Assembly (NCBI GenBank): GCA_045105515.1
Contig: JBGCDR010000146.1
Coordinates: forward strand, 1 to 39,656
Length of the DNA: 39,656 nucleotides
Reading direction: 5' to 3'
From: Oligoflexales bacterium
Lineage (GTDB): Bacteria > Bdellovibrionota_B > Oligoflexia > Oligoflexales > Bog-1112
In this document: positions 1 to 39,656 of the stretch, piece after piece
Layout: each line of letters opens with the position of its first letter
Position numbering within the stretch: the first letter of the stretch is position 1
Program-made: the position numbers and the translations under genes
The notes under the pieces: generated by a model
Seen by the model: the letters and a program-made list of their open reading frames with translations, nothing else
The model's database searches: none
What the model was told of the DNA's origin: nothing

Positions 1-137
1 TCATACCTTTGCTCATAAGTGAGATTGGCAGACATAAATACCCCTTTCTTGCAAGCAGATTAGCCTCATAGACTAAACTAAATCCGCCTTCCGAAGCGAT
101 GGAATTTTTTCTTCTGCACTTAATCTAGCAATCCGCC
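1..137 (-). mobile_element. Left end of an IS30-family insertion sequence (terminal IR plus first codons of the transposase, running off the window)
   Basis: The minus strand from 137 reads GGCGGATTGCTAGATTAAGTGCAGAAG, resembling IS30-family ends (GGCGGATT...AAGTGCA). A GGGG RBS precedes ATG at 35, which starts MSANLTYEQRY, like the IS30 HTH start (LTxEQRY). Confidence 0.7.
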
Positions 138-138
138 T

Positions 139-1119
139 TTCACTACATTAGGCTCCTCACATAATTATTTTTCTTTCGGAGACCACGCAAGGCTTATAGA
201 AATCCTTGATGACGCAAGAATTTGGCCTGAAGGAAATAAATACAAGGCTGACAAGCTGTTTTTAGGTAAGCGAATTGCTATCAAAGAGCTTAGAGGTCTC
301 AAAGCTGATGCAGGAAGAAAAACTCTGAAAACCATTAAGACAAGCCTCTCCGCTGAGTACTATTCAATGGATGTTGATTTAAGCACAGAAAATAATAGCA
401 AAAATCAGGATTACGAGCCAGTTATGGAGCATCTCAATTTTAAACTAAAGGAATACATCGATAATAGAGATATTAGATCTCCCTCGGAAGTTTTAAAATT
501 ATATGTTGCTTACTCTGCTGCTTATTCCGCTGCTTGGAAACTTGCAAAGAACGCTGCTCAGAAGGCTGCTTGGTACATTGCTAGAAACGCTGCTTGGAGT
601 GTTGCTAAGAACACTGCCGAGAATGCTGCTTATGACGCCGCTCAGAAGGCTGCTTGGAGCGTCGCTAGGAAAGTTGCTCAGAACGCGGTTTCTTATGCCT
701 CTTATGACACCGCTTCTTATGTAACTTCTTATGCCGCTTATGCCGCTGCTCAGAACACAACTGACGCAGCTTATGACGTTGTTTTTTACAATGCTTTTGA
801 AGCTGCCTATGACACCTATAATACTTATGACACCGCTGGAGCAATACACGAGTGGTCTTTATTCAATCATTTAAGGACTGAATTAATTGGAAAAAATTCC
901 TACCAAGCTGCTGAATGGGCATCGTTAATTTCTTTCAGCGAAAACCTAGATCGAATCTTGGATAGTTCCTTCAAGGCAGTGCAAGATAAAAAATTTAGTA
1001 TTTCAAAAGAAAGTCTTATGGCATCCATCAAACAGCTCGAAGGAGAAAAGACAAAAACAGTCCAACTGTTTTTAACTCCGATTACGGAAACGTTAAAGGA
1101 TCATTTAGAAACTCTGTGA
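139..1119 (+). pseudogene. Ala-rich tetrapeptide-repeat protein, 5' end interrupted by the IS30 element (ORF track calls 367..1119)
   Basis: The frame of the 367 ORF stays open upstream to the IS boundary (FTTLGSSHNYFSFGDHARLIEILDDARIWPEGNK...) with no convincing RBS/start. The central part has AxxA tetrads (AYSA AWKL AKNA AQKA AWYI ARNA AWSV...). Confidence 0.6.
505..840 (+). repeat. Degenerate 12-nt coding tandem repeat (GCT-NNN-NNN-GCT)
   Basis: Recurring gctgcttgg/gctgcttat units; gctcagaaggctgcttgg occurs at about 556 and 640. Confidence 0.8.
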
Positions 1120-1354
1120 AGGCTTCATATGATTCCTAATGCGGGACGCCTTTGGCATTTTCATCATATCAAAGATATTTGACTGAAGAGTTAATAGAAG
1201 AGAAGAAGCAACCAGACAATTAGCTCAAAAGCTTCAGCTTCAGCTCTCGGAACGTCACCTATACCTTCATAATACATGAAAGAGAGATACAAAAGAGATT
1301 CTGGGATAGGACAAGCGGTATCGGTGACTAACCTAAAGAAGTATAAAGCTCTAT

Positions 1355-1823
1355 CTAAATCTGCGAGGAAAAAAGAGCTGATCGCGGCATAACATATATA
1401 TAACTTAGATCTTTTGAATAATCATTAACTGTACACCACCATCCACTTTCACGAATAGAATTCATATGGCTTTGCTCTAAAACTAAAGTTTTTCCGAACA
1501 AGTGCCCACCTAGATTTCTGTCGCCTTCACATTTTATATTAAGATAAGTATCTCCATCACGTTGTAAAAAGCCTGGCAACTTTACTTCATAACCATCAAA
1601 TTCTCCAGTAGTACCATCAGACTGAACATAATCAAATGTCTTTTTAGTAACTTTTTTTTCTAGAATTTCATTCTCCAGATCAAAACCATCCAGAAATGAA
1701 GGCTTCTCATCATCAACTTTTAAAGAATGGGTTTTTTTCCAATGTTCTATTTGAAGAATTTGTATGATCACTTCCACAAGAAACTATGAATATAGAAAAA
1801 ATTACAGTTAAAAAAATTCTCAC
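1355..1823 (-). pseudogene. Putative lipoprotein split by a one-base insertion in an A7 tract
   Basis: AAGGAG RBS and GTG at 1823 give MRIFLTVIFSIFIVSC (lipobox) GSDHTNSSNRTLEK, which stops early. Removing one A from the tract at 1732-1738 joins it in frame to THSLKVDDEKPSF... of the 1355..1777 ORF. Confidence 0.7.
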
Positions 1824-2290
1824 AGGCCTCTCTCCTTGAAAAATTTTGTTGGCATAAGACAATAAAAATCATATTTGGGATTAATGGGATCGTTTTCTTA
1901 TGTTGGCCACCTCATCGAAAACACAAGTGATATTCTATTCGGTTTTTCTATGGTGAATTTCTAGTAAGATTTCAGAAAGATGTTCGCAACTTTTCGCAAA
2001 TAATTTAGATATGATTTAAGGTTGTGCTTTTTTATGATGACCAGTTACCTGAACCATCTGCTGTCAGATCGAAAATTTGATTAGATTGGGAAAGCGTCTA
2101 TGAAACTAAAAGCACGTGCATTTTTCTACCTGCAGATTTAAGATTGACCAAGAAATTAAATGAGTTTTTTTTACTAAATCCTCCCAATAAATCTTTAACT
2201 TTGAGTTGAGCGCTAAGATTATCTACTTTCTTGGTAAAACCATCCCTTAAATCTATTTAAGCACGAATTACATTGATTTTTTTGTCTAAA

Positions 2291-2300
2291 TTGTATACAA
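2291..2300. promoter_or_regulatory. Palindromic operator-like site TTGTATACAA
   Basis: Perfect 10-bp palindrome 32 bp upstream of the 2333 start; GT-N-AC core is typical of GntR-family sites. Confidence 0.35.
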
Positions 2301-2332
2301 ATTGATTGTATTCGTTGATGGAAAGGTAAGGC

Positions 2333-2593
2333 ATGAATAAATTAAACCATTTTTCAAATATTATATACAAGGCTCCCGTAAACAAATTAACACGATTGAT
2401 ATTAAACACAATAGGTTTAGTAGGTGCCTTTTGCTCCCTCTCGTTTTCGCTAACGGGTTATATTTACAGTGATTTCACGCTTGGAAATGAATATGCATCA
2501 ACGATGCTCTTATCAACTGCTATTCTAATGCTTGCGACAAAAATAGTGGATGGCTTGTTTTTCTCTCAATCAGTTCAGAAGAATTCCAACTAA
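2333..2593 (+). CDS. Small two-helix membrane protein, unknown function
   Basis: 86 aa, two hydrophobic segments (LILNTIGLVGAFCSLSFSLTGYIY; TMLLSTAILMLATKIV), AAGG RBS. Confidence 0.6.
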   Translation: MNKLNHFSNIIYKAPVNKLTRLILNTIGLVGAFCSLSFSLTGYIYSDFTLGNEYASTMLLSTAILMLATKIVDGLFFSQSVQKNSN

Positions 2594-2601
2594 TGCCTCA
2601 A

Positions 2602-3807
2602 GCTGTTGAAAAAATCGTTTTTAACAGTCCACATTCAATAACTAATTATGACTGCTGGTTACGAACTGTTTTCTTCTAAATATCTGAGAAAATCGTAAAA
2701 ATGGTAGGTGAGTGAAAGTTTAGCTGCATTTTCATCCTTATAAAGAATATAGCCTCTAATAAAAACAGACCTTCCATTTTCCAAAAACTTTCATAGGTAC
2801 GTTCTTTCAATGATTTTTTAACTGATTTTTTCTTAACTTTATTGATCAAATCTTCAAAAATATTTCTTTAATGATTTTTTTTTCAGATTCTAATTGTCTC
2901 TTTCTTCCTGATAAACACGATAGTTTTTGCGGACAGGTTTTGCAATGACAACCAAGCATTCTATAAATGTAAGTATTTCCTGCTGATCCTACAGTATTTT
3001 TATAAGGCTTAAGTACATGCCCTTGTTTACAAGAGTATACATCATTTTCTTTGTTATATTTGAATCCAATGTTTGAGCCATGACCTTCATTAAAGCTTTT
3101 TCCCATATTGCGAATAAAGGCTTCAATTCCTGGCTCTTTCAAATAGCTATAAAACGCTCCATTTCCATAGAATCTATCAACTATAAGTTCATTAACCTGA
3201 AACTGATATTTTTTTCTTTGTATCTCCATTCTCTCTTGAGCAATAGAACAGTCGCCTATAGCCTCTGAGGTCACTACACAATCGGTAATAATCCTAGAGT
3301 CTGCATCTACAATGTGGTGGGTTTTGAAATACAACCTTTTATTGGAGGTTCCTGCCTTGGCGTCCGGATCATTATGGCTGACATGACTAGAATTGGAAAC
3401 TTTACAACCTGTGCTTGATTTTTTTTCATTATTATTGTTATCAGCTTTTAGTTTTTTTTCTGGGGATTTTCGTTCGATAGGATCCTTATCTATATTTTCG
3501 ACGTTAACCAATGACCCAGGTGTGCATTAGCTTAAAAAAGGCTAGAATCGATCATTAATCTCTCACCTTTAGAAAGCCTATTCTTTTACATTGGTCTATG
3601 ATTTTATCGAAAACTTTCTGAAAAAAATCTTCTCCTAGTCTGTCTCGTGTACGAATGGAAATGGCTCTTGGTAATAAAGGTATTGAGGTCAATAGTCGAA
3701 AATAGAGGTTATTCAAATGTTGTCTGACCAGGCATCAGTTACCTCCAAATAAAAGGAGTTTTCATATTACTGTAAACTGACTATCGGTTAAACACTTTTT
3801 CAACAGC
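2602..3807 (-). mobile_element. Degenerate IS1182-family element
   Basis: Terminal inverted repeats GCTGTTGAAAAA (2602-2613) and TTTTTCAACAGC (3796-3807) enclose transposase remnants. Confidence 0.85.
2846..3735 (-). pseudogene. IS1182-family DDE transposase pseudogene (stops, frameshifts, internal deletion)
   Basis: GGAGG RBS and ATG at 3735 give MPGQTTFE*PLFSTIDL..., then RDRLGEDFF...QCKRIGFLKGERLMIDSSLF*ANA. ORF 2846..3511 carries DPDA, KTHHIVDADSRII, VDRFYG, YNKENDVYSCKQG and CKTCPQKLSC motifs. Confidence 0.85.
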
Positions 3808-3915
3808 CCGGCCTAAAACTTGGTATTCCAAAAACAATCTATTCCAAATTTTTGGTTTTTATTGGGATTGGAAACACCGAGGTTTAAAATGATATTCAGC
3901 GAAGACTTTAAACGT

Positions 3916-4176
3916 TTAAAATGCATATCCAAGGTGGAAGGTAGGAAATGAAACAATGGACTGGAATTCATATTTTTTTCCACCCATAACCACATCACCT
4001 CCTTCTAAAACTACATAGTCAATACTAAACCAAGGTGTCACATAGAATCCTTTGTTACCAAATCTGACATAGTAATTGTAGACAGACTCAAGAATATGCA
4101 AATTATCGCCCTTCAAAATAACAATGTTCCTCAAAAGACAGCAGAGTTTATCGGACTTGAATAATCGTGCCTCCAT
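3916..4176 (-). pseudogene. Probable C-terminal fragment of an outer-membrane beta-barrel protein
   Basis: Amphipathic strands GFYVTPWFSIDY and FPTFHLGYAF ending in a Y-x-F terminus; no signal peptide or RBS. Confidence 0.35.
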
Positions 4177-4215
4177 TTTTTTTAATTTTTTTTATCTAAA
4201 AAAAATTAAAAAAAA
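4176..4215. repeat. Perfect A/T-only inverted repeat T8-AA-T8-ATCT-A8-TT-A8 downstream of the ALDH stop
   Basis: Read directly: 19-bp arms with a 2-nt centre, or 18-bp arms with a 4-nt loop. Confidence 0.85.
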
Positions 4216-4231
4216 GGCTGACTAAGGAACC

Positions 4232-5716
4232 CTAAATTTGAATACAAACTGATTTAGTTTGAGTATAGTTATCTAAGACATCCCTTCCCATTTCACGTCC
4301 CCAGCCCGATTCTTTATAACCACCAAATGGTAAGGCTGCATCGAACACGTTATAACAATTGATCCAAGTAGTACCAGCTTTAATTGCCGAGCTTACACGG
4401 TGGGCTCGCCTTAGGTTTTCAGTCCAGATGCCTGCAGCTAAACCATAGTTAGTATCATTAGCAGCGGTGATTAAATCTTCTTCTGATTTAAACGGAAAGA
4501 CGGAAACCACTGGCCCAAAAATCTCTTCCTTAACAATCTGCATATCTGGCTTGGTATCAGTAAATACTGTAGGTCTGACAAAATAACCATTGGTGCTATC
4601 TGTTTTTCCTCCTGTGACTTTTTTGGCTCCCTGCTGTTCTCCAGAATCAATATAGGAACATACTCGCTCGAACTGTTCCCGTGATACTAAAGGTCCCATT
4701 TGCGTCCCAGATTCTAATCCGTCTCCTATTTGAATAGAGTCAGCCTGGTGAATAATACCCTCAATGACTTGTTCATAAATACTTTGCTCAACATAGAGTC
4801 GGCTACCAGCGCAGCAACACTGCCCATGATTAAAGAAAATACTGAAAGCAGCACCAGGGATAGCTGTATCTAAATTCGCATCTGCAAAAATAATATTAGG
4901 TGACTTGCCGCCCAGCTCCAAAGAGACTTTCTTTAAATTACCTTGGGCTGAATCTAGAATAGACTTACCAACTTCAGTTGACCCAGTGAATGCTACTTTA
5001 TCCACATCCATATGAGAGGCAAGCGCGGCACCTGTATCCCCAAATCCATTAACAATATTGATAACCCCTTCAGGAAAACCTGCCTCTAGGGCAAGTTCTC
5101 CCAAACGGATTGCAGTTAATGGAGTTTGTTCTGCAGGCTTCAAAACTACTGTGCAACCGGTCGCTAAGGCAGGTGCTAGTTTCCATGCAGCCATTAATAA
5201 AGGAAAATTCCAAGGTATAATCTGTCCTACTACACCGACGGGCTCCTTCAAAGTATAAGTGCTATAAACTCCCCCTGGATTAGAAATGGAAAAGGTATCT
5301 CCATAGATTTTTGTTGCCCACCCTGCCATATACCGAAACATTTCCGCCGACAGTGGAATATCAGCGGCTTTGGCAACACTATAGGGTTTTCCATTATCCA
5401 AAGATTCTAACTGAGCAAGCTCATCCGCATGAAAATCGACCAGATCCCCTAATTTCCAAATAATTTTACTCCGCTCACTCCCTTTCATCCGCGACCAAGG
5501 CCCTGAATCAAATGCCTTACGGGCAGCTGACACCGCATGATTCACATCCTGAAGCTTTCCATAAGCAACATTGGTCAGCACATCTCCATTGGAAGGATTT
5601 TCAACCGAAAAAACTTCTCCCTTAACCGAGGGTAGCCACTGGCCATCAATGAGATTTAAGAGCGGCTTATTGATAAATTCTTTCACTTCTGGCAATAAAG
5701 CATTTTGAGTACGCAT
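4232..5716 (-). CDS. NAD(P)-dependent aldehyde dehydrogenase (ALDH1/2-, DhaS/PADH-like)
   Basis: IIPWNFPL, LKPAEQTP, FTGSTEVG, LELGGKSP, catalytic GQCCCAG, EEIFGPV, PFGGYKESG. Confidence 0.97.
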   Translation of the reverse strand: MRTQNALLPEVKEFINKPLLNLIDGQWLPSVKGEVFSVENPSNGDVLTNVAYGKLQDVNHAVSAARKAFDSGPWSRMKGSERSKIIWKLGDLVDFHADELAQLESLDNGKPYSVAKAADIPLSAEMFRYMAGWATKIYGDTFSISNPGGVYSTYTLKEPVGVVGQIIPWNFPLLMAAWKLAPALATGCTVVLKPAEQTPLTAIRLGELALEAGFPEGVINIVNGFGDTGAALASHMDVDKVAFTGSTEVGKSILDSAQGNLKKVSLELGGKSPNIIFADANLDTAIPGAAFSIFFNHGQCCCAGSRLYVEQSIYEQVIEGIIHQADSIQIGDGLESGTQMGPLVSREQFERVCSYIDSGEQQGAKKVTGGKTDSTNGYFVRPTVFTDTKPDMQIVKEEIFGPVVSVFPFKSEEDLITAANDTNYGLAAGIWTENLRRAHRVSSAIKAGTTWINCYNVFDAALPFGGYKESGWGREMGRDVLDNYTQTKSVCIQI

Positions 5717-6209
5717 AGCGATTATCCCCTATTTTTTTTTCGAAAAATTCGTTTTTAGTTTAAAGCTAAGAACTTAAAAAGAAAAGGTTTTTGGGCTAAA
5801 AGGGGTATGGTTTAGGAATTAGAGGAGACTATCACAGGCTACTACAGAGCCTTAATGTATGCCTCCAAATCAGAGATTTCTGTATCATTATCTTCATCTT
5901 CAGCTTTAGCAAGTGGGCTAGATCTTTTGACTTAGATATTTTTAGGCTGACTATTAGATAATGTTTATTCCAAATTAAACTCATGAGTAAACTTTCCTGC
6001 GACTTGCTCTGTTGCGCTTATTTCTTCCTCCTTAATTTGAAGACTCATACAATATGATATTTGTTCAGATCGTACTATTTCTTCCATAAGCTTCTAATCA
6101 AATATAGTTTAAAATAAGTTATGGAATAATTGATTGTAAATATAAAATTAGAAATTACCGAGATTAATCAACTGATATTTAAGCCATAAATAATTTTTTT
6201 CGTTAATTC

Positions 6210-6236
6210 TAATTTACACCTTCTCCAATCCGATAG
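6210..6236 (+). promoter_or_regulatory. Candidate sigma28 (FliA) promoter
   Basis: TAAT-N15-TCCGATAG versus consensus TAAA-N15-GCCGATAA, upstream of the 6353 gene. Confidence 0.45.
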
Positions 6237-6352
6237 TGATATTAATATAGAGGATAGGCAATTTTCACGAAAAAAAAGTGAGTGTTCGGGATTTTTTCAC
6301 CGTAGTGGTGAATTTTTCAATCGATCTGGTTTTAAGGAAAGTATAGCAATCC

Positions 6353-7411
6353 ATGTTGTATTTGAGAGGCACAAAATTTTTTATTCTTGCGACTAACTTC
6401 CTATTCTTTTTAGGTTGTAGCGGCGAATCTAAATTTAGCAAGATTGACTCTTCTACAACAGATCAAGAAAACCATAATTTAGAAGCTAGAAATTTTGAAA
6501 GCTCTGAATCTCCTTCTGAGAACGATGAAAATGAAATAGAAAATAGCATATCTACTGAGTCACTTGACTGGCTTGCAGATCTTGATTTACCAGATGACCA
6601 AGAAGTCTCAGAAATTGAAATGGAAAGTCCAATAATGATAACGGGCGCTCACCTCATCGGCTGCACTTCAAACAGTGGCATATTCACTTGCCTTGCTGAG
6701 ACTGAAGAGGGATTTGATATATCCACTATTGAAATTTTTGATTTAAAGGGTGAAAATATTTCTAAGGATCTCATTAAGCTAGAAACTGTAAAAGAAGAGG
6801 GAATAGGTAAAATTGTGATTACTTTGTTTCCTTTTCAAATAGACCATGAACTTTCTGAACAAGAACTTTGTCAGGTGAACGAAGAGTTCACTTGGGACCT
6901 TGAAACAGAAATGTGCATTGAAAAAATTTTTACTGAAGAAGAAATCTGTTCAACTGATAGTGGATTCTACTGGTCTGCAGCAGATAGATTGTGTATCGAA
7001 GATGGGACCGAGTTTGGATTTTCTGTTAGTATCTTGGAGCTTAATACCAACATTCCTCTTGGGGCAGATCCAATCGATATTGAATTCAACTTAGACCAGG
7101 TTTCCTATGTAAAATATGTTGATATCTATACAGATTGGTTCTCAAAACGACCAACAGATATTAAAGTATACCATTCAGTGGATGGCGCTAAAGGCGCACT
7201 GATCGCTGAAAAAAACTTTCCCACTCGAGATGATCAAATTTGTGGAGAAGATTTTCAATCCCCTTGCACATACCCAGAAGCGCCAGTGTCTCGTTTAACA
7301 GTAGAATTAAACAAAATGTACCAGCTTAGCGAAGTGATTGTCGAGGTAAGTGGTTTGCTTAGCCAATCTCAAGGTTTCGCAATTGTCATGGAAGCTGGTC
7401 TACGAAATTAA
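6353..7411 (+). CDS. Acidic Cys-rich lipoprotein with a possible C-terminal beta-sandwich (discoidin-like) domain
   Basis: Lipobox FLGC, acidic linker, PIMITGAHL motif, two C-x6-W-x6-CIE units, beta-rich C-terminus (IEFNLDQVSYVKYVDIY...PTDIKVYHSVDG). Confidence 0.7.
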   Translation: MLYLRGTKFFILATNFLFFLGCSGESKFSKIDSSTTDQENHNLEARNFESSESPSENDENEIENSISTESLDWLADLDLPDDQEVSEIEMESPIMITGAHLIGCTSNSGIFTCLAETEEGFDISTIEIFDLKGENISKDLIKLETVKEEGIGKIVITLFPFQIDHELSEQELCQVNEEFTWDLETEMCIEKIFTEEEICSTDSGFYWSAADRLCIEDGTEFGFSVSILELNTNIPLGADPIDIEFNLDQVSYVKYVDIYTDWFSKRPTDIKVYHSVDGAKGALIAEKNFPTRDDQICGEDFQSPCTYPEAPVSRLTVELNKMYQLSEVIVEVSGLLSQSQGFAIVMEAGLRN

Positions 7412-7478
7412 TTTTGTAATTTGCTAGTCAAATTAAAAAACAAAGCTCTCTCGACCATTAAATTCATTTAAGAAATAA

Positions 7479-8723
7479 TTATAATGGTAGAAGAAGCAGA
7501 GCAAATAATCCAAGAACACTAAAAACAGTTTTGACGTTGTTATTATGATGATCCTCTTCACTGACCACTGGGGCTATTTGCTCCAATTCCATAAAATCTG
7601 GATCAATTTGTTCTTCATTAAATTCACAATTATTTTTATTCAAATAACATTTCCTTCCAGAACGCATAAGTCGGTCTTGCTGCTGTTCTATGTCTTTTTT
7701 AACCTTTTTAAATTCTTTCACGCTGTCTTGGGTCAAATATCTTTTTTTACCGTGCAAGAACAAAGAAAAAACGATCTTGCTTAAATTCACTTTGTTTTGG
7801 CGAATCATTTTGTAAACATCCAATAAGGTTTCTTCTCGATTTTCCACCACATAAGGGTTCTCATAATCCACTAGAATAGTTTGCCAATCGGCCAACTCAA
7901 CCTTAAAAGCTTGCCCTTTGTTCTCTCTCAGGGAGCTGACCCACTTCTCGATTTTATCTTGATAATTATTGGGATCAACATCGCCTAATAAAACTCCTCC
8001 ACCAACTTGATAAGCTTCTTTTTTTACAAAGCGAGAATTAACTTTCTTGCTAAAGATCTCCTTTATTTTAGAGGCACTTTCTATGACCTTATACTCACCT
8101 TTTAAGGCTGATTTGAAATCTCTTATGCGGCTTTGGTCCTTTTCATCTATTTCAAATACTTGTGAAAACTCCCCACCATAACTTATGGAGCGAACAAAAT
8201 GGGTACCACATAGCCTCACAAAACCCTGATAATCCTTCTTTTCTATCAGCTCTCTTGCTACAGGGCTCAAATCATCTTTGCTCAATGAACTCAAAGTAGA
8301 TTCTCGTGTTGCAATTTTTAGAGAATACAAGAAAGTTAACGAATGTTCTGAGCTCTTGAACTTTTGAAAAATCTTAAATTTAGGATCTGCCGAGAAAAAC
8401 AGGCTCCTTATAGATGAATTGTTGCTAATCTCTAATTCCTTCATCAATTCTTCATGAGATGAAATCATTGTTTGTGTAATGTAACTTTCAATACTATCTT
8501 CCACGCCTCTAAACGATTCCTTCATTTTCCCTTCGGGATCAACGATACAATCCCCCCTGACGGCATTTCGATTAAAGTAGTCATATCCTCGACCGACAGT
8601 CATTCCTAAATATGGTGACTCTACTCCTTCTAAATTAGAGGTTTCCTGTTTTTCGCCACAAGACGCCAAAACAAAGCCAATCAATGAAGTAAAAAAGGTC
8701 GATAATATAGCCCGATTTTTCAT
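7479..8723 (-). CDS. MACPF/perforin-like lipoprotein with a C-terminal hydrophobic tail
   Basis: Lipobox LASC; VGRGYD motif; CGTHF-x6-GG (8172-8210) matches the MACPF signature (Y/W)GTH(F/Y)x6GG; tail VFSVLGLFALLLLPL. AGGAGG spacing favours ATG 8723 over TTG 8729. Confidence 0.7.
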   Translation of the reverse strand: MKNRAILSTFFTSLIGFVLASCGEKQETSNLEGVESPYLGMTVGRGYDYFNRNAVRGDCIVDPEGKMKESFRGVEDSIESYITQTMISSHEELMKELEISNNSSIRSLFFSADPKFKIFQKFKSSEHSLTFLYSLKIATRESTLSSLSKDDLSPVARELIEKKDYQGFVRLCGTHFVRSISYGGEFSQVFEIDEKDQSRIRDFKSALKGEYKVIESASKIKEIFSKKVNSRFVKKEAYQVGGGVLLGDVDPNNYQDKIEKWVSSLRENKGQAFKVELADWQTILVDYENPYVVENREETLLDVYKMIRQNKVNLSKIVFSLFLHGKKRYLTQDSVKEFKKVKKDIEQQQDRLMRSGRKCYLNKNNCEFNEEQIDPDFMELEQIAPVVSEEDHHNNNVKTVFSVLGLFALLLLPL

Positions 8724-8931
8724 TTCCAAGCCTCCTTGCTTATGTGTTTACTTTTGAAAACATTTGACCACAAGTTAACCCTCATTTCAACATAGGTGTA
8801 CAGGGACGGGATTTACATATGTTTAAAATTAATTTTATTTTCGATATTTCGTTATTAAATTAAAACCGTTCTTCAATCAGGTATATTTTTTTTTGGTACA
8901 GAAGAAGGAGGGTAATTTGATAAGCAAGAAA

Positions 8932-10116
8932 CTACGAACCTAATGCTTCGATCACTCTTTTTTCTGAAACAACACCATGAAAATGCTTTTGTTTATCAAG
9001 GACTGGAAGTGGGTTTGGGTTACTAAACATATCAGGTAAAATAGATTCTAAAGGTGTGTCAATTAAAATACTTGGCCCTATCTGCAATTTTTCTTTGAGA
9101 ACCCTATGATCAAAGGAAATAGAATCGCTTGATTTAAAAAAATCCTTATCTACTCCTCCAAGAAATTCGCGTTCCTGATTAACAAAATAAATGGTTTTAA
9201 GAGGATAGCTTTCAATGGCTTGCTTAATTTTTTGGGGACTAAAGCTTGCAGACAATTCAATTGGCTCAGTTTGCTGGAGTAAGGACTTTGCAGTAAGAAT
9301 ATGATAGCGATTCACATCCTTTACAAAGTTCCGCACATAGTCGCATGAAGGGTTCAAGAGAATTTCTTGTGGAGGCCCTACTTGAATGACTTCTCCGGCC
9401 TTTAAAATAGCGATTTGGTCACCCAACCTAAGAGCCTCATCTAAATCATGGGTAATAAAAACAATCGTCTTCTTCAGCTCTTTCTGTAGCTGCAATAGCT
9501 GATCTTGCATCTCTCTTTTTATAAGGGGGTCAAGTGCGCTAAAAGCTTCGTCCATTAAGAGAATATCAGGATTAGTAGCTAGAGCTCTCGCTAAGCCCAC
9601 TCGTTGCTGCATTCCTCCAGATAACTGATTTGGAAAAGAATACTCATAACCTTTAAGACCAACGAGTTCTAACCACTTATTGGCTTCCTTAAGAAAGTCC
9701 TTTTTAGGCATGCCCTGGGCTTTCAGCCCTAGAGCTACATTATTAAGTACTGTTTTGTGGGGGAGTAAGCAAAAATTTTGAAAAACCATGCTAATTTTGT
9801 GTCGTCGAAAATTCTGTATTTCCTTCGGAGATAAAGATGCAAGGTCAACCCCGTCGATAAAAACCCTTCCTCTTGTAGGTTCAATCAACAAATTTATGTG
9901 CCGAATCAAAGTTGATTTTCCGCACCCTGACAAGCCCATAATGACAAAAATTTCACCGCGATTTATATTCAGACTCACTTGCTTTAGCGCAAGGTTATGC
10001 TGGGTCTGGGAGAAGATTTCTTCACGATCTAAGTCAGATTTATAACGTTCAAATACTGCCTGCTCACTTTTTCCAAATAGCTTACTGACACCTTCTAGCC
10101 TTATAATATGATCCAT
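8932..10116 (-). CDS. proV: Glycine betaine/proline/histidine ABC transporter ATPase (ProV/HutV-like) with degenerate CBS tail
   Basis: GLSGCGKS Walker A, LSGGMQQRVGLARALA, LLMDEAFSALDPLIKREMQ, ITHDLDEA. Confidence 0.93.
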   Translation of the reverse strand: MDHIIRLEGVSKLFGKSEQAVFERYKSDLDREEIFSQTQHNLALKQVSLNINRGEIFVIMGLSGCGKSTLIRHINLLIEPTRGRVFIDGVDLASLSPKEIQNFRRHKISMVFQNFCLLPHKTVLNNVALGLKAQGMPKKDFLKEANKWLELVGLKGYEYSFPNQLSGGMQQRVGLARALATNPDILLMDEAFSALDPLIKREMQDQLLQLQKELKKTIVFITHDLDEALRLGDQIAILKAGEVIQVGPPQEILLNPSCDYVRNFVKDVNRYHILTAKSLLQQTEPIELSASFSPQKIKQAIESYPLKTIYFVNQEREFLGGVDKDFFKSSDSISFDHRVLKEKLQIGPSILIDTPLESILPDMFSNPNPLPVLDKQKHFHGVVSEKRVIEALGS

Positions 10117-10125
10117 GTTCGACCT

Positions 10126-10977
10126 TTAGCTGTATGAAGATTTTATTTTGTTTCCTAGGCTTTGAGTAAATCGATCCAGAATCACAGCAATAGCCACGAT
10201 CGCTATACCAGCCTCAGTTCCTCTCCCAACATCTAAACGTTGAATACCCAGAAGCACCTGCTCACCCAATCCCCTAGCACCGATCATGGACGCAATGACC
10301 ACCATAGACAGTGCCATCATTGTTGTTTGATTAATTCCAGCCATAATATTCGGAAAAGCTAATGGCAGCTCTATACTAAAAAGTTTTTCATGAGAGCTCA
10401 CTCCAAAAGCTCTTGCAGCTTCTAATACATCCTTGTCGACCAAACGGATCCCAAGGTCTGTAAGCCTAATAAGTGGAGGTAAAGCATAAATCATAGTTGC
10501 AAATATCGCAGGAACTTTTCCAAGACCAAAAAGCATGAGAGCCGGTATCAAATAAACAAAACTTGGCATCGTTTGCATAATATCAAGAAGCGGCAAACAT
10601 ACCCTTCGCATTCGCTCAGAGCGTGATAGAAGAACCCCGAGGGGAATCCCTATAAAAATTGAAAATCCTGTAGCTACCAACATTAGTGATAAGGATTGCA
10701 TTGCCTTATCCCATAAGCCTAAAACTCCAATAAGAAAGAAAAGCCCAACGATAAATAAAGAGAGCGACCATTTACGGCTAATAAAAAAAGTTAAGCAAAA
10801 AGCGCTTGATAAAAAGAGCCACCAAGGGGTTTCCCGGAGCAAATCCTCGAAGAAAATAAGGATTTTCAGGAGGAAATCTGAAAATTGTTCAAAGCTGTCG
10901 CCGTATTGAACTACGATCCAATCAATTGCTTGGTTAATGGGTTCAGAAAAGGAATACTGCAACCGTTCGGGAAACAT
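10126..10977 (-). CDS. proW: Betaine/proline/histidine ABC transporter permease (ProW/HutW-like)
   Basis: LDIMQTMPSFVYLIP, EAARAFG (EAA loop), GINQTTMMALSMVVIASMIG. Confidence 0.93.
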   Translation of the reverse strand: MFPERLQYSFSEPINQAIDWIVVQYGDSFEQFSDFLLKILIFFEDLLRETPWWLFLSSAFCLTFFISRKWSLSLFIVGLFFLIGVLGLWDKAMQSLSLMLVATGFSIFIGIPLGVLLSRSERMRRVCLPLLDIMQTMPSFVYLIPALMLFGLGKVPAIFATMIYALPPLIRLTDLGIRLVDKDVLEAARAFGVSSHEKLFSIELPLAFPNIMAGINQTTMMALSMVVIASMIGARGLGEQVLLGIQRLDVGRGTEAGIAIVAIAVILDRFTQSLGNKIKSSYS

Positions 10978-10992
10978 CGCGTATCTCCTTTC

Positions 10993-12075
10993 TTAACTAT
11001 TTTGATTCAGCTTTTCTTCAACCCTAGCTGCCCCCGCCTTGTCTAGCCAAGACTTCCAATGGCTTGGGTATTTTTTTAAGAACTTGATTGCAGCTTCTTT
11101 ATGACTTAGTCCACCTTCTTCCATAAGCCCCAAAGCTTCATTAATTTGATCTTTAGTGACTTCAAAGGCCTTGAGAAATTTAGCTAGCTCGGGAGCTTGG
11201 TCGTAAAAGGATTTACTAGCACCTAGATAAATATCTTTGACAGGGTATGCCACTCCGACCGGATTCTTAGCTTTTTGATCTATCAAAGTTGACCAATCCT
11301 TCTCGTTATACTTAGGTTCATTTAGCATCACCATATCATATTTTCCTAGAATCCAGGTTGGTTCCCAATAATACCCAACAAATGGTTTTCCGCGCTTATA
11401 AGCTGATGATATAGCGGCAGAAAGAGCTGCCCCTGTACCAGGGCGGAAGTTTGTGTAATGTTTATCTAGTCCATAGGCTTTAAGCTTATTTGTGTTTATA
11501 ACCTCGCAGCTCCAGCCAAGAATACAATTATAAAACCGACCTTTTTTAGGTTCCTCTCGATCTTTGAAGAGTTCCTTATACTTCGGTAAATCACTGACTG
11601 AAGCCAAATTTGGTGCCGCCGCCTTGATTCCCCGTTTTGGATCACCCTCAATAAGATACCTAGGAACATAAAACCCCTGAACAGCCCCCTTAAAAGTGAC
11701 CCCCAAATTGACTACAGAACCTTCTTTGATTCCTTTGTTCCAGGCTTCTTTCACATTGTCGAGCCAGACCTCCATCATAACATCGACATCTTTTTTCATC
11801 ATGCCAGCTAAAAGGGGTAGGGAAGTCCCAGGAACCGAGTTTGCCTTACACCCATAACTTGTTTCCACAATATACTTAGCGACTTCCGTTAGAAAAATAT
11901 TGCTGTCCCAATCAAGCCCAGCAAAACGAATAGGCCTATTCAACTCGCACTGTACTTGGGCTGCAAACACAGGCGATATTCTATAAGTTGAAAAAATTGC
12001 TGAAAAAACAATAAACAGATAGGCTCGGGTTAAGGTGCATTTAAAAGTTAAAGGGAGTTGCTTATAAAAACCCAT
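10993..12075 (-). CDS. proX: Betaine/histidine ABC transporter substrate-binding protein (ProX/HutX-like)
   Basis: Signal peptide, LDWDS, MEVW, GWSCE, YYWEPTW; upstream of the permease and ATPase in X-W-V order, as in HutXWV. Confidence 0.88.
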   Translation of the reverse strand: MGFYKQLPLTFKCTLTRAYLFIVFSAIFSTYRISPVFAAQVQCELNRPIRFAGLDWDSNIFLTEVAKYIVETSYGCKANSVPGTSLPLLAGMMKKDVDVMMEVWLDNVKEAWNKGIKEGSVVNLGVTFKGAVQGFYVPRYLIEGDPKRGIKAAAPNLASVSDLPKYKELFKDREEPKKGRFYNCILGWSCEVINTNKLKAYGLDKHYTNFRPGTGAALSAAISSAYKRGKPFVGYYWEPTWILGKYDMVMLNEPKYNEKDWSTLIDQKAKNPVGVAYPVKDIYLGASKSFYDQAPELAKFLKAFEVTKDQINEALGLMEEGGLSHKEAAIKFLKKYPSHWKSWLDKAGAARVEEKLNQNS

Positions 12076-12335
12076 TTCTAATCCTATATTTGATGAATTT
12101 TATGTCTGGAAATCATAGTTCACATTACGAGCTATTTTTGAAGTATAGTCTAAAAGTTTATCGGTAACTTCATCGTCCATACTTTATACCACACGTAAAC
12201 AAATCGTCAATCAATTAATAATTTTAATAACTTAGTATTAATTGGGCGATCGATTGTTACCATTAAATATATAAATATTTATAATGAAATTATAGATAAG
12301 ATAGCAGTCACAATCTAAAAAATAAATTTTTGCAC

Positions 12336-12362
12336 TTAAGTAAAAAAAATTGTTGTCGATAT
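12336..12362 (+). promoter_or_regulatory. Candidate sigma28 promoter for the Hpt/RR unit
   Basis: TTAA-N15-GTCGATAT, about 40 bp upstream of 12405. Confidence 0.5.
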
Positions 12363-12404
12363 CATAATTGTAGAATAGGCGTTTACACAGAGTATTAAAA
12401 AATC

Positions 12405-12785
12405 ATGAGTCATAATTCGAAAAATATCGGTATCGACAAAGAACAATTTCACAAGAAATTACTTGAGGAATTTAAAGGGGATGAAGAAATACTTTGTAAA
12501 ATGATTGGAATATATCACAAAAAATCAGGTCAATATCTAAGCTCTCTCGAAGAGTCAATCACTAAAAACGAAGCTGTAGAAATTGTTCACTCCTCTCATT
12601 TATTCAAGGGTGCAATTGGAAACTTCACAGTCGATAGTCCCTTTAAAATATTAAGAAAAATTGAATACCTAGCAAAGAATAAGGATCTAGAGGCAATTCC
12701 TCAACTCCTAGAAGAACTAAAACCTCAGCTTGTGGAATTAAATTCTGCACTTACTGACTTAAAAACAAATCTATCTAAACTTTAA
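12405..12785 (+). CDS. Stand-alone Hpt phosphotransfer protein
   Basis: SHLFKGAIGNF (H-x-x-K-G motif), helical 126 aa. Confidence 0.88.
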   Translation: MSHNSKNIGIDKEQFHKKLLEEFKGDEEILCKMIGIYHKKSGQYLSSLEESITKNEAVEIVHSSHLFKGAIGNFTVDSPFKILRKIEYLAKNKDLEAIPQLLEELKPQLVELNSALTDLKTNLSKL

Positions 12786-12796
12786 CAGAGATTGGT

Positions 12797-13447
12797 ATGT
12801 CCATACTTATTGTAGAAGACGATGAAATTACAGCTACGCGATTAGCAGAGCAACTCGAGAAAAGAGAATATGAGACTACTGTCTTGGAAGATGGTGAATC
12901 CTGTCTTGAACTCATAAAAACTCAACCTCCCACACTAATCCTACTGGACTATATGCTACCAGGAATTTCTGGCCTAGAGGTACTTAGCGAGGTTAGAAAG
13001 CTATATAGCATGGTTGAACTACCTATCATTCTTGCTACGGCAAAAAATGATCCTGCAGAAGTCGTAAAAGCTTTAAAACTTGGAGCAAATGACTATATAA
13101 CAAAACCAATAAATATTGAGATTCTCACCGCTAGAATAAGAACTCAAATAGGGCTAAACCAATATTACATAGAAAGTTTAAGGAATAATGAGCTAGAAAC
13201 TCTAAATGCGATGATTGTAACTTATAATCATGAAATCAACACTCCTCTTACTAGCGCAATGCATAATATGGAAATCCTCCAAGAAATAGGAGAAAAAAAT
13301 CAAAAACATCTTGAAGATGCTCTTTCAAATCTTCAAAAAATAACATCAATATTAAATAAAATCAGGAAAGTTACCAAGAACCCAATTACAAAAAAATCTT
13401 ATATTGGCAAAACTAAAATGATTAATATTGACAAAAAAACCCAGTAA
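12797..13447 (+). CDS. Response regulator fused to a HisKA (DHp) domain without an ATPase domain
   Basis: REC (VEDD, LLDYMLP, ATA, KP) followed by H-box NHEINTPL; protein ends at 216 aa with no N/G boxes. Confidence 0.88.
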   Translation: MSILIVEDDEITATRLAEQLEKREYETTVLEDGESCLELIKTQPPTLILLDYMLPGISGLEVLSEVRKLYSMVELPIILATAKNDPAEVVKALKLGANDYITKPINIEILTARIRTQIGLNQYYIESLRNNELETLNAMIVTYNHEINTPLTSAMHNMEILQEIGEKNQKHLEDALSNLQKITSILNKIRKVTKNPITKKSYIGKTKMINIDKKTQ

Positions 13448-13514
13448 GTTCAGTTGTTATCCAATTTCACAATTCATACCACTTTTAAATATTTAATATT
13501 ATTATTAAGTGATC

Positions 13515-13541
13515 TAATTAATTTCTTATAACGGACGAATA
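13515..13541 (+). promoter_or_regulatory. Candidate sigma28 promoter for the globin gene
   Basis: TAAT-N15-GACGAATA, about 45 bp upstream of 13585. Confidence 0.35.
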
Positions 13542-13584
13542 GTTATGTGACTGCCTGCGACTGCGCATTTTATGGAGGAAAGAC

Positions 13585-14364
13585 ATGAGTGGCCTTGATG
13601 TAAAAAAAATACGTGATTCTTTTGATATTATTAAACCCATTGCTGCAAATGTAGCAGACAAGTTTTATGAAATCCTTTTCACTGACTTTCCATCTTCAAG
13701 AAACTTATTTCAAGGTGTAGACCTTGAAATGCAACAAAAAGCTCTAATCAACTCATTAGCCTATGTAGTAGAACACCTTGAAGACTCTACTAAATTGAAA
13801 AAATATCTAAATGACTTAGGAAATAGACATTTGAAATACGGAACCGAAGAAATTCATTTTGAGTGGGTTGGATGTTCTCTACTAAAAACCTTAAATTTTT
13901 TCTTTGCTGAAAAATGGACTGACGCTTTAGAAAGAGAGTGGGTTAATGCATTTTTAATTATCTCAAACTTCATGAAAGAAGGAATGAAACCTACATCTGA
14001 AGCCACAGATCATATCGACAACCAAACTCCCGAAACTGAGGAAAAATTAGAGTCGATCGACGATAACAGTTATGACGAAATATCAAATAATTCAAATGAA
14101 GACAGTGATGATGTCACTAGAATCAATCAGGTTGCTGATGAAAATGACGAATCATTGCTGGAAGATTCAAGCAATGTTGTTCATATTGGTGAGAATAAAA
14201 GCGTTCAAATTCCTTTAGAATTACAAAATAAAATCAAAGATTTAGTAAAATCCTCAATTGACCACTACATTGAGGAAGAAATCATAAAAGCTCTCAATGA
14301 AAAGATCAATATAATTAGTGAAGAAGATGTTTCGGTCCACCTTAAAAAAATTGTCAATGGCTAG
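13585..14364 (+). CDS. Globin-domain protein (flavohemoglobin-type globin, no reductase) with acidic linker and helical tail
   Basis: FYEILF (B10 Tyr), P...LF (CD1 Phe), QQKAL (E7 Gln), LGNRHLKYG (F8 His), WT..LEREW; GGAGG RBS. Confidence 0.88.
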   Translation: MSGLDVKKIRDSFDIIKPIAANVADKFYEILFTDFPSSRNLFQGVDLEMQQKALINSLAYVVEHLEDSTKLKKYLNDLGNRHLKYGTEEIHFEWVGCSLLKTLNFFFAEKWTDALEREWVNAFLIISNFMKEGMKPTSEATDHIDNQTPETEEKLESIDDNSYDEISNNSNEDSDDVTRINQVADENDESLLEDSSNVVHIGENKSVQIPLELQNKIKDLVKSSIDHYIEEEIIKALNEKINIISEEDVSVHLKKIVNG

Positions 14365-14447
14365 AATTTAGCTTTTAGAAAAAATAAAATCATATAATCA
14401 CATAATAACTAAAATTAATAGCTGAGGGTGCAAAAGGAGGATAAAGC

Positions 14448-14792
14448 TTGATAATCCTGGTAGTAGAAGATGATCCTTCATTTAATGAAGCCCTTTGTTC
14501 TTCATTGACTAATTGGGGTCATGATGTTCACTCTGCAATTGATGGTGAAGCCGCCTTAAGACTCATAAATCTTCACAAATTTGAAATGGTTTTTTCTGAT
14601 TTATCAATACCAAAACTAGATGGATTAAAACTTCTAGAAAAATTCAGAGAGTTTGATACAATCACTCCTTTTTATATCATCACAGGATATAACGATAGAA
14701 TCGATGAGCTAAACCTAGATGAAAACACAAAAATCTTAAACAAGCCATTTAGGTTAAAAGAATTCAGAAGTATAGTAGAAGCCTATCAGTAA
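14448..14792 (+). CDS. Single-domain response regulator
   Basis: VEDD, FSDLSIP, ITG, KPF; GGAGG RBS with TTG start. Confidence 0.9.
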   Translation: MIILVVEDDPSFNEALCSSLTNWGHDVHSAIDGEAALRLINLHKFEMVFSDLSIPKLDGLKLLEKFREFDTITPFYIITGYNDRIDELNLDENTKILNKPFRLKEFRSIVEAYQ

Positions 14793-14799
14793 TCTGAAA

Positions 14800-17373
14800 T
14801 CAGGCTACTTTTGAAGGCTTCTTAACTTTTTTAGATTTGAGCCTATTGATATATTCCTTTAAAATTACAGCAATATCTACAATAGTCACCAAACCATGTT
14901 GACTGTGATTAAAATTCCCTAGAAAACCATCAATTCTAGTAATATTTTTCTTTATTTTACCAGAGTAGTTATATGTACCCACCACTTCAGTGGTGGGTAT
15001 TCCAATAAAATGATGATCTTGTTTAAAGACCATCATATCAAAACTCTTTCCATATTGTTTATCAATTTTTTTATCAGCTAAATCCATGAGTTCATATAGA
15101 TCGAGCACATTCAAAACTTTCCCACTGTAATATATCTGCTTAAAATTCCCAATATTCTCAACTTCCTTTTGATTAAATCTTTCAAATCTAAAAATATCAT
15201 CTAATAGAATGGCAAACTTATGCTTATAACCGATATCAAAGAGTAAATAACAAACTTCTTCAAAAGCGTGGTTTTCATTATTATTAACGTCTACTTTGAT
15301 CCCATCTGATCTTGTCTCATTAGAACTGAAAACATTTCCAATCTGGTTAACATTTAAAACCAAACCTATTGTTCCATCCCCCATAAAGGTCGCACCTTTA
15401 AAGAAATTTCTTTTATTGACTATTGGGAGTATTTTATTGATTACGGACTCCTCAGATCCAACTATATCATCCACTAAAATTGAATAAAGAACACTCTTTT
15501 CTTGAAGAAACAGTATGTATTTTCCCAAAATATCATCATTAAGGGTCAATTCACGATCTAGGCGGCTAAATAAAGCCTCTACGTCTATAATTGGCAGAAG
15601 TTTATCAAATACCGCAATAAACAATCGGTTATTCATTACCCATATTTGATCCTTACAAAGCCCTAAAAGCTTTATGCCAAATATCAAATTTTGGTCGATC
15701 GCATAGAAACTATTGCTAATTTCGACTACAAGAGAACTTATTATAGACACAGATTTGGGTTTGGGAATGCTAACTAGAAAATCTGTACCTTTACCCTCTG
15801 TGCTATTTACTAAAATTCGACCATTATATTTTTCGATTGAAGCCTTGACCATATCTAGTCCAACTCCTCGGCCAGATATCTCTGATACTTTCTCTGCAGT
15901 ACTCAGCCCTGAATTAAAAATAAGACCATAAATATCCGATTCATCCATACGCTTAATATCTTCTTGATTAATCAAGCCGTTCTTAAGAGCTTTATCCAGT
16001 ATTTTATCCTTAGCAATCCCTTTTCCATCATCCGAAATTTTCAAAGATATTGACGACTCGGTTTCATCTACCTCAAGATTTACAGATCCATCTTTTGGCT
16101 TATTGAGTTCTAATCGCTGTTCTGGGGACTCAATACCATGATCAATTGCATTACGAACCAAATGAACAAGGGAATTTGTCAAGACCTCGGATATTGCAGG
16201 ATCTAATCTCACATTATTATCAGCGATCTCAGTTTTAATAGGTTTGTTCAATTTAAAAGCAACGTCACGTATGATTCGTTTTACTTTTTTGAAGATCCTA
16301 TTTACAGGAATCTTTCGAAGATCAACTATTTGATTTTGAATACTACTATTTATCTTATTCATTTCATCAAGCAAAATCACCAGATTATATATCTTTTTTT
16401 CTCGCGGAAAATCTTTAAGAATAGCTTGCGCAAGTTTATCTAGCATATTTTTAAGCATGGTGATTTTACTACTCTGTAGTAAAAATTTTTCCAATAACTC
16501 AACACTAACCTGAACAGTTCCATCCTTTTTAACCTTACTATCAATTGCAGCAGGATCTTCCGTATCAACTTTTTTTGTCCATTTAGTATATTTTTTCGTT
16601 TCCATCATATCATTAATGGCATCTATTTTCTCTTCGAATATCTTATAAAGTTCAGAAGGAGCTTTACCTTGCTTGAGTTCATCAATGAACTTAAAAGCGA
16701 AGTCACAGCAACTAAATAACAACTGGCAAGTTGACTCATCTACCTGATAATGATTAGATTTTAGAAAATCTAGATAATTCTCGGCTTTATGAAGATAGTT
16801 TGTGAAATGCGGTCTTTCGAGGATACCACTGCTACCCTTTAGTGTATGAACAAATCTAAATAGCCCTACTAAAAATTCTTCACTAAATTCTTGATTATAG
16901 TCAGCAAATGTATTTTCGATATCTTCGTAAATATTTTCAGATTCTTCGAAAAAAGACTTGGAAAGAGATTTTTTTTCGTCAAGATCTTCTTTTCTTGGTT
17001 TGATTACATATTCGAAAACTTCATCTATTTCATCTTTTGATACAGGCTTTCCAACAAAACCTGAAAGATCGTTCTTCATCATTTTATTAGCATCTTCAAG
17101 CGAAATAAATCCTGATGCTAATATAATTGGAACATTTTTATATAATTTAATTACGTTTTTTGCTAGTTCGATACCATTAATTTTAGGCATATTATAGTCA
17201 GAAACTATACACAATAGAGAGTCTATATTTTCTTCTACTAGATCTAAAAGAAAATCAGGGTCAGTTATCGATTTAAATTCACAGTTATAACTTTCAAACT
17301 GCTTTTTCATAAGATTTAAAAAGTTTTTGTCATCGTCTATTCCGATAACTACACCCAATGAATCTTCAGCCAT
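14800..17373 (-). CDS. cheA: Complete CheA with N-terminal REC (REC-Hpt-P3-P4-CheW-CheW)
   Basis: REC (IDDD, SDYNMP, KP), Hpt HTLKGS, HLVRNAIDHGIE, DDGKG, SGRGVGLDMV, two CheW-like domains. Confidence 0.92.
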   Translation of the reverse strand: MAEDSLGVVIGIDDDKNFLNLMKKQFESYNCEFKSITDPDFLLDLVEENIDSLLCIVSDYNMPKINGIELAKNVIKLYKNVPIILASGFISLEDANKMMKNDLSGFVGKPVSKDEIDEVFEYVIKPRKEDLDEKKSLSKSFFEESENIYEDIENTFADYNQEFSEEFLVGLFRFVHTLKGSSGILERPHFTNYLHKAENYLDFLKSNHYQVDESTCQLLFSCCDFAFKFIDELKQGKAPSELYKIFEEKIDAINDMMETKKYTKWTKKVDTEDPAAIDSKVKKDGTVQVSVELLEKFLLQSSKITMLKNMLDKLAQAILKDFPREKKIYNLVILLDEMNKINSSIQNQIVDLRKIPVNRIFKKVKRIIRDVAFKLNKPIKTEIADNNVRLDPAISEVLTNSLVHLVRNAIDHGIESPEQRLELNKPKDGSVNLEVDETESSISLKISDDGKGIAKDKILDKALKNGLINQEDIKRMDESDIYGLIFNSGLSTAEKVSEISGRGVGLDMVKASIEKYNGRILVNSTEGKGTDFLVSIPKPKSVSIISSLVVEISNSFYAIDQNLIFGIKLLGLCKDQIWVMNNRLFIAVFDKLLPIIDVEALFSRLDRELTLNDDILGKYILFLQEKSVLYSILVDDIVGSEESVINKILPIVNKRNFFKGATFMGDGTIGLVLNVNQIGNVFSSNETRSDGIKVDVNNNENHAFEEVCYLLFDIGYKHKFAILLDDIFRFERFNQKEVENIGNFKQIYYSGKVLNVLDLYELMDLADKKIDKQYGKSFDMMVFKQDHHFIGIPTTEVVGTYNYSGKIKKNITRIDGFLGNFNHSQHGLVTIVDIAVILKEYINRLKSKKVKKPSKVA

Positions 17374-17402
17374 AAACCACCATTTTGATCAAGGAAACTA
17401 TT

Positions 17403-18248
17403 TTAACTTGCTTTTTTACTGTTAACTTTTTGATGGATTACAGATCCACCGACTTTTTTCACTTCGAACTGATCACTTAATCCAATCATACTTTCAGTAC
17501 CACCTAACACTAGGTAACCATCTCCAATAAGATGCTCACAAAATCTTGAAACTATTGATCTTTTATTTTTACTACTTTGATAAATAAGAACATTTCTACA
17601 TAAAATTAGGTCAAAACTTCCAACATGTCCCCAAGGTTCAATAAGATTCATTTGTTTAAAAACTATCGATTTTTTAAGATAGGGTTTAACACGCCAATTT
17701 GGAAATTTTCCCTCTGAGTCTTGCTCAAAGTGCGTTAGTAACATTGGTGCACTCAAACCTCTTTGCACCTGAAGTTGAGTATAAACGCCTTCTGAAGCAT
17801 GCTTCAAAACTCGATCTGAATAATCAGTTGCCATCATATAGTATTTAAAATTATAACCTTTTTTTTCTAAATCATACAAAATCATCGCCAAGGTATAGGG
17901 TTCTTGTCCAGTACTACACGCTGCACTCCAAATATTAAGATAACTTTTTCCTGCTTTCAAATATTCCTCAAGCACGGATTTTATGGCGTTGAAGACGCCG
18001 ATATCGCGAAAAAATTTGGTTTCATTATTAGTTGCTGTATCAAGAAGCATATTTTCGAGAGTCCGATCGCCTTGAAGTTCAGCTTGTTTATATTGGCGAT
18101 AAAACTCGTCTACCGATTCAATTTTTAATTGTTTACAGATATCTTCTAATCTAGAAGAAAGCTGATAATAGTTTTCCTTAATGTAAACAATTCCAATCTT
18201 ATTTTTTATCAATTCAGAAAAATATTCTAAATGTTTTTCATTAGTCAT
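17403..18248 (-). CDS. cheR: Chemotaxis methyltransferase CheR
   Basis: TNNETKFFRD, IWSAACSTGQEPY, FDLILCRNVLIY, GGTES. Confidence 0.96.
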   Translation of the reverse strand: MTNEKHLEYFSELIKNKIGIVYIKENYYQLSSRLEDICKQLKIESVDEFYRQYKQAELQGDRTLENMLLDTATNNETKFFRDIGVFNAIKSVLEEYLKAGKSYLNIWSAACSTGQEPYTLAMILYDLEKKGYNFKYYMMATDYSDRVLKHASEGVYTQLQVQRGLSAPMLLTHFEQDSEGKFPNWRVKPYLKKSIVFKQMNLIEPWGHVGSFDLILCRNVLIYQSSKNKRSIVSRFCEHLIGDGYLVLGGTESMIGLSDQFEVKKVGGSVIHQKVNSKKAS

Positions 18249-18250
18249 AA

Positions 18251-18622
18251 CTATTTATCCAAACTAATATAATTGTTCAACTTCTCTACTAAAATATCAT
18301 CCGTAAAAGGTTTCATAATATAGTCATTAGCTCCAAGATTTAAGGCCATTTGGATGTCTTCCATTTTATTTTTTGATGTGATTTTAATTATTGGAACTTC
18401 TTGGTTGACACCCCTAATCGCTTTAATGGTTTCTGGACCGTCCATAATAGGCATTTCCCAGTCCAGCAGGACAATATCAAAATGTTTTTTTTGAATATCA
18501 ATAAACTCAAGAGCATCTTTACCTGAAAATGCCGAAGTGAAGTTTATTTGATTATACTCATCTAATGATCCTTTGATAAAATTATGGACTGATTTTGAGT
18601 CATCAACAATTAGAATTTCCAT
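18251..18622 (-). CDS. cheY: CheY-like response regulator
   Basis: IVDDS, LLDWEMP, GANDYIMKPF; inside the che operon. Confidence 0.88.
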   Translation of the reverse strand: MEILIVDDSKSVHNFIKGSLDEYNQINFTSAFSGKDALEFIDIQKKHFDIVLLDWEMPIMDGPETIKAIRGVNQEVPIIKITSKNKMEDIQMALNLGANDYIMKPFTDDILVEKLNNYISLDK

Positions 18623-18634
18623 ATTTAGTCCTTA

Positions 18635-19513
18635 CTAATTTTTTTTCTTTTGATTCAATAATTCATCAATACATTCATCTATGACTTCTTGCTTCGGGGC
18701 CATTTTTGAAATTTCTGATCCTGATGCTACTAAGTTTTCCCTTAGTTCCCAGCTAAGCACCAATCCTTTTTTTATTTGAACACTTGCTGTTGCTGCTAGC
18801 CTTGATATATCTTCATTGCCGTTTTCACTCTTTTCAATAATTCTATTTATATAATCGATTATGGCACCTAGAATTTTGATAGATTGGGTCGCTTCAATAA
18901 ATTCTGCACTTGAGTACACCTCAAATAATAATGATTTTATCTCCTCATATTCTTTATTAAGATTTTGGCATATTGATACACTTCCTGATCCAACCCCATC
19001 TAATAATGCTTCAATTTGATTGAATTTTTCTTGGTTGAAGAAATTTTCATACAATGACACGAATTTGGAAATGTCATTTACTTCAGGTTCGGCAGATGAG
19101 TTTGGGGAGCTTCCCTTAATCTCCATAACTTGGTTCTTATCATCATTAAAAAATCGATCGAATATATCGATTAACTTTTCCCAGCTTACATATTTTTTGG
19201 AAATTATAATCTCAGACAGTGTCTTATTCTTCTCTTCAACTACTTTTAAAATTTCATTTTCAAATTTTTCATTCCATATATTTAGAGATTTGCAAGCACC
19301 AATATAATTTGTTGAGTTTTCTGATAGAAATTTGAAAACTTCTAGTTGCTGATCAATATCCAGCAATTTATTATCATAAACAACTCTTGAGAGATGCGGT
19401 ATTGATTCTACTTTTTCTACCATACACTCTAAAAGATTATCTTTGGAAAGGAGATTATCCTTAAGCAACAGTTTACCTATATACTTCACAACTCCTCCTG
19501 GATTAACATCCAA
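18635..19513 (-). CDS. Hypothetical che-operon protein: N-terminal MshEN-like repeats plus Hpt-like helix bundle lacking His
   Basis: YIGKLLLKDNLLSKDNLLEC and TLSEIIISKKYVSWEKL resemble MshEN xLGxxLxxxGxIxxxxL. LFEVYSSAEFI sits where an Hpt has HxLKGxA. Tightly packed in the operon. Confidence 0.55.
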   Translation of the reverse strand: MDVNPGGVVKYIGKLLLKDNLLSKDNLLECMVEKVESIPHLSRVVYDNKLLDIDQQLEVFKFLSENSTNYIGACKSLNIWNEKFENEILKVVEEKNKTLSEIIISKKYVSWEKLIDIFDRFFNDDKNQVMEIKGSSPNSSAEPEVNDISKFVSLYENFFNQEKFNQIEALLDGVGSGSVSICQNLNKEYEEIKSLLFEVYSSAEFIEATQSIKILGAIIDYINRIIEKSENGNEDISRLAATASVQIKKGLVLSWELRENLVASGSEISKMAPKQEVIDECIDELLNQKKKN

Positions 19514-19514
19514 C

Positions 19515-22160
19515 TTAGGCTACATTTTTTCCGGAACTCACCCTTAGATGACTAAGCATTTTATCAACATCGAGAATATTTATAATTTTTTCGTTATAAA
19601 TAATACTTCCCTTGATATTTTCATCATCTGTTTCATTGCCTTGACAAGGTTCATCCGATCTAATTATATCCATAAACTCATTGACTTCGAGACCAAAAAA
19701 ACCTTCTGCCATTTTTAATACGATGAGTTTATAATTCTCATCTTTCTTAGCTCCAGTCCTAGGAAGCAAGGGCATCACTTTATGTCTGTAGTTTACTGCT
19801 TTTATCTTACCTTTATAGAATACTTTGCTTTCATCTATTTCTTCTAATCTATTGACCTTATCCAAAGGTATTCCATAAAAACCAGGGATACCAATATCTA
19901 TTAAAAGGTACTCATTTATTTTAGATTTTCCTGTCAACGATGTCTGATTTGCTCTATCAATATATTGTTGCCCTTGATCAAGATTTTGCATAAGATTATA
20001 GAGATTAGCAAGTCGCAAGACATCTAATGTTAAGGCTATTTTACCATCACCCATAATAGTGGCTCCAGAATAAATCGTAGATTTGGTCAAGAACTTTATC
20101 AAGGGTTTAATTACAATATCAGTAGAATTAATAATTTCATCGACAACCAAACCAAATCGGCAGTTTCCTGCCACCAAAACAACCAAATTTACAACTTCTA
20201 AGTGTTCAAAGTATTCTTTAGTAGATTGTTTACTACCTTCCAATACTTCATTCAAAAAGAGCAAGGGTAATATACGACCTCTTTGTTTGTATACTGGAGA
20301 GCCTCCTAACCAATCGATTTTTCCTTTATCCTCAGAAATATCAATTCTTGAAAGTTCAACAAGATTTGCTTGCGGTATAACAAACATATCTTCTTTAGCT
20401 TGAACTATAAGAGCGGGAAGTATCGTCAAGGTCAAAGGAAGTTTAAGAGTGTATTTTGTACCAGTGTTGAAAAATGATTCTATATCAATAGAACCACCAA
20501 ATTTTTCTAGTGACTCTTTAACAATATCGAGTCTGCAATCAGGACCACAATTCTTATAAAGAATTTTAGAAACACTAGATGCGAAAAGAAAATACAAAGT
20601 GGTCTTTTCATCTAAATGGCCTGCTTCTTGGGTAGTTACTAAATCTTCGCTAATTGCTATTTCCTTAATTTTATCTAGATTTTGTCCGCATCCATCATCA
20701 GCAACCGTGACAATAATCTGACCACCCTCTCGCCGCGCATTAACTGATATGATAGCTTTTTCTGGCTTATTGTTTTTTATTCGGCCACTTTGCGTTTCTA
20801 TACCAGTTAAAACAGCTATTTTAGCTAACTGACAAATTGGCTCTTCTATGGACTCTAAGATAGTTTTGTCAACCTCGGTGTGTTGACCACTAATATCCAG
20901 ACGTACCGCTTTGTCACTTTTTCTTGAATAATCCCTCACACTACGCTTCAATTTAGAAAAAACTAAATTGATCGGCTGAAGCCTGGTTTTCAGTATTTCA
21001 TTTTGTAGTTTATTGGTTAAAACATTAAGGTTTTGACTCAGAAATGAGTAAACATCGCCATACTCACTGTTTTGACTATTTAACTGAAGTAATTGGTTAC
21101 GAATTAAAATTAACTCACCAATTAAATTCATTAGGTTATTTAAGATACTTACCGGAACTCTTACCGTATCACTAACTTGATCATGCCCTGTCTCAACTCC
21201 CATTTCCGGTTTACTGATGCTTGTTGTTTTTTGATTTTCATCAGAAGGATCTAATTTTTTGCTTTCTATCGCTTTACTGGGAGGATCTCCAAAAGAGCCA
21301 AATTTAATACCTTCAATCTCATCAAGTGATACTTTTTTCTTCTTAATTCCAGATTTTGATTGAGAATTATGTATCTTGGTTTCGCTCTTTTTTAGAGGTG
21401 CGCCAAAAGAACCAAATTTGACACCTTCAATCTCATCAAGTGATACTTTTTTCTTCTTAATTCCAGATTTTGATTTGGGCTTCTCTTCAATTTTGGTGTT
21501 TGATTTGCTTTCTATAATTCCACTAGACGTTTTTTTATCAGAGTATTCACTTGCAGGCTTTGGATTAATTTTCTGGATATCCTCAATTTTATCAACCTTA
21601 ACTTCAGTTGATTCTTCGGAGGTTTTTTCTTCAGATGCTTGTTGCTTTAAAGTAACACTTGATCTATTGTGATCCCTTATATATTTTACTTCGTAAAATG
21701 GATTTAAACTTAGCCCCTCTGGCGAATCAATAAAGTTCAAAGGTTCAAATTTTTCATATATTTCGGCAAATACTGAACAAGTAACTCTTATTGTTTCATT
21801 ATCAGCCTTTAAATATTCAGGTGTCAACTTGCTATGATCGTATAAAGACTCTAGCTTTTTCCTTATATATTCTATAGCAATTAAAATACGATCAAGCAGG
21901 TTTTTAGATAAATTAACTTTCCCTTTTCTTACACTATCTAGGCAGGTTTCTAGACCATGAGCAACGTTGCCAATATGATATATTCCATAAAGTTGAGAAC
22001 TTCCTTTAATCGTATGCATTGACCGATATATAGACTTATAAACTCCAGCTTGATCCTGGACATTATCTTTTTCTATTTCCAGAAATTCATCACAGACATT
22101 ATCAAGTAACTCTAAGGATTCCTCGATATATTCATTAATATATTTTTCTAGATTCTTCAT
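19515..22160 (-). CDS. cheA: CheA-like pseudokinase (intact Hpt, degenerate HATPase, two CheW domains)
   Basis: Hpt MHTIKGSS and P3 LNNLMNLIGELILIRNQL are intact. N box reads ICQLAKIAVLTGIE, F box FASSVSK, G2 GPDCRLDIVK. Confidence 0.9.
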   Translation of the reverse strand: MKNLEKYINEYIEESLELLDNVCDEFLEIEKDNVQDQAGVYKSIYRSMHTIKGSSQLYGIYHIGNVAHGLETCLDSVRKGKVNLSKNLLDRILIAIEYIRKKLESLYDHSKLTPEYLKADNETIRVTCSVFAEIYEKFEPLNFIDSPEGLSLNPFYEVKYIRDHNRSSVTLKQQASEEKTSEESTEVKVDKIEDIQKINPKPASEYSDKKTSSGIIESKSNTKIEEKPKSKSGIKKKKVSLDEIEGVKFGSFGAPLKKSETKIHNSQSKSGIKKKKVSLDEIEGIKFGSFGDPPSKAIESKKLDPSDENQKTTSISKPEMGVETGHDQVSDTVRVPVSILNNLMNLIGELILIRNQLLQLNSQNSEYGDVYSFLSQNLNVLTNKLQNEILKTRLQPINLVFSKLKRSVRDYSRKSDKAVRLDISGQHTEVDKTILESIEEPICQLAKIAVLTGIETQSGRIKNNKPEKAIISVNARREGGQIIVTVADDGCGQNLDKIKEIAISEDLVTTQEAGHLDEKTTLYFLFASSVSKILYKNCGPDCRLDIVKESLEKFGGSIDIESFFNTGTKYTLKLPLTLTILPALIVQAKEDMFVIPQANLVELSRIDISEDKGKIDWLGGSPVYKQRGRILPLLFLNEVLEGSKQSTKEYFEHLEVVNLVVLVAGNCRFGLVVDEIINSTDIVIKPLIKFLTKSTIYSGATIMGDGKIALTLDVLRLANLYNLMQNLDQGQQYIDRANQTSLTGKSKINEYLLIDIGIPGFYGIPLDKVNRLEEIDESKVFYKGKIKAVNYRHKVMPLLPRTGAKKDENYKLIVLKMAEGFFGLEVNEFMDIIRSDEPCQGNETDDENIKGSIIYNEKIINILDVDKMLSHLRVSSGKNVA
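21289..21475 (-). repeat. Direct repeat, 2 x 73 bp (period 114 bp) in the CheA-like linker
   Basis: 21289-21361 and 21403-21475 differ at 3 positions; both encode SKSGIKKKKVSLDEIEG[VI]KFGSFG. Confidence 0.92.
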
Positions 22161-22173
22161 CAGGCTCTACACT

Positions 22174-23718
22174 CTATGAAATCCATATTTTTAATTTTTG
22201 ATCTTCATATTTTTCTTCAATCAGTATTTGCTTCACATAGCCGGAACGTTGTACTTTTCTCTTCAATTCACTAAATTCTATGCCTTTTTCTTCAATAATA
22301 CCCAAGTATTTTTCAGGTATAAGTTCTTCAATCATATCTACTACTCGGCAGGGCATTTGGAGATCTACCTTCTCCCTATTATTTTCGATAAGCTTAATAT
22401 TAAGGTATTTTGAAAAATCTTTAGAAGTATAATTCTTGACATCAAATTGAATATACTGATCTTTTTTCACCAGGACTTTTACTTTATCAGTGTAACAAGA
22501 TCTACTTTTAAAATTCTTGTATATTTGATAAAAGTTAATACTTACATTTAATTTTTCAAGCAGCATAAATAAGCCATTTACTGCTTTTAAAAATATAAAA
22601 AACCAAGGTGGTCCTGCAGCTCGAAACCACCATCGATCTTCCCCTAGGATGGAATTTAGTCTTTCTTTTAAATTCCATTCAGAAATCTTGTAGGGTCTAT
22701 CAGCTGAAAATGGCTCTAACAATAAGCTAATCACAGCAGGTAATAGATGGGCAATATACTTTAGTTTGCTACCATCAAAACCAAGGCTAATTAAATAATC
22801 AAAAGGCGAGAGTGTTTCTTCCTCTACTACGTTTTTAAGGAAAGACCACATTACAGCTGCATGATTGTCGTCAAGCACCAGGGTGGCACCAAAATCATAC
22901 AAGATGATCGCATCAAATTTCCCAGCTGTATTCAACTTAAAACTGATGTTTCCAAAGTTAAAATCAGTCTGAAAACACCTTAAGCCAAAGAGCATTTCAA
23001 AAAAAACTGTTATCAAATTTGATGCAGCTTTTATTTTTTCAGATTTATCCTTCAAAACAAAGGAATCAACTGATATTCCTTCGACCCAATCTTGCAAAAG
23101 AATAGTCTTATTACAATTTGCCGTATATATTTTAGGAACAATGGCTCTAGTATAGTGATTATTAAAATGATCAAAAAATATTTTTTGTTTCTTTGCTTCC
23201 CTCACATAGTCTATTTCGCTTTTCAAAAGTTCTTCAAATAAGTTTCTATAATTTTCTGCCTCAAAGTTTTTCTTATGAAAAAATGGAATAAATTTATAAA
23301 ATTTAAAAAGTTTGTTTATTTGCTGGTCTATGACTTTAGCAATCCCGGGATACTGAATTTTGACAGCATATTCAACACCATTTTTTAATTCCAGCTTATG
23401 CACCTGTCCAACAGAAGCTGAATGAGCTTTTCGATCAAGATTTTTTATTACTCCAATTAACTGGGGTATCTGAGTATGAATAAGATCAAGTACTTCTTCA
23501 TAAGGTATCTCGTAAATAGTTGTGCCATTATTTGAAGATAATGAATCTTCTTCTAGCTTATCGCCTATAAACTGACTAATTTTAGTGCTAATCCCGGGAA
23601 AAGAACCAAGCCATTCCTTAAGAAATTTTATGCTTTTCTCTTTATTGGTTAAACGATAATTAAGAAATTTCACCGTATTTGTGATGGAATTCGAAACTAA
23701 TACTTGGGGTTTTATCAT
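22174..23718 (-). CDS. ABC1/UbiB/Coq8-family atypical protein kinase-like
   Basis: KISQ (KxGQ-like), SASVGQVH, AVKIQYPGI, EIDYVREA, QTDFNFGN catalytic loop, YDFG; 4-bp ATGA overlap with cheB. Confidence 0.9.
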   Translation of the reverse strand: MIKPQVLVSNSITNTVKFLNYRLTNKEKSIKFLKEWLGSFPGISTKISQFIGDKLEEDSLSSNNGTTIYEIPYEEVLDLIHTQIPQLIGVIKNLDRKAHSASVGQVHKLELKNGVEYAVKIQYPGIAKVIDQQINKLFKFYKFIPFFHKKNFEAENYRNLFEELLKSEIDYVREAKKQKIFFDHFNNHYTRAIVPKIYTANCNKTILLQDWVEGISVDSFVLKDKSEKIKAASNLITVFFEMLFGLRCFQTDFNFGNISFKLNTAGKFDAIILYDFGATLVLDDNHAAVMWSFLKNVVEEETLSPFDYLISLGFDGSKLKYIAHLLPAVISLLLEPFSADRPYKISEWNLKERLNSILGEDRWWFRAAGPPWFFIFLKAVNGLFMLLEKLNVSINFYQIYKNFKSRSCYTDKVKVLVKKDQYIQFDVKNYTSKDFSKYLNIKLIENNREKVDLQMPCRVVDMIEELIPEKYLGIIEEKGIEFSELKRKVQRSGYVKQILIEEKYEDQKLKIWIS

Positions 23719-24830
23719 TTTTTCTCCCCATAATGGCTATAGCTAAGAATAAGTTCTCGGCAATTCGATAAAGATTTCACTGCATCATAGGCATTTTCTT
23801 CATATACTGCCCCTGGCATACCCCAAACTGTAGATGAATCCTCATCTTGGATAACAATTCCACCACCACCATTTTTTATTGCAATCGCACCATCGCAACC
23901 ATCACTTCCCATTCCCGTGAGTACAAACCCCATTAAATAGTTTTTGTAAATCTGAGAACTACTTTCAAATGTGTAGTCAGCTGCCGGAATAACAAAGTTT
24001 CTTCGAGCTTCTTGGTTTAGACTGATTTTACACTTTTCACTTTCAGAAACTACGTTCATATGATAGCCACCCGGAGCCAAATAAACCATTCCTGGTTCTA
24101 CTAAATCTCCATCCGATGCTTCGACAACATTATTCTCTGTAACTCGATCTAGCCTATTTGCCAGCTGTGAGGTAAACATTGGTGGCATATGCTGAGCGAT
24201 AAATATGGGAAAAGAAAACTTTGGTAGACCATCAAACAACTCTTCTAAAGCAGCTGGTCCACCTGTAGAACAGGCGATGACTATGGCCTTAGGTTTAAAT
24301 ATATCAAGCTTGACCTTAACCCAGGAAGACTCATCTTTTTTTACCTTATGTTCCGAGGTATCTGCATTATAGCGGTAACGAGGTGCTTTTCCCTTGGCTA
24401 TAGTAGGTGAGGGATCTGCAGGGGCTCGTTTTTTAATAAACTGCATTAATTTTGGCACTAATTCAGAGGCAACCTGATCACGAACTTCTTCCATAGAACC
24501 GCTTGAACCTGCAGGCTTTAAGGCAAAATCATCTGCCCCTAATTCTAAGGCATTCAGGGCATGACTTGCTCCACTCATGCTATTGGAAGTGAATACGACA
24601 ATCTTAGGGCGGATATCAAGTTTTTTAATTTCTTTGATCGTGGATTCACCATCTAATACCGGCATTTCTAAGTCTATGATCATTAAATCGATATCATAAT
24701 GGTCAAGTTTTTTGAGCGCAATCTTTCCATTAGACGCTGAAGAAACTACCTGGAATTCAGGTAGTTCTTCCAGCACCTCAGAGATTTTCCGGCGAAACAC
24801 TACAGAATCGTCAACAATGAGTACTTTCAT
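23715..24830 (-). CDS. cheB: Chemotaxis methylesterase CheB (REC plus esterase)
   Basis: IVDDS, IDLEMP, CSTGGP, QHMP, LTGMGSDG, QDEDSSTVWGMP. Confidence 0.97.
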   Translation of the reverse strand: MKVLIVDDSVVFRRKISEVLEELPEFQVVSSASNGKIALKKLDHYDIDLMIIDLEMPVLDGESTIKEIKKLDIRPKIVVFTSNSMSGASHALNALELGADDFALKPAGSSGSMEEVRDQVASELVPKLMQFIKKRAPADPSPTIAKGKAPRYRYNADTSEHKVKKDESSWVKVKLDIFKPKAIVIACSTGGPAALEELFDGLPKFSFPIFIAQHMPPMFTSQLANRLDRVTENNVVEASDGDLVEPGMVYLAPGGYHMNVVSESEKCKISLNQEARRNFVIPAADYTFESSSQIYKNYLMGFVLTGMGSDGCDGAIAIKNGGGGIVIQDEDSSTVWGMPGAVYEENAYDAVKSLSNCRELILSYSHYGEKK

Positions 24831-24859
24831 AATTTTATCTTTCCCAAGTTCCTACTCGC

Positions 24860-26788
24860 TCAAAGATCCATATTCTTGACTAAGGTATTTAGCTGTTCAG
24901 CAAGGCTACTTAGTGAACGACTCGCTTCTAATATTTGGTTTGCTCCAGAGCTGGTTTCAGATGCAGCCTTAGAAACATTTTTAATGTTGTCCGCAATAGC
25001 TTGAACACCCTTGTTAGATTCATCAACAACTCTGGTTACTTCCAGAGAGGTAGCAGCTTGTTCTTCAATCGAAGCAGCAATTGAACCAGAAATATCGTTA
25101 AGTTTTTTAATACTTTCGCTAATAGCACCTATTGCGGTGACTGTTTGCTCAGTATCACTTTGGATCGCTCCTATTTTTGAAGTAATTTCCTCGGTAGCAG
25201 TTGCTGTTTGCTTGGCTAATTCTTTAACCTCATTGGCTACGACTGCAAATCCTCTTCCTGCATCACCAGCTCTTGCGGCTTCAATAGTAGCATTTAACGC
25301 AAGAAGGTTAGTTTGCTGAGCAATCGAGCTGATAACCTTAATAACCTTACCTATTTGATTGCTACTTTCCCCAAGCTTCATGATCTTAACATTGGTTTCA
25401 TCAGCTTGGGATTTGGTTGCATTCGACATTTTTGATGCCTGAGAAGAATTATTAGAAATTTCTTTAATTGCAGCTTGCATTTCTTCCATGTTTGTAGCTA
25501 CAGCATCAAAACCTTTTGACACTTCCTCTGAAGCGGATGCCGCGTTGGTAGACTGAGCAGAGGTTTCTTCAGAATTTGCTGTCATTTGCGTAGAGGTAGC
25601 ATTCATTTCTTCGGCTGCCGCAGACAATGAACTTGCTGCTTCTTTAATATTAGAAACGAGAGCAATTTTTTCAGTAATCACTTCCCAAGTAACCATTGCT
25701 CCTAAATACTCTTGATTTGCGTCATAGGTGGCATTTACCCTTAGCTGCAGGGTATCTTGCCCAACCTTTATCCTTGCGGTATGAGGTAGATTACGCGGAT
25801 CTGAGAGAATTTTTCTTTGAACATCTGGGTTTTTGTGGAATATATCTATTTTTTCACCAATCAACTTGTCAACTGGCTTTGGTAATTCTCGTTCTATGGT
25901 TTTTAAGGTTTCGTAAGATGCTGGATTCATAAACACTAGATTGTAATCTAAATCTGCCATCAATATATTAATTGGTGCATTTTCAATCATTGACTGAATT
26001 CTAGCTAGCTCGTTTTCTTTTTCTAATTTTTCAGTAATGATTTCCCAGGTCACCATCGGGCCTATGTATTTATTGTCTTTGTCGTAAACTGCCGAAACAA
26101 GTAAATCCAACTTTTCTGGGCCTACACCGATTTCAGCACGATGGGGAAGGTTTCTATCATCTCTTACTATGCTTCTTTGAATTTCTGGCTTGCGATGAAA
26201 GATATCTATTTTTTCTCCAAGTAGCTGATCAACAGGCCTTGGGAGATATTTCTCTAAAGTTTTCAGAGTCTCACGAGAAGCAGGATTCATATAGACAAGG
26301 GTAAAATCCGTATCAGCAAGCAAGATATTTATAGGGGCGTTTTCTAACATGGAGTTATAACGTGCTGCTTGATTATCAACTTTGACTTTCTCAGTAATGA
26401 TTTCCCAAGTTAACATCGGGCCCACGTAATCGCCTACTTTGTTGTAAATAGGAGAAATCAATAAATCTAAGATTTCATCTCCCAGCTCAATTTTAGCTCG
26501 ATGCGGCAAGTTCCGCGGATCTTTTAGCAGATTTCGCTGATGTGAAGGATTTTTATGAAACACATCAATGCTTGATCCAATTACTTTGTCAGCTGGAATA
26601 GGTAAGACCTTTTCAAGTTTACGTAAGGTATTGTAGCTAGATTCATTTAAATACTTAATCTCAAAATTAAGATCACAATACATGATGTTAATAGGTGAAC
26701 TGTCATTAAAAGCACGAAACTCTTCAGATGAAATCTCCGAATCCTCGCTTTGAAGTAACCTTGCTGCATTTGAAGCCATAACAATCAC
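24860..26788 (-). CDS. Soluble methyl-accepting chemoreceptor with three Aer2-type PAS domains
   Basis: Three repeats with IDxFHxxP and TWE[IV]IT; no TM segment; signalling hairpin [37 protein letters not shown]. Confidence 0.93.
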
Positions 26789-26791
26789 CCT

Positions 26792-27289
26792 TTATTTTAG
26801 TTCATTTAAATAATTAACTATTTTCTGTAAATCGATGATACTGAGTAGTGAAGAATTATTAACCTTGTAAACTCCCACCATAAATCTCTTGATAGAGTTA
26901 GGGATCGTTTGAGGAGTCTGCTCAAAGTCACTTGCTTCAACACTAAATACATCACCAATCTCATCAACTAATAAAGACACCAAATTATCCTCGTACTGAC
27001 AGACCACATTCATATATTCTGAATTTTCACTAGTGCCTGTTTGTGAGCTTATCCCAAGCAATTCACGCATTCCAATTGCCGTAGTCACTTGCCCTCTAAG
27101 GTTTATGAGTCCTTTGATACATTCCGGCACCAAAGGGATCTTAGTAAGAGGCATAGGCTTTACAATTTCCTGCACTTGAGTAACTTCAATCCCATAGATC
27201 TGATCCGCAACATAAAAAGTCGAATATTGAGTGCTATGAGTTGATTGAGTATTTTGAGCAGCCCGGCTATTTTGTACTTCTTGAGTCAT
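26792..27289 (-). CDS. cheW: Coupling protein CheW
   Basis: VQEIV, GLINLRGQV, LLVDEIGDV; GAGG RBS favours ATG 27289 (track start 27316). Confidence 0.95.
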   Translation of the reverse strand: MTQEVQNSRAAQNTQSTHSTQYSTFYVADQIYGIEVTQVQEIVKPMPLTKIPLVPECIKGLINLRGQVTTAIGMRELLGISSQTGTSENSEYMNVVCQYEDNLVSLLVDEIGDVFSVEASDFEQTPQTIPNSIKRFMVGVYKVNNSSLLSIIDLQKIVNYLNELK

Positions 27290-27305
27290 CTTGATCCTCT
27301 TTTCA

Positions 27306-29435
27306 TTAAGCAGCACTTTTTTGTTTATCTAAGTGCTTAAGCATTGAATTTAACAATACTGATTCATCAAACTTTTTTAAAAAATCTGAGAACCCAAGTT
27401 CTTTCCCTCTTTGAATTAGGTCGTCAGTATAGCGGCTCGTCATAGCAACTACCGGAATATTGCCCCATTTTTCACTGTTACGAATGTTTTCAAGAAGCTC
27501 AAATCCATCCATTTCCGGCATTTCAATATCGGTTATTACAAAATCTACGTCCTTGTTCGATGCATTAGCCAAATATTGGTGGGCTAATCTACCATTTTTT
27601 TCGGAATGAACATTGAACCCAAAATTTTTCAGAGTCCTTTGAATATGATTTCTATAAGAATTACTGTCCTCAACAAGAAGGATACTAAGATTCTTTGGTA
27701 AGAGCATTAGAACTTCGGCATTGGGATCACTAGAATCTAATCCAATGAATTCGCTTATGATCGAATATACATCGATGCAGACAATGATTTGCTCTTTATA
27801 GATTACATTCCCAACAATTCCTACAGATTGAGTCAAGCCTTCTTCTGTCTCACCTCTAATCTCAATAACATCAAGAATACTATCCACAAGTATGCCAAAA
27901 AACTGATTACAATGTTTAACTACTGCAACTGAATGCTTAGCCGATTTTTTTTCGCTTTTATTTATATCATTGAAATCTACATAATCTAAAACTGAGATAA
28001 GAGGCAATATATCATCACCATAGTTGACCACAAGATTATCCCCACAATATTCTAGGTCATCTTCATCAAATTCCTCCAATCTGTGGACAAATCCCAATGG
28101 AATTGCGTATCTACCAGGAACGTTAAGATCAACTAGTAGATATTCCTCGACTGTTTCATTGAGCTTTAAACTTAGGTCTTCTACCTGATTATTGATAAAT
28201 TTTTGAGATTGTTCTGAAAAGATATCTTCTCCCTCTGCTAAGCCAACTGCATCAAGTACGAGAGCAACCGATCCGTCCCCCATGATTGTGGCTCCTGAAT
28301 AAACCGAGGCATTTTTGAGAAAACTACTTAGTGGCTTCACAACGATATCTGTGGAATCAACAATGGTATCTACCACCAAGCCAAAGGAACAGTTATTTGC
28401 TGTGAGTACAGCTATATTTTTCGTATGAATTGGGTTTTCCTTTGGACACAGTCCAAGGGCATGTTCAAGAGAAATCAGCGATAATATGCTGCCTCTGAGC
28501 CTATAAATTGGCTTTCCACCAAGCCATTCTATCATTTCTCCATGTTCATTATCTTCAACCATTACTAGCTCTTGAATTTTTACCTGTGGAATTGCATATT
28601 TTTCGTTTTTTACTTGTACAATGACTGCTGGAACTATTGCCAAAGTAAGAGGTATCTTCAATAGTATCGCTGACCCATGCCCTTCCTGACTATCTAGCTC
28701 TATGGTGCCATTGATCTGCTCGATGTTAGTTTTAACAACGTCCATTCCAACGCCCCTGCCAGATATACTTGACACCTTTGCAGCTGTTGAAAATCCTGGA
28801 TTAAATATTAAATTAAAAATTTGTTTTCGGGTCATATTTTGTATTTCATCATTGCTAACTAGACCCTTACTCACTGCCTTGTTAGCGATTAATTTTTCAT
28901 CTAGGCCCTTTCCGTCATCAATCACTTGCACAACTACCTGACCACCTTCGTGGAAGGCTTTAATACTAATATTTCCTTTCTCGTTTTTACCTTTTTTCAC
29001 CCTTACATCAGGGTTTTCTATACCATGATCAACCGCGTTTCTTACAATATGAATCAAAGGGTCTTTTATACCTTCAATTAAAGTCTTGTCTAGCTCTGTT
29101 TCCGCACCTTGAATTGATAAATCAATCTCTTTTTTTAGATCACGAGATAAATCTCTAACAATCCTACTTAATTTCGAGAGGATATTACCAATAGGCTGCA
29201 TCCTAGTTTTCATAACATCATTTTGTAATTCATTGGTAACAGCATTAAGATTTTGCCCAAGAGCTACCACTTTATCGTCAGATTTCCTCTGCGAGGAAAC
29301 TTGCGTGAATTGATTTCTAATCAGAACCAACTCGCCGATAAAGTTCATCAAATTGTCAAGCAAGCCAACCTGAACCCTTATGGTATCTGAGGAACCATCA
29401 AAACTACCAGTCTTGCCTAATTTTTTATTATCCAT
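27306..29435 (-). CDS. cheA: CheA lacking the Hpt/P1 domain (P3-P4-CheW-CheW-REC)
   Basis: Starts about 15 aa before DTIRVQVGLLDNLMN; intact HIVRNAVDHGIE, DDGKG, FNPGFST, SGRGVGMDVVK; C-terminal REC (VEDS, TDIEMP); in-frame TAG two codons upstream of the ATG. Confidence 0.92.
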   Translation of the reverse strand: MDNKKLGKTGSFDGSSDTIRVQVGLLDNLMNFIGELVLIRNQFTQVSSQRKSDDKVVALGQNLNAVTNELQNDVMKTRMQPIGNILSKLSRIVRDLSRDLKKEIDLSIQGAETELDKTLIEGIKDPLIHIVRNAVDHGIENPDVRVKKGKNEKGNISIKAFHEGGQVVVQVIDDGKGLDEKLIANKAVSKGLVSNDEIQNMTRKQIFNLIFNPGFSTAAKVSSISGRGVGMDVVKTNIEQINGTIELDSQEGHGSAILLKIPLTLAIVPAVIVQVKNEKYAIPQVKIQELVMVEDNEHGEMIEWLGGKPIYRLRGSILSLISLEHALGLCPKENPIHTKNIAVLTANNCSFGLVVDTIVDSTDIVVKPLSSFLKNASVYSGATIMGDGSVALVLDAVGLAEGEDIFSEQSQKFINNQVEDLSLKLNETVEEYLLVDLNVPGRYAIPLGFVHRLEEFDEDDLEYCGDNLVVNYGDDILPLISVLDYVDFNDINKSEKKSAKHSVAVVKHCNQFFGILVDSILDVIEIRGETEEGLTQSVGIVGNVIYKEQIIVCIDVYSIISEFIGLDSSDPNAEVLMLLPKNLSILLVEDSNSYRNHIQRTLKNFGFNVHSEKNGRLAHQYLANASNKDVDFVITDIEMPEMDGFELLENIRNSEKWGNIPVVAMTSRYTDDLIQRGKELGFSDFLKKFDESVLLNSMLKHLDKQKSAA

Positions 29436-29478
29436 AAGCTACTAGTTCCTACGAACCTTTACAAAGGTTATGGCCGGC

Positions 29479-29505
29479 TTATCGGAAGTAAAAAATAAAA
29501 GGTTA
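29479..29505 (-). promoter_or_regulatory. Sigma28 (FliA)-like promoter for the che operon
   Basis: Minus strand TAAC-N15-TCCGATAA, 43 bp upstream of the P1-less cheA start. Confidence 0.6.
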
Positions 29506-29628
29506 AGAGATAGAGCGAAGATCCCTTAACAAACTCAGCGAAATGAGATTTTCTTAAAAAACAGCAGAACGATTCAATTATAAATATTCAAATTGCTGCA
29601 ATATTAAAAAAATACAAGCATCATCTAT

Positions 29629-30702
29629 CTATTTCTGATTAACTATTTTATAGGTTATATTTTGAATTTTCTTAAGATTTGCTAAGACATCTTCCTCTAG
29701 TTTTGAACTATGATAGTCAGTTTTGATCATCTTTGATGACCAATGCGCAAGTTTTATGTATGTATTAAAATTCAGTTCTGCTAACCTTCGAATGCTGAAT
29801 TGGGTTTCATAGTTTTTCAATGCTTTCTGTAATTCGAAGATTAGCAGGTCTTTTTTAAAAGGTTTTGGCAAAAATGCAAATGCTCCTAAATTAATGAATT
29901 CTTTTAGGTCTTCCATCTCAGCATACCCTGAATAGAAAATTACTGGCATCATTAGTTCTCTCTTACGTAATTCCCGAATAAAATCTAAACCATTCATCTC
30001 TGGCATTTTAAGATCAGTAATTATAGCCGAGATCGCTGTATCTGAATTATCAATTTCTTCTAGCGCAAGTCTGCCATTCATGGCTTTTAAAACTCTTACT
30101 CCGAGCGCCTTCTCGATTGAAGTAGACAACACCGTTAGGAGGCTAGCTTCATCATCACAGATAAGGATAGTAGTTTCTTTTAAGCTTTGCCTAACATCAA
30201 AATATTGAGAACTAGCTGGTTTGGGATCTTTAGACTTTGGTTTTTTAGCAGTCATACTAAAAACACCGTATTTCTCCATAATTTCAGACTTATTTGCGGC
30301 AATATTTTCTTTTCCAATAAGTTCACTAATCTTTTCTTGGAAGTCAGAAGTATCCAGAGTAAACCCATAATTTTCCAATAAGCCTTCAACAAAAGTCGCC
30401 AGCATGTCGTTAGCATCCAACAACAAATCAATAATTTCTTTGGAAATCTGAATTTCGCCAGCCCCGATTTTACTTAGTAAAGATTCGAAGTCATGAGCAA
30501 AATCGCTAAGCTGCTGAAAACCAGCTGCAGATCCTGAACCTTTAATGGTATGGGCGAGGCGAAAAATTTGATCTATGGTTTTATTATTATTTTCAGGATT
30601 TTGCTCTAATCCCAGAAATAGTTGCTCGCATTCCTCAAGCATTTCTTTGGCTTCTTCCAAAAAATCTTGCTTTAAAACATCAATTTCATAATCAATTTTC
30701 AT
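29629..30702 (-). CDS. CheA-P1-like Hpt fused to a REC domain
   Basis: FLEEAKEML, IFRLAHTIKGSG, AHDFESLL; REC ICDDE, ITDLKMP, YSG, KPF. Confidence 0.92.
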   Translation of the reverse strand: MKIDYEIDVLKQDFLEEAKEMLEECEQLFLGLEQNPENNNKTIDQIFRLAHTIKGSGSAAGFQQLSDFAHDFESLLSKIGAGEIQISKEIIDLLLDANDMLATFVEGLLENYGFTLDTSDFQEKISELIGKENIAANKSEIMEKYGVFSMTAKKPKSKDPKPASSQYFDVRQSLKETTILICDDEASLLTVLSTSIEKALGVRVLKAMNGRLALEEIDNSDTAISAIITDLKMPEMNGLDFIRELRKRELMMPVIFYSGYAEMEDLKEFINLGAFAFLPKPFKKDLLIFELQKALKNYETQFSIRRLAELNFNTYIKLAHWSSKMIKTDYHSSKLEEDVLANLKKIQNITYKIVNQK

Positions 30703-30714
30703 GTCATTCCTAAA

Positions 30715-31479
30715 CTACTGTTTGGTAACACCTATTTGCCCAACAAAACTGTTTAATATCGGTCTTTTTCTTGGCCCAAAGTAGTCAATATAGTCTTGCG
30801 TCCAATGATTCCATCGCCGCGATTCATCCTGGCGAATATCATAATATTTACGGAGAACTATGTCATATGCACCAATGACTTCAGGATCGAAGCTTGCTTT
30901 GCATGTTCCTTGCCAAAGCGGATCAGCAAGCCTTGTAGGCTCAAAAGGGTCGATGAATATTTTTAAACTATTTATTCCTTGTGCACGCTCGTCAATAACT
31001 TTTGACTCAAATAAAAAATCTACGCGGTCACGATATCGCCGATTAGTTTTACACTTCCTTCCAAGGCTAATCGTTATTATTTCTTTTTGTTCAAGACCAT
31101 CATCATAGTCCTGAACAAACATAAATCCCATTAACTCTGAGTCATTAATGATACTTAAAAAACTGTCTAGCTCCTTTGGGCCCGTCAATTTAACCGATTT
31201 TTGAACTATTTTTTTCATAGTATCAATTAGATCTACGTCATGATTGGGACGTAGATAAAATGATTCAAAAGTATTGACATGGATTTTATTTTGTGGCCTT
31301 GACCATCCAATCTTTTTCTTCTGCCTATAATTTTCAAATTTATTCATGAGGTATTTAAGAATATTGCTTGATTTTTTCTTTTCAGATAAAGCAAGATAAA
31401 TTTCACTATATTCTTGGCTATTTAAAACCTCACTTTGATCTCCGCATGGTTTATCCTGTGTCTTCTTACTAATGTGCAC
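30715..31479 (-). CDS. Hypothetical protein, first gene of the Hpt-REC unit
   Basis: 254-aa ORF, AAGGA RBS with GTG start, 12-bp gap to the Hpt-REC gene; no recognised motif. Confidence 0.7.
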   Translation of the reverse strand: MHISKKTQDKPCGDQSEVLNSQEYSEIYLALSEKKKSSNILKYLMNKFENYRQKKKIGWSRPQNKIHVNTFESFYLRPNHDVDLIDTMKKIVQKSVKLTGPKELDSFLSIINDSELMGFMFVQDYDDGLEQKEIITISLGRKCKTNRRYRDRVDFLFESKVIDERAQGINSLKIFIDPFEPTRLADPLWQGTCKASFDPEVIGAYDIVLRKYYDIRQDESRRWNHWTQDYIDYFGPRKRPILNSFVGQIGVTKQ

Positions 31480-31887
31480 AGTGATTTTTCCTTTATACCT
31501 GGCATATAGAAAACATCTTTATCACATTATCTTCGGAAATATTGTCAGTCTAATAAATAGCAATTTCTTCCTAGTATGCCAAAAATCCACTCTCATAGAA
31601 GTGATTACAAGTAGTTCTAATGGATATGGAAAAAATTCCAACTCACAGAAAACCATAAGAAATGAGAAATCATTACCTAAGAATCAGTTGAACACGCCTA
31701 GTTTATATATTTCAAAAAGGAAAAGGGCATACAATGAGTTTTAGATTTACTTATAATTTGAAACAATAGAATTAGAAGACCCATCGGGCCATTTTAATAA
31801 TCACGTGATGAGCTAGTCTTATTTGAACAACTTTTAGGTGGTTTAAACTGAGATTTAATGCGATTATAAACCAGGGAGGTCACCTTT

Positions 31888-32223
31888 ATGAACGATCAAA
31901 AATTTCTATTCAAATTAATTGTATTGATGGGAATCTATTCATGTACAACCCCCTCAAGAATAACTAAACCGACTGAAGCTCTGAATAATAACCCTAATCT
32001 TAAGACTTACGAATCACAATTCAACTCCGATCCCACCCTACATGCAAACTACAGTCCCTTACGTATATCGAACAAGACTTGCCGAGAAAATCAAGCTTAT
32101 ATTTTGAAACAGGTACCTGCTAAACAAATTGAATTCGGAATCTATCAAAGTTTTTCTCTAAATAAGCTATCTTTCAATAAAAGTGGATTTTTTACCGGGT
32201 ATCGGTGCACCCCTCAGCAATAA
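31888..32223 (+). CDS. Small putative lipoprotein
   Basis: GGAGG RBS; signal MNDQKFLFKLIVLMGIYSC with lipobox Cys. Confidence 0.6.
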   Translation: MNDQKFLFKLIVLMGIYSCTTPSRITKPTEALNNNPNLKTYESQFNSDPTLHANYSPLRISNKTCRENQAYILKQVPAKQIEFGIYQSFSLNKLSFNKSGFFTGYRCTPQQ

Positions 32224-32316
32224 ATTATAATATTTTTAGAATTTCTTGCGATAAGCATAGAAATGATAGTTATCTCGTTAATCCCCTTAAGAGTTTCCAA
32301 AAGGAGGACAGGTATA

Positions 32317-34176
32317 ATGTCTGTTTTAATGAAGCCTCATGCTCTAAAAATCTATCGTTTACTCATGGTTTATGGAATCTGCTTTCTATATTCACCAACT
32401 AATAGTGCGGCTGGAGACTTACCTGCTATCAACATCGAAAAGAAAATAAATTCTTTACTAAGCCAAATGAGTCTGGATGAGAAAATCGGTCAAATGACCC
32501 AAGTCAACAAACTCACCATCGACAAAAACTTACATCATATAAAAGAGCTATATATTGGCTCAATCCTTAGTGGAGGAGGGGAATCGCCTAAACCAAACAG
32601 CCCTGAATCTTGGGCTAAAATGACCAGACTCTATCAACAACAAGCAACACAGACTAGGCTTGGAATTCCACTCATTTACGGAATAGATGCTGTGCATGGA
32701 CACGCAAATGTGTATGGAGCAGTTGTGTTCCCTCATAATATTGGTCTTGGTGCTAGCCGAGACCCGAAGCTTATTGCCGAAATTGGTAAAATAACTTCTA
32801 AAGAAATTGCTGCAACAGGTATTCATTGGAACTTTGCACCTGCAGTATCTGTAGCACGAAATTTGCGATGGGGCAGAACTTATGAAGGATTCAGTGAAGA
32901 CACTAACTTAGTAAGAACTTTGAGTCGAGCCTACGCTTCGGGTTTGAACAGTATTAGAACGAATAATGGAGCAAAAATCCTTGGAACAGCAAAACACTTT
33001 GTTGGAGATGGAGGAACTATATGGGGCTCTTCTCATAACAGTCAGTATAAGATAGATCAAGGAGATACTCCCCTCAGCGAACAGGAGTTAAGACGAATTC
33101 ACCTACCACCCTATATAGATCTAATCGAAGATGGAATCCAATCTGTGATGGTTTCATATAGTAGCTGGAATAGGGAGTTGATGCACCGGCATTCATATCT
33201 TATTCAAGATGTCCTGAAGGGAGAGCTGGGATTTGATGGTCTTGTAGTTTCTGATTGGTTAGGAGTTTATTGGCAAGACGGAGAAGATGATGCCATCAAA
33301 ATTGAAAACAGTATCAATGCTGGAATCGATATGGTTATGGCAGTCGATCGCTATGCAGATTTTATCCGAACTCTCAAAAACCTTGTTGTAAATGGAAGAG
33401 TACCCTTATCTCGCATCGATGATTCAGTAAAAAGGATTCTTAGAGTCAAACATCGCATAGGATTGTTTACAGATCCTTTCTATTCAAACAATTTCTTGGA
33501 TGAAGTAGGCAGCACAGCTCACCGCAAGGTGGCCCGTGAAGCGGTCAGTAAATCTGCAGTCCTTCTTAAGAATGAAAATGTACTTCCCCTTTCTGGAAAA
33601 AATAAGTCCCTGCTAATTGCAGGAAAAGGTGCTAACAACATGGGTTTGCAATGTGGAGGCTGGACTATTAATTGGCAAGGAGGAGATGGCAATATAACTC
33701 CTGGACACACCTTCTTGAATGCCATGCAAACAAGTATGCCAACAAGCTGGTCTATTAATTATCTAGAGAACCCACAAGCTGACAGTGAACCTGGTTCATA
33801 TGATTATGGGATTGTTGTAGTAGCTGAAGATCCTTATGCTGAAGGCTTTGGTGACAAACAAAGACCCCAATTAAAAAATGAGGAATTGGCGCTCATAGCT
33901 CAAGTTAAAGCTCAAAGCAAACAAACCATTCTGCTTATTTATTCAGGTCGTCCCATAGAAATTATGAATGCCGAAAGTCAGGTAGATGCTATCATTGCGG
34001 CTTGGTTACCAGGAAGTGAGGGCCTTGGTTTGAGCGATGTGATCTTAGGCCACCAAGGATTTACTGCAAAATTACCTTATGCATGGCCAAAATCTTTCGA
34101 AAATTACCAAGGATACCCAATTCCCAAGCACAATATTATGTACCCATTTGGTTTTGGAATTGAAGTACTAAGATAA
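32317..34176 (+). CDS. Secreted GH3 beta-glucosidase / exo-beta-glucanase
   Basis: EKIGQMTQ, GIDAVHG, WGRTYEG, AKHFVGDG, nucleophile VVSDW, AWLPGSEG; AGGAGG RBS favours ATG 32317 with a signal peptide (track start 32263). Confidence 0.93.
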   Translation: MSVLMKPHALKIYRLLMVYGICFLYSPTNSAAGDLPAINIEKKINSLLSQMSLDEKIGQMTQVNKLTIDKNLHHIKELYIGSILSGGGESPKPNSPESWAKMTRLYQQQATQTRLGIPLIYGIDAVHGHANVYGAVVFPHNIGLGASRDPKLIAEIGKITSKEIAATGIHWNFAPAVSVARNLRWGRTYEGFSEDTNLVRTLSRAYASGLNSIRTNNGAKILGTAKHFVGDGGTIWGSSHNSQYKIDQGDTPLSEQELRRIHLPPYIDLIEDGIQSVMVSYSSWNRELMHRHSYLIQDVLKGELGFDGLVVSDWLGVYWQDGEDDAIKIENSINAGIDMVMAVDRYADFIRTLKNLVVNGRVPLSRIDDSVKRILRVKHRIGLFTDPFYSNNFLDEVGSTAHRKVAREAVSKSAVLLKNENVLPLSGKNKSLLIAGKGANNMGLQCGGWTINWQGGDGNITPGHTFLNAMQTSMPTSWSINYLENPQADSEPGSYDYGIVVVAEDPYAEGFGDKQRPQLKNEELALIAQVKAQSKQTILLIYSGRPIEIMNAESQVDAIIAAWLPGSEGLGLSDVILGHQGFTAKLPYAWPKSFENYQGYPIPKHNIMYPFGFGIEVLR

Positions 34177-34323
34177 GATTCTGTGGTACCATTTACTCCT
34201 TATTTTAATAGACCATTAATATCTATTTTTTGTTAAGATAGAGCTTCATATTCGTTGCATATTAAACTGCTTGTTAATAGCTTGCTTCTAATGGAAATAA
34301 AATTTTTAATAGAAGAGGTAAAG

Positions 34324-35283
34324 ATGATTAATATAAATATTATTAGTGTATTTATATCCATTGTGTTAAGTACCAATGCACTTGGATGCTTAAACAAACT
34401 TGCATGCAGTATAATTCTACCGGCGAGTACTTTTGAACGCCCCCCTATCTTAACAGAAGCAGATATTAAAAAATCTTATAATTTAGGCCCAGAATGGAAT
34501 ATCAAACCAAAGATGATAGAAACCACAAGCAAAAAATCTCTTGATACCATTCTTATTATCCCTCCCGGGTTTGACGCTAAAATCAAGCAATCGGTCATTA
34601 TAGTCTTTAACCCCAATGCTGCATTCTGGCAAGATATGCTCCCTGATATGCTTAAGTGGGCGAAAGATTTAGATTCGATGGTCATCGGTTTTAACTACCG
34701 AGGTTTAGGTTATAGCACATCTTACCCCAACAGAAGTCAGGATCTAGTCAAAGATGGCATAACAGTTGTCGAGTATGTCAAAAAGCAGACTGCTGCTTCT
34801 ATGGTTCTCTATGGGAGATCTTTGGGAGGATCAATTGCTTCTTATGTGGCAAATCATATGCATAAACAAGGGTTAAAGCCCAAATTGTTCGTAGATCGTA
34901 GTTTCAGAAAACTTTCACTTGCTTCCAATCATATTATTGCTAAAGCTCAACAACAAGGAAGGGAAATGGAAACTTGGCAGGGCAGCTTATTTGCTCTTGC
35001 TCCCATTCAAACGCTTGCAAAAATTGGTCTTGTTTTATCAAGGTGGTCATTGAACACTGAAAAAGAATTCAAATCGATCCCTAAAGAGCGAAGAATGGCA
35101 ATCTATGCTAGTCATGATGAAATGTTTCCTTTTAAACAAAGCCTATGTTCAGCACTTCCAAAGGAGGAGCAACAATGGCTTTTTTTGGGTGGACACAACC
35201 AATCAATGGACTCTCTTAAACACCACAAAATCAGAGGATTAAATGGAACCAATCTTTTTTATAATTTTGTTTTAAATTACTGA
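34324..35283 (+). CDS. Exported alpha/beta hydrolase (ABHD12/13/17-like)
   Basis: FNYRGLGYS, nucleophile elbow GRSLGG, DRSF, HDEM, GGHN; GAGG RBS before ATG 34324; N-terminal hydrophobic segment ending ALGC. Confidence 0.8.
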   Translation: MININIISVFISIVLSTNALGCLNKLACSIILPASTFERPPILTEADIKKSYNLGPEWNIKPKMIETTSKKSLDTILIIPPGFDAKIKQSVIIVFNPNAAFWQDMLPDMLKWAKDLDSMVIGFNYRGLGYSTSYPNRSQDLVKDGITVVEYVKKQTAASMVLYGRSLGGSIASYVANHMHKQGLKPKLFVDRSFRKLSLASNHIIAKAQQQGREMETWQGSLFALAPIQTLAKIGLVLSRWSLNTEKEFKSIPKERRMAIYASHDEMFPFKQSLCSALPKEEQQWLFLGGHNQSMDSLKHHKIRGLNGTNLFYNFVLNY

Positions 35284-35414
35284 AATTAGTTAGGGGAATC
35301 TTTTGATTATACATAACTACGTATAATCGATGTGTTTTTAATAGAAATTCTCCTGGCCTACTAATCTAATGCCAGTTTTATCCGAATTCAGTAAGGGGGG
35401 TCCTGATTAAATTC

Positions 35415-36584
35415 ATGAAACAACGCCATCTCATCGTTTTTTGTTATTGGTTTTCAACATTCGTCGAAGGTGCATCGCGAATAATACTCCCTTTATACCT
35501 TGCAATGATAAAAGTAAGTACCATTAATATTGCCTGGATCTTCTTTCTATTTGAATTTTTTGGTTTAGTGACCAACATTTATTCAGGTCTACTAATCAAT
35601 CGATACGGATACAAAAGAGCATTTGTTGGCTCCTTAATAATTCATACCCTAGCCAGTTTTACTTTTTTATTGATTCATCAAGACTTTAATAGCCTCTATA
35701 TTTTAATCATATGCGGCATTGCTAGAAGCATGCGTGGCGTGGGTAAAGAGCTAATTAAAACCACAGCAAGTGCTTACGTGAAACAAGATAAAGGTGGACG
35801 CTCCAAGCTAATCCAGCTCCTCTTGGGTGGCAAAGACACGACCAAAGGAATAGGTATGCTAGCAGGTGGATTCTTGTTAATTGGCATCGGATTTTACTAC
35901 TCCTTTCTAGCTCTAGGCTTTATTACCGCTGTTAGCTCCTTCATTGCATTAATATGGATCAAAGACTTTAGAGAAAAGAAACGAGTTGATGGTTTAAAAG
36001 GTTTTCTAAATGCTAGCAGGGAAATGAAATACCTTTCCTATGCTCGCGCTTTCTTATATGCGGGACGCGACCTATGGTTAGTAATTCCCGTTCCAGTTTT
36101 TGCTGTTCAAGCAGAAGTTGACCCAAGCCTCACAGCAACAATTCTCGCTGCGGGAGTAATAAGTTTTGGATTGATTCAGCCAATTTTCAATTCTTTTCTT
36201 CGCAAAAAAACCATTCATAAGAATAAATGGAGGAGAAGGCCATTACTAGTATGGACTCCTTTTCTTCTAGCTATGATTACTGCAAGCTTATTATGGATTC
36301 CAAGTTCTGTTAATAACTTTATCTGGGTTATTCTTGCATACAATATTTTTGCTGCTATAGCTACCGTACCCCATAACCATTTCCAAATTAAATTTGCTCG
36401 CAAAAAACAAGCTTCTATCGATATTGCATACTATAAAACTATAAGCCAAGTAGGCAAAGTCCTTGCTGTTTTAGGTTCAGGATATCTATATGAAAGTTTT
36501 GGTTTAAAGGGCTGCCTAGTCACTGCTTGTGTAGCACTAATCCTATCTTCTTGCTCGGGTCTTCTGCTCCGTAAGCCTTTGTAA
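35415..36584 (+). CDS. MFS transporter, ArsJ-like
   Basis: About 12 TM helices; LFEFFGLVTN, GVGKELIK, GGKDTTKGIG and RDLWLV parallel ArsJ motifs as I recall them (YEFFGVVTN, GIAKDLNK, GSKNALKGVG, RDVWFV). Confidence 0.75.
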   Translation: MKQRHLIVFCYWFSTFVEGASRIILPLYLAMIKVSTINIAWIFFLFEFFGLVTNIYSGLLINRYGYKRAFVGSLIIHTLASFTFLLIHQDFNSLYILIICGIARSMRGVGKELIKTTASAYVKQDKGGRSKLIQLLLGGKDTTKGIGMLAGGFLLIGIGFYYSFLALGFITAVSSFIALIWIKDFREKKRVDGLKGFLNASREMKYLSYARAFLYAGRDLWLVIPVPVFAVQAEVDPSLTATILAAGVISFGLIQPIFNSFLRKKTIHKNKWRRRPLLVWTPFLLAMITASLLWIPSSVNNFIWVILAYNIFAAIATVPHNHFQIKFARKKQASIDIAYYKTISQVGKVLAVLGSGYLYESFGLKGCLVTACVALILSSCSGLLLRKPL

Positions 36585-36597
36585 AATAGAGCTCAAG

Positions 36598-36623
36598 AGG
36601 AAGTCACTTGACTTTGGCTTCCT
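36598..36623. terminator. Possible hairpin between the convergent MFS gene and mltF
   Basis: AGGAAGTCA-N8-TGGCTTCCT (one G-U pair); no clear U tract. Confidence 0.35.
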
Positions 36624-36641
36624 ACTAGCAGAAATTAAGAT

Positions 36642-38081
36642 TCATGAATTTTTTCGAAATTCAGCATTCTCACCGTATGAAAACCGTGATTTTTCAATGA
36701 TCGACCAATATGTTTTTATGCGCTTTACATAAGCAAGAGCTTCGTAACCTCTTGCATACCCATATTTGGTTTTTTTGTAGTATTTTTTTTGTGAAAGCAG
36801 TGGTAATACCTTGCTAACGTTGTGCCATGTATCAGGGTCCATTCCTAGATCTAAACAAAGGTGTCTAGCATCCTTTAAGTGCCCGAACCCCATATTATAT
36901 GATGCAAGAGTAAACCAAAGACGGTCCCTGTCATCAATATAGTCAGGAATACGTTCATAAATTTGTCTAAGGTACTTCACACCTGCATTGAGACTCTGTT
37001 TCGCATCTAAGCGATTTTTAACCCCTAGAGATTTCGCTGTATTCTGGGTGAGCATCATAAATCCTCTAACTCCAGTCTTACTCCTATTTCTCGGATTCCA
37101 GTGGGATTCCTGATAAGAAACTGCAGCAATCAGTTCAGGTGGAAAGGAATAACGCTCTGCTGCTGCCTTTATCATATCTGAGTACCTAGGAAGCCTATCC
37201 TCAATTCTATTTTTTAAAACTATGATATCGTAATAGTCAAACTCCTCCGTGTGGCTAAAGTAATGATCTTGCAGAGCCTCGTAATCACTCGTTTTACTAA
37301 ATTCTGCAAACCATTCTTGCATCTTTTTAGCCAAGTTTGGATTAGTTTTCGGCAAGGGCCAAGCCAATAGATTTGCCGAGCCAAGAGAGAATTTTGCCTC
37401 TAGTCTTGGAAAGTTAGTCCTCTGCATTTCAAAGATCAAAGAGTCCGCAATCGTGCAATGAATTTTTCTTTGGGCCACTTGCTGGAGAATCTCTTCGACC
37501 TCTTGAGTTTGACTCAGCTCAAACTTGATTCCAGGCACCTTGCCTTTGAGGCTTGTGAGCATTTCTAAATAGCAAGTGTCAGAGCCTATCAAAAGAGATT
37601 TCCCGATTAAATCATACTCAGATCGCACTCTAACAGATTGGTGGCATATAACTTTTTGCTCTACCATTGAATAATTAGGACCAAATAAGAACGTTTTTTC
37701 TCTTGTAGGTGTTTTCGATAAACCAGCAGCAGCAAAATCTCCTTCATTTTCTGTCAGTGCCTGTACTATTTGACTAGTGGTATCATAGAGCTTAAAGACT
37801 GGCCTCAAGCCGAGAAAGTCCCTCACAAAACTCACAGCAAGGTCATGTTCATAGCCACTGGCTTGCTTGTCATTATTGTAAAAATAGATGGTTGGCGCAT
37901 TCCTAAGTAAAATACGTACCTCACCCTTATCAAGCCATTGATCAGGGGTGCTTTTTATCGAAGAAGACGAAAGAGAAGGAAAATTTGACGAAAGCAGCAA
38001 TCCTACTAAGGGAGTAAAAGAAACAAGGAATATAATCGAAAGAAGGTTTTTTTTTTGTAGACCATAAATTTGGCATTTCAC
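36642..38081 (-). CDS. mltF: Membrane-bound lytic murein transglycosylase F
   Basis: N-terminal TM, SBP_bac_3-like domain (GYEHDLA, AAAGLS), SLT domain YQESHWNP, GVRGFMMLT, ASYNMG, GYARGYEA. Confidence 0.93.
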   Translation of the reverse strand: MKCQIYGLQKKNLLSIIFLVSFTPLVGLLLSSNFPSLSSSSIKSTPDQWLDKGEVRILLRNAPTIYFYNNDKQASGYEHDLAVSFVRDFLGLRPVFKLYDTTSQIVQALTENEGDFAAAGLSKTPTREKTFLFGPNYSMVEQKVICHQSVRVRSEYDLIGKSLLIGSDTCYLEMLTSLKGKVPGIKFELSQTQEVEEILQQVAQRKIHCTIADSLIFEMQRTNFPRLEAKFSLGSANLLAWPLPKTNPNLAKKMQEWFAEFSKTSDYEALQDHYFSHTEEFDYYDIIVLKNRIEDRLPRYSDMIKAAAERYSFPPELIAAVSYQESHWNPRNRSKTGVRGFMMLTQNTAKSLGVKNRLDAKQSLNAGVKYLRQIYERIPDYIDDRDRLWFTLASYNMGFGHLKDARHLCLDLGMDPDTWHNVSKVLPLLSQKKYYKKTKYGYARGYEALAYVKRIKTYWSIIEKSRFSYGENAEFRKNS

Positions 38082-38127
38082 GAAAAATTACGTTTCACTT
38101 AAAATGCATCATATTATGCGACTATAA

Positions 38128-38146
38128 GTTTTGCAAGTTGCAAAAC
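38128..38146. promoter_or_regulatory. Perfect palindrome GTTTTGCAA-G-TTGCAAAAC upstream of mltF
   Basis: 9-bp arms with a 1-nt spacer, 46 bp upstream of the mltF start. Confidence 0.5.
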
Positions 38147-38302
38147 AATCAAGATTGCCATTCCTAATTATCAGCTAAAACCTTAGGAAGCCTTTACAGA
38201 AGAAAAACCGGTATTTTATTACTCAATTATGTAATAATTTCATTGATAATATTGGGTTCCAATGGCCCGATCTAATGTTAACCTTTTTGGCTGAATAATT
38301 AA

Positions 38303-39382
38303 TCATAACCAACGTGATATTCTTTTAATCAAAAAGTTCTTGGTTACAGGTTTGCTAATGAGATCTTTGAAACCCAAATCTAGGCATCGCTGATGCTCAC
38401 CCTTCCATATATGAGAGGTGAGTGCAATTATAGGAATTCTACTATCTTTAGCTAAAATCGTTTTTGCAGCATCATAACCATTAATAATTGGTATCTGAAT
38501 ATCCATCAATATCAGCCCAAAAACATGTTTATTTGCAAGTTTAATTGCGTCTAATCCATTATCTACTACAGTCACCCTACAAGCAAATGACCGTAAATAT
38601 TCAGCATATAGACTTTGGATTTCCAAATTATCCTCTACCAGCAGCACGGGATAATCAGCTAAAAATGCGGGATTCAATTCAAGATTTTTCTCTTCGATAT
38701 TCGATCGAGAAGTCTGGTTCACAACATTTAAGCTAAAAGTAAATTCGAAAACTGATCCCAAATTAGGGGCACTAGACTTCAACACTAAGTCTCCTCCCAT
38801 TAAATTGGCAATTTTCTTAGATAAAAAAAGGCCAAGACCAGTTCCCTGTTGTCTGCTGCTAAATTCGGCACTTATTTGAGAGAATGGTTTAAAGAGATAG
38901 TTCCACATTTTTTTTTCAATGCCAATCCCGGTATCCTTAACTAAAATACTCACGCTCAGGTGGCTAAGCAACGATACTACAATTTCGATCTTGCCCTTAC
39001 TGGTAAACTTAATAGCATTGCTTACTAGATTAACTATAACCTGCCGTAACCTTAGAGGGTCAGCCTGGACAAGAACCGGTAGTTCATGCTGATATATCAC
39101 CTGGATTTTAGTTTTCTTTCCTAATGCCATTGAACGCAATTGATCTACAGCTCCATCAATTTCATGTGCTAAAAATATTGGGACGCTACGCATTTCAATC
39201 TTTCCTGATTCTATTGCACTAATATCAAGGATATCATTAATTAGTTGAAGCAAATGTTGACCATTTTTACGAATACTCTTAAGCGATTGATCCAGACTAT
39301 TAGAATCGTTGAGTCCAGAAAGAAGCAAATCCGAATATCCTATTATAACACTCAATGGTGTTCTAATTTCATGGCTTATCAT
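38303..39382 (-). pseudogene. Hybrid histidine kinase (HisKA-HATPase-REC), N-terminal sensor region removed by an IS insertion
   Basis: Begins at the H-box MISHEIRTPL; NLVSNAIKFT, DTGIG, GTGLGL, REC LMDIQ; the IS end lies 2 bp upstream of the ATG. Confidence 0.85.
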
Positions 39383-39384
39383 TA

Positions 39385-39656
39385 GAGTTGTCTAATTTTT
39401 TAACCGGCTAATATTATTATTTTATATGATTATTATGTAAATATTGATAAGCTGATCCCAAACGTAATTCTGGGAGGGCTTGATATGTTTATTTTCATGT
39501 TACCGGAAAGACAAGCGAAATCATTGACTGGCTTAAGCAAGGCTAAAATCGTTAAGATGGTTCCATCATTTTCCGAAGCCTACAGGGAATTAAAGGCCAG
39601 CAAAGGTAAGGGCAAGAATAAAAAAAGACCTGGTGCACCACTCAAATACATGATGC
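39385..39656 (+). mobile_element. Left end of an IS5-family (ISL2-group-like) element with transposase start at 39485, running off the window
   Basis: TTA then GAGTTGTCTAA end; GGAGG RBS; MFIFMLPERQAKSLTGLSKAKIVKMVPSFSEAY...RPGAPLK resembles the HTH_Tnp_4 N-terminus (RxxxxLTGL...F...G.P.K). Confidence 0.65.

Follow-up and report, generated by a model that had tools for sequence, protein, structure and literature searches.

A complementary pair of CheA copies in an F5-type chemosensory cluster of an Oligoflexales bacterium

In E. coli, the short form of CheA rescues a kinase-dead CheA by trans-phosphorylation, and active subunits that lack the phospho-accepting His complement dead subunits that bear it. 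In Rhodobacter (Cereibacter) sphaeroides, the division is between two proteins; CheA4 phosphorylates the P1 domain of CheA3 (PMC3591291), and a history of duplication and decay has been proposed for the two (PMC10782961). A 2023 survey of 13,673 CheA proteins presents this kinase/pseudokinase pair as a unique case, and gives one CheA per system (PMC10782961).

Other described systems share different features with the locus considered here. Chemosensory class F5 is marked by a CheA with a duplicated CheW domain (PMC10782961) and by the gene order AW...BR (PMC10746217); arrays of such two-P5 CheAs lack structural study, according to the same survey. Aer2 PAS domains are defined by an Eeta-His and an Ibeta-Trp (PMC10107281). 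The Cc-5 cluster of Corallococcus coralloides, described in silico only, reads cheA-cheW-MCP(PAS+globin)-ABC1-ABM-cheB-cheR (PMC6194562).

Here, the window is the whole stretch of DNA that was analysed, 39,656 nt of Oligoflexales bacterium contig JBGCDR010000146.1. Within it, a chemosensory cluster occupies positions 12336-31479 (Table 1). Its domain inventory comes from a Pfam scan of 34 window ORFs, combined with residue checks.

Table 1. Features of the chemosensory cluster, in the order of their positions in the window.
Feature	Position	Strand	Details
Weak sigma28-like site	12336..12362	+	before small Hpt; 7% of shuffles and 9.8% of random regions as good
Stand-alone Hpt	12405..12785	+	H65
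REC-DHp protein	12797..13447	+	REC (D51) and HisKA/DHp (H145, HEINT), no ATPase domain; PF00512 33 bits; 3/33 loci
Single-domain globin	13585..14364	+	Y28, F42, Q50/51, proximal H82; acidic linker, conserved C-terminal helix; 6/33 loci
Single REC	14448..14792	+	D51
CheA-R	14800..17373	-	REC-P1(H176)-P3-P4-P5-P5, 857 aa; complete kinase, N-terminal REC, divergent P3
CheR	17403..18248	-	Pfam
CheY-like single REC	18251..18622	-	D54
MshEN/Hpt-like protein	18635..19513	-	MshEN-like helical repeats, then (C-half) His-less Hpt-like bundle; conserved Bdellovibrionota protein, 15/33 tallied loci
CheA-P	19515..22160	-	P1(H49)-linker-P3-dead P4-P5-P5, 881 aa, without REC; pseudokinase
ABC1/UbiB-family protein	22174..23718	-	most like COQ8; overlaps cheB stop
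CheB	23715..24830	-	REC D53; S188, H214, D310
Soluble chemoreceptor	24860..26788	-	three Aer2-type PAS, H78/H198/H318 and W128/W248/W368; 38-heptad domain; no HAMP, no C-terminal pentapeptide
CheW	26792..27316	-	Pfam
CheA-K	27306..29435	-	P3-P4-P5-P5-REC, 709 aa, P1-less; N133, G1 D174, F and G2 boxes intact; REC D636
Sigma28-like site	29479..29505	-	about 45-70 bases before cheA-K; 0/200 shuffles as good; 4.4% of 389 random upstream regions as good
Hpt-REC protein	29629..30702	-	Hpt (H51), REC (D230); in 8/33 tallied loci
Uncharacterised protein	30715..31479	-	254 aa; family with conserved Arg/Trp/His/Asp

The cluster, its class and its receptor

The preliminary description of this DNA had placed the genes in two convergent units, and these were found (plus strand 12405-14792, minus strand 31479-14800). 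Its parts list also proved correct: three CheA paralogues of differing architecture, four His-bearing Hpt domains, one His-less Hpt-like domain, seven REC domains with the acceptor Asp present in all, CheW, CheB, CheR, a soluble tri-PAS receptor, a globin, an ABC1 protein and two proteins without Pfam match. Likewise, no CheZ, CheC, CheX, CheD or flagellar family appeared among the 34 scanned window ORFs.

Assigned by features (two-P5 CheA, 38H receptor, AW...BR order), with trees that contain no curated F5 references, the cluster is of the F5/38H type, widespread in Bdellovibrionota. Two PF01584 stretches, the duplicated CheW (P5) domain, are present in each of the three CheAs, and the genes run cheA-K, cheW, receptor, cheB, (ABC1, cheA-P, unknown, cheY), cheR. 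The gene set and much of the gene order are conserved across Bdellovibrionota, where a REC-first CheA, an Hpt-REC, a globin, a COQ8-like ABC1 and an MshEN/Hpt-like protein recur as extras. The proposal of a new island is not supported, the class being a known one. Signs of a horizontal origin are equivocal: GC is 32.3% at 12336-23700 and 37.3% at 23701-31479, the flanks have 37.3-37.5% and the genome as a whole 38.3%, and one transposase lies 9 kb away. What is special to the locus is that its main CheA has been duplicated and split; the rest of the inventory is mostly shared with relatives.

The genes for CheA-K and CheA-P both lie inside a single tightly packed unit, with a sigma28-like site ahead. 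Sigma28-like promoters had been proposed for both units and are partly supported; the site before cheA-K beats all 200 shuffles, the one before the small Hpt is weak, and before 31479, the globin and the last REC nothing scored above chance. This score is a weak test, because it found a good site before only one of seven flagellin genes. Flagellar behaviour is a likely output, at odds no better than even; it is not established, since the genome has six other CheA genes, one of them on the fliM contig.

The receptor has a peak hydropathy of 1.0, compared with 2.2-3.0 in the genome's 13 other receptors. It is therefore soluble, and the cytoplasmic array that had been proposed becomes plausible. 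The best PDB matches of its PAS region are PaAer2 (3vol/4hi4) and 6ceq. All three His align with the PaAer2 motif IDVFHK, which supplies the Eeta-His for heme, and the Ibeta-Trp associated with O2 is present in all three PAS domains. These motifs support a heme/O2-type input. As to length, 259 receptor residues align to 273 of PDB 6s18, which we take to be a 40H receptor, with seven fewer in each arm. About 266 residues follow the last PAS domain; in related receptors the number is 267 in 25 of 26 and 270 in one. Pfam found no HAMP, so the core of Aer2, a last PAS plus di-HAMP before the kinase-control domain, is absent, and model NF041847 gives 335 bits against a cut-off of 1200. The protein would work like Aer2, with predicted heme and O2 binding, without being filed as Aer2. 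The locus points, in turn, to a cluster that is widespread in Bdellovibrionota and combines two types of CheA with a PAS-heme receptor lacking HAMP.

A second heme-type input had been assigned to the globin. Here, the globin-coupled-sensor output domain is absent from the window globin and from six relatives, which have a linker and short helix only; that second input is therefore unsupported. On the same strand, the REC-DHp protein contains a HisKA/DHp helix pair overlooked in the preliminary description, and is a candidate phosphotransferase or phosphatase.

The ABC1 protein keeps its nucleotide-site motifs (K120, E168, D252, N257, D275-F-G; the KxGQ-like motif is KISQ). Its best PDB matches are COQ8A/B (E 2e-47 to 2e-44), and it is not the UbiB equivalog of TIGR01982 (93 bits against a cut-off of 488). 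As a core part of the cluster it was considered and rejected, being present in none of 20 receptor-picked loci, although two further receptor-bearing loci (L021, L025) have it. Loci picked by ABC1 itself adjoin chemosensory genes in 7/20 and 5/21 cases (a sixth lies near another che cluster), and the other neighbours are unrelated.

The canonical MshEN c-di-GMP receptor motif is two tandem copies of RLGxxLxxxGLIxxxxLxxxLxxQ. The window protein has the hydrophobic pattern without the Arg, Gly and Gln, and Pfam matches neither it nor four orthologues; binding of c-di-GMP is unsupported. Its His-less Hpt-like domain likewise has no Pfam match and aligns, in Atlas structures, to Hpt below the naming bar; the His is still present in 4 of 15 orthologues.

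The 254-aa protein gives a confident alpha/beta model from an alignment (pLDDT 90.6; 31.5 from the single sequence). It belongs to no Pfam family, its Atlas matches lie below 0.9, and the model has no Foldseek match at E<=0.001; its best VIA match (Z 5.0, rmsd 4.6, 103 aligned) shows neither a new nor a known fold. The family occurs in 7 of 130 other genomes, adjoining cheA in two and in unrelated context in five, and its link to the cluster is weak.

Two complementary copies of the main CheA

CheA-K has homologues of 708-710 aa at 85, 77, 73 and 54% identity, with Hpt absent. A frameshift, or a fusion of Hpt-REC with cheA-K, was considered as the cause of the missing P1 and rejected: in-frame stops lie directly before the ATG, and the homologues have the same length.

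CheA-P has the opposite defect. In its ATP pocket the N-box Asn has become Ile448 and the F and G2 boxes are lost, while the G1 DDGxG is kept. The same N, F and G2 losses are found in four of four CheA-P sequences, three of them homologues at 68-78% identity. Among 202 CheA proteins, 184 match all 16 P4 positions checked; CheA-P and its three homologues alone deviate at 9-10, and the next protein deviates at four.

These losses do not look like simple decay. Identity among the four CheA-P sequences is 85% in P1, 87% in P3, 83% from N-box to G1 in P4, 53% in the ATP lid and 38% in the linker, which contains a motif repeated twice (about 21276-21476). Because the dead core stays 83% identical while the lid drifts, CheA-P is a maintained pseudokinase; its P4 body is conserved, and the residues substituted there are fixed as well. 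Across four CheA-K sequences, lid identity is 84%.

The P1 of CheA-P carries the motif of relatives' whole CheAs, YRxMHTIKGxSQLxG, and by this motif is the ancestral P1 of the main CheA. The marks of a split CheA are present: a P1-less copy with its catalytic motifs and, in the same operon, a copy with a His-bearing P1 and a dead P4. Judged by their residues, CheA-K keeps the ATP-using part and CheA-P the phosphate-accepting part only. The distributed kinase function suggested earlier is supported, and is now pinned to this pair.

The CheA-P and CheA-K clades are sisters at 96/99 in a 39-row IQ-TREE (LG+G4), and are grouped with an SH-aLRT of 99 in a quick 36-row LG+C20 tree with P4 left out; FastTree with 82 rows did not join them. 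The CheA-P stem is long (1.45-1.48), and the trees do not resolve the pair's nearest whole CheA. Because the pair falls among Bdellovibrionota CheAs that are whole and have two P5 domains, an origin independent of the Rhodobacter pair is favoured, in trees that hold no Rhodobacter sequence. CheA-R falls in a separate clade, often accompanying the main CheA; both types occur together in 8 of 33 tallied loci.

Both split forms recur in three further metagenomic lineages, and only four lineages are known to carry the pair. Homologues of the pair come from contigs of equal size (73071 for P0006, P0057 and the ABC1 protein P0002; 84447 for P0008 and P0058; 11751 for P0007 and the ABC1 protein P0003; 10921 for P0059 and P0176), and co-location and gene order in close relatives are implied by these sizes. 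The order cheB-ABC1-pseudo-cheA, for which a neighbourhood search had been proposed, was in no other locus whose DNA was examined, and is implied for the close relatives only from the equal contig sizes. No pseudokinase copy was found in the 94 other genomes of the order: of 95 searched, 41, among them its own (G000), gave a match at E<=1e-50, and outside G000 no match exceeded 43% identity. When JGI metagenomes were scanned with the alignment of the four sequences, 595 stretches came up as candidates, and none was confirmed as a pseudokinase. The orthologous whole CheA is present in culturable Bdellovibrio and Silvanigrella.

How the pair might work

The reading that we prefer, at a probability of roughly 0.6, is an F5-type system with O2 input in which the main CheA was duplicated, the copies lost complementary parts, and CheA-K phosphorylates the P1 of CheA-P. 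Here, O2 would bind heme in the receptor PAS domains, and the change would pass directly, with no HAMP, to the 38-heptad domain within a membrane-free array that also includes CheW and the P5 domains. CheA-K would bind ATP and phosphorylate His49 on the P1 of CheA-P, which, its ATP pocket dead, would retain P3, the P4 body and the P5 domains as a scaffold. Phosphate would then move from P1 to CheY and CheB. Possible sinks or side branches are the REC of CheA-K, the lone REC, the Hpt-REC and the REC-DHp protein, and CheA-R would be the older, self-sufficient second kinase of the same cluster.

Alternatively, CheA-K might take a free Hpt, the Hpt-REC protein or the small Hpt, as its P1, leaving CheA-P structural or phosphorylated mainly by CheA-R. 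The Hpt-REC gene lies directly upstream of cheA-K, and a separately encoded Hpt in the same operon has already been described (PMC10782961). Further, other P1-less CheAs of the order have as neighbour an Hpt-REC (in L108 and L109) or, in L044, a REC-first CheA, and the loci examined contain no pseudokinase; for P0060, the P1-less relative at 54%, no pseudokinase partner was retrieved; since P1-less CheAs arose there without a pseudokinase, CheA-K in the window may have other substrates. However, Hpt-REC also accompanies whole CheAs (L035, L043, L049, L057, L082), so its presence is independent of P1 loss; it is a conserved gene in its own right and not the P1 that CheA-K has lost. A sigma28-like site separates it from cheA-K, and CheA-P has kept the ancestral P1, 85% conserved including its His. 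We regard this alternative as unlikely.

Quite improbable is a regulatory role for CheA-P, in which it would act as a dominant-negative subunit, phosphate sink or phosphatase and damp the array by taking phosphate from CheY-P or by forming inactive dimers, in place of the cluster's missing phosphatase gene. CheA3 of R. sphaeroides doubles as a CheY6-P phosphatase (PMC3591291), the body of the dead P4 has conserved residues of its own, and the repeated linker motif could dock CheY. The earlier claim that phosphatase genes are missing is true of the window, which has no CheX or CheC, and no CheZ was found in the genome (90.9% complete); genome-wide it fails, with seven CheX matches over the cut-off elsewhere. 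Two related clusters carry CheX. A regulatory role is compatible with the preferred reading, not exclusive of a split-kinase relay; by itself, it leaves the matching P1 loss in the sister copy unexplained.

That CheA-P is a functionless decaying duplicate or an assembly artefact, as a 461-contig assembly with 4.8% contamination and the absence of a receptor or CheA match (at the thresholds used) in the one other genome of the genus might suggest, is largely refuted on sequence grounds and very improbable, for both genes are fully open, full-length homologues exist in three other lineages, constraint is domain-specific, and contigs of three runs, possibly the source of the window and so not independent of the assembly, cover 12000-31900 without differing letters or joints and break only at the linker repeat (21332-21475).

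Within the preferred reading, both P3 domains are intact, so a heterodimer with one active site is possible. A predicted P3-P4 heterodimer of CheA-K and CheA-P scored 0.44 (the best of three controls reached 0.00; at least 93% of contacts were shared between runs; partner pLDDT 81). The passing mark was reached by 51/78 solved complexes and 2/108 mismatches, although passes at or below 0.60 include only 5/78 solved complexes and all four passing mismatches of 180. The model lends weak support, and may reflect likeness, because CheA dimers are solved (1b3q). More doubtful is the fuller version: an obligate P3-linked heterodimer with one active site and one phospho-His, sharing one membrane-free, HAMP-less O2 array with a third, REC-gated CheA, with the globin, the COQ8-like ATPase and a protein of possibly undescribed fold as dedicated respiratory-state couplers. 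If true, the pair would make up a half-kinase occurring in nature, its output governed by the ratio of the two subunits.

Comparison with described systems

Full-text searches, with subscription journals mostly outside their scope, found no paper on this cluster or on another CheA pair of kinase and pseudokinase; such proteins may be listed in the supplementary tables of PMC10782961. The earlier statement that no described system is known to have this combination agrees with those searches, but its parts have precedents.

The Aer2 receptors of V. vulnificus (tri-PAS), V. cholerae, P. aeruginosa and L. interrogans (PMC10107281) likewise have Aer2-type PAS domains with His and Trp and are soluble, and three PAS domains are present here also. 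Unlike them, the receptor here has no di-HAMP, 38 heptads and no pentapeptide, and its cluster is F5-type, not F7 as for V. vulnificus Aer2. Corallococcus coralloides Cc-5 (PMC6194562) also has an ABC1 gene within a cluster with a soluble putative O2 receptor, a likeness by family only. There, CheA is single and whole, the globin is fused to the receptor, and ABC1 is reported in no other cluster; here, ABC1 recurs in several Bdellovibrionota clusters.

F5 systems such as A. brasilense Che1 (PMC10782961, PMC10746217, PMC6759762) share the two-CheW-domain CheA with C-terminal REC, the order cheA-cheW...cheB...cheR and a 38-heptad receptor. Here, in contrast, the main CheA is split and a second CheA clade with N-terminal REC is added, as are the extra Hpt, Hpt-REC, REC-DHp, globin, ABC1 and MshEN/Hpt-like genes.

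The E. coli short-form/kinase-dead pair is a laboratory combination of one gene; here, two genes are fixed in a genome. The split arrangement has so far been described in one unrelated lineage, Rhodobacter. As in its CheA4/CheA3 (PMC3591291, PMC10782961, PMC3964821), a P3-P4-P5 protein without P1 is joined by a partner with a His-bearing P1, a P5 and a kinase domain without ATP/Mg residues, in the same operon, with a soluble receptor and a proposed origin by duplication. Unlike that pair, the one here probably arose independently inside the two-P5 CheAs of Bdellovibrionota, its kinase copy keeps a REC, and a third, complete CheA lies in the same unit. Its dead P4 and its P3 are readily aligned and strongly conserved, whereas the R. 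sphaeroides counterparts are reported as detectable only by profile search. The cluster would thus be a second, independent origin of a split CheA, with the dead kinase and dimerisation domains still recognisable and under selection. It opens to direct test whether split kinases act as heterodimers or as array neighbours, what use a dead P4 has, and whether an ultrasensitive response, as predicted by models (PMC3591291), follows from the split.

A CheA divided between two genes

The minus-strand unit holds, in order, the genes for the 254-aa protein and Hpt-REC, a 193-base gap, and then cheA-K, cheW, the receptor, cheB, ABC1, cheA-P, the 292-aa protein, cheY, cheR and cheA-R; from cheA-K onward, genes overlap or lie no more than 30 bases apart. 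The plus-strand unit reads Hpt, REC-DHp, globin, REC. A domain scan with residue checks found every part that the preliminary description had listed. Its proposal of sigma28-like promoters stood in part: the site in the 193-base gap, before cheA-K, clearly beats shuffled sequences, and no other site does so clearly.

Features of the window, of the host genome and of one relative's locus
Feature	Position	Strand
ORF, no Pfam match	367-1119	
ORF, no Pfam match	1355-1777	
DDE transposase-like ORF	2846-3511	
Aldehyde dehydrogenase	4232-5716	
ORF, no Pfam match	6353-7411	
416-aa ORF, MAC/perforin domain (PF01823, E 2.4e-7), outside the cluster	7479-8729	-
Glycine-betaine-type ABC transporter (binding protein, permease, ATPase), directly adjoining the cluster	8932-12075	-
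REC-DHp	12797-13447	+
Globin	13585-14364	+
CheA-R, complete REC-first CheA	14800-17373	-
292-aa protein	18635-19513	-
CheA-P, pseudokinase with P1	19515-22160	-
Linker of CheA-P	21276-21476	-
ABC1	22174-23718	-
Soluble tri-PAS receptor	24860-26788	-
CheA-K, P1-less kinase	27306-29435	-
Hpt-REC	29629-30702	-
254-aa protein	30715-31479	-
GH3 glycosidase, alpha/beta hydrolase, MFS transporter, binding-protein/SLT fusion, hybrid histidine kinase	32263-39382	
CheR-REC-CheB fusion, host contig C60	70214-72145	
CheR-REC-CheB fusion, host contig C372	3190-5433	
Paralogue of 292-aa protein, host contig C169	11046-11999	
254-aa family locus L104 of a relative	4384-9800	

CheA-K begins 15 residues ahead of P3, and stop codons stand in frame immediately before its start; its catalytic motifs, like the Asp of its REC, are intact. 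CheA-P lacks a REC, and its P1, including His49, is of the kind typical of the whole CheAs. In its P4, the N box reads QLAKIAVLT in place of HxxRNAxDH, the PGFST segment is changed and shortened, and the G2 box reads CGPDCRLD in place of SGRGVGMD, leaving the G1 box, DDGxG, as the only one. GHKL ATPases need the Mg-binding Asn and the lid glycines to use ATP. Because these are lost from CheA-P, its use of ATP should be abolished. The two proteins are 40.8% identical across 571 residues.

This arrangement recurs. With residues 325-600 of CheA-P as query, 51 matches emerged among 2948 candidates, three at 78-82% and the rest at no more than 42%; all three closest homologues share the P4 losses. 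At 16 P4 motif positions checked in 202 CheAs, 184 proteins deviate nowhere, 12 at one position, one at two and one at four, and CheA-P and its three homologues at nine or ten each. Among the best 120 of 581 matches to CheA-K are homologues that lack P1, 708-710 aa long and 85, 77, 73 and 54% identical. Indirectly, equal lengths of the longest contig (73071; 84447) place CheA-K and CheA-P partners together in two ENA lineages. Of two Logan contigs, one (11751) links CheA-P to ABC1 and the other (10921) links CheA-K to the 254-aa protein; no ABC1 match carries the 84447 figure that the CheA-K and CheA-P homologues share.

The linker of CheA-P carries a short G-F-G-x-F motif, repeated twice, which also occurs in linkers of P2-less related CheAs or Hpt-REC proteins at five loci of relatives (L025, L043, L044, L108, L113). 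It is possibly a response-regulator docking motif.

Phosphotransfer and the origin of the pair

CheA phosphorylates in trans inside its dimer. A heterodimer of CheA-K and CheA-P would set the sole active P4 opposite the sole P1, and homodimers of either would be silent unless some other Hpt were used. We put the probability that CheA-K passes phosphate to CheA-P at about 0.6; an obligate heterodimer with all the accessory links is unlikely. The predicted fold of the two P3-P4 pieces scored 0.44 (best of three controls, 0.00), with contact agreement of at least 93% and a partner pLDDT of 81; scores in this low range were given to 5 of 78 solved complexes and to all four of the mismatches, among 180, that pass. 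This prediction weakly supports the heterodimer, and likeness to solved CheA dimers may explain its score, because such dimers have been solved. By analogy with the neighbouring homodimers proposed within a Rhodobacter array (PMC3964821), neighbouring CheA-K and CheA-P homodimers would serve equally well.

The main rival holds that CheA-K is served by a free Hpt, either Hpt-REC or the small Hpt, acting as its P1. It rests on separate events in the same taxonomic order: P1 is lost from the two-P5 CheAs of three loci (L044, L108, L109) and degenerate in a fourth (L113), and these stand beside Hpt-REC or a REC-first CheA.

Across the four CheA-P proteins, P1 has a mean identity of 85%, P3 of 87%, the stretch from the N box to G1 of 83%, the P5s of 83% and 71%, the ATP lid of 53% and the linker of 38%. 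The values for four CheA-K proteins are 88% (P3), 88% (P4) and 84% (lid). The comparison indicates that constraint on CheA-P is relaxed in its ATP lid only. Three ABC1 proteins stand at 58%.

With 39 rows, IQ-TREE united CheA-P and CheA-K as sister clades at 96/99; with P4 left out and 36 rows, a quick search joined them at an SH-aLRT of 99. FastTree did not join them with 82 rows. The CheA-P stem is long in the trees. The simplest history is that a whole CheA was duplicated, with the copy inserted between the ABC1 gene and that of the 292-aa protein, and that the two lost complementary parts.

Receptor, accessory genes and spread

The three PAS domains of the receptor match Aer2 PAS structures, and each keeps a His and a Trp, the residues named for heme and for O2, respectively, in Aer2 (PMC10107281). 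An Aer2 core, by definition, comprises PAS, di-HAMP and a kinase-control domain (PMC10107281). Here, as in 25 of 26 related receptors, the protein continues for exactly 267 residues beyond the last PAS, which leaves no room for a HAMP. The receptor is predicted to work like Aer2, yet is not an Aer2. The His pattern was found in the last PAS of 19 of the 26; among the seven misses, all four that were aligned keep His and Trp. Some related clusters have PAS_3-type or GAF domains in place of, or besides, Aer2-type PAS, so input differs between lineages. At four loci (L021, L052, L074, L089), an ABC1 gene directly follows a PAS-heme-type receptor gene, and no further che gene was detected in the surroundings.

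The host genome (6.29 Mb, 461 contigs, 90.9% complete), of which the window is contig C146, is flagellated, with two FliA matches above cut-off, one FliM and eight flagellin-N matches. It holds six CheA genes beyond these three, and 13 other receptors, every one with a hydrophobic segment. Seven of nine CheX matches lie above cut-off; CheZ had no match in this 90.9% complete assembly. Two other chemosensory loci encode CheR-REC-CheB fusions.

The gene set of the cluster is old and widespread. Receptor matches (E<=1e-60) occur in 27 of 60 sampled relatives, and CheA core matches (E<=1e-50) in 40 of 94 genomes of the order. Among 33 loci picked by hand, of which many break off at a contig end and some were chosen via ABC1, 18 have the main CheA (orthologous to the split pair), 15 the 292-aa protein, 11 the REC-first CheA (eight together with the main one), 11 ABC1, eight Hpt-REC, six the globin and three REC-DHp. 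Most relatives have the main CheA in its whole form, P1-P3-P4-P5-P5-REC; named matches include Bdellovibrio, Pseudobdellovibrio and Silvanigrella. At locus L082 most of these genes form a single row, which runs from the second CheA and a whole main CheA through cheW, the tri-PAS receptor, cheB, the gene for the 292-aa protein, cheY, cheR and ABC1 to Hpt-REC. Loci L032 and L033 have the tri-PAS receptor, cheW, cheB and cheR, and of the CheA types only the second was seen there. The marks of class F5 are a CheA with two CheW domains, a gene order of AW...BR and a receptor of 38 heptads (PMC10782961, PMC10746217, PMC6759762); judged by these marks, the cluster appears to be F5-type.

ABC1, COQ8-like with intact nucleotide motifs, is an accessory part of the cluster: it is present at none of 20 loci picked by receptor, and two samples of ABC1-picked loci lie beside chemosensory genes in 7 of 20 and 5 of 21 cases. 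Its relatives among named records are mostly from Oligoflexales, Oligoflexia, Bacteriovoracaceae and Pseudobdellovibrionaceae. In the globin the proximal His is retained and the C-terminal helix is conserved; no output domain was found in it, and it may be an O2 buffer, an NO sink or an array-bound modulator.

The 292-aa protein, placed with a score of 0.95 in a 228-member Atlas cluster from Bdellovibrionota, combines MshEN-like repeats with an Hpt-like bundle; 4 of 15 orthologues have retained the His of this bundle. A paralogue elsewhere in the host genome, 66% identical to its N-half, has a His-bearing Hpt fused ahead of MshEN-like repeats. A search of 50%-identity representatives gave 84 relatives of the 254-aa protein. 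Its structure model is confident, and no clear structural match to it was found. At loci L104 and L105, the genes around a member of its family encode a two-P5 CheA, a heme-oxygenase-like iron redox enzyme (PF14518) and a long Hpt fusion. The H-E-x-x-T pattern of REC-DHp goes with kinase phosphatase activity, and the protein may act as a phosphotransferase or a phosphatase.

Comparison with known systems

The open full-text literature searched, with supplements and subscription journals outside its scope, gave no account of a Bdellovibrionota cluster of this kind or of a second kinase/pseudokinase CheA pair. An in silico report places ABC1 within a putative O2-sensing cluster of C. coralloides (PMC6194562), and separately encoded Hpt domains are already known (PMC10782961). 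The surrounding F5-type cluster, with its HAMP-less PAS-heme receptor, is widespread and apparently undescribed. An older count gave 11 split against 470 complete CheAs (PMC3591291). The system nearest to CheA-K and CheA-P is CheA4/CheA3 of R. sphaeroides, which has been called unique and has orthologues in 20 genomes of Rhodobacteraceae (PMC10782961). Judged from its sequences, the split CheA described here is real and conserved, and probably convergent with that known split CheA.

What the first reader, a model, noticed from the sequence alone, without database searches (positions are those of the whole stretch)
19515..29435. Complementary CheA pair: P1-less active kinase and P1-bearing pseudokinase in one operon
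Seen: 27306..29435 has all ATP-binding boxes but no Hpt. 19515..22160 has an intact Hpt His, but its N box (HIVRNAVDHG to QLAKIAVLTG), F box and G2 (GRGVG to GPDCR) are destroyed with the frame intact. The two are close paralogues (SDTIRVQVGLLDNLMNFIGELVLIRNQ versus SDTVRVPVSILNNLMNLIGELILIRNQ; shared YSGATIMGDG and STDIV.KPL). Established: CheA trans-phosphorylates within dimers, and Rhodobacter sphaeroides CheA3/CheA4 is a split kinase, though CheA3 lacks P3/P4 altogether. Inference: duplication with reciprocal loss produced an obligate heterodimeric CheA that retains a dead P4, an independent route to a bipartite kinase.
Basis: partly seen in the sequence, partly recalled or inferred. Interest (0 to 1): 0.9.

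Follow-up and report, generated by a model that had tools for sequence, protein, structure and literature searches.

The report
Dead-kinase CheA paired with histidine-less CheA
One chemotaxis-type operon encodes two sister copies of the kinase CheA, one keeping the phosphorylatable histidine but with a dead ATP site and the other a working kinase with no histidine domain, so they probably work only as a pair.

Summary
The 881-aa protein (19515..22160, minus strand) is Hpt-P3-P4-P5-P5. Its P1 His/Lys/Glu are intact, but its N, F and G2 boxes are destroyed. The 709-aa protein (27306..29435) is P3-P4-P5-P5-REC with every box intact and no Hpt.

This is not strain-specific decay. Three orthologues (74-82% identical) carry the same dead boxes, and none of 379 other CheA-like proteins checked has lost both boxes. 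Both partners' orthologues lie on contigs of identical length in two other assemblies.

A tree built without P4 puts both lineages in one clade (98/100), nested among complete Hpt-CheA-REC kinases. The pseudokinase's Hpt is the orthologue of those kinases' own P1. Duplication with reciprocal loss (P1 versus P4 activity plus REC) is therefore well supported.

The "obligate heterodimer" is inference only (P3-P3 prediction: weak support, 0.39). All are rival phosphoryl routes.

It is a new variant of the split CheA3/CheA4 kind.

The parts
19515..22160 (-). CheA pseudokinase (P0001, 881 aa): P1/Hpt, low-complexity linker, P3, dead P4, P5a, P5b; no REC
21831..22160 (-). P1 (Hpt) of the pseudokinase, residues 1-110. 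Phospho-acceptor His49 is encoded at 22014..22016. Lys52 and Glu71 are kept.
   Evidence: alignment to 2ld6/1tqg; 85% mean identity among 4 orthologues; best matches are the P1 domains of CheA-REC kinases.
21281..21475 (-). Two copies of an 81-nt repeat in the P1-P3 linker (93% identical, spacing 114 nt), each encoding KSGIKKKKVSLDEIEG(V/I)KFGSFG
   Evidence: Logan unitigs break here at roughly doubled depth.
20985..21185 (-). P3 dimerisation domain of the pseudokinase (residues 326-392)
   Evidence: PF02895, 41.9 bits; 85% within the clade, 55% to the kinase clade
20427..20984 (-). Dead P4 domain (residues 393-578). The fold is recognisable but the catalytic boxes are lost.
   Evidence: E 1.2e-30 to P4 structure 1i58. 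(mosaic conservation). (only one 50% cluster of this type in 1.84 billion representatives).
20802..20831 (-). Former N box, QLAKIAVLTG in place of HxxRNxxDHG (Asn to Ile)
20526..20546 (-). Former G2 box, GPDCRLD in place of GRGVGMD
19545..20426 (-). P5a and P5b (two CheW-like domains) of the pseudokinase
   Evidence: P5a is 83% identical within the clade.
27306..29435 (-). P1-less active CheA (P0002, 709 aa): P3, P4 with N/G1/F/G2 intact, P5a, P5b, REC
27351..27683 (-). C-terminal receiver domain of the P1-less kinase (residues 585-695)
   Evidence: Response_reg, 1.7e-20
29629..30702 (-). Hpt-REC protein (P0003, 357 aa). It is an ancestral member of this operon type and a rival substrate of the P1-less kinase.
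26792..27316 (-). CheW
24860..26788 (-). PAS-containing MCP. No membrane-sensor family was matched.
23715..24830 (-). CheB (REC plus methylesterase)
22174..23718 (-). ABC1/UbiB-type atypical kinase, 13 bp upstream of the pseudokinase gene. It is absent from the three relatives' operons examined.
18635..19513 (-). 292-aa protein of no known family, a conserved operon member (weak homologue of the 336-aa gene at the same place in G007)
18251..18622 (-). CheY-like single receiver
17403..18248 (-). CheR
14800..17373 (-). Third CheA (P0004, 857 aa): REC-Hpt-P4-P5-P5 with all boxes intact. It is the orthologue of the REC-CheA of relatives.

Best explanation
Shown:
- An ancestral hybrid kinase of the type Hpt-P3-P4-P5-P5-REC, still single and complete in related genomes, was duplicated in this lineage.
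- One copy (709 aa) lost P1 and kept an active P4 and the receiver.
- The other copy (881 aa) kept the ancestral P1 with its catalytic His/Lys/Glu, and kept P3 and both P5 domains. It lost the receiver and the Mg-ATP residues of P4.
- Both states are conserved in all orthologues found.

Inferred:
- Neither copy can autophosphorylate alone.
- Both dock into the same receptor/CheW array through their conserved P5 domains.
- The live P4 of the 709-aa protein phosphorylates His49 of the 881-aa protein in trans. This is the normal geometry of CheA, where P4 of one subunit serves P1 of the other.
- The phosphoryl group then passes to the receivers of the operon: the kinase's own REC, CheY, CheB and Hpt-REC.
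- The dead P4 is kept as a structural or allosteric partner of the live one. Its core and former N-box helix are as conserved as in the live kinase, while only the ATP lid has relaxed.

Whether the transfer happens inside a P3-mediated heterodimer or between neighbouring homodimers is open.
For: - Domain content and motifs.
- Dead boxes are conserved in 3 of 3 orthologues at 74-82% identity. Only these 4 of 145 cores, 4 of 234 proteins and 0 of 149 further representatives are dead.
- The P1-less state is conserved in 3 of 3 close orthologues, 709-710 aa and 73-85% identical.
- Co-inheritance: P0005/P0124/P0385 all list a longest contig of 73071, and P0006/P0125/P0386 all list 84447.
- Sister relation: with P4 left out, the 4 pseudokinases, the 4 P1-less kinases and P0008 form one clade at UFBoot 98 / SH-aLRT 100. 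The careful tree has 43 rows and 344 columns. The quick trees agree.
- The three relatives' operons examined each have one complete Hpt-CheA-REC in that position.
- The Hpt of the pseudokinase best matches the P1 of those kinases (36-40% identity, 67-87 bits), not the Hpt of Hpt-REC proteins.
- Constraint (mean within-clade identity, pseudokinase against kinase): P1 85% (no counterpart), P3 85/87%, P5a 83/75%, P4 75/88%. Within P4: former N-box helix 94/93%, ATP lid 52/83%.
- P3-P3 hetero-complex prediction: weak support, score 0.39 against a best control of 0.00. That mark was reached by 116 of 157 solved complexes and 2 of 215 mismatches, but scores of 0.60 or under came from only 18 of the 157 and from both mismatches. 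The runs agree in at least 89% of contacts and the partner pLDDT is at least 67. CheA P3 dimers are solved, so the pass may be memory.
- Passages of bioRxiv 10.1101/2021.08.17.456688 state that P4 phosphorylates P1 of the adjacent subunit. They also report that a T. maritima heterodimer holding only one P4 did not phosphorylate its P1-3 partner, and that the two P4 domains influence each other. That gives a reason to keep a dead P4.
- Recalled, not from a call: E. coli CheA mutants defective in P1 and in P4 complement each other in heterodimers.
Against: - There is no biochemical or expression evidence.
- The P1-less kinase has other possible substrates:
Its Hpt also has the H-T-I-K-G and H-x-x-E residues.
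  - The intact third CheA has its own P1.
  - A 126-aa Hpt lies at 12405..12785.
- P1-less CheA-REC proteins occur elsewhere with no dead-P4 partner detected. P0009 and P0144 lie outside the clade, and 9 of the 120 proteins listed carry no Pfam Hpt. A pseudokinase is therefore not required for such a kinase.
- The heterodimer prediction is only weak support.
- The same-genus genome G001 (94% complete) has the flanking genes at 72-76% nucleotide identity but no orthologue of either protein was found. Its contig ends just before the operon, so this is not proof of absence.
- The branching of P0008 inside the clade is unresolved (76/43).
Confidence: 0.55

Rival explanations
1. The P1-less kinase phosphorylates the Hpt of the upstream Hpt-REC protein (or another free Hpt), as in split CheAs with a separate Hpt protein. 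The 881-aa protein is then a non-catalytic array scaffold or regulator. Its P1 would be charged by the third, intact CheA or by back-transfer from receivers, or would act as a phosphate sink.
For: - The Hpt-REC gene lies 193 bp upstream of the P1-less kinase.
- It is co-conserved with the kinase; even the 10921-base contig length is shared by P0126 and P0387.
- Its Hpt carries CheA-P1-like residues.
- P1-less CheA-REC forms exist elsewhere without a detected pseudokinase.
- A complete CheA is present in the same operon.
Against: - Hpt-REC is an ancestral operon member. It already sits beside a complete Hpt-CheA-REC in 3 of 3 relatives' operons examined, and its Hpt is orthologous to theirs (44-50% identity). 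Its presence therefore needs no link to the loss of P1.
- The Hpt that descends from the lost cis-P1 is the one on the pseudokinase. It is kept at 85% identity with all catalytic residues.
- The two readings are not exclusive.
Confidence: 0.25
2. The complementary pair works without heterodimers. Each protein forms P3 homodimers that sit side by side in one array, and the live P4 reaches the P1 of a neighbouring pseudokinase dimer across its 215-residue linker. This is as in R. sphaeroides, where CheA4 and CheA3 meet in the cytoplasmic cluster. It is a sub-variant of the best explanation.
For: - Passages of PMC3591291 describe CheA4 transiently binding the P1 of CheA3 while both are held in the cluster by their P5 domains.
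- The long flexible linker of the 881-aa protein is seen.
- The P3 domains differ at 45% of positions between the clades.
Against: - P3 is the most similar domain between the two clades (55%, against 40% for P4 and 35% for P5b).
- The P3-P3 hetero-prediction gave weak support rather than none.
- Homodimers of the pseudokinase would hold two dead P4 domains with no evident use.
Confidence: 0.3
3. The 881-aa gene is a decaying duplicate with no function of its own.
For: - It sits on a long stem branch (1.54 against 0.49 changes per column even without P4).
- Its ATP lid is relaxed (52% identity).
- It was not found in G001.
Against: - The frame is open in 4 of 4 lineages, at 69-78% overall identity to this protein.
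- P1, P3 and P5a are 83-85% identical within the clade, against 42% in the linker.
- The replaced N-box helix is invariant apart from one K/Q position.
Confidence: 0.03

Closest known systems
Rhodobacter (Cereibacter) sphaeroides CheA3/CheA4 bipartite kinase of the cytoplasmic cluster
   Same: One protein lacks P1 and carries P3-P4-P5 (CheA4). The other carries the phosphorylatable P1 and a P5 but cannot autophosphorylate (CheA3). Only the mixture is a kinase (passages of PMC3591291; PMC2829493).
   Different: - CheA3 has no P3 and no P4 at all, and carries a CheY6 phosphatase region in its long linker. Here the P1-bearing partner keeps P3 and a full-length but dead P4.
- Here the two partners are sister paralogues from a recent duplication.
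- Here the kinase partner carries a receiver.
- No phosphatase domain was detected.
Intermolecular complementation of E. coli CheA mutants and CheA-short (recalled from the literature, not seen in a call)
   Same: A subunit with a good P4 but no usable P1 His, together with a subunit with a good P1 but a dead P4, restores phosphorylation in trans within a dimer. This is exactly the division of labour seen here.
   Different: Those are laboratory mutants or an alternative translation start of one gene. Here the two states are fixed in separate, diverged genes (42% identity) and conserved across lineages.
Complete Hpt-P3-P4-P5-P5-REC hybrid CheA of Silvanigrella, Fluviispira and Bdellovibrio-type genomes (P0010, P0018, P0133) and of relatives G007, G028, G039
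   Same: - The domain order is the same, including the duplicated CheW-like domain.
- The operon partners are the same: CheW, PAS-MCP, CheB, unknown protein, CheY, CheR, Hpt-REC and REC-Hpt-CheA.
- They are 36-48% identical to the two window proteins.
   Different: Those are single, complete kinases. In the window that one gene is represented by two incomplete, complementary ones, the gene order is rearranged, and an ABC1 kinase gene is added.
Split CheA with a separate Hpt protein. 11 of 481 CheAs were counted as split by Wuichet and Zhulin 2010, as quoted in PMC3591291; the original paper was not held.
   Same: The kinase core and the phosphorylatable Hpt are on different polypeptides.
   Different: Those are described as gene splits. 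None described in the passages seen retains a dead kinase domain on the Hpt-bearing half.

Membership tests
CheA (chemotaxis histidine kinase), applied to the 881-aa protein | P1/Hpt with the phospho-accepting His and its Lys/Glu partners | tested here: met
   Pfam Hpt 1.1e-9. The alignment to T. maritima P1 keeps H-T-I-K-G and L-E-x-x-L-D.
CheA (chemotaxis histidine kinase), applied to the 881-aa protein | P3 dimerisation domain and a P5 CheW-like domain | tested here: met
   PF02895 2.5e-9 and PF01584 2.4e-25 with two stretches. E 2.4e-62 to CheA delta-289 structures.
CheA (chemotaxis histidine kinase), applied to the 881-aa protein | Catalytic P4 with N (HxxxN), G1, F and G2 boxes | tested here: not met
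   The N-box His and Asn are replaced (QLAKI), the F box is shortened by 2 residues, and G2 reads GPDCRLD. Only G1 (DDGxG) survives. It is a CheA homologue but not a kinase by sequence.
CheA (chemotaxis histidine kinase), applied to the 709-aa protein | P1/Hpt domain | tested here: not met
   There is no Hpt match. The protein starts 15 residues before P3, and an in-frame stop lies two codons upstream. Orthologues are 709-710 aa.
CheA (chemotaxis histidine kinase), applied to the 709-aa protein | P3, a catalytic P4 with all boxes, and P5 | tested here: met
   HIVRNAVDHG, DDGKGL, IFNPGFST, GRGVGMD.
Bipartite (split) CheA of the CheA3/CheA4 kind | The kinase half lacks P1; the P1-bearing half lacks kinase activity; both have a P5 | tested here: met
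   by sequence only. The architecture of the P1-bearing half differs from CheA3: P3 and a dead P4 are retained.
Bipartite (split) CheA of the CheA3/CheA4 kind | Neither protein autophosphorylates alone, and the mixture phosphorylates the P1-bearing partner | not testable with these tools
   This needs purified proteins and labelled ATP.
Bipartite (split) CheA of the CheA3/CheA4 kind | The two halves bind each other or the same array | tested here: inconclusive
   P3-P3 prediction gave weak support: 0.39 against a best control of 0.00. Such low passes are more often wrong than right unless the guess was likely beforehand, and the pass may reflect solved CheA dimers.
Conserved pseudoenzyme (as opposed to a decaying gene) | Catalytic residues lost while the frame and the other surfaces stay under constraint in several lineages | tested here: met
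   4 of 4 lineages have an open frame and the same dead boxes. P1, P3 and P5a are 83-85% identical against 42% in the linker. Within P4 the core is conserved and the lid relaxed. dN/dS could not be computed because no orthologue DNA was available.

The most novel reading that the evidence does not exclude
The two proteins form an obligate asymmetric heterodimer, a CheA with exactly one live P4 and exactly one P1 on opposite subunits. It has a single productive trans route. The dead P4 is retained because the live P4 needs a P4 neighbour to be regulated. The pair arose by duplication and reciprocal degeneration of a homodimeric CheA-REC. This would be an independent, natural route to a bipartite chemotaxis kinase, and a natural half-of-sites CheA for dissecting trans-phosphorylation and P4-P4 coupling.
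Probability: 0.3. Interest if true: 0.8.

Novelty: new variant of a known kind. Interest (0 to 1): 0.62.

Why it matters
- Split CheA kinases are rare. The only biochemically studied one, R. sphaeroides CheA3/CheA4, has a partner with no P3 or P4.
- This pair shows a different evolutionary path. A homodimeric kinase was duplicated and each copy lost what the other keeps, with a full-length dead catalytic domain conserved in the P1-bearing copy.
- If the pair works as inferred, it is a natural counterpart of the classical CheA complementation experiments. It would be a ready-made asymmetric CheA for asking why both P4 domains are needed in a dimer and how trans-phosphorylation is controlled in arrays.
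- Modelling of the Rhodobacter system (PMC3591291) suggests split kinases can give ultrasensitive or bistable responses, so the split may change signalling dynamics.
- Notes of this scan report other dead CheA-like proteins in unrelated uncultured bacteria (e1-3252387, e1-691505, e1-4784437). CheA pseudokinases may therefore be a recurrent theme that has not been described in the literature searched here.

Tried and rejected
- Strain-specific decay is rejected: 3 of 3 orthologues share the dead boxes.
- Hpt-REC as the split-off P1 of the 709-aa kinase is rejected. It is an ancestral operon member in 3 of 3 relatives' operons examined, and its Hpt is orthologous to theirs.
- Mis-binning of the contig is rejected: the flanks match the same-genus genome G001 at 72-76% nucleotide identity.
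- The genome-contig scan with the 881-aa protein returned only two distant CheAs, because its patterns fell in variable regions.
- A degenerate DNA pattern for the dead N-box region matched only the window's own genome among 95 genomes of the order and nothing in JGI metagenome contigs. No orthologue DNA was obtained, so no dN/dS was computed.
- The promoter and terminator scan was uninformative: 65 promoter-like sites found against 72.3 expected.
- Tandem Repeats Finder found nothing in the linker. The repeat finder did.
- No RNA holder was listed for the region, so nothing can be said on expression.
- The 254-aa first ORF does not match the CheX-like gene of G007.
- Literature searches found no description of a CheA with a dead P4 paired with a P1-less CheA. 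The searches were 'CheA + pseudokinase' (312 papers, none of the 15 listed relevant), 'CheA + P4 domain + degenerate + chemosensory', 'split CheA + Hpt' (0 papers) and 'CheA + chemosensory + catalytically inactive + Hpt'. The library lacks most subscription journals.
- Wuichet and Zhulin 2010 was not held.
Full report
**What is in the window**

Bases 14800..31479 on the minus strand hold one tightly packed chemosensory operon. In transcription order it reads:

- a 254-aa ORF of no known family
- Hpt-REC (P0003, 29629..30702)
- a 709-aa CheA (P0002, 27306..29435)
- CheW
- a PAS-MCP
- CheB
- an ABC1/UbiB-type kinase
- an 881-aa CheA (P0001, 19515..22160)
- a 292-aa protein of no known family
- CheY
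- CheR
- a third CheA (P0004, 14800..17373), which is REC-Hpt-P4-P5-P5 with all boxes intact

It did not mention the Hpt-REC gene or the receiver at the end of the 709-aa protein.

**The observation**

P0002 has H-kinase_dim, HATPase_c, two CheW-like stretches and a receiver, but no Hpt.

- Its boxes read HIVRNAVDHG, DDGKGL, IFNPGFST and GRGVGMD.
- An in-frame stop two codons before its ATG excludes a hidden N-terminus.

P0001 has Hpt, P3, a weak HATPase_c match and two CheW-like stretches.

- Against T. maritima CheA (1b3q, 3ja6; E about 1e-62) the N box reads QLAKIAVLTG, so both the His and the Mg-binding Asn are gone.
- G1 survives as DDGCGQ, the F box is two residues shorter, and G2 reads GPDCRLD.
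- Its P1 aligns with T. maritima P1 (2ld6, 1tqg) and keeps the His, Lys and Glu of the phosphorylation site.
- Contigs of three public runs, possibly the source samples, cover both genes without a single difference. They break only at a repeat in the P1-P3 linker.

**Is it decay in one strain? No.**

- The large protein collection holds three orthologues of P0001 (P0005 82%, P0006 76%, P0007 74% over P3-P5b). All three have the same dead boxes.
- Of 145 CheA cores aligned, only these four are degenerate. The other 141 carry HxxRNxx[DT]H[GA] and, with minor conservative variants, GRGVGMD.
- Regular-expression checks gave 4 of 234 proteins and 0 of 149 further cluster representatives. One of those, P0340, has only the N-box His changed to Gln, with the Asn and G2 kept.
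- An exhaustive HMMER search of 1.84 billion representatives with the dead P4 alone found one representative at 74% identity (P0006) and then nothing above 42%. The family is a single small cluster.
- P0002 likewise has three orthologues of 709-710 aa without Hpt (P0124 85%, P0125 77%, P0126 73%).
- P0003 has three orthologues as well (78, 69 and 66%).
- The orthologues of all three genes list the same longest-contig lengths: 73071 for one set and 84447 for another. P0126 and P0387 share 10921. I read this as co-location. I could not see the DNA.

**Constraint**

Mean pairwise identity (%):

| Domain | Within pseudokinase clade | Within kinase clade | Between clades |
|---|---|---|---|
| P1 | 85 | (none) | (none) |
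| Linker | 42 | (none) | (none) |
| P3 | 85 | 87 | 55 |
| P4 | 75 | 88 | 40 |
| P5a | 83 | 75 | 50 |
| P5b | 72 | 71 | 35 |

- Within P4, the N-terminal part (89.5% in the pseudokinase against 88.0% in the kinase) and the former N-box helix (93.7% against 92.9%) are as conserved in the dead copy as in the live one.
- The G1-to-G2 lid has relaxed (52% against 83%).
- The dead domain is therefore kept for something other than catalysis.

**Origin**

- The best match of P0001 in 40 related genomes is 38% identical, lower than the 42% to P0002 in its own operon.
- A quick tree of P3-P4-P5a placed the two lineages as sisters (SH-aLRT 93).
- To avoid bias from the fast-evolving P4, I rebuilt the tree on P3+P5a+P5b only.
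  - In the quick tree (46 rows), the four pseudokinases, the four P1-less kinases and P0008 (a 708-aa P1-less protein, 54% identical to P0002) form one clade at SH-aLRT 99.
  - In the careful tree the same clade has UFBoot 98 / SH-aLRT 100 (43 rows, 344 columns; three long rows were dropped: G000_C45, L012 and L015).
- That clade is nested among complete Hpt-P3-P4-P5-P5-REC kinases of Silvanigrella, Fluviispira and Bdellovibrio type.
- The stem of the pseudokinase clade is 1.54 changes per column against 0.49 for the kinase clade.
- Inside the clade the place of P0008 is unresolved (76/43).
- The operons of three relatives (G007 of the same family; G028 and G039 of the same order) each have a single complete Hpt-CheA-REC followed by CheW, (MCP) CheB, an unknown protein, (CheY) CheR and Hpt-REC. 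In G007 and G028 it is preceded by a REC-Hpt-CheA.
- BLAST of the Hpt domains shows three orthology groups:
  - P0001's Hpt goes with the P1 of the CheA-REC kinases (36-40% identity).
  - P0003's Hpt goes with the Hpt-REC proteins (37-50%).
  - P0004's Hpt goes with the REC-CheA kinases (31-32%).
- So the P1 that once belonged to the ancestor of P0002 now sits on P0001, and Hpt-REC is an older, separate component.
- Relative to those operons the window's operon is rearranged: Hpt-REC and REC-CheA have changed ends, and the block ABC1 plus pseudokinase lies between CheB and the unknown protein.

**How it most likely works**

- P0002's catalytic domain is intact and strongly conserved, yet the protein has no substrate domain of its own.
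- P0001 has a conserved, complete substrate domain and no catalytic residues.
- CheA normally phosphorylates in trans between subunits (passage in bioRxiv 10.1101/2021.08.17.456688).
- In R. sphaeroides a P1-less CheA4 phosphorylates a kinase-less CheA3, while both are held in one cluster by their P5 domains (passages of PMC3591291).
- By ancestry, the cognate substrate of P0002's P4 is P0001's P1. I put 0.55 on this.
- The same bioRxiv paper reports that a T. maritima heterodimer holding only one P4 did not phosphorylate its P1-P3 partner, and that the two P4 domains influence each other. That offers a reason why a dead P4 is retained here.

**What stays open**

- Whether the two proteins form heterodimers is open.
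  - P3 is the most similar domain between them.
  - A P3-P3 complex prediction gave weak support (0.39, best control 0.00). At that level passes are more often wrong than right unless the guess was likely beforehand. Solved CheA dimers may explain the pass.
- Rival routes are real.
  - Hpt-REC lies directly upstream of P0002, is co-conserved with it, and has P1-like residues.
  - P0004 is a complete kinase.
  - A 126-aa Hpt, a REC-HisKA without an ATPase domain, a globin and a single receiver are encoded divergently at 12405..14792.
- P1-less CheA-REC proteins outside this clade (P0009, P0144) have no detected dead partner.
- The same-genus genome G001 shares the flanks, but no orthologue of either gene was found in it. 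Its contig ends at the operon's edge.

**Comparison and novelty**

- The closest known system is CheA3/CheA4. CheA3 has only P1 and P5 plus a phosphatase region, and such variant CheAs are rare (passages of PMC2829493). PMC3591291 quotes 11 split CheAs among 481.
- This case differs in four ways:
  - the P1-bearing partner keeps P3 and a full-length dead P4;
  - the two partners are sister paralogues;
  - the kinase partner carries a receiver;
  - the loss is reciprocal.
- Four literature searches found no description of such a pair, in a library that lacks most subscription journals.
- Earlier notes of this scan, unchecked by me, report a paired CheA with a degenerate lid in a marine gammaproteobacterium (e1-3252387) and kinase-dead CheA-like proteins elsewhere (e1-691505, e1-4784437). 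The theme may therefore recur.
- I rate this a new variant of a known kind, with interest 0.62.

Noticed in passing
window 21281-21475 (minus strand; residues about 229-293 of the 881-aa protein): The P1-P3 linker holds two copies of an 81-nt repeat (93% identical) encoding KSGIKKKKVSLDEIEG(V/I)KFGSFG. The motif is present once or twice in all three orthologues. From memory, VSLDEIEGV resembles the CheY-P-binding peptides of FliM (N-terminus) and CheZ (C-terminus). It could be a receiver-docking motif that replaces P2. This was not tested.
   Followed up: partly
window 22174-23718 (minus strand): An ABC1/UbiB-type atypical kinase gene (Pfam 6.8e-38) sits inside the che operon, 13 bp upstream of the pseudokinase gene. 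The three relatives' operons examined have no such gene. Its role is unknown.
   Followed up: partly
window 12405-14792 (plus strand, divergent from the operon): A second small signalling set: a 126-aa Hpt, a 216-aa REC-HisKA with no ATPase domain, a 259-aa globin-domain protein and a 114-aa receiver. A globin gene also sits beside the CheA-REC gene of G039 (L027:12236-12952). This hints at oxygen or gas sensing feeding this pathway.
   Followed up: no
window 18635-19513 and L024:12341-13351, L026:10595-11500, L027:4829-5692: A 290-340-aa protein with no Pfam match holds a fixed place between CheB and CheY/CheR in this operon type. The window protein and the G007 protein are 19% identical (E 7e-11).
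   Followed up: partly
window 1-153: About 60-140 bases at the contig's start recur at 83-91% identity in some 40 places of the same-genus genome G001, many at contig ends. This is a dispersed repeat that breaks assemblies. A weak DDE transposase match lies at 2846-3511. No tRNA was found in the window.
   Followed up: partly
window 7479-8729 (minus strand): A 416-aa protein with a MAC/perforin domain match (Pfam 2.4e-7), next to a glycine-betaine-type ABC transporter.
   Followed up: no
window 14800-17373 and L024:3519-6083: The REC-Hpt-CheA of the window and of G007 gives no Pfam match to the P3 dimerisation domain. The G028 orthologue gives a weak one (1.7e-6). Its dimerisation region is divergent.
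   Followed up: no

What the first reader, a model, noticed from the sequence alone, without database searches (positions are those of the whole stretch)
22174..23718. ABC1/UbiB atypical kinase translationally coupled to cheB
Seen: ATGA overlap with cheB and a 13-bp gap to the pseudokinase cheA; catalytic Lys, Glu, D-x-x-x-x-N and DFG are retained; KxGQ reads KISQ; there is an extra about 80-aa C-terminal domain. Established: UbiB/Coq8 proteins are linked to quinone and lipid metabolism and are not a standard chemosensory component. Inference: it couples quinone/redox or membrane state to the array, or phosphorylates Che proteins. Its position next to the kinase-dead CheA is suggestive.
Basis: partly seen in the sequence, partly recalled or inferred. 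Interest (0 to 1): 0.75.

Follow-up and report, generated by a model that had tools for sequence, protein, structure and literature searches.

The report
UbiB-like ATPase inside oxygen-sensing chemotaxis operon
A kinase-like ATPase of the UbiB/ABC1 family really does sit inside a chemotaxis operon here, and its relatives in several bacterial phyla also lie beside chemotaxis genes and haem-based oxygen sensors, so it is probably an unrecognised helper of oxygen sensing rather than a quinone-synthesis enzyme.

Summary
It is not UbiB proper. It belongs to a distinct, large clade of about 500-aa soluble ABC1 proteins that all carry this small C-terminal domain (352 representatives at E<=1e-30). 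The che linkage is not unique. Of 11 clade loci from species-representative genomes, 5 have che genes next to the ABC1 gene (Planctomycetota, Verrucomicrobiota, Bacteriovoracaceae), against 0 of 69 loci of other ABC1 proteins. Every complete receptor seen beside it (3 of 3, window included) carries an Aer2-type PAS-haem domain. Another locus has two truncated haemoglobins and a haem-oxygenase-like gene. One in-silico paper (Corallococcus, 2018) saw the same pairing and judged it unique. A second partner emerged: a conserved 254-aa protein with no family and no PDB fold match. It is the first gene of the window's operon and lies directly upstream of the ABC1 gene in 3 other loci. Best reading: an accessory ATPase of haem-based O2-sensing chemosensory pathways. 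The exact mechanism is inferred, not shown.

The parts
22174..23718 (-). ABC1/UbiB-type atypical kinase-like ATPase with a C-terminal extra domain (514 aa), the gene of the finding
   Evidence: Pfam ABC1 E 6.8e-38. AF2 model pLDDT 89.8, pTM 0.87. Best PDB fold matches are COQ8A 7udq/4ped/5i35 at E 1e-16 to 1e-15. phmmer against PDB gives COQ8A 8e-23 over residues 96-402.
23572..23583 (-). KxGQ-equivalent motif K46-I-S-Q49
   Evidence: K and Q are invariant in 91/91. The third position is G 43, A 23, S 19 of 91. Coordinates.
22816..23424 (-). ABC1 kinase-like core (residues 99-301) with the Ala-rich loop, K120, E168, D252..N257 and D275-F-G
22177..22431 (-). C-terminal extra domain (residues ~430-514), strand-strand-three helices-strand-strand
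   Evidence: pLDDT >90. No Pfam hit even at E 10, and no SHOCT-like family among the 25 families most often matched by the 91 members. The Atlas structure search gives TM 0.62/0.58 to a cluster that is 91% PF22746 SHOCT-like_DUF2089-C (YvlB/LiaX N-terminal), plus stand-alone ~93-119-aa proteins at TM 0.64-0.70.
23715..24830 (-). CheB (receiver + methylesterase); its stop overlaps the ABC1 start
   Evidence: Pfam CheB_methylest 5.8e-55, Response_reg 4.2e-22; junction
24860..26788 (-). Soluble Aer2-like chemoreceptor with three PAS-haem-type repeats of exactly 120 aa
   Evidence: MCPsignal 1.5e-32. phmmer against PDB: Aer2 PAS 3vol 1.6e-15, 4hi4 2.1e-14, 6ceq 5.9e-14. D[VI]FH at residues 75/195/315 and TWE at 127/247/367. 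No TM segment by hydropathy.
26792..27316 (-). CheW
   Evidence: Pfam CheW 6e-29
27306..29435 (-). CheA lacking P1 (dimerisation, intact HATPase, 2 CheW-like stretches, C-terminal receiver)
   Evidence: intact N/G1/F/G2 boxes
29629..30702 (-). Hpt-receiver protein (a separate P1-like domain)
   Evidence: Pfam Hpt 6.4e-17, Response_reg 5e-24
30715..31479 (-). unk254: conserved protein of no known family, first gene of the operon-like array, recurrent partner of the ABC1 clade
   Evidence: No Pfam or NCBIfam hit. Homologues lie directly upstream of the ABC1 gene in L001, L002 and L005. There are 30 invariant positions in 15 sequences. AF2 pLDDT 83.5. No PDB fold match, best E 0.07.
19515..22160 (-). 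CheA-like protein (881 aa): the P1 His is kept, the ATP-binding N/F/G2 boxes are degenerate; starts 13 nt after ABC1
18635..19513 (-). unk292, unknown protein within the array
   Evidence: No Pfam hit. A weak sub-threshold NCBIfam c-di-GMP-motif (MshE-related) hit, 19.6 bits against a cut-off of 38.
18251..18622 (-). CheY-like receiver
17403..18248 (-). CheR
   Evidence: Pfam CheR 9.6e-50
14800..17373 (-). Third CheA (receiver-Hpt-HATPase-CheW), last gene of the array
   Evidence: intact boxes
13585..14364 (+). Globin-domain protein (259 aa) flanking the array, convergent with it
   Evidence: Pfam Globin 8.1e-10

Best explanation
The gene encodes a soluble member of a distinct, widespread clade of the UbiB/ABC1 atypical-kinase family: about 500 aa, a kinase-like core plus a small C-terminal SHOCT-like domain. 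The clade is a dedicated accessory component of haem-based O2-sensing signalling modules, above all chemosensory pathways built on cytoplasmic Aer2-type PAS-haem or globin receptors. In this window it is co-transcribed and probably translationally coupled with cheB, in a 12-gene che array whose first gene is its second conserved partner, unk254. By analogy with COQ8/UbiB it most likely acts as an ATPase gated by a small hydrophobic ligand (a quinone or other prenyl-lipid head group), not as a protein kinase. It would use ATP turnover to sense or present that ligand, so that the output of the O2-sensing array also reflects respiratory or membrane redox state. The C-terminal domain and/or unk254 would provide the contact with the signalling proteins. 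Shown: family membership, intact catalytic core, a separate clade, recurrent linkage to che genes, haem sensors and unk254. Inferred: ATPase activity, the nature of the ligand, and the point of contact with the array.
For: (1) Tight packing: the ATGA overlap with cheB and a 13-nt gap to the next gene. Eleven of the twelve genes 31479->14800 on one strand are joined by overlaps or gaps of <=29 nt, with a single 193-nt gap. (2) A distinct clade: 352 representatives at E<=1e-30, and by my count 141 of the 150 listed align through residue >=493, that is, including the C-terminal domain. In an 89-row tree the 39 clade rows are split from E. coli UbiB, COQ8A/B and actinobacterial and other ABC1 proteins with SH-aLRT 99. 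(3) Linkage: che genes lie beside the ABC1 gene in 5 of 11 clade loci. These are L007 CheR-CheD-CheY-CheX-CheB-ABC1, L009 CheA-CheC-CheD-RR-ABC1-RR-CheB, L032 CheY-CheA-CheW-x-MCP-ABC1-CheY-CheB, and L003 and L006 ABC1 convergent with an MCP. The count is 0 of 69 for other ABC1 loci (Fisher p 1.9e-5). The che-linked members fall in at least four subclades. Junctions are tight there too. (4) Haem/O2 theme: all 3 complete receptors beside a clade member carry an Aer2-type PAS-haem domain. These are the window with three, L006 with an Aer-type PAS plus an Aer2-type PAS, and L032 with truncated haemoglobin + GAF + Aer2-type PAS. L008 has ABC1-DUF3050 (haem-oxygenase-like)-trHbN-Bac_globin. In L005 a cytochrome c ORF overlaps the 3' end of the ABC1 gene. 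The window has a globin at the array's edge. (5) Independent literature case: Corallococcus coralloides CheA-CheW-MCP(PAS+Bac_globin)-ABC1-ABM-CheB-CheR (PMC6194562, passages read). (6) ATPase rather than kinase: K46 and Q49 of KxGQ, the Ala-rich loop and all catalytic residues are invariant in 91/91. In COQ8 the KxGQ Gln holds the water proposed as nucleophile, the ATPase is activated by cardiolipin and phenols, and no protein or lipid phosphorylation was seen (10.1101/149823, passages). COQ8 delivers insoluble CoQ intermediates using ATP (PMC13418538, listed abstract start and two passages).
Against: No biochemical or genetic data exist for any member of this clade. The nearest homologues (63% and 54%) could not be placed in their contigs. 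Only 11 clade loci were available. They are not phylogenetically independent, several contigs are short, and 3 of 11 (L004, L008, L010) show neither che genes nor unk254. No quinone-biosynthesis or quinone-binding gene is linked, so the ligand is a guess by analogy. The protein has no predicted TM segment, so any access to membrane quinones would have to be peripheral. Aer2 receptors of Pseudomonas and Vibrio species are reported to sense O2 in an E. coli hijack assay without such a partner (PMC10107281, abstract), so the ABC1 protein is not needed for Aer2-type sensing as such. Some plant ABC1 proteins are reported to be true kinases (PMC8956952, title and listed start of abstract only).
Confidence: 0.45

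Rival explanations
1. It is a true protein kinase that phosphorylates a Che protein (receptor, CheB, or the P1-bearing but ATP-binding-dead 881-aa CheA-like protein) on Ser/Thr/Tyr, adding a second phosphorylation input and perhaps compensating for the dead CheA.
For: The full kinase catalytic set is conserved. In the window it lies immediately next to a CheA whose N, F and G2 boxes are degenerate. In all four che-embedded cases seen here (window, L007, L009, L032) and in Corallococcus, the gene lies within two genes of cheB. At least one plant ABC1 protein is reported as a Mn2+-dependent kinase (PMC8956952, title and listed start of abstract).
Against: The UbiB-specific KxxQ and Ala-rich loop are invariant. 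In COQ8 these go with ATPase activity and absence of trans-kinase activity, and mutants that gain autophosphorylation lose function (10.1101/149823). The dead-CheA adjacency is not conserved: the L032 CheA has intact boxes. Three clade loci pair the gene with unk254 and have no che gene in view.
Confidence: 0.15
2. It is an ATP-driven chaperone for a hydrophobic cofactor of the sensors themselves. It would load, exchange or remove haem (or a haem-derived product) on PAS-haem and globin sensor domains, together with oxygenase-like partners.
For: Its recurrent neighbours are haem proteins: Aer2-type PAS-haem receptors, truncated haemoglobins, a cytochrome c, the haem-oxygenase-like DUF3050 in L008 and an ABM-domain protein in Corallococcus (PMC6194562). 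COQ8 is now described as an ATPase that chaperones insoluble lipid intermediates (PMC13418538).
Against: Aer2 PAS domains bind haem when made in E. coli without such a helper (PMC10107281, abstract). No UbiB-family member is known to handle haem (my knowledge; no search was made on this point). unk254 has no recognisable haem-protein fold.
Confidence: 0.15
3. It is an ordinary quinone-biosynthesis UbiB/AarF homologue that merely happens to lie in this che operon, with no functional tie.
For: Pfam and NCBIfam place it in the ABC1/UbiB superfamily. Two clade loci (L008, L010) show no che gene, and L010 lies 1-5 kb from mevalonate-pathway genes.
Against: It scores 93.4 bits against a cut-off of 487.55 for TIGR01982 UbiB, and 67.7 against 667 for NF003404. 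It falls in a separate clade from E. coli UbiB. It has no TM helices. No ubi genes lie in any of 11 clade loci. The che/haem-sensor linkage recurs across phyla.
Confidence: 0.05

Closest known systems
COQ8A/COQ8B (ADCK3/4), eukaryotic UbiB-family ATPases
   Same: They are the best sequence and fold matches: phmmer 8e-23 over residues 96-402 and Foldseek E 1e-16, TM by target 0.72. The motif set is the same. The window's catalytic loop QTDxNxxN even follows the COQ8 pattern (QTDPNWSN), whereas the clade majority has H at position 250 in 74/91.
   Different: About 20% identity. A separate clade. No mitochondrial or CoQ context. An added C-terminal SHOCT-like domain. The third KxGQ position is S. 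The genomic partners are che genes, haem sensors and unk254, not CoQ enzymes.
Bacterial UbiB (E. coli ubiE-ubiJ-ubiB operon)
   Same: ABC1 core. Like ubiJ-ubiB, which overlap by 4 nt, the clade gene is often preceded by a small tightly coupled partner gene (unk254 in L001, L002 and L005).
   Different: Far below the equivalog cut-offs. No C-terminal TM helices, whereas E. coli UbiB has predicted C-terminal TM domains (10.1101/149823). unk254 shows no similarity to UbiJ (hhalign probability 0.1). No ubi neighbours.
Corallococcus coralloides Cc-5 cluster (CheA-CheW-MCP[PAS+Bac_globin]-ABC1-ABM-CheB-CheR), Sharma et al. 2018, PMC6194562
   Same: An ABC1-domain gene inside a che cluster whose soluble receptor has PAS and globin domains, close to cheB. 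The L032 receptor (truncated haemoglobin + GAF + PAS + MCPsignal) has nearly the same make-up.
   Different: That paper found the ABC1 and ABM genes in no other che cluster and read them as late additions tied to ubiquinone and bc1. Here the linkage recurs in several phyla. No ABM-domain protein was found among the window ORFs scanned.
Aer2 / F7-type chemosensory systems (P. aeruginosa Che2, V. cholerae cluster III, V. vulnificus tri-PAS Aer2)
   Same: A soluble receptor with PAS-haem domains, the His in D[VI]FH and the Trp in TWE in each of three repeats. A tri-PAS-haem Aer2 is known (PMC10107281, abstract). The gene set cheY-cheA-cheW-receptor-...-cheB/cheR/cheD in L032 and L007 resembles Che2 (gene order recalled; the paper's description is only partly seen).
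   Different: The described F7 clusters contain no ABC1 gene: the terms ABC1 and UbiB occur 0 times in PMC7184735. The window receptor has no Pfam HAMP hit and does not end in the aromatic pentapeptide described for Aer2 (it ends ...NMDL; motif). The heptad class was not determined.
Mycobacterial ABC1 ATPases Rv3197 (MABP-1) and MSMEG_1954
   Same: Soluble bacterial ABC1 ATPases with solved structures, and the second tier of fold matches (E 3e-13 to 7e-11).
   Different: NCBIfam MABP-1 scores 53.7 bits against a cut-off of 800. Actinobacterial ABC1 proteins form another clade. None of the actinobacterial loci among the 69 other ABC1 loci has a che neighbour.

Membership tests
UbiB/ABC1 atypical kinase superfamily (PF03109) | Significant match to the ABC1 domain model above the gathering score | tested here: met
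   130.6 bits against a cut-off of 22.9, E 6.8e-38; 91 of 91 clade members match
UbiB/ABC1 atypical kinase superfamily (PF03109) | KxGQ motif in the N-terminal extension | tested here: met
   K46 and Q49 are present and invariant in 91/91. The G is replaced by S in the window (G 43, A 23, S 19 of 91). K and Q, the residues given a role in COQ8, are kept.
UbiB/ABC1 atypical kinase superfamily (PF03109) | Ala-rich loop in place of the Gly-rich loop, plus catalytic Lys, Glu, D-x4-N and DFG | tested here: met
   SASVGQVH aligns to COQ8A AASIGQVH. K120, E168, D252, N257 and D275 are invariant.
UbiB/ABC1 atypical kinase superfamily (PF03109) | COQ8A-like fold | tested here: met
   Foldseek E 1.1e-16, TM by target 0.72, on a model of pLDDT 89.8
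UbiB/ABC1 atypical kinase superfamily (PF03109) | ATPase activity stimulated by lipids or phenols | not testable with these tools
   Needs purified protein
UbiB proper (TIGR01982 / NF003404 equivalogs) | Score above the curated equivalog cut-off | tested here: not met
   93.4 against 487.55 bits; 67.7 against 667 bits
UbiB proper (TIGR01982 / NF003404 equivalogs) | Groups with E. coli UbiB in a tree | tested here: not met
   E. coli UbiB lies on the other side of the SH-aLRT 99 split
UbiB proper (TIGR01982 / NF003404 equivalogs) | C-terminal transmembrane helices and a ubi gene context | tested here: not met
   The highest 19-residue Kyte-Doolittle mean is 1.45, a crude test. No ubi genes in the window or in 11 clade loci.
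COQ8 (ADCK3/4) orthologue | Groups with COQ8A/B sequences | tested here: not met
   COQ8A/B rows form their own starred clade among the 50 non-clade rows
MABP-1 macrolide-binding ATPase (NF050082) | Score above the cut-off | tested here: not met
   53.7 against 800 bits
Aer2-type (F7-like) chemosensory system, for the surrounding cluster | Soluble receptor with PAS-haem domain(s) bearing the haem-ligand His and the O2-stabilising Trp | tested here: met
   phmmer to Aer2 PAS structures at 1.6e-15 to 5.9e-14. FH and TWE are present in each of three repeats. No TM segment. Haem binding itself was not tested.
Aer2-type (F7-like) chemosensory system, for the surrounding cluster | 36H heptad class of the signalling domain | not tested
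   No heptad classifier was available
Aer2-type (F7-like) chemosensory system, for the surrounding cluster | C-terminal x-[HFYW]-x2-[HFYW] pentapeptide and HAMP domains | tested here: not met
   The receptor ends ...LVKNMDL and has no Pfam HAMP hit at E<=0.01. The motif definition comes from PMC7184735.
SHOCT-like_DUF2089-C (PF22746), for the C-terminal domain | Sequence match to the Pfam model | tested here: not met
   No hit at E<=10 for the isolated domain. The family is not among the 25 families most often matched by the 91 members.
SHOCT-like_DUF2089-C (PF22746), for the C-terminal domain | Same fold | tested here: inconclusive
   TM 0.62/0.58 between predicted models over 83 residues. 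This is a short domain, so it is a lead only.

The most novel reading that the evidence does not exclude
A whole clade of UbiB-family ATPases (hundreds of representatives in Planctomycetota, Verrucomicrobiota, Bdellovibrionota, Myxococcota and Pseudomonadota), together with a partner protein that has no PDB fold match (unk254), forms a previously unrecognised accessory module of haem-based O2-sensing signalling. It would give cytoplasmic Aer2/globin chemoreceptor arrays a second, ATP-dependent input from a hydrophobic redox-active ligand (quinone pool state), or it would service the sensors' cofactor. This would be the first signalling role, as opposed to a biosynthetic role, for a bacterial UbiB protein, and a new class of auxiliary chemotaxis protein.
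Probability: 0.3. Interest if true: 0.8.

Novelty: new variant of a known kind. Interest (0 to 1): 0.62.

Why it matters
UbiB/ABC1 proteins are among the most widespread kinase-like proteins still lacking a clear function. What is established concerns quinone biosynthesis and lipid handling. A clade that is genomically tied to chemosensory clusters and haem O2 sensors instead of ubi genes would widen the family's known roles to signalling. It offers a tractable, soluble, TM-free model protein with obvious read-outs (aerotaxis, CheA activity). It also bears on an open question, the biological role and extra inputs of Aer2/F7-type cytoplasmic arrays. Finally, it flags unk254 as a conserved partner with no family and no PDB fold match that is worth a structure.

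Tried and rejected
(1) Complex prediction of ABC1 (alignment A2) with unk254 (alignment A3): no answer, score 0.00 in two runs, controls not run. This is neither support nor evidence against binding.

(2) Fold search of unk254 against the PDB: 0 matches at E<=0.001 and a best E of 0.07 (CapZ). Scattered weak hits to lipid-binding folds all had probability <0.25, so I did not use them. The Atlas feature search gave best scores of 0.88 to unnamed clusters, which is below the level that means anything.

(3) hhalign of the unk254 family against E. coli UbiJ, testing a UbiJ-UbiB analogy: probability 0.1. Rejected.

(4) Pfam on the isolated C-terminal domain at E<=10, and on all 91 members at E<=1: no family for the C-terminal domain.

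(5) A second homologous-protein run with the 91-sequence profile returned no new clade members or organism names.

The names and taxa of the representative proteins therefore stayed unknown.

(7) tblastn against plasmids: 91 records, none covering >=80% of the query, all ordinary ABC1 proteins.

(8) Promoter/terminator scan of 14300-32000: 62 promoter-like sites against 66.2 +/- 8.2 expected. The terminator-like sites on the minus strand all fall inside coding regions or upstream of the first gene, none between two genes of the array, so the scan says nothing about the operon.

(9) The idea that the dead CheA is the reason for the ABC1 gene was rejected, because the L032 CheA is intact.

(10) The all-against-all comparison of ORFs in the 11 clade loci and the window found no further recurrent neighbour beyond che/receiver genes, the MCP/truncated-globin cluster and unk254.
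Full report
**1.

The ORF at 22174-23718 on the minus strand encodes 514 aa. It matches Pfam ABC1 (PF03109) at E 6.8e-38 over residues 99-301.

- The cheB stop and the ABC1 start share the tetranucleotide ATGA, with GGGGAG 6-11 nt upstream of the ATG.
- The ABC1 stop TAG is followed by 13 nt and then the ATG of an 881-aa CheA-like gene.
- The part that aligns to COQ8A ends near residue 402-405.
- Residues ~430-514 are modelled with pLDDT >90 as a compact domain of two strands, three helices and two strands.
- The 881-aa neighbour keeps its P1 histidine (HTIKGSS). Its N box reads QLAKIAVLTGIE where the three other CheAs have H[IL]VRNA[VI]DHGIE. Its F box is shortened, and its G2 box reads CGPDCRLDIV. 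From sequence, 'kinase-dead' is a fair description.

**2. The setting in the window**

Twelve genes lie on the minus strand between 31479 and 14800, in this order:

1. unk254
2. Hpt-receiver
3. a CheA lacking P1 but carrying a receiver
4. CheW
5. a 642-aa receptor
6. CheB
7. ABC1
8. the degenerate CheA-like protein
9. unk292
10. CheY
11. CheR
12. a receiver-Hpt-CheA

They are joined by overlaps or gaps of at most 29 nt, with one 193-nt gap after the second gene. Hpt, receiver-HisKA, globin and receiver genes lie on the plus strand at 12405-14792. A consensus promoter/terminator scan added nothing.

The receptor is soluble by a simple hydropathy test. It consists of three 120-residue repeats, each with D[VI]FH and TWE. 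The repeats match the PAS-haem domains of Aer2 (3vol 1.6e-15, 4hi4 2.1e-14, 6ceq 5.9e-14). A tri-PAS-haem Aer2 has been described in Vibrio vulnificus (PMC10107281, abstract read). The ABC1 gene therefore sits in an Aer2-type, presumably O2-sensing, chemosensory cluster.

**3. What the protein is**

It is a UbiB/ABC1-superfamily protein but not UbiB itself.

- It scores 93.4 bits against a cut-off of 487.55 for TIGR01982, 67.7 against 667 for NF003404, and 53.7 against 800 for the mycobacterial MABP-1 model.
- An exhaustive HMMER search of 1.84 billion representatives found 352 proteins at E<=1e-30. Nearly all are about 500 aa. By my count of the table, 141 of the 150 listed align to query residue 493 or beyond, so they include the C-terminal domain.
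- In an alignment of 91 of them, G42, K46, Q49, S102, Q105, A118, K120, E168, E174, D252, N257, D275 and F314 are invariant. The G of KxGQ is G in 43, A in 23 and S in 19 of 91.
- The AlphaFold model built on this alignment has pLDDT 89.8 and pTM 0.87. Its best PDB matches are COQ8A (E 1.1e-16, TM by target 0.72), then MSMEG_1954 and Rv3197.
- No transmembrane segment is predicted.
- The C-terminal domain has no Pfam match. In the ESM Atlas it resembles stand-alone ~93-119-aa proteins, including a cluster that is 91% PF22746 SHOCT-like_DUF2089-C, at TM 0.62/0.58. This is a lead only.

The tree had 89 rows: the window protein, 27 of the representatives, the ABC1 ORFs of 11 clade loci and 26 of the 69 other loci, COQ8A/B and other named proteins, and E. 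coli UbiB. It was built with IQ-TREE in quick mode, LG+G4, with SH-aLRT support only. The 39 clade rows are split from the 50 others with support 99. E. coli UbiB, COQ8 and the actinobacterial proteins all lie on the other side.

**4. Relatives and their neighbourhoods**

Eleven of them (L001-L010 and L032) carry full-length clade members. The other 69 carry other ABC1 proteins. I screened all 80 with phmmer using 13 window proteins, and annotated the 11 clade loci with Pfam.

Che genes lie beside the ABC1 gene in 5 of the 11 clade loci:

| Locus | Taxon label | Gene order |
|---|---|---|
| L007 | Phycisphaeraceae | CheR-CheD-CheY-CheX-CheB-ABC1 |
| L009 | Pirellulaceae | CheA-CheC-CheD-RR-ABC1-RR-CheB |
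| L032 | Verrucomicrobiota | CheY-CheA-CheW-x-MCP-ABC1-CheY-CheB |
| L003 | Bacteriovoracaceae | ABC1 convergent with an MCP |
| L006 | Flavobacteriaceae | ABC1 convergent with an MCP |

- None of the 69 other loci has a che gene. The three receiver-domain hits there are a hybrid histidine kinase, a sigma-54 activator and a Ser/Thr kinase-receiver protein.
- Fisher's exact test gives p 1.9e-5. This ignores relatedness and the unequal contig lengths, so it should be read loosely.
- The che-linked members fall in at least four subclades of the tree.
- The junctions are tight in these loci too. In L032 a GTG start directly follows the MCP stop. In L009 the ATG overlaps the upstream receiver gene. 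In L007 an ATG lies 20-29 nt after the cheB stop.
- No locus has ubi genes.
- L004 is a 2.4-kb contig. L008 and L010 have no che gene in 20 kb.

**5. The common theme is haem-based O2 sensing**

- All three complete receptors next to a clade member contain an Aer2-type PAS domain. These are the window (three), L006 (an Aer-type PAS followed by an Aer2-type PAS; 6ceq 7.1e-14, 8dik 7.6e-11) and L032 (truncated haemoglobin 1.8e-16, GAF, Aer2-type PAS 7.2e-15).
- In L008 the ABC1 gene is followed on the same strand by DUF3050 (a weak Haem_oxygenas_2 match), a group-1 truncated haemoglobin (2.1e-32 to cyanoglobin) and a second Bac_globin protein.
- In L005 a cytochrome c ORF overlaps the 3' end of the ABC1 gene.
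- The only paper that my four literature searches found to link ABC1 with che genes is Sharma et al. 2018 (PMC6194562, passages read). It describes CheA-CheW-MCP(PAS+Bac_globin)-ABC1-ABM-CheB-CheR in Corallococcus coralloides. It states that no other cluster contained the ABC1 and ABM genes, and it interprets them through ubiquinone and the bc1 complex.
- The data here show that the pairing is recurrent and old rather than a one-off.
- The paper on F7/Aer2 arrays (PMC7184735) does not contain the words ABC1 or UbiB.

**6. A second partner, unk254**

The first gene of the window's array (30715-31479) has no Pfam or NCBIfam match.

- Its homologues lie immediately upstream of the ABC1 gene, with gaps of 6-18 nt, in L001 (Alteromonadaceae, among PilZ and three GGDEF genes), L002 (Nannocystaceae) and L005 (Alphaproteobacteria).
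- Fifteen sequences share 30 invariant positions in four blocks: E.YRQ.RK.GWSRPxNK, SLGR...R.RDR.D, DPF/Y and W.HWT..Y[IL][DN]YF.PR.
- The model (pLDDT 83.5) is a helix pair, then a six-stranded antiparallel sheet packed against helices, then a conserved C-terminal tail.
- It has no PDB match better than E 0.07.
- The closest unk254 homologue (69%) and the closest ABC1 homologue (63%) are both listed with a longest contig of 73,071 bases from the same source. They may lie on the same contig, but I could not check this.

The window thus unites the two contexts in which the clade is found, che-embedded and unk254-paired.

**7. How it most likely works**

Shown:
- a catalytically intact UbiB-type core;
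- a separate clade with an added domain;
- recurrent, tightly packed linkage to che genes, haem O2 sensors and unk254.

Established for the family:
- COQ8 and E. coli UbiB are ATPases stimulated by cardiolipin membranes and phenolic quinone precursors. The KxGQ glutamine holds the putative nucleophilic water. No protein or lipid phosphorylation was detected (10.1101/149823, passages).
- COQ8 is described as using ATP to deliver insoluble CoQ intermediates (PMC13418538, listed abstract start and two passages).
- UbiB is also needed for an ATP-dependent decarboxylation (10.64898/2026.03.05.709815, abstract).

Inferred: the clade protein is an ATPase gated by a hydrophobic, probably redox-active small ligand. 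It modulates or services the O2-sensing array, with the C-terminal domain and/or unk254 as the interface. I put about 0.7 on 'dedicated accessory component of haem-based O2-sensing pathways' and 0.45 on the fuller statement including the ATPase mechanism.

Rivals:
- a true protein kinase acting on Che proteins (0.15);
- a cofactor (haem) chaperone for the sensors (0.15);
- a hitch-hiking housekeeping UbiB (0.05).

The adjacency to a dead CheA is specific to the window. The L032 CheA has intact boxes.

**8. Novelty and limits**

The protein family and the Aer2-type system are both known. The new elements are the clade, its C-terminal domain, its recurrent tie to O2-sensing che clusters across phyla, and the unk254 partner. 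Only one case has been noted in print. I rate this a new variant of a known kind.

Limits:
- only 11 clade loci, some on short contigs;
- the nearest homologues' contexts were unseen;
- the tree was built in quick mode without bootstraps;
- TM prediction was by hydropathy only;
- there is no experimental evidence.

The complex prediction gave no answer and is reported only under Tried and rejected.

Noticed in passing
window 30715-31479 (-); L001 5739-6548, L002 3254-4210, L005 9170-9916: unk254 is a conserved ~250-aa protein family with no Pfam or NCBIfam model and no PDB fold match. It has 30 invariant positions, including GWSRPxNK and W.HWT motifs. It is the recurrent upstream neighbour of the ABC1 clade.
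   Followed up: yes
window 14800-17373, 19515-22160, 27306-29435, 29629-30702 (all -): One array holds three CheA-type genes with parts split between them. The first has no P1 but an intact ATP-binding domain plus a receiver. The second has P1 but degenerate N/F/G2 boxes. The third is a receiver-Hpt-CheA. There is also a separate Hpt-receiver protein. This suggests phosphotransfer in trans between them.
   Followed up: partly
window 21288-21359 and 21402-21473 (-): The linker of the 881-aa CheA-like protein contains a duplicated 24-residue motif (SKSGIKKKKVSLDEIEG[VI]KFGSFG) where a P2 domain would be expected.
   Followed up: no
window 24860-26788 (-): The receptor has three PAS-haem-type repeats with an exact 120-residue period, no Pfam HAMP domain, no TM segment and no C-terminal aromatic pentapeptide. 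It is an Aer2 variant unlike the described gammaproteobacterial ones.
   Followed up: partly
window 12405-14792 (+): Hpt, receiver-HisKA, a 259-aa globin-domain protein with an acidic tail, and a single receiver lie next to the che array. This may be a second haem-based phosphorelay.
   Followed up: no
window 18635-19513 (-): unk292 lies inside the che array and has no family. Its only hit is a sub-threshold NCBIfam match to an MshE-related c-di-GMP-binding motif (19.6 bits against a cut-off of 38).
   Followed up: no
window 7479-8729 (-): A 416-aa ORF has a MAC/perforin (MACPF) domain (E 2.4e-07), upstream of a glycine-betaine-type ABC transporter operon.
   Followed up: no
L008 9914-13970 (+): In a Planctomycetota MAG the clade ABC1 gene is followed by DUF3050 (haem-oxygenase-like), a group-1 truncated haemoglobin and a second Bac_globin protein, with no che genes in 20 kb.
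   Followed up: partly
L001 2029-11639: In an Alteromonadaceae MAG the unk254-ABC1 pair is surrounded by a YcgR-like PilZ protein and three GGDEF proteins, which links it to c-di-GMP and motility control. The ABC1 ORF there runs into a masked N stretch, so its apparent 690-aa length is an artefact.
   Followed up: partly
L006 (whole locus) and L003: The L006 contig is labelled Flavobacteriaceae. Its ABC1 protein groups with Bacteriovoracaceae sequences, and it shares the aminotransferase-...-ABC1-MCP arrangement with L003. The contig may be mis-binned.
   Followed up: no
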